64,000 nucleotides of DNA. Origin: a virus. This document shows positions 1 to 64,000 of this stretch, piece after piece. The stretch spans positions 1 through 64,000 of IMG/VR virus record IMGVR_UViG_3300028115_001726; one strand, written 5' to 3'. Under the pieces are notes generated by a model that was given only the letters and a program-made list of their open reading frames with translations, ran no database searches and was not told where the DNA came from. The position numbers were made by a program, and so were the translations under genes. Position 1 is the stretch's first letter. Each line of letters opens with the position of its first letter.

Positions 1-3000
1 AGGAGATCAATATCCAACATATGTGTTTTCACCAGACGGTTTAACAAAAAATCCCACTTTAAAATTATTCAAAGGACAAACATATACTTTTGATATTAAC
101 ACACCTGGGCATCCTATATCATTTGTAAGTGATATCAATTTTAATGACAACGATCCTCTTCTTTCTATTGACGCTGAAAATAATAGCACACTTTACAATA
201 CAGGTATTACAAAGTTCAAAAGATTGGAAGATGGTACATTAGTTGAAACTACCGACGAGTACATAGAAAATGGTAGAATAGTTTTTGTTGTTGATACAGA
301 TGTACCTCCTACTTTGAATTATGTAAGTCAGAATGAAATAAATGTATCTGGCGTTGCTACATTCTATAATATCGAAGAAAGTAGTAAAATTGATGTTGAA
401 CAAGAAATCCTTGGTAAAAAGACATATACTACAGAAAATGGTTTAAAATTAAGCAACGGAATGAAATTAAATTTTCAAGGCGAAGTTACACCTGCTAGTT
501 ACAGCGATGGTTATTACTTTGTAGAAGGTGTTGGAAGTAAAATTGTTCTGATAAAAGAACAAGATTTAGAAGTGCCTGTAATTTTTACAACCGAAGTAGC
601 CATACCATTTGACGGCGAAGACTATGCGTTTGATAAATTTCCTTTTGAAGATGCTAGAAGTTTTCCAGCAAACAAAGATTATATTTGTGTAAATCGTTCA
701 AGCAAGGATAGAAATCCTTGGAGTAGGTATAATAGATGGTTTCATAAAGACGTAATTGAAGCTAGTTTTGCTGCTAATAATCAGCCAGTAGCGTTAGATC
801 AAAACGCAAGAGCTAAACGACCTATTATTGAATTTGAAGCAGGAATAAAACTTTTTAATCATGGTGTAAAAAGTAAACAAAATGTAGATCTTGTTGATAC
901 ATTTACTACTGATGTTTTTAGTACTATAGAAGGTTCTGGCGGTTACATCATTGACGGTGTAGAGATAACACAAGATATGAGAATATTATTTACTGCTGAT
1001 CCTGATATATTAGTTAATGGAAAAATTTATACTGTAAACTTTATTAACTTTGGAACTACTGAAACAAAAAAGAGACAAATTAGTTTAGTTGAAACTACAG
1101 ATACTATACCAAATGAAGGCGATAGTGTTTTAGTGTTACTTGGAGATGTAAACAGCGGCAAAATGTTCCATTATGAAAATACTTCATGGAAAATGAGCCA
1201 AGAAAAAACAGCAGTTAACGAAGCACCGCATTTTGATTTGTTTGATTCCTCTGGAAATGCCTTTACAAACGAAACTTATTATAAAGGTAGTACCTTCCAA
1301 GGTACAAAACTTTTTAGTTACAAAAAAGGCTCAGGCAGTAATGATGTTGAATTGGGATTTCCGTTAACATACGAAAGTATTAATAATTTTGGTGATATTG
1401 TTTTTAGTTTTGATTATAATTTAGACACATTTAATTATCAAGACGACAATTCTAATACAGTTACAAACTCAATAAAAACAGGATTTTTTAAAATTTATGA
1501 TTTCACTGGTGATAATTTTGCCTATGAAAATGTTTGGAAAAAAACTTATTTTAAATCTAGACAAGCAGTGATTAGACAATACAATGCTAAAGTAAATGAC
1601 TTTGACGTTGATGTGTTTGAAAATAGTTACTTGTTAGATGATTTACAAATCAAAGTTTTTGTTAATGGTGAGAAAAAAATTGAAGGTATTGATTATAATT
1701 TAACCAATGCTGTTCCTAATAAGCGTGTAAGTTTTATTAAAAATTTATCTAGCACAGATATTGTAGTTTTAAAATGCTATAGTGCCGCAGATAAAAATAA
1801 TAATGGCTATTATGAAATACCTAGGAATTTAGAAAGTAATCCTACCAACAATGATGTTACAACCTTTACAATTGGTGAAGTTAATAAACATGTAAACACT
1901 ATATTGTTTGATCATCCTGACACTACAGGAATTGCTCCAGGAGTAACAAATTTAAGAGACATTGGAAACGCTACAGAATATGGTTCACAATTTATGAAGC
2001 ATAGTAGTCCGTTTAATTTAGCATCTTATCACATTGTTGATAAAAACGCAAATGTTATTAAGTCATTAAATTTTGCTCAATCTGAATACAGCAGATTTAA
2101 AAGAGCGTTTTTAACTGAATCAACAAAAACTGGTTTTCATGGATCTACTGCAGATCATGTTGATTTGATAATGAAAAAAATTACTAAAGACAAAACTAGT
2201 TCGTTTGCCTTTTTTGCTAGTGATATGGTTCCTTTTAACAAATCTAGAGCAAATACTACTAGTGTAGATTATACTGGAATTGAATATATTCCTACTAGTT
2301 ATGATGGTTTTGATATGACTACATTAAGTTCAAAATCAATTTTAGTATATGTAAATGACGAAATCAAAACAATAAACAAAGATTATACAATCGAAGATGG
2401 TTTTGTAAAGTATACAAATGCTGTTGAAAATGACCAAATCACTGTAGTTGAATTTGATAACACAGCAGGATGTTTTGTGCCACCAACACCAACAAAACTA
2501 GGATTTTTACCAAAGTATGAACCACAAATTATAAATGATACATCTGTAACTGGAAACGTATCTGTTATACTAGGACATGATGGTAGTCGTACAAAGGCAT
2601 TTGGTGATTATAGAGATGACCTATTATTAGAATTAGAAAAAAGAATTTACAACAATATTAAGATTAATTATGATACTAATTTTTTAGATATACATAACGT
2701 TCTTCCTGGTAAATTTAGAAAAACTAATTACAAAACACAAGATTTTAATAATATACTGCTAGAAGATTTTAGCAAATGGTTAGACGGCGCAAATAATCCT
2801 GATTATACTTCGCAGGATTTTTATGATGGCTCTAATCCATTAACTTATAATTATCGTAACATGACTGACTTTGACGGCGAAACATTAGTTGGTTTTTGGA
2901 GAAATATCTATAGATATTATTATGACACAGACAGGCCGCATATTACACCTTGGGAAATGTTAGGAATTTCAATAAAACCAACATGGTGGGAAAGTGTTTA

Positions 3001-6000
3001 TGGACCTGCTCCTTATACATTTAACAATACACCTTTGTGGCAAGATTTACGTGATGGTCTTGTAAAAGAACCAGGCAAACCTGTAGTACAAAAGAAAAAC
3101 TACGTGCGTAAAGATTTAATGAATATTATTCCAGTAGACGAACAAGGAAATTTACGTGGACCTTCAGCCTCTGGTCTAGCAAGGAATTTTGTTTTAGTTG
3201 ACACCATAAAACCTTTTGTTTATGGAGACGGTTCTCCAACTGAAAATGCTTGGAGAAATAGTAGTGAATACAACTTTGCGTTGTTAAAAGCGTGGATTTT
3301 ATTACAACCAAGTCATGTAATTGGCTTAGGATTTGATCGTAGTAGGATGAAATTTGACTTATCTGGTAATATAGTATATTCAGAATCTCAACAACAGATT
3401 GCTGCTAAAGATCTTATATTTCCTACTATCACAGAGGGTAGTGAAACTGAAGTATTAACAAGTGGCTTAGTAAATTACATAGCAAACTATGTGAAATATT
3501 CTGTAGATTCTAAATACATAAAATATCAAACTATTACAAAGGGTCTTACAAATCAGTTAGCAATAAAGTTAGGTGGTTTTGCTGAAAAAAATAAATTAAA
3601 ATTATTACTAGATAGCAGAAGTCCCTTAAATAAAACTAATGTATTTGTTCCAAATGAAAATTATCAAATATTTTTAAACAAAAGTTCTGTACAAGATACT
3701 GCTATAGCCAGCGGAGTAACAATTGAAAAAACAATTAATAATGGCTACATTGTTAAAGGATATGATAAACAAAATCCTACATTTACCATATTACCATTTA
3801 TTGAACAAAGAAGTGATAAGGCTATTAATGTAGGCGGAATTAGCGAAAACTTTTTTCCATTTGCTGAAGGAAATACTTATACAGTAGGAACTATTGTAAA
3901 ATATAATGGAGAATTTTACAGGGCAAAAATTACTCATATTTCTTCAAGTGAAATAGATTTAAATAATTTTACTAAACTTGCTGAATTACCAATATCTGGA
4001 GGTAAAGGTGCTATTATTAGAAAAGCATTTTCAAATACTCCAGAGCAAGTTCCTTATGGACAGAGATTTAATTCAGATCAAGAACTTGTAGATTTTCTCC
4101 TTGGATACGAAGCATATTTAAAATCAATTGGCTTTATATTAGATTCAGTAAATCCAGAAGGTGGAGAAGTAGAAAACATGTTATTAGTTGTTAAAGAATT
4201 TTTATTCTTTGGCACACAAAATTGGAAAGCAGGCACAGTGCTTGCTGTAAGTCCAATTGCTAATGCGTGTAAGTTTTCTCGTAAATATTTTACAGTTGAT
4301 AATTTGTATGATAATTTTTATGATTATAATATAGTTACTAGTAATGGTAATTTAATAAGTGCAGATCAAATAAATGCCTATAGAGACAGAGATATAGATT
4401 TTGCTTTAAATGCGGTTGGAAACAATGAAGGAATTTATCTTGTAAAGTTACCATTAGTACAACAAGAGCATGTTGTTTTAATTGATAATGAAACAATTTT
4501 TGCTGATACAATTTATGATCTTGCTGCTGGATTTAGACAAGATAGAATTAAACTTATTGGTTACAGAACAGACAACTGGACAGGTAGTTTGAATATTCCA
4601 GGCTTTTTCTATGACGAAGCCAGAACAGTTTTATGGGAACCTAACACAGACTATCAAGTTGCTGATATTGTAAAGTTTAAAGAATTCTATTACAGTTCAG
4701 TTAAGAAACATACTAGTAAAACCAAATTTAATGATACAAATTGGAGAAGGTTAGACTCACGTCCAGTCTCACAAATTTATCCAAATTGGGATTATAAAGT
4801 AAATCAATTTGCTGATTTCTATGATTTAGATACAGATAACTTTGATACTGAACAACAAAGATTAGCACAGCATTTAATAGGATACCAAAAAAGACAATAC
4901 TTAGAAAATATTATTACAGATAGTGTAAGCCAATATAAATTTTACCAAGGATTTATACAAGAAAAAGGAACAAGAAATGCTCTTGATAAGTTGTTTGATG
5001 CTTTAAGTAGCAGTGACAAAGATAGTGTAGAGTTTTACGAAGAATGGGCTTTAAGACTAGGGCAATACGGATCTATTGATAATATCCAAGAAACTGAATA
5101 TGTCATTGACGAATCTAAATATAAACTAAATCCTCAAATATTTGAACTTGTATCTCGTGCTGATACAACTAGGAAAGACTTGGTATATGAATACACGCCA
5201 AGAGAAGTTTACAAAAGCCCTGATAATTATTCGCATCAACTTGTTGGAATTACAACAGAGAACAGAGCTATTGCTCGTAATAGTGGATATGTTAGAGATT
5301 CAGATGTTGAATATATTGTACGAGATAAAAGTTTTATTCCTGAAATAGATTTAGATACATTGCCAATTGGTAAACATATTTGGATTACAAATGAAAAATC
5401 AACATGGACAGTTTTAAAACATAGTAGATCAACTTATAACGTAACCAATTTAGAAACGTTTGTTGACAATGCTAATAATGGCGTAAGATTAATTGTTGAC
5501 AGACAAGTAAAAACAATAGCAATAAATGATTATATTGGTGTATACACTGATGTACCATTATTAAAAGGTTTTTATAAAGTAACTAATGTTTTTGGTAATA
5601 CAATAGAGTTTAACACATTAGAAGCAATTGAATATGAAAATGATGAAGATAGTTTCAATGCTACAACTGGCGCAGTAATAAGTGTATTCAACTCTAGAAG
5701 ATTTACAGATGTTGATGATTTAAACACAAATATAGTAGATTTAGAAACTGATAATGTTGATAAAATTTGGTTAGACAATACAGGATCAGGTGAATGGTCT
5801 GTATACGAAAACAAAAGTATTTTTAGTTTGTATAAAGAATTTCAAAATACATCAGATAAAAGAGTAAATCTACTTATTGACGGCAATGTCACAGGATCTG
5901 TAAATGTAGACGATATAGTGATGATAGATGATTCGTCAGGATATAGTAGTGTGTTTGCTAAGTCTTATGACAGTGTAAATGACAGAACAAAACTGACTGT

Positions 6001-9000
6001 AAATAAAGGTGTTAATGTATGGCCTATTGGTTTTAATGTATTTCTAGCTGATAGCACTGATTTAGGAAAATTAGTGTCTGTTGAATATGAGCAAATACAA
6101 GCCACAGATTCATCTCAGAGTAACTTGACTACAGCTAAAACAGAATATATTAGTAACAGCTCATATAATCATGGTGTTCTTGAAATTATGCGTAGATCTG
6201 GCGATACACTTAGTTATAGTCAAACAGAGAATTTTCTACCTACTGCTTATCATGATGAAAATAGTGGATATGGTTACTCAGTATCAGTAGCACCAGACGG
6301 AAAATATATTGCTGTAGGTGCTCCGTTTGCTTCTAATATATTATCAAAATTTAAAGGCACAATTGATCCTGCCGAAGCATATGCTGTAGGTGATATTGTT
6401 GTTGATAGAGGCCAATTATGGAGAGCAAAAGTAGATATAAGCAACTGGCATGATGACGCAAGTGATAGTAGTACAATTACAGCTGGTGACAATGAAGACC
6501 TATGGGAAGCTGTATATAGTTTAACAACAACAGGCGACGGCTTAGCATCAGGGCTTACAGCACAGGGTGCTGTATACATTTACGAATTAGATAGTGTGTC
6601 TAGAAATTATTCTTTACAGACAGTAATGTTTAGTCCTGAACCAAAAGATAATGAAAATTTTGGATATGAAATTGAGTTTAGAAAAAATCTAACCGGAAAA
6701 TATAAATTATTTGTTTCGGCACCAGCACAGGCAGTAGGAGCAATTTATTTCTTTGAGTACGATGTAGATACAGTAGAATGGAAATGGACACGCAACAGAT
6801 CATACAAAGGTGTATTTGATGTAGATGAAAAGTATAGAACAGGCGATCTTGTTTATTATCAAAATGCTCTATACAAAGCATTAGTAGACAGACTTCCGTC
6901 TGTAACGCCAGCAACTGAAAAATTACCTACAGATGTAAACAGTTGGTCTAATGCTGAAACAAATGAAAATGGCGAAATATTATATTACTATTCTGATAAT
7001 GTAGAACATACAGGATTTGTACCAAATAGAGAACAAGATTTAGATGGCGACAATGATACAAATGAACAGTATTTTGGACGTAAATTCTTTGTAAACACAA
7101 ACGGAGACAAACTTGTTGCTCAAAGTATAAAAGCAGGTCAACGCACTCTTACAGTATATAATCAGCCAATTGATCGCTGGACTTACATCCAAGAAATAAC
7201 AGGCGACACTAATGAACAATGGGCAGTAGATTTTGCTATAAATGACGAAGGTAACAAAATTGCTATCTCTGAACCAGCCAACGACGACACTGGTACAAAT
7301 AAAGGAACTGTATATGTTTACACACAGCAAACTGATAATACATATACATTGACACAAAATTTATATAGTCCACAATCAGAAAGAAACGAATATTTTGGTT
7401 CTGCTGTTGATTTTAGTGGTAATAAATTAGCAATATGCGGTAAAAACTCTGATAAACTAACTGTTACTAATTTTGATGTTACCACAAATGGTAAGCTAAT
7501 TTTTGACAACGGAACTACTAGGTTTGGAACAATTGATTCTGATCTTGGTAGAATTATGATATTTGAACAGATAGGTGATAACTTTACATATGGCGAAAGT
7601 GTGAATTATAAACGACAAACATTTGGACATACTTTAGATAATTTTAAATTTATTAATAATCATATCTATTTGAATTTGCCAAACTATCTAGCTTCTAATG
7701 TTAATACTCCTACAGATGCTAATTATGTTATTAGTAATATTCCAGGAATACTAGCAGAATTTACACATACAAAAAACAAAAATTCAAATCAAGTTCTTAC
7801 TTCCCAAACTAATAAACCAGATATTAAACAAATACAGCGTGTATTTTTGTATGACAAAAATACGGCAGATATTATTGCAGACTTAGATGTGATAGATCCA
7901 AGACAAGGAAAAATAGCAGGCGCAGCAGAGCAAGAGATAAGTTACAAAACTTGGTACGATCCGGCAGTATATTCTACAGCAGAAACTGCAGATGTTGTAG
8001 TTGATGCTCAGTCAAATTGGACAGATAGATACGTTGGTAAGTTGTGGTGGAATCTTAGTGAAGCTTCGTGGTATGATCCTTACCAACAAGGTTCGTCATA
8101 TAGGTCAACAGTCTTTAATAAGATTTTACCTGACAGTGATATTGTCGTAAGCGAATGGGTAAGCACTGATTTATTACCATCTGAATGGAATGAACTTTCA
8201 GGATCAACAACTGGTTTTACACAAGGTGTGACTGGTACAGCACTATATGATGATACAGTTTATAGTGAAAAATTGATATTTGATGCTACAAAACAAGTTT
8301 TTGTTCCAAGATATTTCTATTGGGTAAAAAATAAAACTACTGTTCCTACAAATACAAATAGAATTATTAGTGCCCAAGTAGTAGCAGACCTGATTAAAGA
8401 TCCTGCTAAACAAGGTTATAGATATGTAGGCATATTAGAAAGCGATAAATTTGTATTATATAATTGTGCTAGTTTAATTGAAGGAAAAAATACTGTAATT
8501 CATTTTAGAACATTAAAAGATGTTAATGTAAAGACTGAAGTTCATAGTGAATACCAATTAATTACTGAAGGACTAGACATTGATGTTCCAAATCAAGAGA
8601 TTGAACGTAAATGGATTGATAGTTTAGTAGGATATGACTTAGTAGGTAATCCAGTACCTGATGTTAATTTACAACCAGTAAAAAAATACGGTGTGTTAAA
8701 TATTCCTAGACAGAGCATGTTTGTTAATCGCATTGAAGCTGTAAAACAATTTGTAGAAAGAGCTAATTCTGTTTTAATTAAAAATTTAATCGTTGATAAC
8801 TATGATTTGACTAAATTACAATCTAAAGATCCATTGCCTATACTAGCATCTCAAAAATTTGATGTAAGTATTGATGATGTAGAAAATCTTGAATTTGTTG
8901 GTACAGCAAAAGTCAAACCTGCTATTGTAACACCTGTTATTGAATTTGGTAAAATTACAAGTGTAATAATTAATGATAAAGGTAATGGTTACAAAACTGC

Positions 9001-12000
9001 TCCACTTATAGAAATAGAAACAACAACTGGTAAAGGTGCTAATCTTGAAACTGCTATTAACAGTAATGGACAACTTATTTCTGTAACAGTAAAAGATTCG
9101 GGCTTTGATTACGATAGTACTACATTATTAAAAGCAAGACCGTTCAGTGTTTTAGTCACTGCTGATTCTTCAATTGGAGGAAGATGGGCAATATATGTTT
9201 ACAATAAAACACAAGCAATTTGGGAAAGATCGGATAACCAAAGTTTTGATACTACTAAATATTGGAATTATGTAGATTATTACGCTGATGGTTATGGACC
9301 TAATACAATTGTAGATAATACAATTGAGGCAAGCTACGAATTATATGCTGTTAATAACAATATTGGCGATATTGTAAAGATATCTAATGTTGGCACAGGC
9401 GGTTGGTTACTGTTAAAGAAAATTAACGAAATTGACACTGAAGATTACACTGTAAATTATGAAACAATAGGAAGACAAAACGGAACAATAAAATTAAGTT
9501 CGTTAATTTATGATTATACTACTAAGACAACAGGATATGATGCCTCTGTTTATGATATTACATTTTACGACAGAGAACCAGTACAAGAGTTAAGAAATAT
9601 TATAGATGCTATAGCGCAAGATATATTCATTGGAGATTTAGCAGTTGAATATAACAATCTATTCTTTGCCGGAATAAAATATGTGTTTAGTGAACAACCT
9701 AATGTTGATTGGGCTTTCAAAACAAGTTTTATTAGGGCTAAACATAATGTAGGCGAGTTAGCACAAAAAGTTGCTTACCAAAACGATAACTTAGAAAATT
9801 ATCAAGATTATATTAACGAAGTAAAACCCTATAGTTCAAATGTTAGAGAATATATTAGTTCTTATGAAAAAATTGAACCTAGTCAAAGTGTTATTACAGA
9901 TTTTGATTTGTCTCCTAGTTACATCGATGGTAATATCACTCCTAGTGCTGCTACTTTTGACGGCACCGAAGTTGTAAATCTTTGGAACAAATATTTTACA
10001 TATCCTTACAAGAACTGGACCGATAACAACACCTATGAAGTAATCCGTATTGATGTTATAGACGGAGGATCTGGCTTTACTGATACTCCTTATGTCACAT
10101 TTGAAAATGATAGTACACCTTTATATTCTGGACTTACAGCAAAAGCATATATTTCTAAAGGCAAAGTAACAAGTATTGAAATTGTAAACAAAGGAAGCAG
10201 ATTATACAAAGCTCCTACAGTTACAGTAAGTGGTAACCAAGATATAGATGGCAAGCCTGTTTTAGCATCATGTATATTAGGAAATAGTAATGTACGAAGC
10301 ACACATGTTATAGTAAAATTTGATCGTGTGAGTGGCAAAAAGTATTTTGAAATTCTTGATAAAACAGAAACATTTACAGGATCAGGCAACCAAAAGAAAT
10401 TTATGGTTAAGTGGCCAATGAACATAAAGACAGATTCGTTTACAGTTAAAATAGATGGAGTTGTACAATTACAAAATACTTATACTGTTGGTAATCAATT
10501 AGATAGAACAAAATTATATGACAGGTACTTTGGATATGTAGAATTTGTTGAGGATCCAGCTTTAAATTCAACTGTTGAAATACAATACAAAAAAGATGTT
10601 AATCTATTACAAGCGGCAGATAGAATTTTAACAGAATACAAACCAACTTCGGGTATGCCAGGTGTAGAAACAAGTCAATTAATGGACGGAGTTGAATACG
10701 AAGGTGCGTTGTATGACGGTTTAGATTTTGGCACAGAACAAGGATTTGGTGTTGGAGGATTTAGTGACCTGCCTTGGGATACATTTGATAACACTTATCA
10801 AGATGAAGTGTTAACATTAGATGGTAGTACATCAATTTTACAATTATCAACACCTTTAGAAGATGGAGTATCTTATAACATCTATCTTAATGGAGTAAGA
10901 CAAGATGATCCGCAGTATGACGGTAGCACTATTACTGCTAACAAAAATGCTGTAATGGCAACAGTAGTTGGCGATGGAGTTACAGATACTATAGATATCA
11001 ATGGAGCATTTTTTACAACTGACGGTGATCAAGTTATTATTAGAAAAGAGTCCAGCGACGGTTCTTTTGCTCCAGTTTCAGCTGCTTATGATACAGCATT
11101 GTCTGGAGGAGCAATAGATAGATCAACTGCTTCTGGTATACCAGGCGGCGAAGTTATAGTTGACGGCGATGGTTTTTACACTCAAAGTGCTTCAAGAGGT
11201 CCAGAAGAATTAGTACCTGGTCATGTTACAGACACATTAGACTTATCTGTGTACACTCGCACACCAGATGGTATAGGACTTATTTCTGTTGCCAATTATG
11301 TAACTGATGGTTCAACCGTTGTATTTGAAATGCCAAATACACCTTTTGGCACCGATAATGTAGTAGTAAACTATGATGGAAAGTTGTTAGAGAAAAACAA
11401 CTACACTGTTGATGTTGAATCAAATACTCTTACATTTGATAATGTTCAAGAAGTTTTTGAAGCTAATAAATCTATTAGCATTATGACAATAGGAGCAAAC
11501 GGGTCTAAGTTAATCGATACTCAAACAATAAAATTAACGCAGTTTGATATTGATATTTTAGATTCTTCAGGATTAGAAATTGAAACAGCAATTAAATATA
11601 ATACAAATGTTACTGCTATAGTTATTATAAATGGCAAAATAGGTGTTGTTGGTACAGATTACACAACACAAAAATTAAACAATAGATTAGGTATTACTAT
11701 CTTGCCACCAATAGATAGTCCAGACTACAATTTTGAAGTTGGCAATGTAATTCAATATGCTGTATATGATAGTGCTATTCAAACTTTCAGTCAAATTTAT
11801 CAAGATGAATCATGGGATCCTACACTTGTAAATTATTACAAATTTACAGATACAAATATTCCGTTTAATAATAAACCGTTAGGACATAATTTACTTGTTA
11901 TGTGGAGAGCAAATAAACAAGTATTAAGTCCAGGATATAGCATTAGTTATACAACCACAAGCAATAGAATTTACTCAATCGATTCTTGGATGTTTGATCC

Positions 12001-13528
12001 TTTGTCAAATCTAACAAGTGTAGATTTTTTAATATATGTTGACAATGTAAGACTTGACCAACGTTACTGGGCATGGGATAATGTAAATGGAAGAATTACA
12101 TTGCTTAACAATGTAATAGCACCAGCAGGTAGCAAATTAGACATCTATGTTTTAAAAGATGCTGAATATTATTTTGTTGATACACAATTAACATTTTCTG
12201 AACTTGACGGCAGCACTGCAGCTAATTTAGAATTACTTGTACAAGAAGGAGATACTCTATCAATTACAAGTGCTGCTACAAGCACAACATTTGAAACAAA
12301 GGTTAGAAGTATTGTTGACAATGTAGTAACAGTTAGAAGTTACCAAAAAGGATTACGAGACGAATTTGTTGCCGATGAAAAATTCTATATTACAGCTTCT
12401 GGAGCAGATTCTACTGCTTTAGTAATAAGTGATTTACAGTTTATTGAAAGTGATAGTTTGACTATAGATCCAAGTCTTCCAAATTTACAAGCAAGCGATT
12501 TTAAGGTAAGTGTGATGCATTTTAGTAATCACGACATTAATAACTTTTCTAGATATACTTATAATGTTTTAAATAATTCAATTGTAAACGCAAATTCACC
12601 TGAAGCAACTAGACGTAATTTGTTAAGTAACGGAATTGTAGAACTTGAAAAACCAGTGTTGTCTGCTCAGTATGTTTGGGTAATTAAAAACGGAATAGTT
12701 TTACAACCTTCAATTGATTATGTAGTAATGGAAACATTAGATGCTATTAGACTTACTAATATTCCTAACGAAAATGATCGCATTGATGTATTACATTTCC
12801 AAAATAATACAGCATCTCCAAAATTTGGATATAGAATCTTTAGAGACATGTTAGGAAGAACACATTACAAACGACTCAATGAAGATAATAGTTATAAATT
12901 AGCAGTAGCATTAAAACAATATGATACAAAAATTATATTAGACGATGCTACAGGTATAGTTCAACCAAACACTTTACAAAACATTCCAGGTGTATTATGG
13001 GTTGATGGTGAACGTATTGAATATTTTGTAGTAGAAGAAAACACTTTAAGTCAGCTTAGAAGAGGTACTTTAGGAACTGGAGCAAAAGTAAATTATCCAG
13101 TAAATACAAAAGTATACGGACAAGGTATTGACGAAACAATTGATTACAGAGATACATATCAAGTTTATAGACAGTTAGCAGATGGTAGTAATACTGTTGT
13201 TGATATAGATTTTGAATTTAATAATATTAATGAAATTGAAGTGTTTGTAGGCGGTAGAAAGTTAAGTAAAGTGGCAGTAGATGTGTATAACAAAACAATA
13301 GCACAAGACAGTCCAGAAGCTGACCAAACACAAGATAAAGAGTTTGATGTTATAACAGTTGGCAGCGAAAAAGTAATCCAATTTGCTACTACTCCAGCTA
13401 TTGATACAGAAATAAGAATTGTTAAGAAAACAGGTAAAACTTGGTATAATAACGGAACTTCTTTAAGAGATAGTAATTCTTCAATTGCTAAATTCTTACG
13501 CGGAGCAACTATTGAGCTACCTAAATAA
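1..13528 (+). CDS. Giant virion structural protein, baseplate wedge/adhesin-like (>4,500 aa, 5'-truncated)
   Basis: Frame is open from position 2 (GDQYPTYVF...), so the GTG at 23 is probably not the real start. Contains FG-GAP-like propeller repeats (GYSVSVAPDGKYIAVGAP, FGSAVDFSGNKLAICG), four CBM5/12-like Y-x-x-G/A-D/T-x-V modules and myovirus baseplate-type repeats (ITSVIINDKGNGYKTAP, IDVIDGGSGFTDTP, VTSIEIVNKGS). Lies directly upstream of tail-fibre genes. Confidence 0.75.
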   Translation, partial: GDQYPTYVFSPDGLTKNPTLKLFKGQTYTFDINTPGHPISFVSDINFNDNDPLLSIDAENNSTLYNTGITKFKRLEDGTLVETTDEYIENGRIVFVVDTDVPPTLNYVSQNEINVSGVATFYNIEESSKIDVEQEILGKKTYTTENGLKLSNGMKLNFQGEVTPASYSDGYYFVEGVGSKIVLIKEQDLEVPVIFTTEVAIPFDGEDYAFDKFPFEDARSFPANKDYICVNRSSKDRNPWSRYNRWFHKDVIEASFAANNQPVALDQNARAKRPIIEFEAGIKLFNHGVKSKQNVDLVDTFTTDVFSTIEGSGGYIIDGVEITQDMRILFTADPDILVNGKIYTVNFINFGTTETKKRQISLVETTDTIPNEGDSVLVLLGDVNSGKMFHYENTSWKMSQEKTAVNEAPHFDLFDSSGNAFTNETYYKGSTFQGTKLFSYKKGSGSNDVELGFPLTYESINNFGDIVFSFDYNLDTFNYQDDNSNTVTNSIKTGFFKIYDFTGDNFAYENVWKKTYFKSRQAVIRQYNAKVNDFDVDVFENSYLLDDLQIKVFVNGEKKIEGIDYNLTNAVPNKRVSFIKNLSSTDIVVLKCYSAADKNNNGYYEIPRNLESNPTNNDVTTFTIGEVNKHVNTILFDHPDTTGIAPGVTNLRDIGNATEYGSQFMKHSSPFNLASYHIVDKNANVIKSLNFAQSEYSRFKRAFLTESTKTGFHGSTADHVDLIMKKITKDKTSSFAFFASDMVPFNKSRANTTSVDYTGIEYIPTSYDGFDMTTLSSKSILVYVNDEIKTINKDYTIEDGFVKYTNAVENDQITVVEFDNTAGCFVPPTPTKLGFLPKYEPQIINDTSVTGNVSVILGHDGSRTKAFGDYRDDLLLELEKRIYNNIKINYDTNFLDIHNVLPGKFRKTNYKTQDFNNILLEDFSKWLDGANNPDYTSQDFYDGSNPLTYNYRNMTDFDGETLVGFWRNIYRYYYDTDRPHITPWEMLGISIKPTWWESVYGPAPYTFNNTPLWQDLRDGLVKEPGKPVVQKKNYVRKDLMNIIPVDEQGNLRGPSASGLARNFVLVDTIKPFVYGDGSPTENAWRNSSEYNFALLKAWILLQPSHVIGLGFDRSRMKFDLSGNIVYSESQQQIAAKDLIFPTITEGSETEVLTSGLVNYIANYVKYSVDSKYIKYQTITKGLTNQLAIKLGGFAEKNKLKLLLDSRSPLNKTNVFVPNENYQIFLNKSSVQDTAIASGVTIEKTINNGYIVKGYDKQNPTFTILPFIEQRSDKAINVGGISENFFPFAEGNTYTVGTIVKYNGEFYRAKITHISSSEIDLNNFTKLAELPISGGKGAIIRKAFSNTPEQVPYGQRFNSDQELVDFLLGYEAYLKSIGFILDSVNPEGGEVENMLLVVKEFLFFGTQNWKAGTVLAVSPIANACKFSRKYFTVDNLYDNFYDYNIVTSNGNLISADQINAYRDRDIDFALNAVGNNEGIYLVKLPLVQQEHVVLIDNETIFADTIYDLAAGFRQDRIKLIGYRTDNWTGSLNIPGFFYDEARTVLWEPNTDYQVADIVKFKEFYYSSVKKHTSKTKFNDTNWRRLDSRPVSQIYPNWDYKVNQFADFYDLDTDNFDTEQQRLAQHLIGYQKRQYLENIITDSVSQYKFYQGFIQEKGTRNALDKLFDALSSSDKDSVEFYEEWALRLGQYGSIDNIQETEYVIDESKYKLNPQIFELVSRADTTRKDLVYEYTPREVYKSPDNYSHQLVGITTENRAIARNSGYVRDSDVEYIVRDKSFIPEIDLDTLPIGKHIWITNEKSTWTVLKHSRSTYNVTNLETFVDNANNGVRLIVDRQVKTIAINDYIGVYTDVPLLKGFYKVTNVFGNTIEFNTLEAIEYENDEDSFNATTGAVISVFNSRRFTDVDDLNTNIVDLETDNVDKIWLDNTGSGEWSVYENKSIFSLYKEFQNTSDKRVNLLIDGNVTGSVNVDDIVMIDDSSGYSSVFAKSYDSVNDRTKLTVNKGVNVWPIGFNVFLADSTDLGKLVSVEYEQIQATDSSQSNLTTAKTEYISNSSYNHGVLEIMRRSGDTLSYSQTENFLPTAYHDENSGYGYSVSVAPDGKYIAVGAPFASNILSKFKGTIDPAEAYAVGDIVVDRGQLWRAKVDISNWHDDASDSSTITAGDNEDLWEAVYSLTTTGDGLASGLTAQGAVYIYELDSVSRNYSLQTVMFSPEPKDNENFGYEIEFRKNLTGKYKLFVSAPAQAVGAIYFFEYDVDTVEWKWTRNRSYKGVFDVDEKYRTGDLVYYQNALYKALVDRLPSVTPATEKLPTDVNSWSNAETNENGEILYYYSDNVEHTGFVPNREQDLDGDNDTNEQYFGRKFFVNTNGDKLVAQSIKAGQRTLTVYNQPIDRWTYIQEITGDTNEQWAVDFAINDEGNKIAISEPANDDTGTNKGTVYVYTQQTDNTYTLTQNLYSPQSERNEYFGSAVDFSGNKLAICGKNSDKLTVTNFDVTTNGKLIFDNGTTRFGTIDSDLGRIMIFEQIGDNFTYGESVNYKRQTFGHTLDNFKFINNHIYLNLPNYLASNVNTPTDANYVISNIPGILAEFTHTKNKNSNQVLTSQTNKPDIKQIQRVFLYDKNTADIIADLDVIDPRQGKIAGAAEQEISYKTWYDPAVYSTAETADVVVDAQSNWTDRYVGKLWWNLSEASWYDPYQQGSSYRSTVFNKILPDSDIVVSEWVSTDLLPSEWNELSGSTTGFTQGVTGTALYDDTVYSEKLIFDATKQVFVPRYFYWVKNKTTVPTNTNRIISAQVVADLIKDPAKQGYRYVGILESDKFVLYNCASLIEGKNTVIHFRTLKDVNVKTEVHSEYQLITEGLDIDVPNQEIERKWIDSLVGYDLVGNPVPDVNLQPVKKYGVLNIPRQSMFVNRIEAVKQFVERANSVLIKNLIVDNYDLTKLQSKDPLPILASQKFDVSIDDVENLEFVGTAKVKPAIVTPVIEFGKITSVIINDKGNGYKTAPLIEIETTTGKGANLETAINSNGQLISVTVKDSGFDYDSTTLLKARPFSVLVTADSSIGGRWAIYVYNKTQAIWERSDNQSFDTTKYWNYVDYYADGYGPNTIVDNTIEASYELYAVNNNIGDIVKISNVGTGGWLLLKKINEIDTEDYTVNYETIGRQNGTIKLSSLIYDYTTKTTGYDASVYDITFYDREPVQELRNIIDAIAQDIFIGDLAVEYNNLFFAGIKYVFSEQPNVDWAFKTSFIRAKHNVGELAQKVAYQNDNLENYQDYINEVKPYSSNVREYISSYEKIEPSQSVITDFDLSPSYIDGNITPSAATFDGTEVVNLWNKYFTYPYKNWTDNNTYEVIRIDVIDGGSGFTDTPYVTFENDSTPLYSGLTAKAYISKGKVTSIEIVNKGSRLYKAPTVTVSGNQDIDGKPVLASCILGNSNVRSTHVIVKFDRVSGKKYFEILDKTETFTGSGNQKKFMVKWPMNIKTDSFTVKIDGVVQLQNTYTVGNQLDRTKLYDRYFGYVEFVEDPALNSTVEIQYKKDVNLLQAADRILTEYKPTSGMPGVETSQLMDGVEYEGALYDGLDFGTEQGFGVGGFSDLPWDTFDNTYQDEVLTLDGSTSILQLSTPLEDGVSYNIYLNGVRQDDPQYDGSTITANKNAVMATVVGDGVTDTIDINGAFFTTDGDQVIIRKESSDGSFAPVSAAYDTALSGGAIDRSTASGIPGGEVIVDGDGFYTQSASRGPEELVPGHVTDTLDLSVYTRTPDGIGLISVANYVTDGSTVVFEMPNTPFGTDNVVVNYDGKLLEKNNYTVDVESNTLTFDNVQEVFEANKSISIMTIGANGSKLIDTQTIKLTQFDIDILDSSGLEIETAIKYNTNVTAIVIINGKIGVVGTDYTTQKLNNRLGITILPPIDSPDYNFEVGNVIQYAVYDSAIQTFSQIYQDESWDPTLVNYYKFTDTNIPFNNKPLGHNLLVMWRANKQVLSPGYSISYTTTSNRIYSIDSWMFDPLSNLTSVDFLIYVDNVRLDQRYWAWDNVNGRITLLNNVIAPAGSKLDIYVLKDAEYYFVDTQLTFSELDGSTAANLELLVQEGDTLSITSAATSTTFETKVRSIVDNVVTVRSYQKGLRDEFVADEKFYITASGADSTALVISDLQFIESDSLTIDPSLPNLQASDFKVSVMHFSNHDINNFSRYTYNVLNNSIVNANSPEATRRNLLSNGIVELEKPVLSAQYVWVIKNGIVLQPSIDYVVMETLDAIRLTNIPNENDRIDVLHFQNNTASPKFGYRIFRDMLGRTHYKRLNEDNSYKLAVALKQYDTKIILDDATGIVQPNTLQNIPGVLWVDGERIEYFVVEENTLSQLRRGTLGTGAKVNYPVNTKVYGQGIDETIDYRDTYQVYRQLADGSNTVVDIDFEFNNINEIEVFVGGRKLSKVAVDVYNKTIAQDSPEADQTQDKEFDVITVGSEKVIQFATTPAIDTEIRIVKKTGKTWYNNGTSLRDSNSSIAKFLRGATIELPK

Positions 13529-13531
13529 ATA
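13524..13531 (+). promoter_or_regulatory. T4-late-like promoter box (AATAAATA)
   Basis: TAAATA overlapping the stop codon of the giant ORF, 18 nt upstream of the next ATG. The same box precedes other structural genes. Confidence 0.45.
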
Positions 13532-13549
13532 CAGTATAAGGTAAAAAAG

Positions 13550-14158
13550 ATGACACAGTTTAAAGATTTAAATGGAATACATGTAGAAGGACACATTAAA
13601 ATTTCTGACCCAACTAGTGGCGAAATTTATGTGAATAAACGCAATGCTATTCATTATGAAAACATGAGTCTTGCTTTAGCAGAAAGTTTAGCTAATCAAG
13701 GTTATGGTTTTGTATACGAAATGAGTTTTGGAAATGGCGGTACAAGCGTTGATCCAACAGGTATTGTTACTTATTTAACACCTAACAGCACCGGAACAAA
13801 TGCTAGTTTGTACAATCAAACATTTACAAAAGTAGTTGATGAAAGAGCTGTAGCAAATACAGATCCAACTAGAAATAAAACAGAAATTAGACACGTTAGT
13901 GGAACAAATTATACCGATGTGCTTGTAAGATGTTTGTTAGATTATGGAGAACCAGCAGGACAAGATGCTTTTGACACAGCAGGTAGTTCAGAAAATTTAT
14001 ATGTATTTGATGAATTAGGTTTACGTAGTTATTCAGAAAGTGGAACTGGTAGACTAATGACACATGTTATTTTTCATCCAGTACAAAAAAGTTTAAACAG
14101 GTTAATACAAATTGATTATACAGTTCGTATTCAAAGTTTGAGCGGAATTGAGGGTTAA
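13550..14158 (+). CDS. Putative virion (baseplate/tail) protein, 202 aa
   Basis: Beta-rich, located between the baseplate-like and tail-fibre genes. Motifs EGHIKI, FGNGG, FDELGL, IDYTVRI are typical of phage tail/baseplate accessory proteins. Confidence 0.55.
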   Translation: MTQFKDLNGIHVEGHIKISDPTSGEIYVNKRNAIHYENMSLALAESLANQGYGFVYEMSFGNGGTSVDPTGIVTYLTPNSTGTNASLYNQTFTKVVDERAVANTDPTRNKTEIRHVSGTNYTDVLVRCLLDYGEPAGQDAFDTAGSSENLYVFDELGLRSYSESGTGRLMTHVIFHPVQKSLNRLIQIDYTVRIQSLSGIEG

Positions 14159-14161
14159 TAA

Positions 14162-16264
14162 ATGGCAGACTATAGTATTAGATTTACGGATTTTGTAAAC
14201 AACGGTTCGATTGAAATAGAAGAAAACAGTTTAAATAGTTCAGATACAAGTTTAAAATTACCCGGACAAAATTTGTCTGGATATGGATCTTACATCAATA
14301 CAAACTTTTTACAATTATTAGAAAATTTTGCTAATACTACTGCTCCTATCAACGCCGTTGAAGGTCAATTATGGTATGACACAACTGTCGGAGTTGATCA
14401 ACTCAAAGTTTATGATGGTGCTGCTTGGGTAGCATCAGGTGGTATCAAAAAAGCTCAATCACAGCCACAAGCAAGTGAAAGTATTATAGGTGATATTTGG
14501 ATTGATACAGCAAACTTACAAGCATATCTTTATAGTGGTAGTGGCTGGATACTAATTGGACCTGATTATGCTGAAGGCGCTTCCACTGGTGTAAAAATTG
14601 AAAGTATTATAGGCACAAGTGCTGAGTTAGGAACAGACAGACAACATGTAATTTTATCTAGCTATGTAAATGATAAAATTGTTTCTATACACAGCAGTTA
14701 CGAATTTACTCCTAAATTAAAAATAGCTGGATTTCCGTCTGGTACTGTTTTAAAACCAGGTATTAATCTTCCTTCTGAAACAATTTTTAATGGCAAAGCA
14801 GCAAAGTATTATGGCACAGCTGAAAAAGCAGAAAAAATAATTGATTCAACAGGACTGTTATCAATTGAGTATAATGATATTGCTAGACTTTCTGTAGCAA
14901 ACAGATTTGAAAAAGAAATTAAGATTGCTACAAATACTGGTATAACAGTAGGCGAAAACGGTATCTTAAGTATGAGTATTACTGGATCAACAGCATTTCT
15001 TAGAAATAAAGCAACTGATGGTCCTATTGATTTTCAAGTTAATAATGCTGGAGCAAATACTACAGCTTTAAGAATTACTTCAGAAGGCAAACATGGTATT
15101 TTGACTACAGCACCAGACGAAGAATTAGATGTCGTAGGAAATATTCAAGCTAAACCTAATGCTGCTAACCAAGGCGGTAGAGTTATCGTAAAAAGCATAG
15201 CAGATAGTAGTGTATACACAGATTCAACAGCATCTTTAAGTACATTAGGCGGAGTAAGTATTGCCAAAGCTGTCAATGTTGGAGGAGAAGCGTATTTCAA
15301 CCAAAATGATACAGACAATACATCTAGCATATATGCTGAAAATATTCAACCGTACACTCCTTCAGTAAATAAAATTGGAACAGAAGCATTACCTTATCTT
15401 GAAGTACACTCTAACACTTTTTATGGAAATGTAATTGGTAATGTAAGTGGTAATGTCGGCGGCACTGCTACAAGTGCAGGTAAATTAGCTCAACCAACAA
15501 CGTTCCAATTTAGCAGCACAGGAGATGTAACAGCATCAGCACCAATTACATTTGATGGGCAAGTTGGCGGCACTACAAAAGAATGGACACTAAACGTTGA
15601 TCCAGCATTTATAGACAATCAAACAGCAACAGGTGTAGTAAACACTCTTACTGACGAAGTATTAATTAACCGTAGCGGCGCACTTACAAAAATGACACAT
15701 CAAACATTTGTAAGCACAATTCCTACATTTGTTTTAGGAATGATTATGCCTTTTGCTGGCACTGTACCTCCTGATAAATGGGAGTTGTGTCATGGACAAG
15801 AGCTCACACGCGGTGGATCTTATGAACAATTATACGAAGTAATTGGCAACTTATACGGAACACCAAGTGATCCAGCTACAAAATTTAAAGTACCAGATTT
15901 TAGAGGCAGATTTTTAATTGGACATTTAGGAGATGCTACAACAGGCAACCGTGTTCTTAACGATGCTTCTGCTAATACTGTAGGACTACCAGGCGGTAGT
16001 GAATCAGGAGTTATTCAACAAAATCAACTTCCTGATCACCAACATAGTTTACAAGGCGATAACGGAGAGCAGTATTATAGCACTACTGGTGTTGCTGGTG
16101 GTACAGATACAGGTGCTCAAGCACAATCTATTATGGGTACAACAGCAGGAACAGCTAACACTCAAACAGGTAATATGATAGATGTAGACAATGATCCGTT
16201 CTATCATACTCCACCGTTTGTAACAGTTGAATACATTATATATACAGGAGTTTCATTACTATGA
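14162..16264 (+). CDS. Tail fibre protein with C-terminal phage tail-collar domain
   Basis: N-terminal GYG..N.NF..LLENFA..P....GQLWYD domain shared with the next two genes. C-terminal GMIMPFAG..PP..WELCHGQ...Y..LY.VIG..YG...FKVPDFRGRF is the tail-collar signature. Confidence 0.8.
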   Translation: MADYSIRFTDFVNNGSIEIEENSLNSSDTSLKLPGQNLSGYGSYINTNFLQLLENFANTTAPINAVEGQLWYDTTVGVDQLKVYDGAAWVASGGIKKAQSQPQASESIIGDIWIDTANLQAYLYSGSGWILIGPDYAEGASTGVKIESIIGTSAELGTDRQHVILSSYVNDKIVSIHSSYEFTPKLKIAGFPSGTVLKPGINLPSETIFNGKAAKYYGTAEKAEKIIDSTGLLSIEYNDIARLSVANRFEKEIKIATNTGITVGENGILSMSITGSTAFLRNKATDGPIDFQVNNAGANTTALRITSEGKHGILTTAPDEELDVVGNIQAKPNAANQGGRVIVKSIADSSVYTDSTASLSTLGGVSIAKAVNVGGEAYFNQNDTDNTSSIYAENIQPYTPSVNKIGTEALPYLEVHSNTFYGNVIGNVSGNVGGTATSAGKLAQPTTFQFSSTGDVTASAPITFDGQVGGTTKEWTLNVDPAFIDNQTATGVVNTLTDEVLINRSGALTKMTHQTFVSTIPTFVLGMIMPFAGTVPPDKWELCHGQELTRGGSYEQLYEVIGNLYGTPSDPATKFKVPDFRGRFLIGHLGDATTGNRVLNDASANTVGLPGGSESGVIQQNQLPDHQHSLQGDNGEQYYSTTGVAGGTDTGAQAQSIMGTTAGTANTQTGNMIDVDNDPFYHTPPFVTVEYIIYTGVSLL

Positions 16265-18120
16265 GTTATAAAATAAACCAATCAGACGGTACACTCTTAG
16301 TAGATTTGATTGATGGAAAAATTGACGTTGCTACTACAGATGTAACTCTTGTTGGACGTAACTACACAGGATACGGAGAAGCATTTAACGAAAACTTTGT
16401 TAAAATTTTAGAAAATTTTGCTTCAACAGTTCAGCCAACTAATCCACTTAGAGGACAAATATGGTATGACACTAGTGTAGGTAGACTAAAGGTATATGAC
16501 GGCACAGAATTTAGAGGCACTGATACAACTACTTATGCCGCTTTACAACCTAGTATGGTTGCTGGAGATTTGTGGGTAAATGCTACAACCAAGCAATTGT
16601 ATTTTTCAGATGGTAGTCAAATTTTTAGAGCAGGTCCAACTTATACTAGAACACAAGGACAAACAGAATGTGATGCTATAACGCTTACTGACAGCAATGG
16701 ATTTGATAAAACTGTAGCACGTTGGACAGTAGGTGGTAATTTAGTAGCTATTGTATCAAGTGAAGATTTTACTGCTCCTGTCATAGACTCAAATGTTGCT
16801 TTAATACCAGGATTTCCTACACAGATAAAAGCAGGGGTTAACATTAATCCAACATATAGTACTTTTGCTTGGAATGGCACAGCTACTAATGCTAATAACT
16901 TAATTGATACAGCAAATAATGTATACTCAGCATCAGATTTCTTACGTGTTTCTCCAAATTTAAATGTTGCCACATATCAAACTACAAACCAGCATTTACA
17001 TATTAACAATGACAGAGGACTGCTAGTTGGTGATGTGTCTAGACTCAGTTTATCAACAGATACAACATCTCTTAATAGAGATATTGTTATTAGATCGTTT
17101 AGAGATAATGCTAATATTAAAATTCAAACTAGCACTAGTGGTTCACCTGACGATGCTATTACAATAGATACAAGCAATAGACGGGTTGGAATATTTAATG
17201 CTGAACCAGCAGCAATGTTACACATTGGAACAAGCGATAGCGCAGCCGAGAATACAAGTATAATTATCGAAGGTAATTTAACTGTTAGAGGCGATAGTTC
17301 TAGCTTAGATGTGTCTACATTAAGAGTAGAAGATAAGCAAATTGAACTAGCAATTACAGATGGTAGTACATTACTAACAAATGCCCAGGTAGACGACGGT
17401 GGCGTTGTTTTACGTGCTTCTGGAGAAGAGAAAAAATGGACATGGAGAGATTCTACCGATTCTTGGACAGCGAGTACAAATATAGATGTAGCAGACGGCA
17501 GAGTTTACAAAATTAATAATACAACAGTATTAAGTATTAATGAACTACATAACAGTGTTACCCAAGCAACTGGACTTGTGCGTGTAGGTACTTTAGAAGA
17601 ACTTACAGTTGATAACATATCGTTTAACGCTAGTACAATAACAACAACTACTGGACTTAATTTAAACGTTAACGGTGATATACAATTAGTAGCAACATCT
17701 AAAATTCGTAATATTGCTGAACCAGCAGCAGATAATGATGCTGCTACAAAACTATATGTTGACGATGCTAGTAAAAGCACAGACATATGGCTTTCAGTTG
17801 ATTCAACAGGATTAACTGATGCCCAAATTGCTGCTTTAGTTAACGATTTAGTTCCTGCTAGTACAAAAAATAATGGAGTAAGTGCTAGAGTTCATTGTAC
17901 ATCATATAGCGGAGAGTATACATATAATCCAACTGGATCAGTATCAAAAAGTTTTGTAGCAGTTGATAGTGCTGGTGTACAAAACCAATCGGTTATAGGA
18001 GACTTTAGTTTTACAAATACAACAGATACAGTAACACTTACTGTAACAAGAACATTAAAAAGATTTGAAGTTGTTGTAGGATCATGGACGTGGCAGGAAA
18101 ACTTGTCTAGTAGCGTTTAA
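16261..18120 (+). CDS. Tail fibre protein
   Basis: Same N-terminal anchor domain (GRNYTGYGEAFNENFVKILENFA...GQIWYD), fibre motifs RVGIFNAEP..MLHI and DAATKLYVD, Thr/Ser-rich. ATGA overlap with the upstream gene. Confidence 0.75.
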   Translation: MSYKINQSDGTLLVDLIDGKIDVATTDVTLVGRNYTGYGEAFNENFVKILENFASTVQPTNPLRGQIWYDTSVGRLKVYDGTEFRGTDTTTYAALQPSMVAGDLWVNATTKQLYFSDGSQIFRAGPTYTRTQGQTECDAITLTDSNGFDKTVARWTVGGNLVAIVSSEDFTAPVIDSNVALIPGFPTQIKAGVNINPTYSTFAWNGTATNANNLIDTANNVYSASDFLRVSPNLNVATYQTTNQHLHINNDRGLLVGDVSRLSLSTDTTSLNRDIVIRSFRDNANIKIQTSTSGSPDDAITIDTSNRRVGIFNAEPAAMLHIGTSDSAAENTSIIIEGNLTVRGDSSSLDVSTLRVEDKQIELAITDGSTLLTNAQVDDGGVVLRASGEEKKWTWRDSTDSWTASTNIDVADGRVYKINNTTVLSINELHNSVTQATGLVRVGTLEELTVDNISFNASTITTTTGLNLNVNGDIQLVATSKIRNIAEPAADNDAATKLYVDDASKSTDIWLSVDSTGLTDAQIAALVNDLVPASTKNNGVSARVHCTSYSGEYTYNPTGSVSKSFVAVDSAGVQNQSVIGDFSFTNTTDTVTLTVTRTLKRFEVVVGSWTWQENLSSSV

Positions 18121-18122
18121 GA

Positions 18123-18128
18123 TAAATA
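18123..18128 (+). promoter_or_regulatory. T4-late-like promoter box (TAAATA)
   Basis: GATAAATAC in the 35-bp gap before the 18156 gene, followed by an AAGGTG SD-like sequence. Confidence 0.5.
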
Positions 18129-18155
18129 CTTAAAATTACACACAAGGTGAAGTAA

Positions 18156-19640
18156 ATGGCATACATAATTAATAGATATAGTGGGGCGCAGTTAACAACT
18201 GTCGAGGATGGCACAGTTGATGATACAACTGAAATTAAACTAATTGGTAAAAACTACGCAGGTTACGGCGAACAACAAAACGAAAATTTTTTGTTTTTAT
18301 TAGAAAATTTTTCAGGAACTAACGCACCAACAAAAGCACTTACAGGTATGCTGTGGTATGACGCTACATCTGAACGTATTAGAGTGTATGACGGCACACA
18401 ATACAAAACAGTAAGCGGAGCAGAAGTATCAGCAAATCAACCAACTGGATTATCCGAAGGCGATTTGTGGTGGAATACAACAACAAATCAATTGTATGCT
18501 AAAAATGCCAACGACGAATATAACCTAATTGGACCACAATCAACATCATCAGGTACAACAGAAATGCGTACCTTAGATTTAATTGATTCAACACAAAACA
18601 AAAGAGAAGTGATTGTTTCCTACAATAATGATGAAATAATTGCTATAATTTCAAGAAACGAATTTACTCCACAAGTTTCACAACCAGATGTTACAGGATG
18701 GTCATATACAGAATATCCTACAATAAAATCAGGTATTACATTACGAGCAGTTGATAATGATGGTGTATCAGGTGTTGATTCAACAGGTGAAACTAATCTG
18801 TATTGGGGATCGGCAAGTAATGCTCTTAGACTTGGTGGATATTTAGCAAGTGATTATTTAAGATCAAGTAGTTTACCAAATCCGTTCCCAGAAATAAATT
18901 TTGGTGATGCTGGATTTACTATTGGTAATGGTACAGACATAAGACACTTTATTGATGCTGATGGTCAGACTCCAGTAATTAAATTAAACAACAATATACT
19001 AAACATTAGAGATAGTGGAGATTCTGATCAGTTTACTATTACTAATTCAGCTATATTTCCTGTTACCAGATCAACTAATAATTTAGGCGGCCCAATAAAC
19101 GAATTTGCTAATGTTTATGCTGACACATTTACTGGAACTGCTACACAAGCAAGTACTTTAAATGTAAATGGAGTATTTAGAGCAGCAGCAACTACTGCGG
19201 ATCCTAACACTGTAGCAGCTAGAGACGGCAGCGGAAACTTGGTAGCAAACATATTTACTGGTACTGCTACTCAAGCACGTTATGCTGATTTAGCTGAAAA
19301 ATATACAACTGGTGAAACTGAACTAGAACCAGGCACAGCAGTAGCAGTAATAGCTGATGACTGTTGCGAAGTAGGTCCTGCTAAGTCTAGCGATATATGT
19401 ATAGGTGTAGTATCAACAGATCCTGCTATTATGATGAATAGTGAAGCCGAAGGTCAATATATTGCCCTTAAAGGTCGTGTTCCAGTTAAAGTCGAAGGAC
19501 CAGTCAAAAAAGGACAAGCAATATTTGCTTGGGATAACGGAATTTGTAAAACTGTTGCTACTAGTGCGCTAGTAGGTGTTGCTCTTGAATCTAACGACGA
19601 CGAATCAATTAAACTTGTTGAGTGCGTTTTAAAAGTATAA
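18156..19640 (+). CDS. Tail fibre protein with C-terminal intramolecular-chaperone/peptidase G2-like domain
   Basis: Shared N-terminal domain (GKNYAGYGEQQNENFLFLLENFS...GMLWYD). C-terminal YADLAEKY...IGVVSTDPA..MN...IALKGRVPVKV.GP.KKG resembles autocleaving chaperone domains of phage fibres. Confidence 0.75.
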   Translation: MAYIINRYSGAQLTTVEDGTVDDTTEIKLIGKNYAGYGEQQNENFLFLLENFSGTNAPTKALTGMLWYDATSERIRVYDGTQYKTVSGAEVSANQPTGLSEGDLWWNTTTNQLYAKNANDEYNLIGPQSTSSGTTEMRTLDLIDSTQNKREVIVSYNNDEIIAIISRNEFTPQVSQPDVTGWSYTEYPTIKSGITLRAVDNDGVSGVDSTGETNLYWGSASNALRLGGYLASDYLRSSSLPNPFPEINFGDAGFTIGNGTDIRHFIDADGQTPVIKLNNNILNIRDSGDSDQFTITNSAIFPVTRSTNNLGGPINEFANVYADTFTGTATQASTLNVNGVFRAAATTADPNTVAARDGSGNLVANIFTGTATQARYADLAEKYTTGETELEPGTAVAVIADDCCEVGPAKSSDICIGVVSTDPAIMMNSEAEGQYIALKGRVPVKVEGPVKKGQAIFAWDNGICKTVATSALVGVALESNDDESIKLVECVLKV

Positions 19641-19643
19641 ATA
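19636..19643 (+). promoter_or_regulatory. T4-type late promoter consensus TATAAATA
   Basis: Exact TATAAATA upstream of AGGAG SD and the ATG at 19671. Confidence 0.65.
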
Positions 19644-19670
19644 CACAAGTATTATTAAATAGGAGTTAGC

Positions 19671-20594
19671 ATGGCAGTAGGTGATATAATCTCTGTTGCG
19701 AGATACAATATTATGCAAGACAGAGCTAATAAAGTTCTCGGAGTTGGAGGCGGTTCCTACGGAGAAACATTTGGGTATGGACAAGCAGTAGCAAGCTCAA
19801 GTTTGCCAACAAATGTAGCAACCAATCCAACAGTGGTTAATTCTACACATATGCAGAATTTAAAAACAGATATTGTAAAAGCATATGTCCACCAACAAAA
19901 TACATTACCTACGTTAACTGATATTTCTACTTCTGATGATATAACGGACGCTGTATACGTTGAATATGAAACAGCATCAACAAGAATTGAAACAGATCAT
20001 TTGTTATATAATATTGCCCAAATGACTGTGCCGGAAGCAAAGTTAAGCGTAACAAGAACTACACAATGGGGAGCACCAGGACTACCGACTATTATACACG
20101 AATGGTCAGTAACATGGACAGATAGAGATCATCTAAGGGCATTTTTTAATTCAGGCGGAGAAGTAAGAACTAGAGCGAGTATTACTGGCGGCTCTGGTAC
20201 AAAAACTACTAATTGGAAAAACATGTTATCAACAGTTGGAACTGTAAAGTTTAGTTACACTGATACAGTAGCAACAGCAGGCACAGATTATAATATTGGC
20301 GCATATGACTTGACAGCAGGCGGCAGTTATGTTAATATATGGTATTACGAACCAGGAGCAGGTGCTTACGAAAACAATAACATTACATACAAAGCAAAAT
20401 TAAATTCAGCAGGAAATATAATAACATTCCGTGTTGAATATACAGATGGCGATGCTATACCACCAGGAGATGGCACACCAGGAGTAGACGAACCAGTAGA
20501 AGGTACGTTTAATAGCATTGTTGAGCAACAAAGAGCAACCGGTTCTTATGTAGAGGTACCAACTCCTAATTATAGTAATATCTTGACAATCTAA
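19671..20594 (+). CDS. Putative virion structural protein (paralog 1)
   Basis: G/T/S-rich. Shares motifs with the next gene (VG..I....YN, FFNSGG/WLNAGG, W..ML..[VM]G, GAY.NN, VDE.V.GT). Strong SD and late promoter. Confidence 0.6.
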   Translation: MAVGDIISVARYNIMQDRANKVLGVGGGSYGETFGYGQAVASSSLPTNVATNPTVVNSTHMQNLKTDIVKAYVHQQNTLPTLTDISTSDDITDAVYVEYETASTRIETDHLLYNIAQMTVPEAKLSVTRTTQWGAPGLPTIIHEWSVTWTDRDHLRAFFNSGGEVRTRASITGGSGTKTTNWKNMLSTVGTVKFSYTDTVATAGTDYNIGAYDLTAGGSYVNIWYYEPGAGAYENNNITYKAKLNSAGNIITFRVEYTDGDAIPPGDGTPGVDEPVEGTFNSIVEQQRATGSYVEVPTPNYSNILTI

Positions 20595-20603
20595 GGATAA
20601 TTT

Positions 20604-21653
20604 ATGGCATTACCAGTATCAGTAGGCGCAACAATATTAGCAGCAGAATATAATGAACTACGTGATCCGGTAGATTCTATATACACAAGCCAATGGTACC
20701 AAACTGCTTTTTCTAGTGATGTTACAGCCGATGTTGATAGTGTAACAGAACAACAATTATTTAACTTATATATCGATCTTCAATCTTTATATGTCCATAT
20801 GTATGGATCTTTAAGTGCAGATTTTAGACCTCCAGCTGTTGGACAAAAAATTGGTGCTGACGAATCATTAGATTACAATCAGGCAACCGGAGCAGAAACT
20901 GCTGTATCGAATTCCGCACTTATGGGATTCAATGATTATAACACTGTAAAAATTGATATTGAAAATTTTGATCTTACTGCTCATTTAAACTATCCTACAG
21001 GTAATTTTACTCCAGGAAGCACACTAACAAATCAACGAACTACAGCATGGGGCAATACAAGCACAACAGACGATATCTATCATATTGTTGAAATTGAATT
21101 TGCTAATGGAGCAGATCAAGAAGCTGCTTGGCTAAATGCTGGAGGGTTTATAACTTTTAGAGCAGATTTAACCGGCGGCACAGTTGGTACAGTGGGTACT
21201 AAAGATGACGATTGGCAGACATTGCTCAATGCTATGGGTGTTATATATGTTGATAAAAATGGATCTAGTTCTTCTAACTTTGCCGGCACTAATTACAATG
21301 TTGGAATAAGTGACTTAGGAAGTGGATATTCTTTAATTTATGAAAAAGCAGGATCCGGCGCATACGATGACAACAACTATAGAATATACGGAACTAGAGT
21401 GTCTGCTGGTGTGTATAGATTTAGAATAAGGTTTTATGACGGAGATACAGGGACAGGCGATCTAGGCGGCGCCGGTACAGGAACACCTGTTGATGAGGCA
21501 GTTGGAGGCACTTTAACTAGCCGTATTCAACCACATACGCCTGACAGTGGATTTATTTGGGATAGCACAACTTACACAGCATGTTCGGTTACTCAGGTAA
21601 ATTATTCAACAGTTTATAGCCTAGCTAACAATCCAACTAGTGTTCCCACTTGA
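20604..21653 (+). CDS. Putative virion structural protein (paralog 2)
   Basis: Paralog of 19671..20594; AAGGA SD; last gene of the structural block. Confidence 0.6.
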   Translation: MALPVSVGATILAAEYNELRDPVDSIYTSQWYQTAFSSDVTADVDSVTEQQLFNLYIDLQSLYVHMYGSLSADFRPPAVGQKIGADESLDYNQATGAETAVSNSALMGFNDYNTVKIDIENFDLTAHLNYPTGNFTPGSTLTNQRTTAWGNTSTTDDIYHIVEIEFANGADQEAAWLNAGGFITFRADLTGGTVGTVGTKDDDWQTLLNAMGVIYVDKNGSSSSNFAGTNYNVGISDLGSGYSLIYEKAGSGAYDDNNYRIYGTRVSAGVYRFRIRFYDGDTGTGDLGGAGTGTPVDEAVGGTLTSRIQPHTPDSGFIWDSTTYTACSVTQVNYSTVYSLANNPTSVPT

Positions 21654-21678
21654 CAAATAGTTTATATTCGTGTATTAT
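21650..21678 (+). promoter_or_regulatory. Sigma70-type promoter TTGACA-N17-TATTAT
   Basis: Perfect -35 at 21650-21655, 17-nt spacer, TATTAT at 21673-21678, then GGAG SD and ATG at 21705. Marks the start of the enzyme cluster. Confidence 0.7.
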
Positions 21679-21704
21679 TACAGTAGTAATATCGGAGTAT
21701 ACGA

Positions 21705-22049
21705 ATGGACGAAAGACTTGAAAAGGCTTTAGATTTTAGTAATTATATGATTACACTAGATAATCAAAAAAGGTTACTTAAAGAAAAATATCAAGAAGAT
21801 TTAATGTATTATCACAATGGTGGTACATTTACAGCTACAAAGGAATTGATAACATTTTGTTCTTCCATGGAGTCATCTCAGCAAGAAGAAATAATTCTAA
21901 CAGATGATAATAATATTCCAATAAAAGTTACAACACAAGAATTTTTAGATGGAATACGTGATACATATTTCCAAGCAAGTAACAAGTACTATGTTGAATT
22001 TGATAAATTAATATCAAACAGAACAGTAGAAGGTATTATAGATTTATGA
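21705..22049 (+). CDS. Hypothetical protein, 114 aa (weak resemblance to tail-fibre assembly helpers)
   Basis: Good SD, coupled to the downstream gene. YHNGGTF...LTDDNNIPIKVT..EF pattern; function call is weak. Confidence 0.6.
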   Translation: MDERLEKALDFSNYMITLDNQKRLLKEKYQEDLMYYHNGGTFTATKELITFCSSMESSQQEEIILTDDNNIPIKVTTQEFLDGIRDTYFQASNKYYVEFDKLISNRTVEGIIDL

Positions 22050-22888
22050 GCAGAGGTGCTCTATTAATAGCAAGAAATAATTCTCAAGTTGATTACGTTA
22101 AACAAGCAATTTTTTGTGCTGAAAAAATACAACAGCATTTAAATATTCCTGTTACGTTATTGACAGATAATGTTTCCTATATGGAAAAAACTTATAGCAA
22201 TAAAATACAAGTGTTTGATAATGTTATTGCTTTACAAAACGAAAAAGCAAAAAGTTATAAAAAATACAGAGACGGTATTTTCCAAGAATATAAATTAGAA
22301 TGGAAAAACACAAGTCGTAACGTTGCTTATGACGTAACTCCATATGACGAAACATTATTAATGGATACTGATTACATCTTAGCAAATAATGTGTTAACAA
22401 ATTGTTTTAAACAAAACAACGATTTAATGATGTATAACATGGCTACTGATCTAGCCGGATGGCGTGATTTTTCCGAGTTTAGCCATATTTCACCAAATGG
22501 AATAGACTTTTATTGGGCAACTATTGTATTTTTTAGAAAAACGAAAGTAAATAAAATATTTTTTGATCTTGTAGGACATATTAAAGATAATTGGTATCAT
22601 TATAAAGTTGTTTATAAAATTATGAATCCAACGTTTAGGAATGATTTTGCTTTTAGTATAGCTGCTCATATCATGAACGGATATATGAGGAACAATTTTG
22701 TAACGCCATTACCTGGTAAAAAATATGTAAGTCTTGATAATGATATTTGTATTGGTATAGATAATAATAAATTTAATTTTTTAGTACAAAAAGAAGCCAG
22801 TGCTGATTATTTTCCTGTGTCTACTAAAGAACAAAATGTACATATAATGAATAAGTTTAGTTTAAACAGGATAATCGATGAGTCTTAA
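22046..22888 (+). CDS. GT-A fold glycosyltransferase-like protein (GT8/mannosyltransferase-like)
   Basis: DY..QA..CA..I.......VTLLT, then TPYDETLLMDTD (DxD), WATIVFFRK and RNDFAFSIA. Confidence 0.6.
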   Translation: MSRGALLIARNNSQVDYVKQAIFCAEKIQQHLNIPVTLLTDNVSYMEKTYSNKIQVFDNVIALQNEKAKSYKKYRDGIFQEYKLEWKNTSRNVAYDVTPYDETLLMDTDYILANNVLTNCFKQNNDLMMYNMATDLAGWRDFSEFSHISPNGIDFYWATIVFFRKTKVNKIFFDLVGHIKDNWYHYKVVYKIMNPTFRNDFAFSIAAHIMNGYMRNNFVTPLPGKKYVSLDNDICIGIDNNKFNFLVQKEASADYFPVSTKEQNVHIMNKFSLNRIIDES

Positions 22889-23720
22889 TTTTACAATATT
22901 TGCGCAAAATAGCACACACGATTATGTTCAGCAGGCATGTCTAGCAGCTATGAGTATAAAGTTGACCAATCCAACCTCTAAGATTGCGTTAATTACCAAT
23001 GATGATGTACCTAAAAAATATCAACATCTTTTTGAACATATTGTTCCTATTCCTTTTGACGATGCCAGTAGTAACAGCGAATGGAAAGTTGAAAATAGAT
23101 GGAAGATATATCATGCTTGTCCGTTTGAAGAAAGTGCTGTAATTGACAGCGATGTTTTAATTTTAAGTAATTTAGATCATTGGCAAAGTGTATTACAAAA
23201 ACACGATTTATACTTTGTAAATCATGTAAAAACATATAGAGGCACAACAGCAGACAACATTTATTATAGAAAAGCATTTAGAAATCATAATTTGCCAAAT
23301 TTGTATGCTGGGTTTCATTATTTTAAAAAATCAAAATTTGCGCATCAATTTTATAAATGGTTAGAACTAGTAATGAATAATTGGGAATTATTCTATGGAC
23401 AATATGCTGGAGGAAAATATTTTCAAAAATGGCCTAGTATTGATGTGAGTGCGGCAATTGTAACAAAAATTCTTAATTGCGAAAATAAAATTACAAATAC
23501 TATTGACTATCCTACAATAACACACATGAAATTAAGGAATCAAGGTTGGAAAAAACTTCATGTTGAATCTTGGCAGGCACAAGTTGGAACATATTTTAAT
23601 AATGATTGTAAATTAAAAATAGGTAATTATTCTCAAACAGGAATTTTTCATTACACTGAAAAAACTTTTTGTAATAAAGAAATTATTAAAACATATGAAA
23701 ATAAATTAGGAATAAAATGA
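22878..23720 (+). CDS. GT-A fold glycosyltransferase-like protein, paralog of 22046
   Basis: DYVQQACLAAMSI...IALIT, CPFEESAVIDSD (DxD), NLYAGFHYFKK, FHY near the C-terminus. Confidence 0.6.
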   Translation: MSLNFTIFAQNSTHDYVQQACLAAMSIKLTNPTSKIALITNDDVPKKYQHLFEHIVPIPFDDASSNSEWKVENRWKIYHACPFEESAVIDSDVLILSNLDHWQSVLQKHDLYFVNHVKTYRGTTADNIYYRKAFRNHNLPNLYAGFHYFKKSKFAHQFYKWLELVMNNWELFYGQYAGGKYFQKWPSIDVSAAIVTKILNCENKITNTIDYPTITHMKLRNQGWKKLHVESWQAQVGTYFNNDCKLKIGNYSQTGIFHYTEKTFCNKEIIKTYENKLGIK

Positions 23721-24283
23721 TAAACGGAGTTATTACAGAAAGATATATTTACTTTGACGAAATTGGAAATATACTTAAAATTTCAAATAATAACAATGAC
23801 GAAGGACAATATTTAAAAACAAGTATAGAAGATGTTTGGGATATTATGTCTGGTATAAAAACTATGGATTCTTTTTTTGTTATTTTTGATTCAGTACAAA
23901 AAAAGCATATTATTAAAAGTAGATTTGTTGAAGATGAAATTAAATTTGACATAAACGATCAAATTTATAAAATTCCAAAAACAAAAATAGACAGACCTGA
24001 TCTAACTATAAAACAAAATGTGATAAAAAAACAGTGGGATATAGAGTTAGATCCTATGTTAGATGAAAACATTAAGAATAGGAAGTTAATTTTTTCTGCT
24101 GCTTATAATTTTAGCGTATGTGGAAAGAACGATCCTCATAACCTGTATCAATATTTTCAAATTGATTTAAATAACATAAAATCAATACCTTTTATTAGCG
24201 ATTACGAACTTGACATAGATTCTGTAAGCGTATATACTACAAAGAGATTAGATACATATTACCACGAGGTTATCAATGACTAA
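23717..24283 (+). CDS. Hypothetical protein, 188 aa
   Basis: ORF translationally coupled on both sides; no motif recognised. Confidence 0.6.
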   Translation: MINGVITERYIYFDEIGNILKISNNNNDEGQYLKTSIEDVWDIMSGIKTMDSFFVIFDSVQKKHIIKSRFVEDEIKFDINDQIYKIPKTKIDRPDLTIKQNVIKKQWDIELDPMLDENIKNRKLIFSAAYNFSVCGKNDPHNLYQYFQIDLNNIKSIPFISDYELDIDSVSVYTTKRLDTYYHEVIND

Positions 24284-25208
24284 ATTTAGAGTGTTAGACT
24301 ATGACATTATTTACTTGAGCTATGACGAGCCTAATGCTGAAAAAAATTATGCTGATTTGTGTAGTAAAATACCTTGGGCTAAACGTGTACACGGAGTTGA
24401 AGGCAGTGACGCCGCACACAAAGCATGTGCTGAGTTAAGTGAAACTGATAGATTTATTACAATTGATGGTGATAACATTATTAATAAAGAGTTTCTTGCT
24501 AAAGAGTTTGATTTAGAATCACACGAAGATGCGCATTGGAATAAAGAAGCAAAGTTAGAAGATTGTGTAATTAGCTGGAGTGCTAGAAATACTATTAACA
24601 ATCTAATGTATGGCAACGGCGGCATTAAATGTTGGCCTAAGGAAAAAGTATTAAGTATGCGTACACACGAAAATGCTGATCCTAGTAATATTCATGCGCA
24701 AGTTGACTTTTGTTGGGATATTGAATATATTCAAATGAATAGTTGTTATAGCACAATTATGAATAACGCAACTCCACATCAAGCATGGCGTGCTGGATTT
24801 AGAGAAGGTGTTAAAATGGCACTTGACAGAGGTATGCGTGTAAATAAAGAAGATTTTTTAAAAAATCATTGGAAAAATTTACATAGATTATATATTTGGC
24901 TTATGGTTGGCGCCGATGTTGAAAATGGAAGATGGGCAATTTATGGAGCAAGAGAAGGTTTGTACAAAACTATGTGTACAGATTGGGACTTTGTAAATGT
25001 CCGTGATTTTAAATGGTTAAATGAATATTGGGACGCTAAAACTGATTTAGTAGAAGAAGATATAGAATACTATTCACAAGAATTAGGGGATAAACTCATT
25101 AACGAATTAGAACTTCCAATAGCTGTTGATCCGTTAGATGCTACGCAAAGCAATTTTTTCAAGACTGTTTATGTTAATCAGCCTAGAAATCCAAAAAAAG
25201 GAACATAA
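24276..25208 (+). CDS. GT2-like glycosyltransferase
   Basis: YDIIYLSYDEPNA...AKRVHGV.G...AH..CA....DRFITIDGD (DxD)...YGNGGIK...AWRAGFREG. Paralog of the C-terminal domain of 55072..56394. Confidence 0.6.
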   Translation: MTKFRVLDYDIIYLSYDEPNAEKNYADLCSKIPWAKRVHGVEGSDAAHKACAELSETDRFITIDGDNIINKEFLAKEFDLESHEDAHWNKEAKLEDCVISWSARNTINNLMYGNGGIKCWPKEKVLSMRTHENADPSNIHAQVDFCWDIEYIQMNSCYSTIMNNATPHQAWRAGFREGVKMALDRGMRVNKEDFLKNHWKNLHRLYIWLMVGADVENGRWAIYGAREGLYKTMCTDWDFVNVRDFKWLNEYWDAKTDLVEEDIEYYSQELGDKLINELELPIAVDPLDATQSNFFKTVYVNQPRNPKKGT

Positions 25209-26594
25209 ATGTCTTTTGAAAAAGAAAAAACAAAATATGTAAATGATATAACAACACGACATTTTTCTCCTACATTTTGTTTTGCTAAATGGTATCACAC
25301 AACAATATATTTACAAACGGGTGAAACACATAGTTGTTATCACCCTGCTCCTCATGCTATTGACGTTGATGAGCTCTTTACTAATCCAAGTGCTTTACAT
25401 AATACTAAACACAAAAAACAAGAACGTAAAGAGATGTTAGAAGGTAAGCAATGTGTTGGCTGTAACTATTGCTGGAACGTAGAAAACATGGGTCCTGATT
25501 TTGTTAGTGATAGACATATTCGCAGTGGCAGTATTTACAATGAAGAACGGTTAAATGAAGTAAAGTTAAAACCTTGGGACTTTAATGTTAATCCTGAATA
25601 CATTGAAATTTCATTTGGTAATGAGTGTAACTTTAGATGTGGGTATTGTCATCCTAAAGCAAGCAGCAGGTACTACAACGAAATACGGCAACACGGTCCG
25701 TATGACATGGTTAAAAATCATAGATGCGATGTAGATTGGTTTCGTGTATACGAAGAAGATAGCAATCCGTATGTACGTGCGTGGTGGAAGTGGTGGCCTG
25801 AAGTTAGCAAGACACTAAACATTTTGCGTGTTACTGGCGGAGAGCCTACAATACAAAAAAGCACATATAGACTGTTTGACGAACTTGAGAAAGATCCAAA
25901 GCCAAATCTTGAATTAAATGTAAACAGTAACTTAGGAGGTAAAGAACGTCAATTAGCAAAATTTACCGACAGTGTAAATAGTTTACTTTCGCAAAACAAA
26001 ATTAAACAGTTTAAATTGTTTACTAGTGTTGACACCTGGAATCAACGAGCTGAGTACATAAGAGATGGATTAGATTTAGAAGTATTTGAAAGGAATCTTG
26101 ATTATTTCCTTACTAACACTACAGCACCAGTAACTTTTATGATTACTTTTAATATTTTTAGTGTAACAACATTTCAAACATTGTTAGAAAAAATATTAGA
26201 ATGGCGAGCAAAATATAATGATGTAAATAGCGGACGCTGGCAACGTATACATTTTGATACTCCATATTTAAAAGAACCTTTACAATACGATATTAATATT
26301 TTACCAAAAGAACAATATATGCCTTATATGGAAAGCCATTTACAGTTTATTCAAGATAATCTTAAAGAAGGCAGTAAAACACATTTTAGTACAATGGAAT
26401 ATGAAAAATTTAGACGTGTTGTAAGCTATATGAAAACTACAGAATACGATGTGAATAAAATACGTGAAGGACGCCGAGATTTTTATAACTTTTTTAAAGA
26501 ACAAGATCGAAGACGTAATGTAGATTTTGAATTAAGTTTTCCAGAAATGTCTGACTTCTTTACGTTATGTAAGGAAGTTAATGGAACCTTCTAA
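25209..26594 (+). CDS. Radical SAM enzyme with N-terminal twitch/SPASM-like domain (class A, #1)
   Basis: CNFRCGYC, TGGEP; N-terminal FCFAKW...HSCYH...CVGCNYCW. Confidence 0.9.
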   Translation: MSFEKEKTKYVNDITTRHFSPTFCFAKWYHTTIYLQTGETHSCYHPAPHAIDVDELFTNPSALHNTKHKKQERKEMLEGKQCVGCNYCWNVENMGPDFVSDRHIRSGSIYNEERLNEVKLKPWDFNVNPEYIEISFGNECNFRCGYCHPKASSRYYNEIRQHGPYDMVKNHRCDVDWFRVYEEDSNPYVRAWWKWWPEVSKTLNILRVTGGEPTIQKSTYRLFDELEKDPKPNLELNVNSNLGGKERQLAKFTDSVNSLLSQNKIKQFKLFTSVDTWNQRAEYIRDGLDLEVFERNLDYFLTNTTAPVTFMITFNIFSVTTFQTLLEKILEWRAKYNDVNSGRWQRIHFDTPYLKEPLQYDINILPKEQYMPYMESHLQFIQDNLKEGSKTHFSTMEYEKFRRVVSYMKTTEYDVNKIREGRRDFYNFFKEQDRRRNVDFELSFPEMSDFFTLCKEVNGTF

Positions 26595-27744
26595 GGACAA
26601 TTCATACTGTTATTACCCTTTTAAACAAATTGCTATAAGTCATTGGAATAGCGATGGCATCCAGTGTGTCAATCCATGTTGTAATATGGCAAGTCCATTA
26701 GATCCTGATCCTTTACAAACTAACAAAGACATTCACAACGATGTTGAAAAATTATTTGATTTGCCTCAACTACAAAATATTCGTACACAGATGCTAAATG
26801 GAGAATATCCTAGTGCTTGTAATACTTGCTATGAAGCAGAAAAATACGGAAGTAGTCCAAGACTAATGTTAGATACAACAGTAGACAATAAGTTAGAGTG
26901 GCTTGATATACATTTAGGTAACAAATGTAATCTTAGATGTAGAATGTGTCATCCTGCGTTAAGTAATCAACTTAACAAAGATGCTGAATTATTCAAACAA
27001 GATGGTTATGAATATTGGTGGACTAGTGTGCCAGACATAGCACCACATGACATAAGTGTATTATATCCTGTACTAGAACAAATTACAAATATAAGAGTAA
27101 GTGGCGGAGAACCACTTTTGTCAAAAGAATATTTACAGTTATTAGATTACTGTATTGACAATGATTTATCAAAAAATATAAGTTTAGAACTACATACTAA
27201 CGCAACTAAGTTTTCTAATACTAATGTACAAAGATTGAATAAATTTAAACATGTTAATGCTACATTTAGTATAGACGGTATACACAAAGTTTACGAATAT
27301 ACAAGATATCCTTTTGCGTTTTCTATACTTGAAAACAATGTTAAAAACTTTTTTAAAAATGTAAAAAATTATACTGTTCAAATAAACTATGTAGCAACAA
27401 TATACAATATGTTTAATGTACGTGAAACAATATCTTGGGCTGAACAATTTCCCATAAGTGATTTTGTAGTTACAAATGTTTATCCGCAAGGACGCAATAT
27501 CGATGTATGTTGGGCACCATATAATCTTCTTCTAATTGCTAAAGAAATGCTACTAGCAATGACAAAACCATATCAAACAGAACCTTTTACTAATTATTTA
27601 CAAGACTGTGTGATTAATAATAAGTACAGCATAGAAAAGATTAAAGAAATAAAACTAGAAACTTTACAGTTTGATAAAAATCGTAATCAACATTACAAAG
27701 ATTATTTACATAACATGACAATAGGGTTATTAGATTCGGTATGA
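26581..27744 (+). CDS. Radical SAM enzyme, N-terminal twitch (class A, #2)
   Basis: CNLRCRMC, SGGEP, TNAT, SIDG; N-terminal CYYPF...PCC...CNTCY. Confidence 0.9.
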   Translation: MEPSKDNSYCYYPFKQIAISHWNSDGIQCVNPCCNMASPLDPDPLQTNKDIHNDVEKLFDLPQLQNIRTQMLNGEYPSACNTCYEAEKYGSSPRLMLDTTVDNKLEWLDIHLGNKCNLRCRMCHPALSNQLNKDAELFKQDGYEYWWTSVPDIAPHDISVLYPVLEQITNIRVSGGEPLLSKEYLQLLDYCIDNDLSKNISLELHTNATKFSNTNVQRLNKFKHVNATFSIDGIHKVYEYTRYPFAFSILENNVKNFFKNVKNYTVQINYVATIYNMFNVRETISWAEQFPISDFVVTNVYPQGRNIDVCWAPYNLLLIAKEMLLAMTKPYQTEPFTNYLQDCVINNKYSIEKIKEIKLETLQFDKNRNQHYKDYLHNMTIGLLDSV

Positions 27745-28946
27745 AAGACAGCAGCACATTTTGTATGTTTCCGTGGTTACATTTAAATGTTACACCTAAG
27801 GGAGACGTGTATCCTTGTTGTAGTAGTGATTATGTTGAGCCGTTTGCTAATGTAAAAAATATGTCACTTGAAAAAGCCTTCAACACTGATCGTATGAAAC
27901 AATTGAGATTAGACATGTTAAATGGGCGAAAAAATGAAGCATGTACTTTTTGTTACAAACACGAAGAAAATTCTCCGCATAGTTTTAGAAAATATAGTTT
28001 GGAACATTTTGGACATCTATATGATGATCTTATTCCGTTAACAAACGAAGACGGCAGCGTAGACGATTTTTCTATGCGTTATTTTGATGTAAGATTTAGT
28101 AATATATGTAATTTTAAATGTAGAACATGCGGCGGAGAATTTAGTAGTCAATGGGCGCAAGAAGAAAAACAACACGACGACAAAGGTGAAAATTTTAGGA
28201 TAATTCAACATGCTGACGAAAGTGGAAAATTACTAGATGAAATATTAGAACAAATTCCTAATATGGAACTTGCTTACTTTGCTGGCGGCGAACCATTAAT
28301 TACTGATGAACATTATACAATACTAGAGGAAATGATCAACACTGGTGCTTGTAAAAATATTGTCTTACGATATAATACAAACATGAGTAATTTTAAATAT
28401 AAAAAGTATGACATACTTGATATGTGGAGTAACTTTAAAAATGTAGAAGTAAGTGCTAGTATTGATCATTTTGGAGAAAAAGCAGAATACATACGTAATG
28501 GTACAAAATGGTTTAATGTAAAAAACAATTTACGTAAAATTAGAGATGTAGATTTTATAAATTATCAATTTAATTGTGTATTAAGTAATTTAAATTATGT
28601 TACTCTAGGCGACTTTTTTACATACATGATTGACCAAGATTTGTTAAGAAAACACGATTATATAAGTATCTATCATTTGCTTAATCCTAGTTTTTACAGT
28701 GCGCAAAATTTGCCTAATTTACATAAAGAAAAGGGTACATTAAGTTTATTAAAGTTGCTAACACAAATTAGAGATGAATTCTGGTGTGCGCAACACATAG
28801 AAAACGCACTCAAATTTGCTACAAGTGCCAATACTTGGAATGAACACGGGCAAGAATTTATACATAATACTATACGTAGAGATAAAATTCGAAACGAAAG
28901 TTTTACTAAAACTTTTCCTGAATTGGCAGATTTAATCGATGGATAA
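27741..28946 (+). CDS. Radical SAM enzyme, N-terminal twitch (class A, #3)
   Basis: CNFKCRTC, FAGGEP; N-terminal FCMFPW.H...G...PCC...CTFCY. Confidence 0.9.
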   Translation: MKDSSTFCMFPWLHLNVTPKGDVYPCCSSDYVEPFANVKNMSLEKAFNTDRMKQLRLDMLNGRKNEACTFCYKHEENSPHSFRKYSLEHFGHLYDDLIPLTNEDGSVDDFSMRYFDVRFSNICNFKCRTCGGEFSSQWAQEEKQHDDKGENFRIIQHADESGKLLDEILEQIPNMELAYFAGGEPLITDEHYTILEEMINTGACKNIVLRYNTNMSNFKYKKYDILDMWSNFKNVEVSASIDHFGEKAEYIRNGTKWFNVKNNLRKIRDVDFINYQFNCVLSNLNYVTLGDFFTYMIDQDLLRKHDYISIYHLLNPSFYSAQNLPNLHKEKGTLSLLKLLTQIRDEFWCAQHIENALKFATSANTWNEHGQEFIHNTIRRDKIRNESFTKTFPELADLIDG

Positions 28947-30210
28947 AGAAAAACTATTAAAAGAAGATACAGCATTTTGTATCCTACCTTGGATTCATAT
29001 GCACGCATGGCCTGATGGTCGTGCTATGCCATGCTGTATTGCTGACAGTGATCAGCCGTTTGGTGATTTAAAAACAAATACAATTGAAGAAGTTTGGAAT
29101 AGTGAAAAATACAAAGAATTACGTAAAGCCATGTTACAAGGAAAACAATTAGACGCTTGTAAAAGGTGTTACGAATTAGAAGCGAGTACATGGATTTGGA
29201 CACTACGTAAAAACAGCAACGAATGGTTTGGAGACAAGCATTTTGACTTAGTTGAAAAAACTAACGAAGACGGCAGTATAGACGAAATGCGTATGGCTTA
29301 CATGGATGTAAGATTTAGCAATATTTGTAACATGAAATGTCGTAGTTGTGGACCTGAGCTTAGTAGTTTACATGCGCAAGAACATGGAGAATTATACGGT
29401 AAACATGAAATAGCAAATATACTTAACAATAATGGTAGTACTGTTGTAAATATTGCCAAGAAAAATAATTATTGGGAAAATTTACAAAAGTATTTGCCAG
29501 ATGTCGAAGAAGTGTATTGGGCAGGCGGCGAACCACTTATTACAAATGAACACTATAAAATATTAGACAGATGGATCGAGTCAGGTAAGACAGATGTGCG
29601 TTTACGCTACACAACAAACTTTAGCAACATGCGCTACAAAAGTAAAAGTATTTACAGTTATTGGGAACAGTTTGAAGATGTACAAGTAAGTGCTAGTTTA
29701 GATGCTAACGGAAACAGAGCAGAGTTTATGCGCCACGGCACTGACTGGCAACAGATTGAACAAAACCGTGTTGAAATGTTAGAGCGTGTTCCTCATGTAC
29801 ACTTTGAAATTACACCAACTATTAGCTTGTATAATGTGTGGAACTTTCCAGATTTTCATATAGACTGGGTAGAACGTGGACTAGTAGATATTGACAAGTG
29901 TAGACTAAATGTTTTAACTGGTCCTGACTTTATGCGTATTGATTATATACCAGAAGAATATAAACGTGAATTACGTGCCAAATATATTGATTATAAAAAA
30001 TGGGCCTATGAAAAATGCAATAGCGAAGATATGGTAAGAGAAGTACTAGGACACATAGATAGTGTTCTACAATTTATGAATATGGGAAAATATAATCAAG
30101 AAAAATTAAATCAATTTTTCAAAAAGAATCATACATTAGATGTACATCGCAAAGAAGATTTTTGGGCTGTGTTTCCTGAGTTAGGATGGTTACGTGAGCA
30201 CATTACTTAA
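28939..30210 (+). CDS. Radical SAM enzyme, N-terminal twitch (class A, #4)
   Basis: CNMKCRSC, WAGGEP; N-terminal FCILPWIH...PCC...CKRCY. Close tandem paralog of #3 (TNEDGS, DVRFSNICN). Confidence 0.9.
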   Translation: MDKEKLLKEDTAFCILPWIHMHAWPDGRAMPCCIADSDQPFGDLKTNTIEEVWNSEKYKELRKAMLQGKQLDACKRCYELEASTWIWTLRKNSNEWFGDKHFDLVEKTNEDGSIDEMRMAYMDVRFSNICNMKCRSCGPELSSLHAQEHGELYGKHEIANILNNNGSTVVNIAKKNNYWENLQKYLPDVEEVYWAGGEPLITNEHYKILDRWIESGKTDVRLRYTTNFSNMRYKSKSIYSYWEQFEDVQVSASLDANGNRAEFMRHGTDWQQIEQNRVEMLERVPHVHFEITPTISLYNVWNFPDFHIDWVERGLVDIDKCRLNVLTGPDFMRIDYIPEEYKRELRAKYIDYKKWAYEKCNSEDMVREVLGHIDSVLQFMNMGKYNQEKLNQFFKKNHTLDVHRKEDFWAVFPELGWLREHIT

Positions 30211-31159
30211 AATTACACCTATGTCAGAACCCTATGCTTGTCTTACTTGGCAAGTAAATAATTTTTGTAATTTTCAGTGTACCTATTGTAATCCTGGAAA
30301 CTGGGCAGGTGATAATCGCAACAATGGCAATTTGGATTTGTATATAGATAATACAATGAAAATTTTTAACACTTACAAGCAGCGTGGATACAAACATTTT
30401 AAAGTATTTTTTAGTGGTGGAGAACCTACGCATTGGGAAAACTTTATACCTTTAGTTAAACATCTAAAAGAAAAAATTCCTAATATTACTGTTGCTGTAA
30501 ACACTAATTTGTCACGTCCTTTAAAATATTGGAAAGAACACTATCATTTGTTTGACGATATTGTTGCTAGTTTTCATGTTGAGTTTTGTAAAAAAGATCG
30601 CTATATAGAAAACGCAAAATTTTTATGCGATAAAGTTGATTACCTTTGTACAAAAATGTTAATGCATGATGATCGGTTTTGGGAAGTAGTTGAATTTGGC
30701 AAACGTGTCAGACAAGAAGTTCCGAATTATAATTTAGAATGGACACCGTTATTTGACGAAATGAGTGTAAATGCTGGACCGTGGCAATACAAAGATCCAA
30801 TAAAACAAAATTTTCTCGAAAACGCAGAATTTGAAACTGTACAACGTATAGATAAACCATATAGAGAAAACTACGCTGTAAGCATGGCACATTACGATAC
30901 TGGCATTGAACCTGTAAACAGTAATAAAATAATAGCTGCTAGACAAAACTTTTTTAAAGGATGGAAATGTCAAGTAGACGATGCGTTGTTTATTAATCCA
31001 CGTGGAGACATAAGTGGAGCAAGTTGCGGAGTCGGACAAACACATGGTAATATTACTAATAAAAACTTGACATTTGATCTAAAACCTGTTATATGTAACA
31101 AAGATCACTGCCATTGCGGCACAGATATTATTATACCTAAGGAGCCTATGCGTGTATAA
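30194..31159 (+). CDS. Radical SAM enzyme with C-terminal Cys cluster (class B, #5)
   Basis: CNFQCTYC, SGGEP; C-terminal FKGWKC...SCG...ICNKDHCHCGTD. Confidence 0.9.
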   Translation: MSTLLKITPMSEPYACLTWQVNNFCNFQCTYCNPGNWAGDNRNNGNLDLYIDNTMKIFNTYKQRGYKHFKVFFSGGEPTHWENFIPLVKHLKEKIPNITVAVNTNLSRPLKYWKEHYHLFDDIVASFHVEFCKKDRYIENAKFLCDKVDYLCTKMLMHDDRFWEVVEFGKRVRQEVPNYNLEWTPLFDEMSVNAGPWQYKDPIKQNFLENAEFETVQRIDKPYRENYAVSMAHYDTGIEPVNSNKIIAARQNFFKGWKCQVDDALFINPRGDISGASCGVGQTHGNITNKNLTFDLKPVICNKDHCHCGTDIIIPKEPMRV

Positions 31160-31883
31160 ACATGTTTTTATAAATGGTTGTAGTCATAGTGCTGGAAGCG
31201 AATTAGAAGGCAGCGGCATTGGCGAAGGTACCTATAATAGAGATAATTGTTTTGGCGCACAAATTGCTAGTAAATTAAATGCTACATGGACAAATTGCGC
31301 ATATCCTGGAGCCAGCAATGATTACATTGCTAGGACAACTTTGTACTGGTTATTAGAAAACAAAGAACTTGCTAAAGATACATTGTTTTTAATACATTGG
31401 ACAGGTACAGATAGAACAGAATATTTTTATGAAAAGAGCAAAACTACAGCATACGATTTTATAAAGTTTGCTCCAGATACAAATGTAACACATTTACATC
31501 CTCAGCATTATCCTGATTGGGCACCTAAGCAATGGAGGAAAAATCTTGATGTATTAGGCAACCATCTTTTTATAAATCCTGTTCAATGGAATATTAATAG
31601 GTATAATAACATTATTCAAACGCAAGAATTATTAAAAGCATATAATTTAAAATACATTTTTAGAAATGCTTTTCAATGTTGTGAAACCACACCGAGGTAT
31701 ACATATTATATAAACAAAATTGATAAAGATAATTTTTTAGATTTTGATAATGCTGAAGAAAGTTTTTGGGAACACTGCTTATCGCAAGGATTTGACACTG
31801 TAGGACAACAATATTGGCATCATAGATTACCAGCGCATACTTACTGGGCTAATAAAATTTGTTCGTCTAGTTTAGCATTATAA
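31152..31883 (+). CDS. SGNH/GDSL-like protein (G-C-S variant)
   Basis: FINGCSHSAG (block I), PGASND (block II), C-terminal WHHRLPAH. Confidence 0.5.
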   Translation: MYKHVFINGCSHSAGSELEGSGIGEGTYNRDNCFGAQIASKLNATWTNCAYPGASNDYIARTTLYWLLENKELAKDTLFLIHWTGTDRTEYFYEKSKTTAYDFIKFAPDTNVTHLHPQHYPDWAPKQWRKNLDVLGNHLFINPVQWNINRYNNIIQTQELLKAYNLKYIFRNAFQCCETTPRYTYYINKIDKDNFLDFDNAEESFWEHCLSQGFDTVGQQYWHHRLPAHTYWANKICSSSLAL

Positions 31884-33184
31884 TCGGTAAACCATTCTGA
31901 TACAGTTTGTACTCTATTATAATTGTGTTCTAAAATAGGAATCATTGACCTGTACATTTTTCTAAGTTCGTCAATACTAAAATTGTTAATATAATTAATT
32001 GTATCACATACTGCTACTAATCTGTCACTTGTACACAAAATACTATCATACTCTTCAGGCCAATAATCGCCAAAAGTTTTAAATCCTAATTCTTGTAAGT
32101 AGGATAATGTACCTGGTGCGCCTACCATTACAATTGGGCGAAATGCTTTTAGAGCATTTAATGTTTTTTCACTTATATTTGACCATGGTTGTGTAACTCT
32201 TGTTTCATTAACTATTGCGCAAAAAGATTTTGTGTATATTCTTTCAGGATCCTGTGTACGCCTTCGATTGACCATACCCGATGTATTGTAATCTGGATCT
32301 GGTTGTGTTATATTACATGCTTTAGGATGTCTAACTTCAAAATGTAGTGGCACTTGCTCTTGTAACTTTGTATTGCCATCTAAAAGCATTTTCGACATAT
32401 TTGGATGTTTTTCTTTAAAAGTATTCCAATCAAACCACATATTGTTTACCATATCCTCGTTAGATAATTTATGGTAGAAACTTACATTGTTAGTTTTTGT
32501 AATATCGTTTGCTGCTAAAAAAGCAGTCATGAAATGTCTTGTTGGGTCGTATCTCCAAGCGCCACTGAAAAACTTTTGAGAAATTTTCTTAGGATTTATA
32601 ACAGGATATATATCGCCAGGTTCCATACCAGCTCTATTATAATCTTCTTGCATTAAAAATCTACTACTAAACCAGCTTACAAATAAATCTGTACTTTTAA
32701 ATTTAATATTTTTATAAATTTTACTGTAGTGTTTCCAACTTAAATGATCAGTACAATGTACATGTAAGTCAATATTATGTTTTTTTGCCCAGCTATCAAG
32801 TGAGTCAAGTTCGTAACATCTAATAGTTTCTGTTAGCTCGACTTGATTATCATATCGTAGAATATGCGGTTCAAGTCTTCCATGATTATTTGGTATGTAA
32901 TGTGTTAGCACTTCAAAAAAGTAAAAATTTATTTTTTGTGTTTTTAAAATTTCGTTATGAATAGGACTTAAAAACAATCTATCTAAATTTGGAATAGTAT
33001 GTGTGCCATTGTAAATAATTGTTGGTTCTGGATGTTTTTTTAAAAAACTTTCATTTACTAAGTCCATTAATCCTTCAATCTCTTTTATTTGAGATAGAGG
33101 TGTTTTAGAACCATCTTTTCTGATAAGCTCTGGCAGTAAGTTGTTTCGAGGCATAAAATATAAGCAATTAAACCAGTTATACAA
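31841..33184 (-). CDS. GT10/fucosyltransferase-like protein
   Basis: C-terminal FCAIVNET...ISEKT.....RP....G..G.L..L..LGFKTF...W.E.YD resembles the GT10 nucleotide-sugar-binding motif. TTG start with GGAG SD. Confidence 0.5.
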   Translation of the reverse strand: MYNWFNCLYFMPRNNLLPELIRKDGSKTPLSQIKEIEGLMDLVNESFLKKHPEPTIIYNGTHTIPNLDRLFLSPIHNEILKTQKINFYFFEVLTHYIPNNHGRLEPHILRYDNQVELTETIRCYELDSLDSWAKKHNIDLHVHCTDHLSWKHYSKIYKNIKFKSTDLFVSWFSSRFLMQEDYNRAGMEPGDIYPVINPKKISQKFFSGAWRYDPTRHFMTAFLAANDITKTNNVSFYHKLSNEDMVNNMWFDWNTFKEKHPNMSKMLLDGNTKLQEQVPLHFEVRHPKACNITQPDPDYNTSGMVNRRRTQDPERIYTKSFCAIVNETRVTQPWSNISEKTLNALKAFRPIVMVGAPGTLSYLQELGFKTFGDYWPEEYDSILCTSDRLVAVCDTINYINNFSIDELRKMYRSMIPILEHNYNRVQTVSEWFTDYNAKLDEQILLAQ

Positions 33185-33204
33185 TTTGGTACTCCATGGA
33201 TGGT

Positions 33205-33226
33205 TAAATATATACGCATATATTTA
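33205..33226. promoter_or_regulatory. Opposed pair of TAAATA boxes around TACGCA
   Basis: TAAATA (+, 33205-33210), TATACGCATA, TATTTA (minus-strand TAAATA, 33221-33226) in a 54-bp divergent gap. Confidence 0.5.
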
Positions 33227-33238
33227 TTGTAAAACAAA

Positions 33239-34030
33239 ATGGATCAACTTACTTTTAATACAAATTTTCCTCTTCTAATCGATCTAGAGCATGTCAACGG
33301 TGATTATGAATGGTATAGTACCGATGACGAAAATGCTTATAGATTTAACAGGAAAAAGATGGGGCATACATGGAGATATGCTACTGAAAAAATTAATTAT
33401 AAATTTAATTCTTTAGGTTATAGAACAAAAGAAATATCAGACTTAGATAAAAATTTTATGTTAGCATTTGGATGTAGTTTTACTGAAGGAGTTGGAATAT
33501 CAGAGGATGATATCTGGACTAGGCATGTAGCAGAGTATTGCGGTTTAGATCTATTTAATGCTAGTAAACAGGCAAGTTCGTCTCTTGTGCCTTTTCAAAA
33601 TTCTATAATGTGGAAAGCAAATAAATTACCAATACCAAAATTAGTTGTATGTCAATGGCCTCAAAAAACAAGACGTTTATTTGGCGATACACACAATCAA
33701 TTTTTTATTACGTTAAATGATAGAAGCGAAACAAAAACACTTGATGGTAAATGGTGGGGCAGAAGGTACTTAGATGATGTTGGAGACATGAATCTAACAG
33801 TACAAGGACATTACGAAGGATTAAACGCTGTGTGGCAAGCACTTGGTGTGCCTGTGCTAAATTTTTGTTGGGAACAAAATTGGTTAGAAGTACCTTTATA
33901 TACAAAGATGCATCATATACATTCAGCAGTAGGTAGTTTTGGTGCTAGAGATTGTGGCCACGATGGTCCTGAATTCCATTTATCAACAGCAGAACAACTT
34001 AACGATATTTTATCCTCTTACGAGATCTAA
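33239..34030 (+). CDS. SGNH/GDSL-like protein (G-C-S variant)
   Basis: YKFNSLGYR, AFGCSFTEGVG, C-terminal ARDCGHDGP (D-x-x-H). Confidence 0.55.
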   Translation: MDQLTFNTNFPLLIDLEHVNGDYEWYSTDDENAYRFNRKKMGHTWRYATEKINYKFNSLGYRTKEISDLDKNFMLAFGCSFTEGVGISEDDIWTRHVAEYCGLDLFNASKQASSSLVPFQNSIMWKANKLPIPKLVVCQWPQKTRRLFGDTHNQFFITLNDRSETKTLDGKWWGRRYLDDVGDMNLTVQGHYEGLNAVWQALGVPVLNFCWEQNWLEVPLYTKMHHIHSAVGSFGARDCGHDGPEFHLSTAEQLNDILSSYEI

Positions 34031-35011
34031 TGTACAGCAATGAAAACAGCCGCCTAGCGTTCTAGCATGGCGAAGTGGTAGCATAGCACATTCAATACCG
34101 TGTGCTTCTAGTGCCTTACGTGTTGGCTCTTGATGTTCTTCTAATACAACTAAGTTTGGATTTACACTGAACAAGTTTACGTTCCAAGTCCAAATACTAC
34201 TGTTACACAATCCTGGATAGTGTCCAGCGTCTACAGCATCAGGTGCCCAAATTACATCCCATTTGTTAAAAGGATCAGGTAGAACGTCCATACTTTTTAT
34301 TCTGCTAGGATTAGCAAGTAATAATCCTTCACGCAAAAACGCAATAGTGCTATCGATATGCATATAGCTGTATACATCTTCAAGACGATGAACACGTATA
34401 TTACCTGGTTCAGAAAAACTGTTTTCAGGTTTGTTTATCCAAGTTTGTAAATAAGCAGCACCTGCTTTGTTACCACTATTGCTTACCAAATACAAAATAT
34501 CGTCGTTAGCTCTAATAGCATTAGCAGCGTCAAAACAAGGTGCTACTTCAGTGAGGGCAAGGCGATCTGGATCTCCAACGCATGATTCGTCATACAATCC
34601 TGTTCTGTCGATGCCGTGTCCTATTTCAATAGGACTAACACCAGGCAGTAGATGTCGCCATTCTGTTTCTCTTGCTGCGAGGGCCATTGGAGCAGCAAAA
34701 GCTCTGTTGCCATGAACAAATACAGTATCACGTGGGCAATAGTTGTAGTATTCAACTTCTTCTGTACGCTTAGGTCTTACTACTTCAACACTCTCGCCTT
34801 CTAAAAACTTTACAAAAGTTTCAAGATCTTCGTTTGATTCTTCTACAACTTGATCAGGATATAAGCCAGCCTTTACATCACTTACATCCTGTCTGTCTGC
34901 GTAATTGATTACACGCAAACTTTCGTCCATCTCGGGAATGCGGCAATAGTCAGCAACTCCGACACAAACCTTTTTCAACGTATCCCATTCGTTTGTACTA
35001 TAAATATTCAT
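34010..35011 (-). CDS. Amidinotransferase (glycine/inosamine-phosphate amidinotransferase family)
   Basis: NEWDTLK.V.VG, CPRD, FDAAN, HIDST and LGGCFHCCTLDL: the Asp-His-Cys catalytic set of AGAT/StrB1-type enzymes. Confidence 0.9.
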   Translation of the reverse strand: MNIYSTNEWDTLKKVCVGVADYCRIPEMDESLRVINYADRQDVSDVKAGLYPDQVVEESNEDLETFVKFLEGESVEVVRPKRTEEVEYYNYCPRDTVFVHGNRAFAAPMALAARETEWRHLLPGVSPIEIGHGIDRTGLYDESCVGDPDRLALTEVAPCFDAANAIRANDDILYLVSNSGNKAGAAYLQTWINKPENSFSEPGNIRVHRLEDVYSYMHIDSTIAFLREGLLLANPSRIKSMDVLPDPFNKWDVIWAPDAVDAGHYPGLCNSSIWTWNVNLFSVNPNLVVLEEHQEPTRKALEAHGIECAMLPLRHARTLGGCFHCCTLDLVRG

Positions 35012-35015
35012 AACG

Positions 35016-35045
35016 TATTTACAAAATTAAATGCGTACTTAATTA
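35016..35045. promoter_or_regulatory. Divergent TAAATA / TAATTA boxes, each 4 nt from an ATG
   Basis: Minus: TAAATA-cgtt-ATG(35011). Plus: TAATTA-taat-ATG(35050). ATGCGTA lies between them. Confidence 0.55.
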
Positions 35046-35049
35046 TAAT

Positions 35050-36138
35050 ATGGATAAATTTATATTTGACAAAGTATTTGATGGCGTGTACTATTGGTTT
35101 GTTTGGGCACAGATAGACGGTAAACATCTTAGAAGAAAAATAGCCGAACCAGAAGTTAAAAAATTAATGATAATGGGCTTTGAAGAATATGAAGTAATGT
35201 CTGTGTATGGAAATAGACAAGACTGGGACGATTTTTTAAAATATGCTGCCGAATGTAATGTAGAAGTATTTTTAATTAGACCTGCTTATTTAGACACCGA
35301 ATTAAATTACAGGCATTACATTACCGAAGGCAAAAATTTAATACAATATATGCATTATTTTGGAGCAGCAGCATTACATACTTACATTAATAGCAAATAT
35401 ACAGTAATACAACCCAAAGTTTTTAAGAAAACATTTACAAGTCTAAATAATAAAGGTCATATACATAGGTGTATTTTCTTTGATGAAATGTATAAACAAA
35501 ATCAACGACACAAAGGTTTTGTTTCATGGGGTGCTAACGATATCAATTGGGACTATAAATGGAAATACTTTGATACACCTAACATTCCACAAAAACTTGA
35601 TTGGGAGTCAGTTGATGATCCAAGAAATGACATATTATTTCCTCCAAAACAATTTGGTAGTAGTTTATGGAGTGTAGTATGTGAAAGCAATACAGAATGT
35701 ATATTTACAACAGAAAAAACATACATTCCAATTTTACATAAGCGTCCTTTTGTAACCTATGCTGTTCCAAATTTTAACAAAGCACTTGAAAATTTAGGAT
35801 TTAAACTGTTTGACGAATATATTGATTATAGTTTTGATAGCATAGACAACGATAGAAAACGTGCTGAAGAATTTTGGAAACAGATAAACAAATTACATGA
35901 TTTAGATCATGCTAAAGTAAAAGAAGAATTACAAGAAAAAATTGATTACAATTTTAATTGGCTTTGTACTATGTGTTTAAATCCTCAAAACCATTTGCCA
36001 AAAGAATTTTTAGACATGGTCGAAAATGTTGAGCATTTACATATGCAAGAAGTATATAACCCTCGTATATTCATAGACAGAACAAAATTTAATGAATGGT
36101 GTGTAAGACACAATTTTAATTTTAAGGAAATAAAATGA
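35050..36138 (+). CDS. GT10/fucosyltransferase-like protein
   Basis: FTSLN...HIHR, VVCES...FTTEKT..PI..KRPF......L..LGFKLFDEYIDYSFD. Paralog of 31841 and 38476. Confidence 0.5.
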   Translation: MDKFIFDKVFDGVYYWFVWAQIDGKHLRRKIAEPEVKKLMIMGFEEYEVMSVYGNRQDWDDFLKYAAECNVEVFLIRPAYLDTELNYRHYITEGKNLIQYMHYFGAAALHTYINSKYTVIQPKVFKKTFTSLNNKGHIHRCIFFDEMYKQNQRHKGFVSWGANDINWDYKWKYFDTPNIPQKLDWESVDDPRNDILFPPKQFGSSLWSVVCESNTECIFTTEKTYIPILHKRPFVTYAVPNFNKALENLGFKLFDEYIDYSFDSIDNDRKRAEEFWKQINKLHDLDHAKVKEELQEKIDYNFNWLCTMCLNPQNHLPKEFLDMVENVEHLHMQEVYNPRIFIDRTKFNEWCVRHNFNFKEIK

Positions 36139-36950
36139 GATTATTTGCGTTTGGTTGTAGTTTTACAAATTATGCTTGGCCTACATGGGCTACTATTATG
36201 GCGTATGATTTACAAATACCTATATACAATTTTGCTATAGCAGGCTTAGGCAATAGAGGTATTATGAATCGTATAGTTGAAGCTGATGCTAAATTTAACA
36301 TTCAACCTGAAGATAAAATTGTAATACTTTGGTCAAGTTTTGAACGTTGGGATCATATACACGATGGAGAATATCAAGCGGTTGGTAGTATTTTTGCTCA
36401 CGGTAGAGAAATGAAATGGCTTCAAGATAGATGGAATTATCCAGAAGATTTAGTTTTCAATTATAGTGAAATTATTACAGTTAACCGTGCTTGGAAAGAC
36501 AATATTTTTTGGCAAGGTATGGCATTTGATCCACACATAGGCGACGGCGGAGCATATATTAAATCTTTAGATTTATTAGCTGGTAAAAAGTTTGAAGAAT
36601 TATACAAAGATAAATTACCCAAGTTGCCTATTTGTATTGAGTTTGATGAAAAAGGTAATGCTTGGAATGGGTTGTTAGACGATTTACATCCTGATGTAAT
36701 AGGACACATGAATCTTTTAGAAAAATACATGTACAGCGATTTAGATTTACAATTACGTCCAGAAACAAAAGTTATTTTTCAAGAACTACATGTTGATTTA
36801 GAAAAAGAATACCGTAAACCAGAAAATGTAAATAATCTTGTTGGCGATACTGTAGGAAATGCCACTCTTAGATGTCTAAGAGCAAAATATAAAGCAAACA
36901 TTTACCCATATGTAGGTAGCTGGTCTCTATCAGATAACATTGTGTATTAG
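36135..36950 (+). CDS. SGNH/GDSL-like protein (G-C-S variant)
   Basis: MRLFAFGCSFT, AGLGN, ILWS...RWD, DDLHP (D-x-H). Confidence 0.55.
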   Translation: MRLFAFGCSFTNYAWPTWATIMAYDLQIPIYNFAIAGLGNRGIMNRIVEADAKFNIQPEDKIVILWSSFERWDHIHDGEYQAVGSIFAHGREMKWLQDRWNYPEDLVFNYSEIITVNRAWKDNIFWQGMAFDPHIGDGGAYIKSLDLLAGKKFEELYKDKLPKLPICIEFDEKGNAWNGLLDDLHPDVIGHMNLLEKYMYSDLDLQLRPETKVIFQELHVDLEKEYRKPENVNNLVGDTVGNATLRCLRAKYKANIYPYVGSWSLSDNIVY

Positions 36951-37517
36951 ATTATAAATGTTTGGATAATCTTTGTATGTCCAAAGTTTTGGTTTTGATT
37001 TGATAGCATCAGGCAATTTGTCTAATCCTAGTTGTGCTGTTTCTGGAGTCATGTAATAATGATATCCGGCACTGTGAATATCTTGTTCTGCCCATGGAGC
37101 ATTACGATGTCTGCCATCGTATCCCAATTTTATTAAATCATCTCTTTCTTGCTTGCTACTTAAAAGTATAGCACCACCCCTACCTAAACTCAAATGTTTT
37201 TTAAATTGAAAACTTAAACACATATAACTGTTGACAATATAACTGTTTCGTCTCCATAACACAGCAGCATCGTATATGTTTTGACTTAGATAATAATATT
37301 CTTCCCATCGAGTGTTTGCCCATGATACAGTAGCACCTACTTTTTTTGCTGTCATAGGTACACTTAGATATGTTTGCTTTGGCACAGATACATTTTTTAC
37401 TTCCTTGTATCTTAGAATTAATTCGATAGCATGAGTACAGCAGTCAGTGCTTACAGCATATGGAGCACCAAAAAATTCTGCTATTTCTTTTTCAAACTTA
37501 TCTACCGTATCAAACAT
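36930..37517 (-). CDS. DegT/DnrJ/EryC1/StrS-family PLP aminotransferase, short form (195 aa)
   Basis: FEKEIAEFFGAPYAV...CT.AIEL, YDAA, CLSFQFKKHL..GRGGAIL, GYHYYM. Start moved to MFDTV at 37517 because TAAATA lies 4 nt upstream and the longer ORF would overlap the divergent gene. Confidence 0.8.
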   Translation of the reverse strand: MFDTVDKFEKEIAEFFGAPYAVSTDCCTHAIELILRYKEVKNVSVPKQTYLSVPMTAKKVGATVSWANTRWEEYYYLSQNIYDAAVLWRRNSYIVNSYMCLSFQFKKHLSLGRGGAILLSSKQERDDLIKLGYDGRHRNAPWAEQDIHSAGYHYYMTPETAQLGLDKLPDAIKSKPKLWTYKDYPNIYNLIHNVI

Positions 37518-37521
37518 AATG

Positions 37522-37569
37522 TATTTAACCACCAGATCTAATAAGTACATGGTTAATGGATCGTAAATA
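37522..37569. promoter_or_regulatory. Divergent TAAATA boxes
   Basis: Minus TAAATA-catt-ATG(37517). Plus TAAATA at 37564-37569 followed by AAGGAG SD and ATG at 37586. Confidence 0.55.
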
Positions 37570-37585
37570 CTGTAAGGAGTTCTAC

Positions 37586-38497
37586 ATGAAAATATTATTA
37601 ACTGGATCAAGCGGATTTATTGGACAGCATTTGTTACCTAGATTACAAGCAATTGGAGAAGTTCACGAATTAAAAACAGACTTGACACATCACACTGGTA
37701 TTCAACAAGAAGTAAAAGAAGTAAATCCTGATATTGTAGTTCATTTAGCAGCAAGGACAGAAGTTCAAAAAAGTTTTTACGAACAAGTAAGTTTTAGTGA
37801 AGTAAATTATGTAGGAACAGTAAATCTTATCGAAGCATGTAGACAACTAAGTACATTACCTTATTTTGTATTCGCAAGTACAATGGAAGTTTATGGCTGG
37901 CAACCCATTTCAGATGAAGTAGAACAAACCGGAACTTATAAAGAAAGCGTTGCTTTTGATGAATATACGCAGCCTAATCCAAATGCTCCTTATGCTGTTG
38001 CCAAGTATGGTTGTGAAAAATATTTAGAATATGCTGGTAGAGCATACGGTTTGCCTTGGGCTAGTTTTAGACAGACTAATAGTTACGGACGCAAAGACAA
38101 TGACTTTTTCGTTACTGAACAAATTATTTCTCAAATGATAAAAGGTGATACTTGTAATTTAGGTTATGCTGAACCTTATAGAAACTTTATTTACATTAGT
38201 GACTTGCTAGATGCGTGGATGGCTGTAATTGAAAATAGAGATGCGTGTAAAGGCAACTTCTATACTATTGGACCAGATGATCCACGTAAGATTAAAGATT
38301 GTGCTCATTATATCCAACAGCAATTAGGGTGGAATGGAACTATAAACTGGGATACAAAAGATCCACGACACGGAGAAATTTGGTGGCTTAATAGTAATCA
38401 TAATCTTCTTACAAGTAAAACTGGGTGGAAACCCAAAGTATCTTACGAAGAAGGTGTTGAAAGGACTATACACCATTGGAAATCAATTCTAACATAA
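37586..38497 (+). CDS. NAD-dependent NDP-sugar epimerase/dehydratase (extended SDR)
   Basis: MKILLTGSSGFIG (GxxGxxG), VVHLAA, ASTMEVYG, PYAVAK (YxxxK), R.FIYI.D. Start at 37586 supported by AAGGAG. Confidence 0.9.
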   Translation: MKILLTGSSGFIGQHLLPRLQAIGEVHELKTDLTHHTGIQQEVKEVNPDIVVHLAARTEVQKSFYEQVSFSEVNYVGTVNLIEACRQLSTLPYFVFASTMEVYGWQPISDEVEQTGTYKESVAFDEYTQPNPNAPYAVAKYGCEKYLEYAGRAYGLPWASFRQTNSYGRKDNDFFVTEQIISQMIKGDTCNLGYAEPYRNFIYISDLLDAWMAVIENRDACKGNFYTIGPDDPRKIKDCAHYIQQQLGWNGTINWDTKDPRHGEIWWLNSNHNLLTSKTGWKPKVSYEEGVERTIHHWKSILT

Positions 38498-39462
38498 ACT
38501 ATAGTAATAAGGCTCATAATAGATATACAGATCCATTTGGATTACCTTACAAGTCTTTTCAACACTGGCAGGAAAATCCTGTTGGAAAATATTTTTTTAT
38601 AAAATATTTTAGAGATCGCGATGACGAAGAGATTATAAAAAATGTAAAAGAAAATGAAAATGTTTTTTATATTTTACATGATAACTTAGAAGGTTATGCC
38701 AAACGCAGATTTAAAAAAATAGATGCGTTTGTTAATGAAAATAATTTACACAACAAAGTTTATTTTTCTACTAGTTTAAAAAGCACAGCAGAAGAATATG
38801 AAGATTGGCTACAACAATATAAGTTGCCAAAAGTTTTTACTGCTTTTTATTATCCCGAGTGGTATCATAGAGTATACGATAATCTTATAGACTATAGATT
38901 AAAAAAGTTTTCATATCGAAAAGATATGTATTTTTGTTGTTTGAATAACAGACATCATGAACATAGAGTTTTACTAATACAAGATTTACAAAATAATGAA
39001 ATATTAGATAAAGGACTTGTAAGTAGCGACTTTCATAAAATATCTATTGACGGAATAGGTTCAAGGCCAAATGATTATAATCCTTTAATATATGCTAAGT
39101 CTTTAATAAATGTTGTAACTGAAACATATTATAGACAAGAATGGAATAATACTGGCAATTTGTTTTTTAGCGAAAAAATATGGAAGCCTATAGTTTGTAA
39201 ACAAGCATTTATCATTGTAGGACCTAAGCATTCTTTAAAATATTTGAAAGAACTTGGATTTAGAACTTTTGATAAAATTTGGGACGAAAGTTATGACAAT
39301 GAAGACTATAAAAAAAGACTTTACATGGCAGCCAATTCGTTGTATAATACAATTAATAATTATTCTATAGAAGAACTTAATCAAGCCACGTTAGAAATTA
39401 GAAAACATAATTTTCAACACTTTAAAAAAATTAGACAAGAAATGATTAAAACATGTTGGTAG
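38476..39462 (+). CDS. GT10/fucosyltransferase-like protein
   Basis: FCCLNNR...HR, INVVTET...FFSEKIWKPI...AFIIVG....LKYLKELGFRTFDKIWDESYD. Exact start uncertain (TTG at 38476). Confidence 0.5.
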   Translation: MEINSNINYSNKAHNRYTDPFGLPYKSFQHWQENPVGKYFFIKYFRDRDDEEIIKNVKENENVFYILHDNLEGYAKRRFKKIDAFVNENNLHNKVYFSTSLKSTAEEYEDWLQQYKLPKVFTAFYYPEWYHRVYDNLIDYRLKKFSYRKDMYFCCLNNRHHEHRVLLIQDLQNNEILDKGLVSSDFHKISIDGIGSRPNDYNPLIYAKSLINVVTETYYRQEWNNTGNLFFSEKIWKPIVCKQAFIIVGPKHSLKYLKELGFRTFDKIWDESYDNEDYKKRLYMAANSLYNTINNYSIEELNQATLEIRKHNFQHFKKIRQEMIKTCW

Positions 39463-40055
39463 ACTTAGACGATGTAGCATTTTGGATGGATGCTGTGCGA
39501 AACAACGAAAATCATTTCGGTGTGTTAGAAAGTTTTTGGAAAGGACAACTTAAAAGCAAAGTGTGGCTTGTAGAGCATCTACATAATTCTCATTGGCGTC
39601 AAGAGAACATTGTAATCTTTGGCGGTTGGAACGGTGTATTATCTAGTTTGTTGTTTAACAGTAAATTAGACATAAATGACATACGTAGTGTTGATATAGA
39701 TCCGAGTTGTGAAGAAGTTGCTAACATGATTTGTAAGAGGCAAGAAATTGAAGGCAAATTTAATGCTATTACTTGCGATATGTGTACATACGAATATGAA
39801 TTTACTCCTGATCTTGTAATAAACACTAGTACAGAACATATAACACAAGAACAATATGAAACATGGTTAGAACGTGTTCCAAAAACAAGTGCTATTGCTA
39901 TACAAAATAACAATTATAAAAGTATTGCTGATCATATTCGTTGTTATGATTCATTAGAAGAATTCAAAATGTCCAGTGGTTTACAAAAGATATATACAGA
40001 GGATACTCTTAAATTACCATTGTATGATAGATATCTTTTGATTGGGCGCAAATGA
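39453..40055 (+). CDS. Class I SAM-dependent methyltransferase-like protein
   Basis: IVIFGGWNG (motif I-like), IRSVDID, TCDM, DLVINTSTEH. Paralog of the C-terminal part of 56381. Confidence 0.6.
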   Translation: MLVDLDDVAFWMDAVRNNENHFGVLESFWKGQLKSKVWLVEHLHNSHWRQENIVIFGGWNGVLSSLLFNSKLDINDIRSVDIDPSCEEVANMICKRQEIEGKFNAITCDMCTYEYEFTPDLVINTSTEHITQEQYETWLERVPKTSAIAIQNNNYKSIADHIRCYDSLEEFKMSSGLQKIYTEDTLKLPLYDRYLLIGRK

Positions 40056-41431
40056 CAGACTTTTTAGAATTATTTAATAACAGACTAAAAGCAGAAGCAA
40101 CAGAAACTTTTTGTGCGTTGCCTTGGATACACATGGCCACACGTCCAAATGGAGATATGCGGTTGTGCTGTAGTGCTAACGCCAGCGGAGCAGGCACAGA
40201 TCATACAGTGGGTATTGTAAAAGACGATAGCGGACAGCATATAAACTTTGCGTCAACATCTCCTATGGAAGCATGGAACAGCGAATACATGCGTGGTGTA
40301 AGACGTACCATGATGGATGGTAAAATACCTGCTAGTTGTACAAAGTGTTTTGCTGAAGAATCAAAGGGTGTAGTAAGCAAACGTGTGTGGGAAACAGGAA
40401 CCTGGATGGAACGTGGTCTTGATATACAAGATTTATTAAACGAAACACACAAAGATGGATACTACAAAGAAGAACTACAATATTTAGACCTGCGTCTTGG
40501 GCATACTTGTAATATCAAGTGTGTAATGTGTTCGCCACATGACAGCAGCAAGTGGGTAAAGGACTGGAAAGTATTAGAGCCACAGCTAAAAGATCTAGAA
40601 GTCAAGAGACAGATGCAATGGGATAAATCTGCTTTCAACAACAAGTGGCACGAACAAGAAATATTCTGGGACGATCTATACAAACAAATACCTAATCTAC
40701 GTGAAGTATACTTTGCTGGCGGTGAGCCATTGATGATAAAAGAACACAAAAAGTTTATCGAAGAAATTGTTAGACAAGGCTATCATAAACGTATACGTTT
40801 ACGCTATAATACAAATGGCATATTAGTTGATAAAGATTTAATTAATTTATGGAAACACTTTGAAATAGTAAAAGTAGGTGTTAGTATGGACGCTGCTGGA
40901 CCACGTAACAACTACATACGGTTTCCAACAGACTGGGATACTGTAGAACGTAACTTACACATGTTGGATAATACACCTGACAACATACGGCCAAGTATTG
41001 CCACTGCTATACAAATTTTTAACATTAAACATTTGCCAGACTTTATTCACTGGAAAATATCACAAGATTTTAAAAAAGTAAACACAGAAGAAATTCGTGG
41101 AGTAAAAGTCGGCGGCGGTCTAATCAATATGCACTTATTGTATATTCCAACATTTATGAGTATACAAATATTACCAAAAGAGGACAAAGCAGAAATACGT
41201 GAACTGTTTGGAAAATTCAAAGAATTTTTATATGACAGTTGGACACAGGATCCTAACTTTTGGGAATTAAATCCGTATGGTTGGAGACGTTGGGAAGCAA
41301 TACTAAATCATATGGACGCCGAAGACAAGAGTCATCTGCTTCCGGGATTCAAAGAGTATGTAAACAAACTTGATGCTATTAGAGGAGTAAATGCTAAAGA
41401 TGTATTTCCTGAATTAGCTCACTTGTTATGA
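40052..41431 (+). CDS. Radical SAM enzyme, N-terminal twitch (class A, #6)
   Basis: CNIKCVMC, FAGGEP, YNTNG; N-terminal FCALPWIH.ATR..G...LCC...CTKCF. Confidence 0.9.
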   Translation: MTDFLELFNNRLKAEATETFCALPWIHMATRPNGDMRLCCSANASGAGTDHTVGIVKDDSGQHINFASTSPMEAWNSEYMRGVRRTMMDGKIPASCTKCFAEESKGVVSKRVWETGTWMERGLDIQDLLNETHKDGYYKEELQYLDLRLGHTCNIKCVMCSPHDSSKWVKDWKVLEPQLKDLEVKRQMQWDKSAFNNKWHEQEIFWDDLYKQIPNLREVYFAGGEPLMIKEHKKFIEEIVRQGYHKRIRLRYNTNGILVDKDLINLWKHFEIVKVGVSMDAAGPRNNYIRFPTDWDTVERNLHMLDNTPDNIRPSIATAIQIFNIKHLPDFIHWKISQDFKKVNTEEIRGVKVGGGLINMHLLYIPTFMSIQILPKEDKAEIRELFGKFKEFLYDSWTQDPNFWELNPYGWRRWEAILNHMDAEDKSHLLPGFKEYVNKLDAIRGVNAKDVFPELAHLL

Positions 41432-42336
41432 TATCTATAAAAAATTACGATACAGATTTTGTCATTGAATTAGACTTGGGCAACACTTGTAATTACAAGT
41501 GTAATTATTGTTTTCCAGGTGCTAACGAAGGCACAGTGCGTTGGCCTAATGTAGATAGATTAGAAACAGCACTGCTGAAATATATCAAACAACACGACAG
41601 ACCTACTAGACTGTATTTGATAGGCGGTGAGCCTACACTGTGGAAACACTTGCCAAGGCTGTGTAATACACTTAAAATGGCACACAACATCAAAATATGT
41701 TTAAGTACTAATGCTAGTCAAAGCCTAAATTGGTGGAAAAGGCATTGGCATTGTTTTGATGTGGTCCATATTAGTTTACATCACGAGGCAGGAGATGCTG
41801 CTCATTGTTTAGGTGTTGCCGAACTATTATACGATTATAAAGTTGAAACAAACATTGATGTGTTAATGGATCCTGACCACTTTGGGCGCTGTAAGACGCT
41901 TGTAGACGCTGTAACAGGCGGTTGGAAGCCGTTTCCTGTGCTTGCTAAGACTGTTTTGTATAACGGCGAACACCGCTATAACGAAGAACAACTTGAGTAT
42001 GTGCGTGATCCAATCAAACAATATCCTGATATGGATTGGTATACGGAAGTTCAACGCAAGCCAAGAACTGAATTCAGTATAGACGGCGAAGCACACACAG
42101 ACGACAACTACTTTGTGGTAAACAACCTCAATCACTTTGAGGGTTGGCAGTGTAATTTAGGTGTTGATATTGTTAAAATAGATAGACAGGGCAACGTTGG
42201 CGGCAATTGCGGAACTGACCTTGGTTACAATATATATGATTTACCCGATATTGATATAGCACCTGTAAAATGTAGTAAATACACTTGTCCATGTAGCGGC
42301 GAAACAATAACCACCAAGTGGAGAGCACATGCCTGA
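41428..42336 (+). CDS. Radical SAM enzyme, C-terminal Cys cluster (class B, #7)
   Basis: CNYKCNYC, IGGEP; C-terminal FEGWQCNLG...NCG...CSKYTCPC. Confidence 0.9.
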   Translation: MISIKNYDTDFVIELDLGNTCNYKCNYCFPGANEGTVRWPNVDRLETALLKYIKQHDRPTRLYLIGGEPTLWKHLPRLCNTLKMAHNIKICLSTNASQSLNWWKRHWHCFDVVHISLHHEAGDAAHCLGVAELLYDYKVETNIDVLMDPDHFGRCKTLVDAVTGGWKPFPVLAKTVLYNGEHRYNEEQLEYVRDPIKQYPDMDWYTEVQRKPRTEFSIDGEAHTDDNYFVVNNLNHFEGWQCNLGVDIVKIDRQGNVGGNCGTDLGYNIYDLPDIDIAPVKCSKYTCPCSGETITTKWRAHA

Positions 42337-43384
42337 GTTTGATACACTAATACCACAAGAAGATAGAATATTCCAAATTGCTTGGGAAAGCACATTGAAA
42401 TGTAATCTCGATTGTGCGTATTGTGGAGACGGGCATGACAACAAAACAGAACATCCTAGTTTAGGCGAGTGTAATGAAACTGTAGATTTTATATTTCGCT
42501 ATGTTGATCTCAAGATGTCCGAGCGTCCTGAATCGGCTAGACAAGCCAATTTAAATATACAAGGTGGCGAAAGTTTATTCCATCCTCACATAGTTGATAT
42601 ACTGAAATGGATAAACTTCAAAAGACAAAAATACGATTGGTATATGGGCATAGCATTTATAACAAATGCTGTGGTTGGTGCTAGACAGTGGACTCGTATA
42701 ACTGAGTATGTTGACTACTATACTATTAGCTATCATGCCAGTGCGACACAAAAACAAAAAAATATTGTAAGGAAAAACATACAATATTGTGTAAAAAAAC
42801 AAAAAAACTTTACTGTAAATATTATGATGGATCCAAGACATTGGAACGATTGTGTTGAAATGATTGAATGGTGTAAAAAACACAATATACCTCATCACGC
42901 AAGACAATTGGACCATCATTGGTTAGATATGCGGTGGAACTATTCTGCTAAACAAGCTGAATATCTTTTAGGCAAAAAAATTACATTAAAAGATAAATTA
43001 TCTCACGCTTTTGTAAAAGGATTAAATTTAAGCGCAGAAGGTAGAGCTTGTTGTGGCAACAAAACACTGTGCGCCAGCGGTTGTTATACAAAATATGTTG
43101 ATAATAAATTTAAAAACTGGCATTGTAGTGTAGCAGATCATTTCTTATATATTAGACAAACTACAGGTGAAGTTTTTACTAATAAAGATTGTAAAATGAA
43201 TTACCAAAATTCAATCGGTCCAATTGGGTATTTGTCAGACACTAACAAAATTATAAAAGAAGCACACAATCGTGGTATAGTGTGTAAAAAGTCTAGTTGT
43301 TGGTGTGGTATATGTGCGCCTAAGGCACGAACTAAAGTAAAGTTTGATGCCATGATGGCAGATTTAAACAGTCAAAATCAGTAA
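42329..43384 (+). CDS. Radical SAM enzyme, extended C-terminal Cys cluster (class B', #8)
   Basis: CNLDCAYC, QGGES; RACCG...C...C, FKNWHC...DC...CKKSSCWCGICAPK. Confidence 0.88.
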   Translation: MPEFDTLIPQEDRIFQIAWESTLKCNLDCAYCGDGHDNKTEHPSLGECNETVDFIFRYVDLKMSERPESARQANLNIQGGESLFHPHIVDILKWINFKRQKYDWYMGIAFITNAVVGARQWTRITEYVDYYTISYHASATQKQKNIVRKNIQYCVKKQKNFTVNIMMDPRHWNDCVEMIEWCKKHNIPHHARQLDHHWLDMRWNYSAKQAEYLLGKKITLKDKLSHAFVKGLNLSAEGRACCGNKTLCASGCYTKYVDNKFKNWHCSVADHFLYIRQTTGEVFTNKDCKMNYQNSIGPIGYLSDTNKIIKEAHNRGIVCKKSSCWCGICAPKARTKVKFDAMMADLNSQNQ

Positions 43385-44489
43385 GAACTAAATCCTTAAC
43401 CAATCCTGTTTCGGCACACCAAGGTTGTATACCCTCTGCTGCTCTTTGATCAAATATTACAGTCGCATCACCCAATTCTTGTTGTAAAGCAAGTATCAAT
43501 TTATTTTCTTGCGCAACTCTATAACGCATACTGTACATAGCAGCAGTACCTTCATAACAAAACACATTGCTCATGTCAATTACTGTGCCTTGCGGATTGT
43601 CTTTAGGTATATGCGCTACAAACTGTTCAGGTGTGTTTATAGGATCAACATGTATGCCGCCACCTGCTGCTTCTAGTGCTGCGAGATTGTAATCATAGTA
43701 AATGTGTTCAGCAGCAGGGCCACGTTGTTCTGCGGCAAGTGGATTAGCAGGTGCTACAAGACGCATAATAGGTGTATCATATACTCTTGGATAGTCAGGC
43801 TTTCCTGTTGCTTGTGTATGTACGTGTGTAGTTAAACAGTAATTGTATTTTTGATAGATATAACTGCTGGTTTCTCCGCCTCTGTATTGATAAAACTTGC
43901 CGCCACGTTGATCTTCAGAATATGCTTCAATAGTATAATGATTGTCTAGCAGGGTTTTGATTAAATTCCAACCTGCCTGTTTGTGTTTGTACGTTACTTC
44001 TATTTTACCTGCGCCAATCCATGTAGGCAAATAGTCATCGTGTATGCTACCGTGACTTCGCATTGGTTCAAGTGCCTGGTAATCCGTAAAGAACTGTGGT
44101 TTTCCAAACTCTGGACAGTCTAGATCTATATATGTTTGTAAGTCAATGCTGAAACACTGCGGGTGTATTCCATAATAGGCATCACCTCCGTCCAGTATGT
44201 GACACAGCAAATCATATTCTTCAGGATGTGTCTCAAAAAACTGTGTGCCGTTAATGAATTCTGTGCCAGCACTTATTACCACAGCATGGTCGTATTTAGC
44301 ACAGGCTGATTGTAGTAGTTTGTCTACACTAGCGTCTTCGAACACAGTGTAACCCATGCCAGTTAAGTTACTAATTGTGTAGTCAGCACGATTTACTACT
44401 AGTTGCTTGTCTACAGTGTATTCAGCAACATCGTTTACAATACATACACAAGTATCTTTATCAGTAAATTTGCTTTGATATACGTTCAT
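43332..44489 (-). CDS. Hypothetical protein, 385 aa (possible GT-A-like N-terminus)
   Basis: Long ORF coupled to the upstream oxygenase gene; KYDHAVVISAG...CHILD...HPQCFSIDL. No confident family. Confidence 0.6.
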   Translation of the reverse strand: MNVYQSKFTDKDTCVCIVNDVAEYTVDKQLVVNRADYTISNLTGMGYTVFEDASVDKLLQSACAKYDHAVVISAGTEFINGTQFFETHPEEYDLLCHILDGGDAYYGIHPQCFSIDLQTYIDLDCPEFGKPQFFTDYQALEPMRSHGSIHDDYLPTWIGAGKIEVTYKHKQAGWNLIKTLLDNHYTIEAYSEDQRGGKFYQYRGGETSSYIYQKYNYCLTTHVHTQATGKPDYPRVYDTPIMRLVAPANPLAAEQRGPAAEHIYYDYNLAALEAAGGGIHVDPINTPEQFVAHIPKDNPQGTVIDMSNVFCYEGTAAMYSMRYRVAQENKLILALQQELGDATVIFDQRAAEGIQPWCAETGLVKDLVLTDFDCLNLPSWHQTLL

Positions 44490-45210
44490 GTTGTTTACGA
44501 TAACTATCTACAATTAGTTCACAGTATTCTTTTTTTCTATTGCCTAAATAGCAATGAGCTATTAAATGTATTCTATCTTTTTCACTATTGTTTACTACAC
44601 TATGGTCGTTAAAAATATTACACATTATCATCTTTCCAGACTTAAAGGGTACTACTCCAGAATCTTTGATTGTCATGTGACATTCGTCAGGATGATCAAT
44701 TGCTATGTTTACAGGAATAGGCCAATCAAATAAATTTTCACTTGTAACAAACGGTGAGTAATCATTATGAGGAGATATATATCCACCTGCTTCCAATTTC
44801 ATAAACCTAATTCGGGCATAAGTTTCAGCTGGAAAAACAGACTTAAAAAATAATTTAATTTTTTTTGTTTTATTACCTAAAGATGTCCAGTTATAATTAG
44901 GTTCTTTTTCGTATCCGTAAGTTTGCCAAACATTTGTCTTATCTACATCAATACCATGTAGTACACAACTACTCCAGCCTCGATGTGTTCCTTCGCCTGT
45001 AGATTCATCTCTGTGTGCTACATAATAAGGCTCAGCAAGTTTGCTATCCGATAACCAACCTTTAGTATTAAATAAACAATCTAATTCTAAGTATTGATAT
45101 CCATGTCCACTAATAATCCATTTTGTTTGATCTTCTAAACTGTAATCTGGAAGTGGTTTTGGTTCTAATACAGCATTGCGATGCTGATTATAAAATTTTA
45201 TATGATCCAT
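44461..45210 (-). CDS. 2OG-Fe(II) oxygenase, aspartyl/asparaginyl beta-hydroxylase-like
   Basis: ARIRFMKLEAGGYISPHND (HxD)...NIAI...HSVVNNSEKDRIHLI (distal His plus Arg). Confidence 0.8.
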   Translation of the reverse strand: MDHIKFYNQHRNAVLEPKPLPDYSLEDQTKWIISGHGYQYLELDCLFNTKGWLSDSKLAEPYYVAHRDESTGEGTHRGWSSCVLHGIDVDKTNVWQTYGYEKEPNYNWTSLGNKTKKIKLFFKSVFPAETYARIRFMKLEAGGYISPHNDYSPFVTSENLFDWPIPVNIAIDHPDECHMTIKDSGVVPFKSGKMIMCNIFNDHSVVNNSEKDRIHLIAHCYLGNRKKEYCELIVDSYRKQHERISKQIY

Positions 45211-45214
45211 ATGG

Positions 45215-45244
45215 TATTTATATCATTAACTACGCATATAAATA
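45215..45244. promoter_or_regulatory. Back-to-back TATAAATA late-type promoters, each 4 nt from a start codon
   Basis: Minus TATAAATA-ccat-ATG(45210). Plus TATAAATA-aaaa-GTG(45249). TAACTACGCA lies between them. Confidence 0.7.
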
Positions 45245-45248
45245 AAAA

Positions 45249-46295
45249 GTGTTTAGTTTTACAGATCTCAAAAGCGTCCACATAGAAATATCAAATCGTT
45301 GTCAGGCACAGTGTCCTATGTGTAGCCGTAACCACCATGGCGGAATAGGAAATCCTTTACTTACAGAAAGCGATTGGACTATTGAAGACTTTATACATAT
45401 ATTTACAGAAGAAGTAAAACAACAAATAGAAAAAATAACATTTTGTGGTAATTTTGGCGATCCGTTGCTTAATTTTCATTTAGTAAAAATGCTTGATTAT
45501 GTTAAAAACGACGATATTTATATTGATATACATACTAATGGTAGTTTACGTAATCACACATTTTGGAAAGAATTACCAAACCATTTGCCAGCAGCACACA
45601 AAGTTGTATTTGCGTTAGACGGTTTAGCTGATACACACAGCAGATATCGAATAAACACAGATTTCAATAAAATAATTGACAACGCTCGTTCGTTTATAGC
45701 AGCAGGCGGTACTGCCGAATGGAGTATGATAAGGTTTAAACACAATGCGCATCAAGTATCGGCAGCAAAAGAAGTTTCTAAGTATTATGGATTTAAATAT
45801 TTTACAGTTAAAGATAGCAGCCGTTTTGCTTTTGATGATAAATTTGCGGTATTAAATAAATTTGGTAAAACTGTGGATACATTAGAACCATACCAAGAAG
45901 TAAGTCCTATTTCTCCTGAACTTATACCTACTTTAGTAGATCAAACAATTATTGATTGTTGGGCTAAAAAGCAGTGCGAAGTTTACATTGATGCGCATCT
46001 TGATTTAATGCCTTGCTGTTTCTTAGCCAGTATTCCTTATAATTGGCATAATAAAAAAGATCCATTATACGAAGCTAAAGAGATAACAAAAGCTCAATAT
46101 GAAAACCTTATATTTGATATGGGTAATACAAATTTAAAAAATACTTCGATAAAAAATATTATAAGTAAGCCTGGTTACACAAGTGTATGGAAACGTTACT
46201 GGACTACGCAAAAATTATATACTTGTGCTAGGACTTGCGGAAATTTAGTTGCTACACCTAGCGAACAATTTGTTGAAAAACTTCAAGTGACTTAG
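45249..46295 (+). CDS. Radical SAM enzyme, CGN-GDP type with C-terminal SPASM/twitch-like Cys (class C, #9)
   Basis: CQAQCPMC, FCGNFGDP, HTNG, FALDGL.DT...YR; C-terminal C...PCC...CARTCG. Confidence 0.9.
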   Translation: MFSFTDLKSVHIEISNRCQAQCPMCSRNHHGGIGNPLLTESDWTIEDFIHIFTEEVKQQIEKITFCGNFGDPLLNFHLVKMLDYVKNDDIYIDIHTNGSLRNHTFWKELPNHLPAAHKVVFALDGLADTHSRYRINTDFNKIIDNARSFIAAGGTAEWSMIRFKHNAHQVSAAKEVSKYYGFKYFTVKDSSRFAFDDKFAVLNKFGKTVDTLEPYQEVSPISPELIPTLVDQTIIDCWAKKQCEVYIDAHLDLMPCCFLASIPYNWHNKKDPLYEAKEITKAQYENLIFDMGNTNLKNTSIKNIISKPGYTSVWKRYWTTQKLYTCARTCGNLVATPSEQFVEKLQVT

Positions 46296-47310
46296 CTTTA
46301 GGTACACACATACCGCAACCGCATCTATTGTGTGGACATTTTATTATTCTATCGCGATTTTCATAGGCATAATTTAATATTCCATCAGGATTACTTAAAC
46401 GTCCTATTGGGCCTTTTCGTCCACTAAAACTTGTTTGACAAGTTTGGTGATGATAAACTTTTCCTGTATGTTGATCAATATGTAAAAAATACTTGTTTAC
46501 AGCACAATACCAATCTTTAAAATTAGTGTTCACAGCTTCTACTTTATTCCAGCATCCGTTACAGCTTCCTTGTATACTTCTAGCACCACAACAGCCTCTA
46601 GGCAATTCATATCCTTCTTTTACACGTTCAACTAAATCAATTGACAAACCTTTTTCTTTAAGATACCATTGTTGCTGTTCTATTGTATAAGGATGACTGG
46701 TCCTGCGTTTGACACCTTCAGTATCCTCAAACCAATCTGTAATTCCTACTATCCCGTCGCCTATTATCGTTGGTTTGCTATCAATACCGTGCGCCTTTAA
46801 TTTTTCATGTACTTCTACACATTCATTCCAGTGATCAGCGTGCATCATTACATTTACTGTATTCCAAATACCTGCGTCATGTACTAATATAGCGTTATTT
46901 ACTGTGCGTTCTTTACTAAAAAGTGCTGCTTCGGCATGATAACTTAGTGTTATGCCTACAAAGTTTTGCTTAATAAAATCAATATGCTTTTCTGGCCATG
47001 TGCCGTTGCTGGTCATGCCAACTTGAAACTCAGTTTCATTGTTTATTTTTTCTACAAAGTCCCAAAACTTTGGATTAACTGTTGGTTCCCCTCCGGTAAA
47101 TCCTATATTAGCATTTGGTTGTTTATATAATGATGTGTATTGTTTAACAAATGACAATGTGTCACATAATTCATTCCAACTTGTAGGCGGGCTATAAGTG
47201 TTATGCCTAGTGCTTTCGCAGTAAGTACAATCAAAATTACAACGTCTACCAATATCCCATGTAACCATCATAGGTTCAGGATTGGTTAATTTTATAGCAT
47301 CTACTTCCAT
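46258..47310 (-). CDS. Radical SAM enzyme, extended C-terminal Cys cluster (class B', #10)
   Basis: CNFDCTYC, FTGGEP; RGCCG...C..C, FKDWYC...TC...CPHNRCGCGMCVPK. Closest paralog of #8. Confidence 0.9.
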   Translation of the reverse strand: MEVDAIKLTNPEPMMVTWDIGRRCNFDCTYCESTRHNTYSPPTSWNELCDTLSFVKQYTSLYKQPNANIGFTGGEPTVNPKFWDFVEKINNETEFQVGMTSNGTWPEKHIDFIKQNFVGITLSYHAEAALFSKERTVNNAILVHDAGIWNTVNVMMHADHWNECVEVHEKLKAHGIDSKPTIIGDGIVGITDWFEDTEGVKRRTSHPYTIEQQQWYLKEKGLSIDLVERVKEGYELPRGCCGARSIQGSCNGCWNKVEAVNTNFKDWYCAVNKYFLHIDQHTGKVYHHQTCQTSFSGRKGPIGRLSNPDGILNYAYENRDRIIKCPHNRCGCGMCVPKAKSLEVFQQIVR

Positions 47311-48197
47311 TTAGTTATATTCACATCAGCAGCACATGTACACCAATCTCTAGTACAAATTATAGGAACATCGGGACGTTCAAAACTTCCATTATATATG
47401 TTTCCTAAACTTCCACCAACTCTACATGTAGCTCTATGTACTTCTCCATCCCAATTTATCATTAAACTTTCTATACCAGCTCTACATTGCCATCCCTTAA
47501 ACATATTTAATTTTTCTTTAAGTAAATCGTTTGTGTGCATCAAATCTTTACTGTCAACAAGAGTGTTAGGTTTAGCTGTTGTTTCTGTGCTTTTTATCCA
47601 TTCTAAATCTTTAAGTTCATACCGCATATCGTCAAACCAGTCATGACGTTCGGTCCATCGTATGCGTCTAATACTAAAAGCAATATTATGTTCAGTAAGT
47701 AATCTAGTTGCTAGTTTTACTTCTTTCATTAACTCGTGATGTGCCATTATCATTACATGAAAGTCTTTAGAATGTTTTATACCACCTACTGTGCCAGCAA
47801 AATATAAAATAGTGTCAAGTCTTTTACGCCAGTCTTTATCTTCAATATGTAAGCTGAACACTATGTAATTGACTGGCAGTTGTAAGTAGTATTCTGCTTT
47901 TCTAGTAGCGTTAGTTGTAACACTTAACCAATTAATTTTAGGACGAGCATACTCAATCAAATATTCAAACTGAGGATGAACGCACGGTTCACCACCTGTA
48001 AAACTAATACGTACATTTTTGATTTGAGAAAGTGTATCTACTGTTTCAAACAGTTTACCTATGTTTGTATGAGGACTATGTTGATCATGTATTTCAGGAG
48101 GACAGTATGAACAGTCTAGGTTACAACGTTTACCTAAATTCCACTCAACTTTAACACTATCTCTATAGTGCGGCCACCTATTTTCTACACTAAACAT
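47301..48197 (-). CDS. Radical SAM enzyme, C-terminal Cys cluster (class B, #11)
   Basis: CNLDCSYC, FTGGEP; FKGWQCRAG...ATC...ICTRDWCTCAAD. Confidence 0.9.
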   Translation of the reverse strand: MFSVENRWPHYRDSVKVEWNLGKRCNLDCSYCPPEIHDQHSPHTNIGKLFETVDTLSQIKNVRISFTGGEPCVHPQFEYLIEYARPKINWLSVTTNATRKAEYYLQLPVNYIVFSLHIEDKDWRKRLDTILYFAGTVGGIKHSKDFHVMIMAHHELMKEVKLATRLLTEHNIAFSIRRIRWTERHDWFDDMRYELKDLEWIKSTETTAKPNTLVDSKDLMHTNDLLKEKLNMFKGWQCRAGIESLMINWDGEVHRATCRVGGSLGNIYNGSFERPDVPIICTRDWCTCAADVNITKWK

Positions 48198-49129
48198 TTA
48201 GTAATATTAGTCTCCGGCATACAATTACATTCGCATTGAGTACAAACAACAGGTTGTAACGTAGGATTAAATTTTTTATAAAATGTTTTTTGTCTAAAAT
48301 TATAATTTTTATCTTTGCCAAATAAATGTTGTCCACATGTTCCACTTAATTCACCGTTTGGACTAATGTGTATCCAGTCTAGTCCTAAATTACATTTCCA
48401 TCCTTTGAACTTATTAAGTTTATTTACTAAAATATAATTGTCTGGCACACGTTTTTTGTCTACATATATTTTAGTTGATTTATATTTGTTATTAATAAAA
48501 AACCATAAAGGATTAGCACTACGAGCTTTATGTTTCTTTAAAATAATCTTTTGTTTTTCTGTATATTCTTTATTGCTTAAAATTTCTGAATATCTAATAG
48601 TCCAGCGGTACTTGCTTTTCTTCATTTTTTCAATAGCTAAAATACATTTGTCCCAATCCAAAGGATCCATCATTACACTAGCACTTACAATAACTTTGTT
48701 CTTATACAATAAATCAGCAACATTAATAAACGATTGTAAATTTGCTTGTCTATAATGATAGCTTAGGTGTATTTTGTCAAAATATTTGGCAAATTTATTC
48801 CATAAGTCTAATTTTTTACTGCCATTGCTAGTCATGCTGATTAAACAGTTGTAATTGTCCTTAAGATATTTAATATAATCAAGAAGTTTTGGCCAGTGTG
48901 TTGGTTCACCTCCTACAAAATGAATGTCAAATTTAGTTTTACCTTGATTTTTATACCAATTAAGCAGTCTATCTGTATTTTTAATTAATATATCGTAATT
49001 AAACCATTTGTGATTACCTTCGTGTGCGCCCTTAAAGCAATACCAGCATTGATAATTACAAATATTACCAATACTCATATCTATCATTAACGTATCGTTA
49101 TTGATATTATTTGTAACTTGCGTAATCAT
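48185..49129 (-). CDS. Radical SAM enzyme, C-terminal Cys cluster (class B, #12)
   Basis: CNYQCWYC, VGGEP; FKGWKCNLG...TCG...VCTQCECNC. Closest paralog of #7. Confidence 0.9.
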   Translation of the reverse strand: MITQVTNNINNDTLMIDMSIGNICNYQCWYCFKGAHEGNHKWFNYDILIKNTDRLLNWYKNQGKTKFDIHFVGGEPTHWPKLLDYIKYLKDNYNCLISMTSNGSKKLDLWNKFAKYFDKIHLSYHYRQANLQSFINVADLLYKNKVIVSASVMMDPLDWDKCILAIEKMKKSKYRWTIRYSEILSNKEYTEKQKIILKKHKARSANPLWFFINNKYKSTKIYVDKKRVPDNYILVNKLNKFKGWKCNLGLDWIHISPNGELSGTCGQHLFGKDKNYNFRQKTFYKKFNPTLQPVVCTQCECNCMPETNITKCLV

Positions 49130-50372
49130 CTATCAAACTTTCAAAACTTCTTTGTCCGCGACTCACATCAAGTCTGCGATTGAACTCTAAAGTTTGCGGC
49201 CACTTGTCGCTTAAATCTCTAGCAGTCAAAAAGTTAATATTGTCCTGTATCTGTTGTAGTGTAATAGGCAGTAATCTTTTGTCTACGCTCATAATAGGGT
49301 AGTCAACTACTTGTGCTTTAAGCATCTCTAGTTGCCGTATAATTCTTGTCTTATATTTGTTTGGTAAGCATTGCGCACTTAATACGTTTGGATAGTTTAC
49401 TCTATGCGAGTAAAACACAATGCCCATTTTGTTTAAAAAGTAATCAATTATATCAGATAATTGTAAAGCATTTCCTGCTTGTACTGTACATGCTCCTACA
49501 ACATAATCAACATTAGGAAAACTTTGGAATATTTTTACTGTTTCTTCTACTTGTGTAAAGTCACCGTTGCCTCTTATATGATCGTATACATCGTGTATAC
49601 CGTCTATGCTTACATTAACACTTACTTTCCTAAACTTAGGCCAATAGTCGTGTATTGTCCTTCCGCCTTTTATACCAGTCACTGTGCCGTTTGTAGCATA
49701 TTTTATCTCTATGTTTTTTCCATACGGTGCTAACATATCCAATATACGATAATGTGTAGGGTCCATTAATGGCTCTCCGCCAGCAAACTCTACTCTACGG
49801 AAATAAGGTAATAGTTTTTCAATGTTATTCCAAAAATCTACTTTGTCATTAAATAAATCAATATAAGGAGCTTCAGTAAGTCCTAGTTTTCTTACTGTAT
49901 CGTATAGATAATTTCCTTCATCCTTATAAAAGTTTTCAACTTCTTTCCAGTCTTTCCATTGTGTGCTATCTAAAGGATTACACATGCGGCATTTTAAATT
50001 ACATAAGTTATTAATTTTTATTTCTATTGTAGGAAATTCAAATGGCATACTCCAATCTGTACGTAACGATTCAAGCGCATCAGGATATAAGTTTATTCGT
50101 GCTTCGGGAAAGCTATCACGTATGTGCCTTTGTCTTAAACTCTCGACACCTTGATCCTCTAAGTTAAAACACGGGGCACAAACGTCTGGTCTCTCATTTG
50201 AAAGCACTTGTTTACGTACTTCACGCATTGTACCATTATTCCAAACTTCTTCCAAAGTACTATCTTGTATCCATCCAATAGGTAAACTACGACAACATAC
50301 TTTGATAGCACCATCTTCTCTAGTAGCAAGTCCTGTAAACGGATGTAAGCAAAAAGTTTTACTTGGATGCAT
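49107..50372 (-). CDS. Radical SAM enzyme, N-terminal twitch (class A, #13)
   Basis: CNLKCRMC, FAGGEP, ATNG, SIDG; N-terminal TFCLHPF..LATR..G...VCC...CAPCF. Start set at MHPSKTFC (50372) by analogy with paralogs. Confidence 0.9.
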   Translation of the reverse strand: MHPSKTFCLHPFTGLATREDGAIKVCCRSLPIGWIQDSTLEEVWNNGTMREVRKQVLSNERPDVCAPCFNLEDQGVESLRQRHIRDSFPEARINLYPDALESLRTDWSMPFEFPTIEIKINNLCNLKCRMCNPLDSTQWKDWKEVENFYKDEGNYLYDTVRKLGLTEAPYIDLFNDKVDFWNNIEKLLPYFRRVEFAGGEPLMDPTHYRILDMLAPYGKNIEIKYATNGTVTGIKGGRTIHDYWPKFRKVSVNVSIDGIHDVYDHIRGNGDFTQVEETVKIFQSFPNVDYVVGACTVQAGNALQLSDIIDYFLNKMGIVFYSHRVNYPNVLSAQCLPNKYKTRIIRQLEMLKAQVVDYPIMSVDKRLLPITLQQIQDNINFLTARDLSDKWPQTLEFNRRLDVSRGQRSFESLIDDYASYK

Positions 50373-51054
50373 TGATAATACCCCATTCACGTTCTTTACA
50401 CCAAAAACATTCATTACAGTATGGAACTCTTTGATAGGGTTTGTATGTTGTATAGTCTAGCCCTTCAAATTCGCCTTCACAACTACGTGTTATTTCCAAT
50501 AGTTCGCCAATTTCATTATCAACATATTGCTTGATTATCCAATTTTTGCGTACTACACTAAATGGATGACAAACTGTTACACCCATATGTTCTGTTTCAA
50601 TAGGTAGTCTAGCATATTCTCTATCCTCAGGAGCACCTTCAAACTTTTCATCTGGATTTAGGGTAACAGCAGCATACCATGCGTCAAGTTTGTGTAAATG
50701 TGCTATGTATTCATTGTGAGCTCGTAGTATAATTCTGTTTCCGGGCTTGTTTTGCCCATACTCGTCTGTAATATGTGTTGTGTGTGGCTCTTCCATCTCT
50801 GGCGGTATAAAGCCTTCTATGTGTTCGATACGATTGTTAAACTTTTCACGGAACCAACTTACCACATCTCTAGCAATCCAACGTTGCCAAGGGCGTGTTT
50901 TCCACATACGCACCTGTGTGGTAAAGTAGATATCAGCATTTGTGTTACTCAACACAAAGTAAGCCAGCAAAGCACTGTCAGCACCGCCACTTAGACTAAT
51001 GCCAATACGTTTCCATTCTTTTTGTAGTGGTATTGTTACGCCATCGATTACCAT
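50359..51054 (-). CDS. QueC-like PP-loop ATP pyrophosphatase
   Basis: IGISLSGGADSALL (PP-loop) and C-terminal TRSCE...CNECFWCKER, like the Zn-binding Cys set of QueC. Not necessarily a true QueC. Confidence 0.7.
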   Translation of the reverse strand: MVIDGVTIPLQKEWKRIGISLSGGADSALLAYFVLSNTNADIYFTTQVRMWKTRPWQRWIARDVVSWFREKFNNRIEHIEGFIPPEMEEPHTTHITDEYGQNKPGNRIILRAHNEYIAHLHKLDAWYAAVTLNPDEKFEGAPEDREYARLPIETEHMGVTVCHPFSVVRKNWIIKQYVDNEIGELLEITRSCEGEFEGLDYTTYKPYQRVPYCNECFWCKEREWGIINASK

Positions 51055-51059
51055 AATAT

Positions 51060-51087
51060 ATTATAACACAGTTTAGTAATGTGTCAA
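51060..51087 (-). promoter_or_regulatory. Sigma70-type promoter TTGACA-N16-TATAAT with extended -10
   Basis: Minus strand: TTGACA (51087-51082), TGt-TATAAT (51065-51060). ATG follows 5 nt later, so probably leaderless. Confidence 0.7.
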
Positions 51088-51879
51088 GTGTCCTATTCCT
51101 ATGCGTTCTTTGAATTCTTGTGTGAATTTACAATCAATACGCAATCCATATTCTTGTTCCATACTATGCTCACCGCCATGCCAGTCTTGGTCGTTGAAAA
51201 AACAAGCATGAGAATTTACATAATGCTTGCGTTTGTGCTCTGGATCCCAAATATAAAAGCCACGCTTGGTGTTTGGACGTATATGAATAAACTCAATATT
51301 GTGATCAGTATAGTCTTTTACTTCTGGATCTAAATCTCTATGCTCAAAGGGCCTACTACTTGCTTCACTTACAAAAAACATGACTCTACCTACGTGTTCT
51401 ACAATTGATTGTTCCTTTAGTTGTGCTATCCAATCCATAACGCCTGGAAAGTAGGCACTTTCGTCTGTTGCGGCTCTTTGTTCCAAACCTCTGTCTTTCA
51501 TATTGGTGCCTTCTTCTTGTAAAACATAGTAAGTGTATGGATCGTGTGCGCCCATAGCACTTTTTAAATATCTTACAAATTGATTACGTTCTATATAGTT
51601 GGTAAAATCTTTAGGAAATATTTTATCACCTTCAATACGTATCGGATTATTTGGTTCTAATGCTTGATATTCTTCATAGGCTTTGTATACTGGCTTCCAG
51701 TTGCCTATATAGCTCATGTCTTTTAAATCAAATCCTGCTGGCATCCATGTGCCTTCTTTGGCAAATAGTCGTGCTTGAGCCATACCTCTACATATTTCCG
51801 CATTTAATTTTTTAAAACCGTCTATATCTAAAAAAGGATCTAGGTCAATGTAAGGTAAGTTTTCGAAACCTCGTATCAT
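51073..51879 (-). CDS. Putative 2OG-Fe(II) oxygenase
   Basis: GRVMFF...FEHRD (HxD)...FFNDQDWHGG...GLRID, a jelly-roll oxygenase pattern. Confidence 0.55.
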   Translation of the reverse strand: MIRGFENLPYIDLDPFLDIDGFKKLNAEICRGMAQARLFAKEGTWMPAGFDLKDMSYIGNWKPVYKAYEEYQALEPNNPIRIEGDKIFPKDFTNYIERNQFVRYLKSAMGAHDPYTYYVLQEEGTNMKDRGLEQRAATDESAYFPGVMDWIAQLKEQSIVEHVGRVMFFVSEASSRPFEHRDLDPEVKDYTDHNIEFIHIRPNTKRGFYIWDPEHKRKHYVNSHACFFNDQDWHGGEHSMEQEYGLRIDCKFTQEFKERIGIGHLTHY

Positions 51880-51884
51880 ACAAC

Positions 51885-51901
51885 TACTTATATATTAAAT
51901 A
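51885..51901. promoter_or_regulatory. Divergent TAAGTA / TAAATA boxes next to start codons
   Basis: Minus TATAAGTA-N5-ATG(51879). Plus TAAATA-cagt-ATG(51906). The gap is only 26 bp with no SD. Confidence 0.55.
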
Positions 51902-51905
51902 CAGT

Positions 51906-52562
51906 ATGATTAGTAACACTGAATACAAAATTAGTCTTGAAGAAGTACAACAAGCATTTGAGTTGTGTAAAACAATGGAAGGTAAAACAGTTTTAAATAA
52001 ACCTACTGGAGATTTCTTTTATGATTCTTGGGAAATACTGCCTGAGTATAAAGATACTATATTTGAAAAACTATTATTACCTTTAAAAAATACCGGTGAA
52101 GCAAGAATTGTTAAACAAGAGTCTGGTACGTGCTATTTTGCCCATAGTGATATTGATAATAGATATCATTTAAACATATCAGGCGACAATGCAGCTCTTA
52201 TTGATTTACACAATAATCATATGTATCCATTAGAAGCAGATGGCAAATACTATTTAATGGATGCTGGTCGCAATCATAGTGCTGCTAATTTTGGACAATA
52301 CCCAAGATATCAATTAGTTGTACGTTGTTTGTTAAAACGTAGCGATTGGGTAACAGATCCAGTTGAAATTGTAGCCGGAGGAGAAAATCCACGTTTTGTT
52401 TTTGACAAATACATTTCACCATTGTTAAATGAAATTAATTTACGCCAAGCAATGAATAATTTTGAAATTACTTCAACAGGTGTCAAATTTTTAACAAATT
52501 CTTTTTGGATTAATCATTTAGTTGATGTTATGCCAGATAAATTTTCTTTGCTTTATCAATAA
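51906..52562 (+). CDS. 2OG-Fe(II) oxygenase, Asp/Asn beta-hydroxylase-like, with extra C-terminal domain
   Basis: ARIVKQESGTCYFAHSD (HxD)..RYHLNI...MDAG..HSAANFG..PRYQLVV. Confidence 0.7.
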   Translation: MISNTEYKISLEEVQQAFELCKTMEGKTVLNKPTGDFFYDSWEILPEYKDTIFEKLLLPLKNTGEARIVKQESGTCYFAHSDIDNRYHLNISGDNAALIDLHNNHMYPLEADGKYYLMDAGRNHSAANFGQYPRYQLVVRCLLKRSDWVTDPVEIVAGGENPRFVFDKYISPLLNEINLRQAMNNFEITSTGVKFLTNSFWINHLVDVMPDKFSLLYQ

Positions 52563-53196
52563 AATCACTAGGATAATCTCCGCTAAAATTATCTAAAACT
52601 ACGCCTCCATAAAACTTAAACGAAAATGTTTTACTTGGATCTATTCCGTTAGAATTTAAATATTCAAAAAGTTTTGCTTGTCTATCTTTGCTAATATGAT
52701 CAAGTACACTTTCTATACTAACTTCTTGTTCTTCATCGCTGTAGCAGAAAAAATGATTAACAGTTCTTAACTGTCCGTCTATAATAAAAAAACTACTCGG
52801 ATGTAAACTGTATTTCCAAATGCCTTTATTTCTATAGTCTTGTAATATAGTAAGCATTTGTTCTTGCCAGTCTGGCAATACTTTGGCAAAGTTACGGTAG
52901 TCGCAATCCGCAAGTTGCCAAAAATCATCATCTTCTATATTAAAAATAATTCTACGTTTTACACTATCTAGTTCTTTAACATCAAGTGTATGTGGTGCTT
53001 CTAATGTATACTTGAATTCTCTACGCCATTTTTCGTTTAGAACACTTTGAGGCAAACATTCGTTTTTGTGATAGGTTTGGTCTACTGTGTAATGAACACT
53101 AAACAGATTATTTTGTCTGTCTATCTTGCTTGTATATACAAGATTATTTCTACACAGGCCTTTGCCTGGCACTGTGTTGTAATAATATTCAAACAT
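52528..53196 (-). CDS. Protein-kinase-like fold protein, probably catalytically degenerate
   Basis: GKG...VY, W.RE (alphaC-like), and GIWKYSLHPSSFFIIDGQLRTVNHF aligning by eye with GI.H.DL.P.N.L..DG.LK.IDF. Confidence 0.4.
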   Translation of the reverse strand: MFEYYYNTVPGKGLCRNNLVYTSKIDRQNNLFSVHYTVDQTYHKNECLPQSVLNEKWRREFKYTLEAPHTLDVKELDSVKRRIIFNIEDDDFWQLADCDYRNFAKVLPDWQEQMLTILQDYRNKGIWKYSLHPSSFFIIDGQLRTVNHFFCYSDEEQEVSIESVLDHISKDRQAKLFEYLNSNGIDPSKTFSFKFYGGVVLDNFSGDYPSDFIDKAKKIYLA

Positions 53197-54998
53197 TAGC
53201 TGTAAAGCGGGATAAATTTAGTTTCGCCGTTAACAGTTGCTTGTAACCAACTATCAGGCGTACTAGTGTTGCTTGGTGTTACCCCTGTTTCTCCATGAAC
53301 TTTAAATTCTTTTAATTCGGTTGAAAGCTGACCGTTTGCGTCAAACTTCATATAATTTGTTCCATATGTCGGCGATTGGGTAACAAACCAAAGTTCTCCC
53401 GGGCATCCTCTATGCTCTCCGGCATTTAAATCAAATTCAGCATCATCTGGAATGTATCCATACATACCAGCAACAGCAACCATTTTTTCTTCATCGTCAG
53501 GATCTTCTGTGCTATCTTCAAAATTTTCATTAATTTTAATAGCACCTACCCATGCTACTGCTGGTAGTTTTGTTCCTGCTGAAATTGGGTTTGGATCCAG
53601 CCATGATCCGCCAATTGCTTCTAATCTGATACCTTGTTGAAACCAATCAGGAATATTGTTTGGTTGTTGTTCTCTAAAAAATCTTCCTGTAAATGCTGGA
53701 TTACTATACGCAGATTGGACATTTACTAATACACCATCTTGGTCTACAACTACAGCATCTAAGTCAATAGCAGTTGCTACTACGTTATCACTATACAAAG
53801 TTTTTGTTGAAATAACATTTTGTAAAGGATCAAAAACTTCTAAGTTGTTATTATCATAGATATAGCCATTAAAAGATGTATTAGATATGTGTCCTAATGT
53901 ACTATCGTACATCATTAATCCATCAGAATCGTAAATATTACCTCTAAGCGATCCAGCAAGATTACCGCTAATATTGTTTGTTACAATACTCTCCATAGTT
54001 AATGTTCTTGTGTTAATATTTAAAACTATATCATCGTCTACATCTATAATATTACCTTTGAGTGTGGCAGTGATAGGAAAGCTGAATACTCCTGTTGAGG
54101 AATTAAATATATCACTTCCGTCTGTATTTTGAATATGTCCAACTAAATTTCCATGTAGATTAGTTGAATGCAAAATATTATCATATTTGTTGTATATAGA
54201 AACACCGTCAGCGTTTTCTATATTACCAACTAATGTACCATAAAACTTTCTTTCTGAGTTAGATAAAATAACTTCACCGTCGTTACTAACAATATTGCCA
54301 ACAAGTTTTCCAGTGAGAGTTTGTGTTTCATGATCTAACACAACTTGTCCTGCTGGATTAGTAATATCTCCATTTAGTTTTCCAAAGAACATTTTTTCTG
54401 AATGTTCAATTAGAGTTGATCCGTCACTTGCTAAAATATTTCCTTTAAAGTATCCTTGAAATAATCCGCTATCTCTTGAATAACGGGTATTACCATCGTT
54501 ATCTAACAAATCGGCAAGCACAGTTCTATCATCTGTATCAACTATTGTTAAGCCACCAGTGCTGTTCAAGTTACCAGTTGATTCAAAAGTTACTGCTCCG
54601 TTTCCAGTGCTATCAAAAACTACTTCATTGTTTTCGTTGCGTAATGTACCAACAAATCTTCCTGTAAATGTATTAGTGGATTTATCATAGGCTTTTACAG
54701 TATCATTATAATATAAATCTGAATGAAGAGGAATGTAAACTCCTGATGTATCAATTAATCTGTTATCGTATTGGTCTACAAATTCGCCTTGTAAATTACC
54801 TGAAACTTTGCCAGTCAAGTTACCTGTGACATCTCCTGTAACATTGCCAACCAAAGTTCTTGTTTCACTATCTAGTAAAACAGTGTTGTCAGAACCGATA
54901 ACGTTTGCTCTCAAGACTCCTTGCTGACTATCTATAATAATAGAACTGTCGGATCCTACAATATCAATTCTGTATTGACCGCCTTCGTATAATTCCAT
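53196..54998 (-). CDS. Repeat-rich fibre-like protein, 600 aa
   Basis: GNVTGDVTGNLTG repeats plus ~24-aa F/L-x-G-x-L/F-x-G-N/D-I...DG..I repeats. C-terminal TPDSWLQATVNGETKFIPLY resembles fibre tips. AGGAG SD and upstream TAAATA. Confidence 0.6.
   Translation of the reverse strand: MELYEGGQYRIDIVGSDSSIIIDSQQGVLRANVIGSDNTVLLDSETRTLVGNVTGDVTGNLTGKVSGNLQGEFVDQYDNRLIDTSGVYIPLHSDLYYNDTVKAYDKSTNTFTGRFVGTLRNENNEVVFDSTGNGAVTFESTGNLNSTGGLTIVDTDDRTVLADLLDNDGNTRYSRDSGLFQGYFKGNILASDGSTLIEHSEKMFFGKLNGDITNPAGQVVLDHETQTLTGKLVGNIVSNDGEVILSNSERKFYGTLVGNIENADGVSIYNKYDNILHSTNLHGNLVGHIQNTDGSDIFNSSTGVFSFPITATLKGNIIDVDDDIVLNINTRTLTMESIVTNNISGNLAGSLRGNIYDSDGLMMYDSTLGHISNTSFNGYIYDNNNLEVFDPLQNVISTKTLYSDNVVATAIDLDAVVVDQDGVLVNVQSAYSNPAFTGRFFREQQPNNIPDWFQQGIRLEAIGGSWLDPNPISAGTKLPAVAWVGAIKINENFEDSTEDPDDEEKMVAVAGMYGYIPDDAEFDLNAGEHRGCPGELWFVTQSPTYGTNYMKFDANGQLSTELKEFKVHGETGVTPSNTSTPDSWLQATVNGETKFIPLYS
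54180..54461 (-). repeat. Four tandem ~24-aa protein repeats
   Basis: FQGYFKGNILASDGSTLIEHSEKM / FFGKLNGDITNPAGQVVLDHETQT / LTGKLVGNIVSNDGEVILSNSERK / FYGTLVGNIENADGVSIYNKYDN. Confidence 0.75.
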
Positions 54999-55015
54999 AC
55001 TAATCTCCTATACTA

Positions 55016-55021
55016 TATTTA
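55016..55021 (-). promoter_or_regulatory. T4-late-like TAAATA box for the fibre-like gene
   Basis: GATAAATA followed by AGGAG SD and ATG at 54998. Confidence 0.5.
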
Positions 55022-55036
55022 TCGGTCAGATAGCGA

Positions 55037-55065
55037 TTGACAGATATTTTTTGATGCTATATAAT
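55037..55065 (+). promoter_or_regulatory. Perfect sigma70 consensus promoter TTGACA-N17-TATAAT
   Basis: TTGACA 55037-55042, TATAAT 55060-55065. The ATG at 55072 sits at the expected +1. Confidence 0.8.
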
Positions 55066-55071
55066 AGTAAC

Positions 55072-56394
55072 ATGTACGATATCATTTTTGTTGGCGACAA
55101 TATTGAGCAATACAACAAACTTAAAAACAAGTTTTTAATCGTAAAAAAAGCAAAAGACGTAAACGAAGCAAAAAAAATTGCGTTTACAAAATTCTTTTGG
55201 GTAGTTCATGATGACTTAGACATAAGTGACAATTTTAATTTTGATTATGTTCCTGATGAATGGAGTCAAGACATTGTACATGTATTTCTAAATAGTACTT
55301 ATTATGATGGTATTGCCTTAATACCAAAATCTATAAATGTAAATCCAAAAGAATTATCTCATAGGTTTTTTGTTGCTCATAAAAAAGTTGAAGTAGTAGC
55401 CAGTACACCATTGCCGTATAAAAAATATAATGTCAAAACATACGATGATTATATATTTGCTTTAGAAAACACTAATACAGATATGTTCTGGATAATACCT
55501 GATTATGTAAATCCAACTGATAGATTTAAGTTTGATACCTATTTTAGTCATCATAATGCTTATGATAGAAATATTAATCATGTGTATTTAAATGGCAAAT
55601 ATCACGATGGTATTGTGTTGTGTAGTAAACATTCTCGTTTTAGTAAAAAAGAATTTGAATATAAATTTATATCCCATAAAAAAGAAGTCGATATACCTAT
55701 TAGTACACCCAAACCTTATGATATAGTTTTTATTAGTTATAAAGAACCAAACGCAGACAAAAATTATCAACGTTTACTCAAAAGATTTCCAAACGCAAAA
55801 CGTGTACATGGTGTTAAAGGAATACACCAAGCACATATTGAAGGTGCTAAACAATGTTCTTCTGAAATGTTTTGGATTGTTGATGGTGACGCTATTGTAC
55901 TTGATGATTTTAAGTTTAACTATCAATGTGCGCAATGGGATAAAGATGTTGTACACGTATGGCGAAGTATGAATCCTATAAACGATTTGATCTATGGATA
56001 CGGTGGTGTAAAACTATTTCCAACTCAAAAAACAATTGATATGGATTTAAGCAAGCCTGATATGACAACTAGTATAAGTAGTAAATTTAAAGCTGTAGGT
56101 GAATTAAGTGTTATCACAGGATTTAATACAGGAGAATTTGAAACATGGAAAAGTGCTTTTAGAGAATGTTGTAAACTTAGTAGTAAAATAATTGACAGAC
56201 AAAGAGACGACGAAACACAAGAACGTCTAAATATATGGACTACTGTTGGCGCAGAACGTAAATACGGCAACTATTCTATTATAGGAGCTAAAGCTGGTAA
56301 AGAATATGGCGAAAAACATGCTGGAGATATTGAAGCACTTAGAAAAATCAATGACTTTGATTGGTTAGAGGAGAAATTTAATGAAACCACCTAG
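55072..56394 (+). CDS. GT2-like glycosyltransferase with internally triplicated domain
   Basis: C-terminal YDIVFISYKEPNA...AKRVHGVKG...FWIVDGD...YGYGGVK...WKSAFREC (paralog of 24276), preceded by two degenerate copies (FWVVHDD, FWIIPD). Start at MYDIIF (55072), the promoter +1. Confidence 0.65.
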   Translation: MYDIIFVGDNIEQYNKLKNKFLIVKKAKDVNEAKKIAFTKFFWVVHDDLDISDNFNFDYVPDEWSQDIVHVFLNSTYYDGIALIPKSINVNPKELSHRFFVAHKKVEVVASTPLPYKKYNVKTYDDYIFALENTNTDMFWIIPDYVNPTDRFKFDTYFSHHNAYDRNINHVYLNGKYHDGIVLCSKHSRFSKKEFEYKFISHKKEVDIPISTPKPYDIVFISYKEPNADKNYQRLLKRFPNAKRVHGVKGIHQAHIEGAKQCSSEMFWIVDGDAIVLDDFKFNYQCAQWDKDVVHVWRSMNPINDLIYGYGGVKLFPTQKTIDMDLSKPDMTTSISSKFKAVGELSVITGFNTGEFETWKSAFRECCKLSSKIIDRQRDDETQERLNIWTTVGAERKYGNYSIIGAKAGKEYGEKHAGDIEALRKINDFDWLEEKFNETT

Positions 56395-57280
56395 TTGGTT
56401 ATACGGTTTACAAGATTATTTTGATTTTGAAGACGACTTTGTAGCAAAATTATTTGTAGATCAACTTATTAGTGTATATTTTAGTGATAACAAAGCTAAT
56501 AGTGTAAAAAACCTTTGTTTAGCAGATTCTGGCGATCCTAATGAAAAATTACCTAGGTTTAATTTTTATTTCAAATTGTTGGATGAAAACCCAATTGACT
56601 TTGTAGAAACTGTTAGTATCATGCGCAAAAGACTTACAGATGTTCCACTGCTCGATTACTTTCATAAATATGGACGCAGAGGTTATAACCAAAAGTTTTT
56701 AGAAGATGCCTTTAGCAGAGGACAAGTTAGCAGTAAAATTTGGTTAGCAAAAGAACTGAAGAAAATATCTAACAAATACGATAATATTTTGCTTTGTGCT
56801 GGATGGATGGGGCAAGCTACTTTGTATTTTGATGCTTGTGGCATTGAATATGATAACATTAGAAATATAGATCTTGACGTAGATGCTTGTGATATTAGCG
56901 ATCATATTTTTAACATGGATAAGATTGAAGGGTGGCGTATGGTCGCAAGCAACAGTGATATTAATGATCTAGTACACTACAATGATCATTGTGTTGTGCC
57001 TTTGGTTACAGGCGACGGTAGAAATATTGACACAAGATTTGAGCCTGACTTAATTGTAAACACTAGTTCAGAACACATGGACGAAAGTTGGTTTTACAAT
57101 ATCAAGATAGATGCTATAGTTGCTATTCAAAGCAATAACTTATTAGATGTTAAAGAACATGTTAACTGTGTCACAAGTATAGATGCCATGAAAAAGAAAT
57201 TTAAATTATCTGAAATTTTATACGAAGGCGAAATACAACTACCAGGATATAAAAGATTTATGTTGATTGGACGCAAGTAA
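56381..57280 (+). CDS. Class I SAM-dependent methyltransferase-like protein with N-terminal extension
   Basis: DAFSRGQ..SKIWL, LLCAGWMG, IRNIDLD, DLIVNTSSEH, AIQSNN, RFMLIGRK. Paralog of 39453. Confidence 0.6.
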   Translation: MKPPSWLYGLQDYFDFEDDFVAKLFVDQLISVYFSDNKANSVKNLCLADSGDPNEKLPRFNFYFKLLDENPIDFVETVSIMRKRLTDVPLLDYFHKYGRRGYNQKFLEDAFSRGQVSSKIWLAKELKKISNKYDNILLCAGWMGQATLYFDACGIEYDNIRNIDLDVDACDISDHIFNMDKIEGWRMVASNSDINDLVHYNDHCVVPLVTGDGRNIDTRFEPDLIVNTSSEHMDESWFYNIKIDAIVAIQSNNLLDVKEHVNCVTSIDAMKKKFKLSEILYEGEIQLPGYKRFMLIGRK

Positions 57281-57504
57281 TGGATTTGTCAACTTTAAGT
57301 ACTAGAGAATTACAACTAGAAAGTGCTAGAGCATTAAGCACGATAGAAGCAACTAATAATAATATTTGGCAGTTTAATAAAGCAGCACATCATAATAGTT
57401 GGAACTGGTATTGTGCTGTAATACATTGGTATATCGATCAATATGGTGATTTGCCTAGTAAAGCAGGCCCCGGTAAGGATGTAAAGTTAGTATACGATGT
57501 ATAA
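57280..57504 (+). CDS. Small hypothetical protein, 74 aa
   Basis: TAATG overlap with the upstream stop and overlap with the downstream rSAM start; Trp/Tyr/His-rich. Confidence 0.65.
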   Translation: MDLSTLSTRELQLESARALSTIEATNNNIWQFNKAAHHNSWNWYCAVIHWYIDQYGDLPSKAGPGKDVKLVYDV

Positions 57505-58576
57505 GTATGAAGATGTACGTGTTATTCATTTAGAAAACACACAGAACTGTCAAGCAAGTTGTCCTATGTGTGATAGGAACCAAAACGGTGGAGATATAAA
57601 TCCGCATATTGATTTAAGTGAACTAACCTTAGAAGATTGTAAGCGCATCTTTGAGCCAGAGTTTATTGCTCAACTAAAAACAATGTACATGTGCGGCAAT
57701 TTAGGAGATCCTATTGTTGCTAAAGATACGCTAGAAATTTTTAAATATTTTAGAGAACACAACAAAGATATGTGGCTCAGCATGAATACAAACGCAGGAG
57801 CAAGAGATGAAGCATGGTGGGCTGAATTGGCCAAAATCTACGGCAGGATGGGTACTGTTATTTTTAGCGTGGATGGTCTTAGGGATACTAATCACTTATA
57901 CAGGCAGGGTGTTGTTTGGGACAACGTAGAAAGAGCTATGAAAAGTTTTATTGCTGCTGGAGGTAGAGCAAGATGGGACTTTCTAATATTTGAACACAAT
58001 CAACATCAAGTTGAAGAAGCAGAAGAAATAAGCAAACTAATGGGCTTTGAAAGATTTCAAGCAAAAAAGACTGGAAGATTTGTAACAGCAAAAAGCGAAA
58101 ATAAAGAATCACACCAAGCAGTCAATCGCAAAGGCGAAAAAACAACAGAACTTAAAAAGCCAGAAAAAAAGTATCAAAATAAAGCATTAAGCAAACAAGA
58201 TGTGCTTATACAAAAATACGGATCGATGGATGCTTACTATGATGTAGTTCCAGTCAATTGTAAAGTAAAAGAGGAAGGTAGTTTGTTTATTACAGCAGAA
58301 GGGCTTGCTATGCCATGTTGTTGGACTGCTGGACGTATGTACAAATGGTGGCATAAAAATCCTATGGTAGAACAAGTATGGGATTTTATTGAACGTTCTG
58401 GCGGCAAAGACGCAATTAGTGCTAAAAAACATGGACTCAAAGCAGTTTTTGATACAGGACTATTTGACGAAATTGAAGATAGTTGGAATCAACCTAGCTG
58501 TGGAAACGGAAAACTAAAAGTTTGTTCAATGAAATGCGGCAAAGAATTTGATCCTTTTGGAGAACAATTTAAGTGA
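57497..58576 (+). CDS. Radical SAM enzyme (class C, #14)
   Basis: CQASCPMC, MCGNLGDP, FSVDGL.DTN..YR, FIAAGG.A.W; C-terminal C...PCC...CSMKCG. Confidence 0.9.
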   Translation: MYKYEDVRVIHLENTQNCQASCPMCDRNQNGGDINPHIDLSELTLEDCKRIFEPEFIAQLKTMYMCGNLGDPIVAKDTLEIFKYFREHNKDMWLSMNTNAGARDEAWWAELAKIYGRMGTVIFSVDGLRDTNHLYRQGVVWDNVERAMKSFIAAGGRARWDFLIFEHNQHQVEEAEEISKLMGFERFQAKKTGRFVTAKSENKESHQAVNRKGEKTTELKKPEKKYQNKALSKQDVLIQKYGSMDAYYDVVPVNCKVKEEGSLFITAEGLAMPCCWTAGRMYKWWHKNPMVEQVWDFIERSGGKDAISAKKHGLKAVFDTGLFDEIEDSWNQPSCGNGKLKVCSMKCGKEFDPFGEQFK

Positions 58577-59595
58577 ATCTTTATCAGTTTGATACAATTA
58601 AAAAAATAGAAATAGATTGTACAAGTTATTGTAATGCTTATTGCGGAGCATGTGATAGAAACATCGACGGCGGCGAAAATCATCCTAATCTAAAACTAAA
58701 TCATATCAGTGTTGAAGATTGGCGTAGTTTTATCACCAAAGACAATTTACAAAATGTTCAAGAAATTATTTTCAATGGTAATTTTGGTGACTTCAGTATG
58801 AATCCAAATTTTATTGAAATGATAGAAATATTAGCTGAAGTCAAAACAGATGTATATTTGAATTTGAATACCAACGGCGGCGCACGTAATACAAAATTTT
58901 GGCATGACCTTGCTGTGGTATTACAACGGTTTGCTAAACATGATATAAAATGGGGTATTGACGGACTTAAACATAATCATGATGTGTATAGGCGTGGCAT
59001 TGACTGGAAAAAACGCATAGACAACCTACGTGCGTTTAACAATGCTGGCGGCAACAGTATATGGAAGTGTATTGTATTTGATTACAACAAAAATGACATA
59101 GATGCTATTAGCAATTTTGCCGAATCTGTAGGTTGTATGGCCTTTCAAACCAATCGCAATCGATCAGAGGTTGACATGAAAGCCTACAAAGATTTTCCAC
59201 AGCAAAAGTTATCTGGCCCTGATACAAAAACATTCAGTGAAAAATATGCTAGACGTGATACATTCCGTTCTCATGTAGCAACACCTCCGACTAATGCTGT
59301 ACAACCTGTAGGAAGTTTTGCTTGTCCTTATGCTGAGGAAGGCATGCTACAAATCGATCCTTGGGGCAATATTTGGCCATGCTGTTATATCAGTGGTAGA
59401 CAACTTGATCTAAGAACAAACTTTAATTATTCAAAGTATAAAAACAATCATATAAGAAATGCCAACTTGCGTACATTAACACAAGAATTTGCCAATGATT
59501 TACATTTAGCATGGCAGCGTGAAAGCATAGATATATGTAATCGTTGCGGCGGCAAAGAAAAACCTGCTCCAATATATAACACGGTGATATCATGA
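58573..59595 (+). CDS. Radical SAM enzyme (class C, #15)
   Basis: CNAYCGAC, FNGNFGD, NTNG, GIDGL...YR; C-terminal CP...WPCC...CNRCG. Confidence 0.9.
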   Translation: MNLYQFDTIKKIEIDCTSYCNAYCGACDRNIDGGENHPNLKLNHISVEDWRSFITKDNLQNVQEIIFNGNFGDFSMNPNFIEMIEILAEVKTDVYLNLNTNGGARNTKFWHDLAVVLQRFAKHDIKWGIDGLKHNHDVYRRGIDWKKRIDNLRAFNNAGGNSIWKCIVFDYNKNDIDAISNFAESVGCMAFQTNRNRSEVDMKAYKDFPQQKLSGPDTKTFSEKYARRDTFRSHVATPPTNAVQPVGSFACPYAEEGMLQIDPWGNIWPCCYISGRQLDLRTNFNYSKYKNNHIRNANLRTLTQEFANDLHLAWQRESIDICNRCGGKEKPAPIYNTVIS

Positions 59596-60614
59596 AAATT
59601 GCTGTAGTGTTAAGAGGTCAAGCTAGATGTGCTAAACTAGGATCAGACTTATTTCAACGCTTTGTTGTTGACGAAAATCCGCAACACCAATTTGATGTTT
59701 TTATTCATACCACAAACACAGAAACGATATGCGATGCTACAGATGCAAAGAACAGGCCACAAAATCTATATGATGTTGAAATTCAAGATTTAAATTACAT
59801 ACATGAAAATTATTTAAAATATTGGAAGCCAAAAAAATATATTATTGAGGGAACTAGTAAATTTTTGAATACTGTTAATAATATAATAAAAGAAAATGCC
59901 AAAGACAAAACTTTTAAAAATATTTTAAATATTGATACACATGCTCCTAATCTTCTATATGGCGGATCTTCAAAAAAATTTGATTATAAACGTAGATTAC
60001 ATGCATTACATTTTATGTCACAGCACTGGGGAGCAGCAAGAGGTTATAGTTTAATAGACAGCGAATATGATTTAATTTTACAAACAAGACCAGATTGTTT
60101 ATTTTATTTTCAGTCTGGTGATTTACAAAGATGTTTAGATATTATAAATTATAGTGCTAACGATTTAGAAAATATTAGTACACAAGTTATGTCTCATATA
60201 TTAAGTGTAAGATTTAGTAAGCCGTTGATAGCAGATTATCTGTATGTTCATAAACAAAATATTATATCACAATGGTTTCCTGATGTTGAAAAAACTTTTT
60301 TTGATTTGTTTACAAAAGATAAACTTGCTTTATACGACTTAATAGGCGACAATCAAATTAAATTTCAAAATTTATTGTTTTTAAAGTTTGGAAAAAAGTT
60401 GGAATTTATAAACAATCACAATTGTTGGAACGCAGAAATTATAAGACCAAGTGTTGAAATTAATAAAACAGACGATATTGGTACAGTGTTTGATAAATGT
60501 AGAGTAAAACAACAAAACTTTCGAAAAGATAGAACCTCAATAGAAGTAGATCTTGAGCCAATATATCAAAAACTACTGAATAACGATTTGTGGCTAGAGG
60601 GCAGTTATGAATAA
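59592..60614 (+). CDS. Hypothetical protein, possible glycosyltransferase-like
   Basis: MKIAVVLRGQAR...DVFIHT...YDLILQTRPD is a pattern I associate with glycan-locus proteins; the family is not certain. Confidence 0.45.
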   Translation: MKIAVVLRGQARCAKLGSDLFQRFVVDENPQHQFDVFIHTTNTETICDATDAKNRPQNLYDVEIQDLNYIHENYLKYWKPKKYIIEGTSKFLNTVNNIIKENAKDKTFKNILNIDTHAPNLLYGGSSKKFDYKRRLHALHFMSQHWGAARGYSLIDSEYDLILQTRPDCLFYFQSGDLQRCLDIINYSANDLENISTQVMSHILSVRFSKPLIADYLYVHKQNIISQWFPDVEKTFFDLFTKDKLALYDLIGDNQIKFQNLLFLKFGKKLEFINNHNCWNAEIIRPSVEINKTDDIGTVFDKCRVKQQNFRKDRTSIEVDLEPIYQKLLNNDLWLEGSYE

Positions 60615-61734
60615 ATTTTGTACACTGACCAACAACGGCTTTAATATAGACACCACAGGCAGAGTAGGACATTGCTGTATACAAAAGCGTGACATAAGGG
60701 TAGACTGGAACACAGTTGACGATATGAATGCTTGGTACAAATCAAATTCATGGCTGAACACTGTACGCAAAGATTTAGAATCAAGCATAGAAAACACAGC
60801 ATGTGAAAGTTGCTGGCACAACGAACGCAACGGCAGAGAAAGCAAACGCCACAGAGTTAATCAACAGTACGGCAGCACTGATCAAAGCATAAGACACTTG
60901 GATCTAAGACTCAGCAACAAGTGTAATTTACAGTGTAAAATGTGTAGCGGAGGTTTCAGTGACCAAATAGCAAACCTAGCACTGGAACTAAAAGCCAATG
61001 GTGTGGACAATGACTTACTTCGTAGCATACCCAGCACCGTGGACACAGATGTAGGACGCTTGCTGGATTTAGTGCTGGATTTACCAGACTTACAAACGCT
61101 GAGATTTGCTGGCGGTGAGCCTTTTATCATGCCGGAAGTAGAAGAATTTTTGTACAAGTTGGTAGAGCGAGGCAAAACTGATCTTGAAATAGAATTCATA
61201 ACCAACTGTACCAGTGCCAAAACTCGCATATTACAAACATTAGAAAAGTTTCGGCATGTAGAGCTAATGTGTAGTATTGACGCTGTAGGAGCAGCATTGG
61301 AGTATCAGCGGTACCCTGCTCGTTGGCAAACCATTGAACGCAATTTTGTTAGAATGTACAACAGCCGTTGTATGGTAGGACTTACACCTGCTGTGAGTAT
61401 GCTTACATATCACAACATGCCAGAGTTTTTTGCTTGGGCTAATCAGTTTCCCCAAGCAAGAGTAAGTTATAATGAAGTTGACTATCCTAGTTTCTTGGAC
61501 TTTAGATTGATTCCGCTAGATGCTAGAACAGAATTTTACAAACAATTTGCTGCTGTAGAATTTATTGATGTGAATACTAATTGGAGAACATTCCAGACTA
61601 AAACCATGTACGAACACAGACAAATAAGTACAACTGAACGCAGTCTACTACAACATTACAGCAAGGACATTTGGGACTATAGATGTAATGTAGAGTTTTT
61701 AGCAGCATATCCATGGGCAGAAGAATTATTATGA
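60607..61734 (+). CDS. Radical SAM enzyme, N-terminal twitch (class A, #16)
   Basis: CNLQCKMC, FAGGEP; N-terminal FCTL...G...HCC...CESCW. Confidence 0.9.
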   Translation: MNKFCTLTNNGFNIDTTGRVGHCCIQKRDIRVDWNTVDDMNAWYKSNSWLNTVRKDLESSIENTACESCWHNERNGRESKRHRVNQQYGSTDQSIRHLDLRLSNKCNLQCKMCSGGFSDQIANLALELKANGVDNDLLRSIPSTVDTDVGRLLDLVLDLPDLQTLRFAGGEPFIMPEVEEFLYKLVERGKTDLEIEFITNCTSAKTRILQTLEKFRHVELMCSIDAVGAALEYQRYPARWQTIERNFVRMYNSRCMVGLTPAVSMLTYHNMPEFFAWANQFPQARVSYNEVDYPSFLDFRLIPLDARTEFYKQFAAVEFIDVNTNWRTFQTKTMYEHRQISTTERSLLQHYSKDIWDYRCNVEFLAAYPWAEELL

Positions 61735-62414
61735 ACACACTTGCTATACTACCTATAAAAGGAAACAGCGAAAGAGTGCCACGCAAGAATCTGCGTCCAG
61801 TGGGAAAGTATCTTTATGGAATTACCGAAATAAAAATAGAACAATTACAAAAAAGTCAACACATCTCAGAAATATTTGTTAGTAGTGAAAGTAACGAAGT
61901 TTTAGATATAGTTTCAAAACTTCCTGGAGATAAAAAAGTACATTTACACAAAAGAGATACACAGTATGCCGGTACTTGTCCGGGAGATGTGTGGGTAAAA
62001 CATCTGTCTCAACAAGTAACAAACATACCAGCAGATAACATAGCAATGGTTTTTGCTACAGCACCGTTCTTTACTGAACATGACATTGACGACTTGTTAG
62101 AATTTTACGCTGACTCTGAATACGATAGTGTAGCGACAGCAAATGAAATTAAAAATTTTTTATGGAAAGATGGAGAGCCATTGAATTACGATCCTAATGC
62201 TGTAGGATATTGGCCGTTGACACAAACACTAGAATCTGTGTACGAAATAAATTCAGCAGTGTTTGTAAGTCGGCACAAAGATTTTGTACAAACTGGAAAT
62301 AGACTACCGGGTAAAATAGGATTCTACAAATCATCATGGATGGCAAGTTTGGACATTGATTATCCTGACGATTGGAAAAGATTTGAATTATTATGGCAAA
62401 CTTATACAAAATAA
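61731..62414 (+). CDS. Acylneuraminate/Kdo-type cytidylyltransferase (NeuA/KdsB family)
   Basis: LAILPIKGNSERVPRKNLRP, ATAPF, EINSAVF, DIDYPDDW. Start at the ATGA overlap, 61731. Confidence 0.85.
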   Translation: MNTLAILPIKGNSERVPRKNLRPVGKYLYGITEIKIEQLQKSQHISEIFVSSESNEVLDIVSKLPGDKKVHLHKRDTQYAGTCPGDVWVKHLSQQVTNIPADNIAMVFATAPFFTEHDIDDLLEFYADSEYDSVATANEIKNFLWKDGEPLNYDPNAVGYWPLTQTLESVYEINSAVFVSRHKDFVQTGNRLPGKIGFYKSSWMASLDIDYPDDWKRFELLWQTYTK

Positions 62415-63340
62415 AAACAAGAAACAACATACTGGTAGTAGACTGGATACTCAGCAATGTGTGTAATTTCAAATGTACATACTGTACACCGGACAGCAAT
62501 GGTGGCGATTTGTATTGGCCTGATATTGAACAGTGTGAAACTGTAGTACGGCGTATCACAGAACAAAGCACACATGATCATAGAATATATACTATACTAG
62601 GCGGCGAGCCTACAGTGTGGAAGAACTTTACAAAGCTCAGTGAAATCATTAAGTCAGTTGATCCTGATAGTGTAGTAAACATTCTAACCAACGGCAGTAG
62701 AACAATCAAATGGTGGAACAGAACCAAGCCATACTTGGATAAAGTAAGCATTAGCTATCACCATCAAGAAGCTGATGTAGATCACACCATTGAAGTTGTG
62801 AATACAATACAACAGGATTGTCAAACCAACATTCAAATGCTAATGGATATCAATGCGTGGGACAAGTGTGTTGGTATATACGAAAAACTGCGAGACAACA
62901 CTGTGGTGCCCATACAGATAAAAAAGCTACAAATTGAATTTGGACAGCGAGACTGGATGCCCTACACTGATGAGCAAAGACAGTGGATGGCTGAAGCACA
63001 TCGCAGCACTGCTAATAGGCCCAGCACAAAACGCAACAAAACCAGTTTAGGCATCAACTGTTATTATGACGACGGTTCTATTACACAAGAAAACAATCAT
63101 GATTTAATACAAGCAGGTAAAAACCGTTTCGAAGGATGGGCATGTAATATTGGCAGAGATTTAGTAGTTATAAAAGCAAACGGTGATGTTGTTCCTGCTA
63201 ATGCTTGTAACAATAAGGTAAGTATGGGCAATATAAAAACATCACCAGAAAAAGTAAATCTTTTAAATGAACCAATTATTTGTGCTTACAAAGAATGTAC
63301 TTGTGGAAGTGATATTGAGATTGACAAATGCACTATTTAG
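62393..63340 (+). CDS. Radical SAM enzyme, C-terminal Cys cluster (class B, #17)
   Basis: CNFKCTYC, LGGEP, LTNG; FEGWACNIG...AC...ICAYKECTCGSD. Confidence 0.9.
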   Translation: MANLYKIKTRNNILVVDWILSNVCNFKCTYCTPDSNGGDLYWPDIEQCETVVRRITEQSTHDHRIYTILGGEPTVWKNFTKLSEIIKSVDPDSVVNILTNGSRTIKWWNRTKPYLDKVSISYHHQEADVDHTIEVVNTIQQDCQTNIQMLMDINAWDKCVGIYEKLRDNTVVPIQIKKLQIEFGQRDWMPYTDEQRQWMAEAHRSTANRPSTKRNKTSLGINCYYDDGSITQENNHDLIQAGKNRFEGWACNIGRDLVVIKANGDVVPANACNNKVSMGNIKTSPEKVNLLNEPIICAYKECTCGSDIEIDKCTI

Positions 63341-64000
63341 ATAAACCAAAAGTATTACAATTTGAAATTAGTAGTAATTGTAATGCCAATTGTATTGGGT
63401 GTAGTCGTGCTGATCCACTTGATGAACTAAAACTAAATCCTGTTATTAAAAAAAACATTTTTTTACACATTGATATTTTCAAAAAAATTGTTGATGCTGA
63501 TTTTTTCAAAGATATAGAAGAAATACAGTTTTGTGGTAGTATTGACGATCCGCCTATGCATCCTGACTTTCTTGACATGCTACGTCACATAGTGTATAAT
63601 ACTGATAAGAGTATAGTTATACACACAAACGGTAGTTTGCGTAAACCAGAGTACTGGGCCGAAATGGCAACAATACTACAAGGCAGTAGGTATACATTGA
63701 ACTTCAGTGTTGATGGTTTAAAGGACACTAACCCAATATATCGTAGAGGAACAGACTTTGACAAGATTATGGAAAACGCAAAAGCGTTTGTCAAAGCCGG
63801 AGGCCGTCCACAATGGCAGTGGGTTGTTTTTCCTTGGAATGAGCATCAAATTGAAGAAGCCAAAGATCTTGCTAAACAAATTGGATTCACAAGATTCAAA
63901 GAACGCCCTGATACCTGCTTGGACAATAGAGAGCTAGATAAGTTATATGAAAGAACAGAATTAGAAAAGAAACGGTCACAATGGAATTGGGATAGATATG
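63328..64000 (+). CDS. Radical SAM enzyme (class C, #18), 3'-truncated, absent from the supplied ORF track
   Basis: Manual translation from ATG 63328: MHYLDKPKVLQFEISSNCNANCIGCSR...FCGSIDDP...HTNGSLR...FSVDGLKDTNPIYRRG...FVKAGG.PQW, open to the window end. Confidence 0.88.
   Translation, partial: MHYLDKPKVLQFEISSNCNANCIGCSRADPLDELKLNPVIKKNIFLHIDIFKKIVDADFFKDIEEIQFCGSIDDPPMHPDFLDMLRHIVYNTDKSIVIHTNGSLRKPEYWAEMATILQGSRYTLNFSVDGLKDTNPIYRRGTDFDKIMENAKAFVKAGGRPQWQWVVFPWNEHQIEEAKDLAKQIGFTRFKERPDTCLDNRELDKLYERTELEKKRSQWNWDRY

What the first reader, a model, noticed from the sequence alone, without database searches (positions are those of the whole stretch)
21705..64000. Phage-encoded mega-cluster: 18 radical SAM enzymes embedded in a glycan-biosynthesis toolkit right behind the tail-fibre genes
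Seen: 18 of ~45 consecutive genes carry CxxxCxxC plus auxiliary Cys clusters. They are interleaved with GT8-like (2), GT2-like (2), GT10-like (3), SGNH-like (3), methyltransferase (2) and 2OG-oxygenase (3) genes, plus DegT aminotransferase, amidinotransferase, NDP-sugar epimerase, CMP-sugar synthetase and QueC-like genes. The cluster runs off the window edge. Established: twitch/SPASM rSAMs include sugar dehydrogenases (BtrN) and peptide-modifying enzymes, and giant viruses glycosylate their own fibrils using such nucleotide-sugar genes. Inference: a virus-autonomous assembly line that builds and radically tailors an unusual glycan or other post-translational modification, most plausibly on the virion. 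I know of no characterised phage pathway with this many rSAMs.
Basis: partly seen in the sequence, partly recalled or inferred. Interest (0 to 1): 0.95.

Follow-up and report, generated by a model that had tools for sequence, protein, structure and literature searches.

The report
Jumbo-phage radical-SAM sugar-tailoring island
An uncultured marine giant phage carries, right behind its tail-fibre genes, a block of some 50 kb of soluble enzymes, almost half of them iron-sulfur "radical SAM" enzymes of unstudied families, that most likely builds and chemically edits an unusual sugar decoration whose chemistry and target nobody has measured.

Summary
In 21705-64000, exactly 18 of 44 ORFs of 80 aa or more carry CxxxCxxC. 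All 18 match Pfam Radical_SAM. The contig runs on to 72,670 bases with 5 more, 23 in all.

The DNA is phage. The giant upstream ORF matches virion proteins of PA5oct/Atu_ph07/Rak2-type jumbo phages. Relatives of 333-364 kb carry a T4-type capsid gene. The fibre-to-cluster order recurs in independent contigs and in the cultured Ralstonia phage RsoM2USA.

The rSAMs fall into three old families: 7 N-terminal-twitch (NCBIfam NF033640, function unknown), 7 short and 4 of a third type.

Among the partners, the amidinotransferase (StrB1-like, E 3e-88), epimerase, DegT and cytidylyltransferase are confirmed. GT-A and GT-B folds are supported by models. GT8, SGNH, methyltransferase and QueC calls stay weak.

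No ORF has a membrane segment.

Best reading: a late, cytoplasmic glycan-building and radical-tailoring pathway, probably acting on virion fibres. The target is inferred only.

Smaller islands of this kind are in print (PMC5332604, PMC7029224), and this scan has reported them on other DNA many times. This window is an extreme member.

The parts
2..13528 (+). Giant virion structural protein (4508 aa, 5' end cut by the contig end)
   Evidence: phrog_10938 'virion structural protein', E 8e-277. Residues 549-1556 are about 30% identical over 96% of their length to PA5oct-group virion proteins, and also match Atu_ph07, Phosso, SCTP-2 and Rak2.
13550..21653 (+). Tail and fibre module: six ORFs (13550-14158, 14162-16264, 16261-18120, 18156-19640, 19671-20594, 20604-21653)
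   Evidence: Phage tail Collar domain in 14162-16264 (E 7.5e-17). PHROG tail, tail-fibre and virion hits. The three fibre ORFs share an N-terminal domain.
21705..22049 (+). g07, a 114-aa core protein of unknown function
   Evidence: No Pfam or PDB-sequence hit. Conserved in 17 related contigs and in RsoM2USA (37% identity).
22046..23720 (+). g08 and g09, paralogous GT8-like (GT-A type) transferase candidates
   Evidence: A profile of 32 sequences hits only glycogenins, E 1e-3 to 1e-2. D107 is nearly invariant and D109 invariant. No Pfam hit. Present in 37 contigs each.
23717..24283 (+). g10, 188 aa, unknown
   Evidence: No hit. Found in 13 contigs.
24276..25208 (+). g11, core GT-A-fold transferase with an invariant DGD motif
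   Evidence: AF2 model pLDDT 85.5. Foldseek top hits are SunS/ThuS, PBCV-1 A64R, TarP and RmlT (E 9e-5, TM about 0.3). VIA Z 9.6, rmsd 3.2, 136 residues aligned, to B4GALNT1. At least 8000 homologs, of which 2 of the 120 listed carry PF13641.
25209..30210 (+). Four tandem class A rSAMs with an N-terminal twitch domain (25209-26594, 26581-27744, 27741-28946, 28939-30210)
   Evidence: NF033640 scores of 296, 224, 377 and 391 bits against a cut-off of 170. SPASM Pfam hit lies N-terminal to the core.
30194..31159 (+). Class B short rSAM (g16), a core member
   Evidence: PF04055 E 5e-10. Five invariant C-terminal Cys. 51-61% identical orthologs in distant relatives.
31152..31883 (+). SGNH-like, DUF6071 (g17)
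   Evidence: PF19547 E 1.8e-8. Family invariants G9, C10, S11, N48 and H223.
31841..33184 (-). GT-B-type paralog (g18)
   Evidence: Paralog of g25 (E 7e-16). Invariant E...EK motif.
33239..34030 (+). SGNH-like (g19)
   Evidence: Member of alignment A4. Family profile against GDSL gives E 0.011.
34010..35011 (-). Amidinotransferase (g20)
   Evidence: Full-length profile match to StrB1 1bwd (E 3e-88), then HsvA, AGAT and SxtG. 64% identical to the 'inosamine amidinotransferase' of cyanophage S-SCSM2R.
35050..36138 (+). GT-B-type paralog (g21)
   Evidence: Paralog of g25 (E 1e-9).
36135..36950 (+). SGNH-like (g22)
   Evidence: Member of alignment A4.
36930..37610 (-). Short DegT/DnrJ/EryC1-type PLP aminotransferase (g23)
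   Evidence: PF01041 E 6.6e-17. 51% identical to S-SCSM2R ORF305.
37556..38497 (+). NDP-sugar epimerase/dehydratase, SDR family (g24)
   Evidence: PF01370 E 8.7e-38 and PF16363 E 3e-36.
38476..39462 (+). GT-B-fold transferase (g25)
   Evidence: AF2 pLDDT 85. Foldseek hits T4 BGT (E 4e-5), GT4s, GtfA, SdgB and FucT. VIA Z about 11, tied among T4 BGT, GT10 FucT and TarM.
39453..40055 (+). Methyltransferase-like candidate (g26)
   Evidence: Only Methyltransf_25 at E 0.22. Paralog of g43 (E 3e-28). 784 homologs; none of the 120 listed has a Pfam domain.
40052..41431 (+). Class A rSAM (g27)
   Evidence: NF033640, 396 bits.
41428..43384 (+). Two class B rSAMs (g28, g29)
   Evidence: PF04055 E 9e-12 and 3e-6; alignment A6.
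43332..44489 (-). g30, 385 aa, unknown; weak lead to a GT-A-like protein
   Evidence: No Pfam or PDB hit. The nearest ESM Atlas clusters are viral, and some carry Glycos_transf_2 (a lead only).
44461..45210 (-). Asp/Arg beta-hydroxylase-family oxygenase (g31)
   Evidence: PF05118 E 4.5e-9.
45249..46295 (+). Class C rSAM (g32)
   Evidence: PF04055 E 6e-8. Groups with g44, g45 and g50.
46258..49129 (-). Three class B rSAMs (g33, g34, g35)
   Evidence: PF04055 E 6e-15, 8e-12 and 3e-11.
49107..50414 (-). Class A rSAM (g36)
   Evidence: NF033640, 305 bits.
50359..51054 (-). PP-loop, QueC-like ATPase candidate (g37)
   Evidence: An SGGADS motif is seen in the sequence. QueC Pfam at E 0.07. 1680 homologs, of which 2 of the 120 listed carry PF06508. 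No PDB-sequence hit.
51073..53196 (.). g38 (-), g39 (+) and g40 (-): one weak cupin/hydroxylase and two unknowns
   Evidence: g39 hits PF05118 at E 9e-4, below the cut-off. g38 and g40 have no hit.
53196..54998 (-). Fibre-like repeat protein inside the island (g41)
   Evidence: The repeat-rich sequence was read directly. No PHROG or Pfam hit. Orthologs in 6 contigs are only 30-43% identical.
55051..56394 (+). g42, whose C-terminal half is a g11-type GT-A paralog
   Evidence: BLASTP against g11, E 3e-32.
56381..57280 (+). g43, paralog of the methyltransferase-like g26
57280..57504 (+). Unlisted 74-aa gene just upstream of the class C rSAM g44
   Evidence: It fills the only long gap. It is 76-82% identical in 6 related contigs.
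57497..59595 (+). Two class C rSAMs (g44, g45)
   Evidence: PF04055 E 9e-8 and 4e-7. g45 has a weak C-terminal SPASM match (E 0.0026).
59592..60614 (+). g46, unknown; lead to phage glycosyltransferase-like clusters
   Evidence: ESM Atlas score 0.96 to viral clusters, one of them named 'Glycosyltransferase family protein' (a lead only). Absent from the fetched relatives.
60607..61734 (+). Class A rSAM (g47)
   Evidence: NF033640, 228 bits.
61713..62414 (+). CMP-sugar-type cytidylyltransferase (g48)
   Evidence: PF02348 E 9.5e-9.
62393..64000 (+). Class B rSAM (g49, 62393-63340) and the start of class C rSAM g50 (63328 onward, ending at contig base 64425)
   Evidence: PF04055 E 3e-12 and 2e-12.

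Best explanation
This is the accessory island of the tail-fibre region of an uncultured marine or salt-marsh jumbo myophage of the PA5oct/Rak2/RsoM2USA kind. It encodes an all-soluble, probably late-transcribed pathway.

Proposed steps (all inferred):
1. The pathway makes activated amino-sugars or aminocyclitol-like units, using the SDR epimerase/dehydratase, the DegT aminotransferase, the StrB1-like amidinotransferase (which would add a guanidino group) and the cytidylyltransferase.
2. Several GT-A- and GT-B-fold transferases string these units onto a cytoplasmic acceptor.
3. The product is edited by acyl-esterase-like, oxygenase-like and, above all, radical SAM enzymes of three uncharacterised families. 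Each rSAM would abstract a hydrogen from a different carbon, giving epimerisation, oxidation, deoxygenation, or C-C or C-methyl chemistry.
4. The most likely acceptor is a virion protein, either a fibre or the giant protein.

What is shown: the gene content, the enzyme superfamilies, the conserved order, the phage origin, and the presence of identical sequence in RNA libraries. What is inferred: the substrate class of the rSAMs, the late timing and the acceptor.
For: rSAM content:
- 18 intact rSAMs lie in the window and 23 on the contig.
- 17 of the 23 have orthologs of 50% identity or more in related contigs, so they are maintained genes.
- The paralogs are ancient: bit scores of 30-390 against self scores of 600-1000.

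Conserved core: the order g07, GT8-like x2, GT-A g11, N-twitch rSAM x3-4, short rSAM, then GT-B x1-3 recurs in 7 of the 8 distant loci mapped (the eighth shows only the rSAM). Two of those loci lie in complete genomes with terminal repeats. A reduced core with one N-twitch rSAM sits in cultured RsoM2USA downstream of its MS-confirmed virion protein ORF361 and its sheath gene.

Sugar chemistry:
- Epimerase, DegT and cytidylyltransferase.
- An amidinotransferase closest to StrB1.
- GT-A and GT-B folds.
- The N-terminal domain of class A aligns to the twitch domain of the carbohydrate dehydrogenase BtrN (E 1e-6).

Cytoplasmic acceptor: none of the 59 ORFs has a 19-residue hydrophobic window at or above 1.6.

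Link to virion genes:
- A fibre-like gene lies inside the island.
- ATAAATA occurs 5 of 11 times in the 593 intergenic bases (p 2e-8), in front of fibre genes and of cluster genes alike.

Field evidence: identical contigs in four metatranscriptome libraries cover 12 to 24 of 30 bins of 36001-56000.
Against: - No glycan, acceptor or reaction has been measured for any member.
- Twenty non-rSAM ORFs have no credible Pfam match. The GT8, SGNH and methyltransferase labels rest on E-values of 1e-3 to 0.2.
- Most characterised SPASM/twitch enzymes act on peptides, not sugars.
- Cellular N-twitch homologs sit in unrelated contexts that give no substrate clue.
- Adjacency to fibre genes is also what is expected of any hypervariable accessory region. 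The authors who described similar islands favoured host O-antigen modification (PMC7029224).
- The top structural hit of the GT-B model is a DNA glucosyltransferase, although tied with others.
- RNA-library contigs may be carried-over DNA and cannot show timing.
- The late-promoter reading rests on motif placement only.
Confidence: 0.45

Rival explanations
1. Host-envelope remodelling. The island makes unusual nucleotide-sugars, or glycan pieces, that are fed into the host's own LPS or capsule machinery during infection. This would change the cell surface and exclude competing phages.
For: This is the reading proposed in print for the glycosyltransferase-rich host-recognition cluster of pelagimyophages, which also holds rSAM cassettes (PMC7029224, passages read). 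The island is hypervariable between relatives, with per-gene identity of 38-96% and gain and loss of cassettes, as expected in an arms race.
Against: None of the 59 ORFs has a membrane segment. So the island itself has no flippase, polymerase, initiating phosphoglycosyltransferase or Gtr-type protein. The core is fixed inside the tail gene block even in a soil Ralstonia phage. The promoter-like boxes are shared with fibre genes.
Confidence: 0.2
2. Direct radical modification of proteins. The twitch/SPASM-type rSAMs act on virion proteins or on a small encoded protein, by cross-links, epimerisation or C-methylation. Glycosylation would be a separate side activity.
For: Most characterised SPASM/twitch enzymes are peptide or protein maturases; the weak NCBIfam hits are mostly to such families. 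A conserved 74-aa, Trp/Tyr/His-rich ORF sits directly upstream of a class C rSAM. Small core proteins g07 and g10 have no assigned role.
Against: No rSAM reaches the cut-off of any RiPP-maturase family. No other free small ORF lies in the island. The 74-aa protein is conserved over its whole length rather than as a leader plus a variable core. The fibre proteins are Cys-poor. Class A has a single BtrN-like twitch domain.
Confidence: 0.12
3. A diffusible small molecule. The DegT, rSAM, amidinotransferase and GT set makes an aminoglycoside- or guanidino-cyclitol-like metabolite during infection.
For: The amidinotransferase is closest to streptomycin StrB1. The class A twitch domain resembles that of butirosin BtrN. 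The same DegT-rSAM-amidinotransferase cassette in cyanophage S-SCSM2R was annotated as 'antibiotic synthesis genes' (PMC12801897, passages read).
Against: No exporter or self-resistance gene was seen. The amidinotransferase cassette is not part of the conserved core. The core is tied to tail genes.
Confidence: 0.1
4. DNA hypermodification. The transferases glycosylate phage DNA, and the rSAM and QueC-like genes tailor a base or its sugar.
For: The GT-B model's top hit is T4 beta-glucosyltransferase. There is a QueC-like PP-loop gene. T4-type phages are known to glycosylate DNA.
Against: The T4 BGT hit is tied with GT10, GT4 and TarM (Z 10.8-11.1). No TGT/DpdA, QueD or FolE hit appears at E <= 0.01 in the Pfam scans of the island's 44 ORFs and six tail/fibre ORFs. 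Complete relatives have a single thymidylate-synthase-family gene with a very high canonical score, which neither shows nor excludes hmC. The promoter-like boxes match those of the fibre genes.
Confidence: 0.07

Closest known systems
Host-recognition cluster (HRC) of pelagimyophages and cyanomyophages (Zaragoza-Solas et al. 2020, PMC7029224; passages read)
   Same: A large hypervariable region lies downstream of a giant structural protein in T4-type marine myophages. [quoted passage not shown] An Asp/Asn beta-hydroxylase is also present.
   Different: Here the phage clade is a jumbo one: complete relatives are 333-364 kb. The rSAM load is far higher (23 on one contig) and three defined rSAM families are involved. 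The paper gives no rSAM classification or chemistry.
NCBIfam NF033640, N_Twi_rSAM (twitch domain-containing radical SAM protein)
   Same: Seven window ORFs score 224-396 bits against a cut-off of 170. They share the N-terminal Cys domain followed by the CX3CX2C core.
   Different: The family is only a catalogue entry; I found no reaction or substrate for it in print. Here it occurs as up to 11 diverged paralogs in one phage island.
T4-like environmental viral genome TARA_ERS488813_N000010 with 12 rSAM genes (Nishimura et al. 2017, PMC5332604; one passage read)
   Same: A marine T4-type phage genome was noted for many rSAM genes together with Fe-S assembly genes. Two of three complete relatives here also carry an A-type Fe-S carrier.
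   Different: The paper gives only a count. No cluster structure, partners or function are described. I could not compare sequences, because Table S1E is in the closed supplements.
DegT-rSAM-amidinotransferase-GT cassette of Synechococcus phage S-SCSM2R (PMC12801897; PQ898602.1)
   Same: The amidinotransferase is 64% identical and the short DegT 51% identical. Both are flanked by an rSAM, 2OG oxygenases and glycosyltransferases.
   Different: That phage has one rSAM in the cassette and none of the N-twitch/GT-A core. It was interpreted there as antibiotic synthesis.
BtrN/StrB1-type aminocyclitol tailoring in aminoglycoside pathways
   Same: A twitch-domain rSAM, a DegT-family aminotransferase and a StrB1-like amidinotransferase occur together.
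   Different: The twitch domain is N-terminal (permuted). No inositol-phosphate or 2-deoxy-scyllo-inosose synthase was detected. The context is a phage tail region with many transferases.
Virus-encoded virion glycosylation (chlorovirus PBCV-1 A64R; mycobacteriophage capsid and tail glycosylation, Freeman et al. 2023, recalled and seen only as a reference)
   Same: Virus-encoded cytoplasmic glycosyltransferases act on structural proteins. PBCV-1 A64R is among the fold matches of g11.
   Different: Those systems contain no radical SAM enzymes. Here glycosylation of the virion is not shown.

Membership tests
Radical SAM superfamily (PF04055) | CX3CX2C cluster-binding motif | tested here: met
   18 of 44 ORFs in 21705-64000, and 23 on the contig.
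Radical SAM superfamily (PF04055) | Profile match above the gathering score | tested here: met
   18 of 18 at E <= 0.003. Fifteen of the 18 are above 29.5 bits; three are at 29.0, 18.3 and 27.9.
Radical SAM superfamily (PF04055) | GGE-type SAM-binding motif after the cluster motif | tested here: met
   18 of the 23 on the contig have GGE. The four class C proteins have GN[FL]GD or GSIDD. For g53 the scan found only a GND 221 residues after the cluster motif. The name and role of the motif are recalled.
NF033640 N_Twi_rSAM | Score over the curated cut-off of 170 bits | tested here: met
   ORFs 25209, 26581, 27741, 28939, 40052, 49107 and 60607 score 224-396 bits.
NF033640 N_Twi_rSAM | Auxiliary-cluster Cys domain N-terminal to the core | tested here: met
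   C8, C26, C68 and C71 are invariant in 12 sequences. The domain aligns to the BtrN twitch domain (E 1.2e-6). The SPASM Pfam hit lies N-terminal.
RiPP-type rSAM/SPASM maturases | Membership of a curated maturase family | tested here: not met
   Of the 17 rSAMs scanned (63328-63999 was not scanned), none reaches the cut-off of any RiPP-maturase model. The best such scores are 20-54 bits against cut-offs of 265-850.
RiPP-type rSAM/SPASM maturases | A cognate precursor peptide nearby | tested here: inconclusive
   Only one free small ORF exists (57280-57504, 74 aa). It is conserved over its whole length.
Glycosyltransferase family 8 | Sequence-profile membership | tested here: inconclusive
   No Pfam hit at E <= 5. 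The profile of 32 sequences hits 19 glycogenin chains and nothing else, E 9.5e-4 to 1.2e-2.
GT-A fold (GT2-like) transferases | GT-A Rossmann-like fold with a DxD motif | tested here: met
   The g11 model has pLDDT 85.5. Foldseek and VIA matches are GT-A transferases and nucleotidyltransferases (Z 9.6, rmsd 3.2, 136 aligned). D64-G65-D66 are invariant. Pfam Glycos_transf_2 itself was not hit.
Glycosyltransferase family 10 (fucosyltransferases) | GT-B fold and family-level similarity | tested here: inconclusive
   The GT-B fold is supported (Z about 11). But GT10 FucT is tied with T4 BGT, TarM and GT4. No Pfam or PDB-sequence hit.
Amidinotransferases (StrB1/AGAT type) | Full-length sequence similarity to solved members | tested here: met
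   1bwd E 3e-88 over profile positions 5-323 of 324; HsvA 3e-61; AGAT 9e-57; SxtG 3e-54.
Amidinotransferases (StrB1/AGAT type) | Catalytic Cys near the C-terminus (Cys-His-Asp triad; triad recalled) | tested here: met
   The F323-H324-C325 block is invariant in 5 sequences, and D and H candidates are invariant. Residue-by-residue mapping to StrB1 was not done.
SGNH/GDSL hydrolases | Conserved Ser, Gly, Asn and His blocks in order | tested here: inconclusive
   G9, C10, S11, N48 and H223 are invariant in 29 sequences. GDSL chain 4rw0 scores E 0.011. g17 hits DUF6071.
7-deazaguanine (QueC/QueD/QueE/DpdA) DNA-modification pathway | QueC together with QueD, FolE and a transglycosylase | tested here: not met
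   There is only a QueC-like PP-loop gene (E 0.07; 2 of 120 homologs carry PF06508). No QueD, FolE or TGT hit at E <= 0.01 in any ORF scanned. ORFs beyond 64000 were not scanned.
Rak2/PA5oct/XacN1-RsoM2USA supergroup of jumbo myophages | Homologous giant virion protein, T4-type capsid and syntenic tail block | tested here: met
   (5 of 5 relatives have PF07068). No capsid gene lies on this contig itself. No phylogeny was built.
Host-recognition cluster of T4-type marine myophages | Hypervariable region after the giant structural gene, holding fibres, GTs and rSAM cassettes | tested here: met
   compared with the description in PMC7029224.

The most novel reading that the evidence does not exclude
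The three rSAM families, above all the N-terminal-twitch family, are a new class of carbohydrate-editing radical enzymes that work on a glycan already attached to virion fibre proteins. Phages would gain and lose these cassettes to generate combinatorial glycan diversity on the host-recognition apparatus. That would be a radical-chemistry layer of host-range or defence evasion with no characterised precedent.
Probability: 0.3. Interest if true: 0.85.

Novelty: new variant of a known kind. Interest (0 to 1): 0.62.

Why it matters
Radical SAM enzymes do chemistry that ordinary enzymes cannot. Here 23 of them, from three families with no known reaction, are packed with sugar-handling enzymes in one phage island. 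The core of that island recurs in many aquatic jumbo-phage contigs: the GT-A partner family alone has at least 8000 metagenomic homologs.

If the product decorates the virion, this would be the first phage glycosylation system to use radical chemistry, and a rich source of new carbohydrate-modifying enzymes. The cultured Ralstonia phage RsoM2USA carries the minimal core, with every gene annotated 'hypothetical'. The cyanophage S-SCSM2R carries the amidinotransferase cassette. So the question can be taken to the bench now.

Tried and rejected
Searches and tests that led nowhere:
- Pfam at E <= 5 gave nothing credible for 20 non-rSAM ORFs.
- PDB-sequence profile searches gave no hit for g11, the GT-B family, g37, g30 or g07.
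- The contexts of cellular N-twitch homologs gave no common theme. They included a Paenibacillus ACP/ketosynthase/GT2 operon and unrelated neighbours in Reichenbachiella, Mangrovivirga and a Cytophagales genome.
- Class B rSAM g33 has no match in 50,697 phage records. Class C g44 has only a weak match in Pelagibacter phage Mosig.
- The exact T4 late box TATAAATA is not enriched overall: 5 matches against 14.8 expected. Only its placement, and that of ATAAATA, in the intergenic bases is significant.
- The thymidylate-synthase search meant to test an hmC route was uninformative.
- Earlier notes of this scan mention an invariant 33-residue peptide in such islands. I looked for conserved small ORFs in the gaps of seven relatives. 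I found only a roughly 50-aa ORF upstream of the g01 homolog. Neither tblastn (80% coverage filter) nor three short motifs taken from it found it on this contig.
- The moraphage paper (PMC12619734) does not mention radical SAM and seems to concern another lineage.
- RNA-library contigs leave some bins of 36001-56000 uncovered; that says nothing about silence.
- I did not use complex prediction, the search of protein representatives, the third Foldseek job or two of the VIA jobs.

Full report
WHAT IS THERE

The window is bases 1-64000 of a single 72,670-base virus record with both ends open.

From 21705 to 64000, 44 ORFs of 80 aa or more lie almost without gaps, many overlapping by 4-23 bases. 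A conserved 74-aa ORF at 57280-57504 fills the only long gap.

Exactly 18 of the 44 carry CX3CX2C. All 18 match Pfam Radical_SAM at E <= 0.003, and 15 of them are above the gathering score. The stretch beyond the window adds five more, so the contig has 23.

All class A and class B proteins keep a GGE motif behind the cluster motif. Class C has a GN[FL]GD or GSIDD variant at that place.

THE rSAM FAMILIES

All-against-all BLAST and the Cys patterns split the 23 into four groups:
- Class A: 11 on the contig, 7 in the window.
- Class B: 7, all in the window.
- Class C: 4.
- One enzyme with a long N-terminal extension, beyond the window.

Class A carries a Cys domain in front of the core, with C8, C26, C68 and C71 invariant in the 12-sequence alignment.
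- The seven window members score 224-396 bits on NCBIfam NF033640 'N_Twi_rSAM', whose cut-off is 170.
- This N-terminal domain aligns to the C-terminal twitch domain of BtrN (E 1.2e-6).

Class B is short, with five invariant C-terminal Cys. Class C has a C-terminal Cys region. Neither reaches the cut-off of any NCBIfam model.

The paralogs are old: bit scores of 30-390 against self scores of 600-1000. Seventeen of the 23 have orthologs of 50% identity or more in related contigs. Six (g45, g47, g49, g50, g51, g56) have only paralog-level matches among the loci I fetched.

IT IS A PHAGE, AND THE CONTIG IS NOT A CHIMERA

- The 4508-aa ORF upstream matches phrog_10938 'virion structural protein' (E 8e-277).
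- About 1000 residues of it match virion proteins of the PA5oct group at 30% identity over 96% of the length. They also match Atu_ph07, Phosso, SCTP-2 and the Rak2-like phages.
- The next ORFs are tail and fibre proteins.
- A search of IMG/VR with one class A enzyme returned 46 loci at 37-82% identity, on contigs of up to 364 kb.
- Two of those records have terminal repeats and are rated complete. All five large records I tested carry a T4-type Gp23 capsid gene.
- The 170-kb record G005 is collinear with the window from the giant ORF through the island. Per-gene identity runs from 38% to 96%.
- Fourteen DNA runs from salt-marsh and seawater samples hold 93% or more of the sampled words of 40052-50000. 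Eleven of the 14 are flagged as possible sources of this DNA, so they are not all independent support.

HOW WIDESPREAD AND HOW VARIABLE

Radical_SAM matches per record (E <= 0.01):

| Records | Matches |
|---|---|
| The three (near-)complete distant relatives of 333-364 kb, and one 244-kb fragment | 7-9 |
| Eleven fragments closer to the window | 7-22 (eight of them 14 or more) |

A core order is kept in 7 of the 8 distant loci I mapped; in the eighth only the rSAM itself matched:
g01 – variable fibre genes – g07 – GT8-like x2 – g11 – class A x3-4 – class B g16 – GT-B-type x1-3.

The cultured Ralstonia jumbo phage RsoM2USA has a reduced version, its ORF355-347. It consists of g05-like, g07, g08, g09, an unmatched gene in the position of g10, g11, one class A rSAM, a g42-type GT-A and a g26-type protein, at 30-47% identity. 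All of these are annotated 'hypothetical'.

In RsoM2USA the module lies downstream of the virion protein ORF361, which was confirmed by mass spectrometry, and of the tail sheath gene (PMC8504454, passages read). That paper does not mention radical SAM.

THE PARTNERS

Firm:
- SDR epimerase/dehydratase, DegT aminotransferase (a short form), CTP_transf_3 cytidylyltransferase and an Asp/Arg-hydroxylase-family oxygenase.
- An amidinotransferase that Pfam missed. Its profile matches StrB1 over its full length (E 3e-88), followed by HsvA, AGAT and SxtG.

Supported by models:
- g11 is a GT-A-fold protein with an invariant DGD motif.
- g25 and its paralogs g18 and g21 have a GT-B fold. The family cannot be told: T4 BGT, GT10, GT4 and TarM tie at Z about 11.

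Weak:
- g08/g09 as GT8 (glycogenin hits only, E 1e-3 to 1e-2).
- The SGNH-like set.
- The methyltransferase-like pair.
- The QueC-like PP-loop protein.
- g30 and g46, as GT-like leads from the ESM Atlas only.

g41 is a fibre-like repeat protein inside the island.

WHAT POINTS TO A MECHANISM

- No ORF on the contig has a hydrophobic stretch compatible with a membrane helix. The island therefore has no flippase, polymerase or initiating transferase of its own. That fits sequential glycosylation of a cytoplasmic acceptor better than direct work on the envelope.
- The island is welded to the tail and fibre block in every relative, including a soil phage.
- ATAAATA occurs 11 times on the contig, and 5 of those copies lie in the 593 intergenic bases (p 2e-8). 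They sit in front of fibre genes (g04, g41) and of cluster genes (g18, g31, g32). In several cases the box ends 4 bases before the start codon.
- By analogy with the T4 late promoter (recalled), this suggests late co-expression with virion genes. It is an inference from motif placement alone.
- Four metatranscriptome libraries hold contigs identical to the island. Contigs cannot prove transcription or timing.

WHY THE SUGAR READING IS PREFERRED

The rSAMs always travel with transferases, in the core as in the expansions. The sugar-nucleotide enzymes are the only other firmly identified chemistry. The class A auxiliary domain is a single BtrN-like twitch.

The alternative readings are listed as rivals with their tests:
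- protein or peptide modification;
- host-envelope remodelling, as proposed for pelagimyophages;
- a diffusible aminoglycoside-like product, as proposed for S-SCSM2R;
- DNA hypermodification.

WHAT IS KNOWN

- Nishimura et al. 2017 noted a 183-kb T4-like marine viral genome with 12 rSAM genes and Fe-S assembly genes (PMC5332604, one passage read).
- Zaragoza-Solas et al. 2020 described the host-recognition cluster of pelagimyophages. It has fibres, glycosyltransferases (mostly GT8) and rSAM cassettes downstream of the giant VrlC protein (PMC7029224, passages read).
- The S-SCSM2R paper lists the DegT/rSAM/amidinotransferase trio (PMC12801897, passages read).
- My full-text searches found no paper that characterises any of these enzymes, or that describes a phage island with this many rSAMs. 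These searches cover only the held library.
- This scan has reported islands of the same type on other DNA many times. Their follow-ups reached much the same reading, which is not independent evidence.

VERDICT

The window is an extreme, expanded member of an island type that has been noticed but never studied biochemically. I rate it a new variant of a known kind, interest 0.62.

Noticed in passing
window 57280-57504 (+): A 74-aa ORF rich in Trp, Tyr and His. An 80-aa ORF list misses it. It is 76-82% identical in six related contigs and overlaps the start of the class C rSAM at 57497. It could be a partner or a substrate of that enzyme.
   Followed up: partly
window 18122, 33221, 45215, 45238, 55016 (ATAAATA); also 35016, 51896: Promoter-like A/T boxes sit in the short intergenic gaps. 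In several cases they end 4 bases before the start codon (g20, g31, g32, g39), which would give leaderless mRNAs. One RNA-library contig (51069-51880) coincides almost exactly with ORF 51073-51879.
   Followed up: partly
L086 and L089 (two contigs of a Haliscomenobacter MAG); L081 (Verrucomicrobia TMED56); L125 (Rickettsiales MED657): These 'bacterial' MAG contigs carry the phage core module. The two Haliscomenobacter contigs also carry T4-type capsid genes, and L081 and L125 carry fibre genes. They look like jumbo-phage contigs binned with bacteria.
   Followed up: partly
L077 (Oligoflexia MAG), 8644-16049: Five N-terminal-twitch rSAM genes stand in a row in what appears to be a cellular genome: no Gp23 match was found in it. 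So tandem arrays of this family are not confined to phages.
   Followed up: no
G005:C1:37975-38895: An N-twitch rSAM-like frame with one in-frame TGA lies far from the island of that record. It may be a decaying copy.
   Followed up: no
G001:C1:189566-189865 and G003:C1:105792-106094: Two of three complete relatives encode an A-type Fe-S cluster carrier (PF01521). This fits the earlier published remark that rSAM-rich T4-like phages bring Fe-S assembly genes.
   Followed up: no
L026:1160-1312 and homologs in 14 loci: A conserved ORF of about 50 aa lies just upstream of the g01 homolog in the distant relatives. It is absent from this contig.
   Followed up: partly
window 36930-37610 (-): The DegT-type aminotransferase is only 226 aa, against a Pfam profile of 360 positions, and its 5' end overlaps the epimerase gene on the other strand. 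The S-SCSM2R homolog is similarly short, so this is probably a genuine short form rather than a truncation.
   Followed up: partly
window 58573-64000 and contig 64000-72670: The distal part of the island is the most variable. Six rSAMs and ORFs 59592-60614, 61713-62414, 68396-69031 and 69028-69657 have no close counterpart in the fetched relatives.
   Followed up: partly
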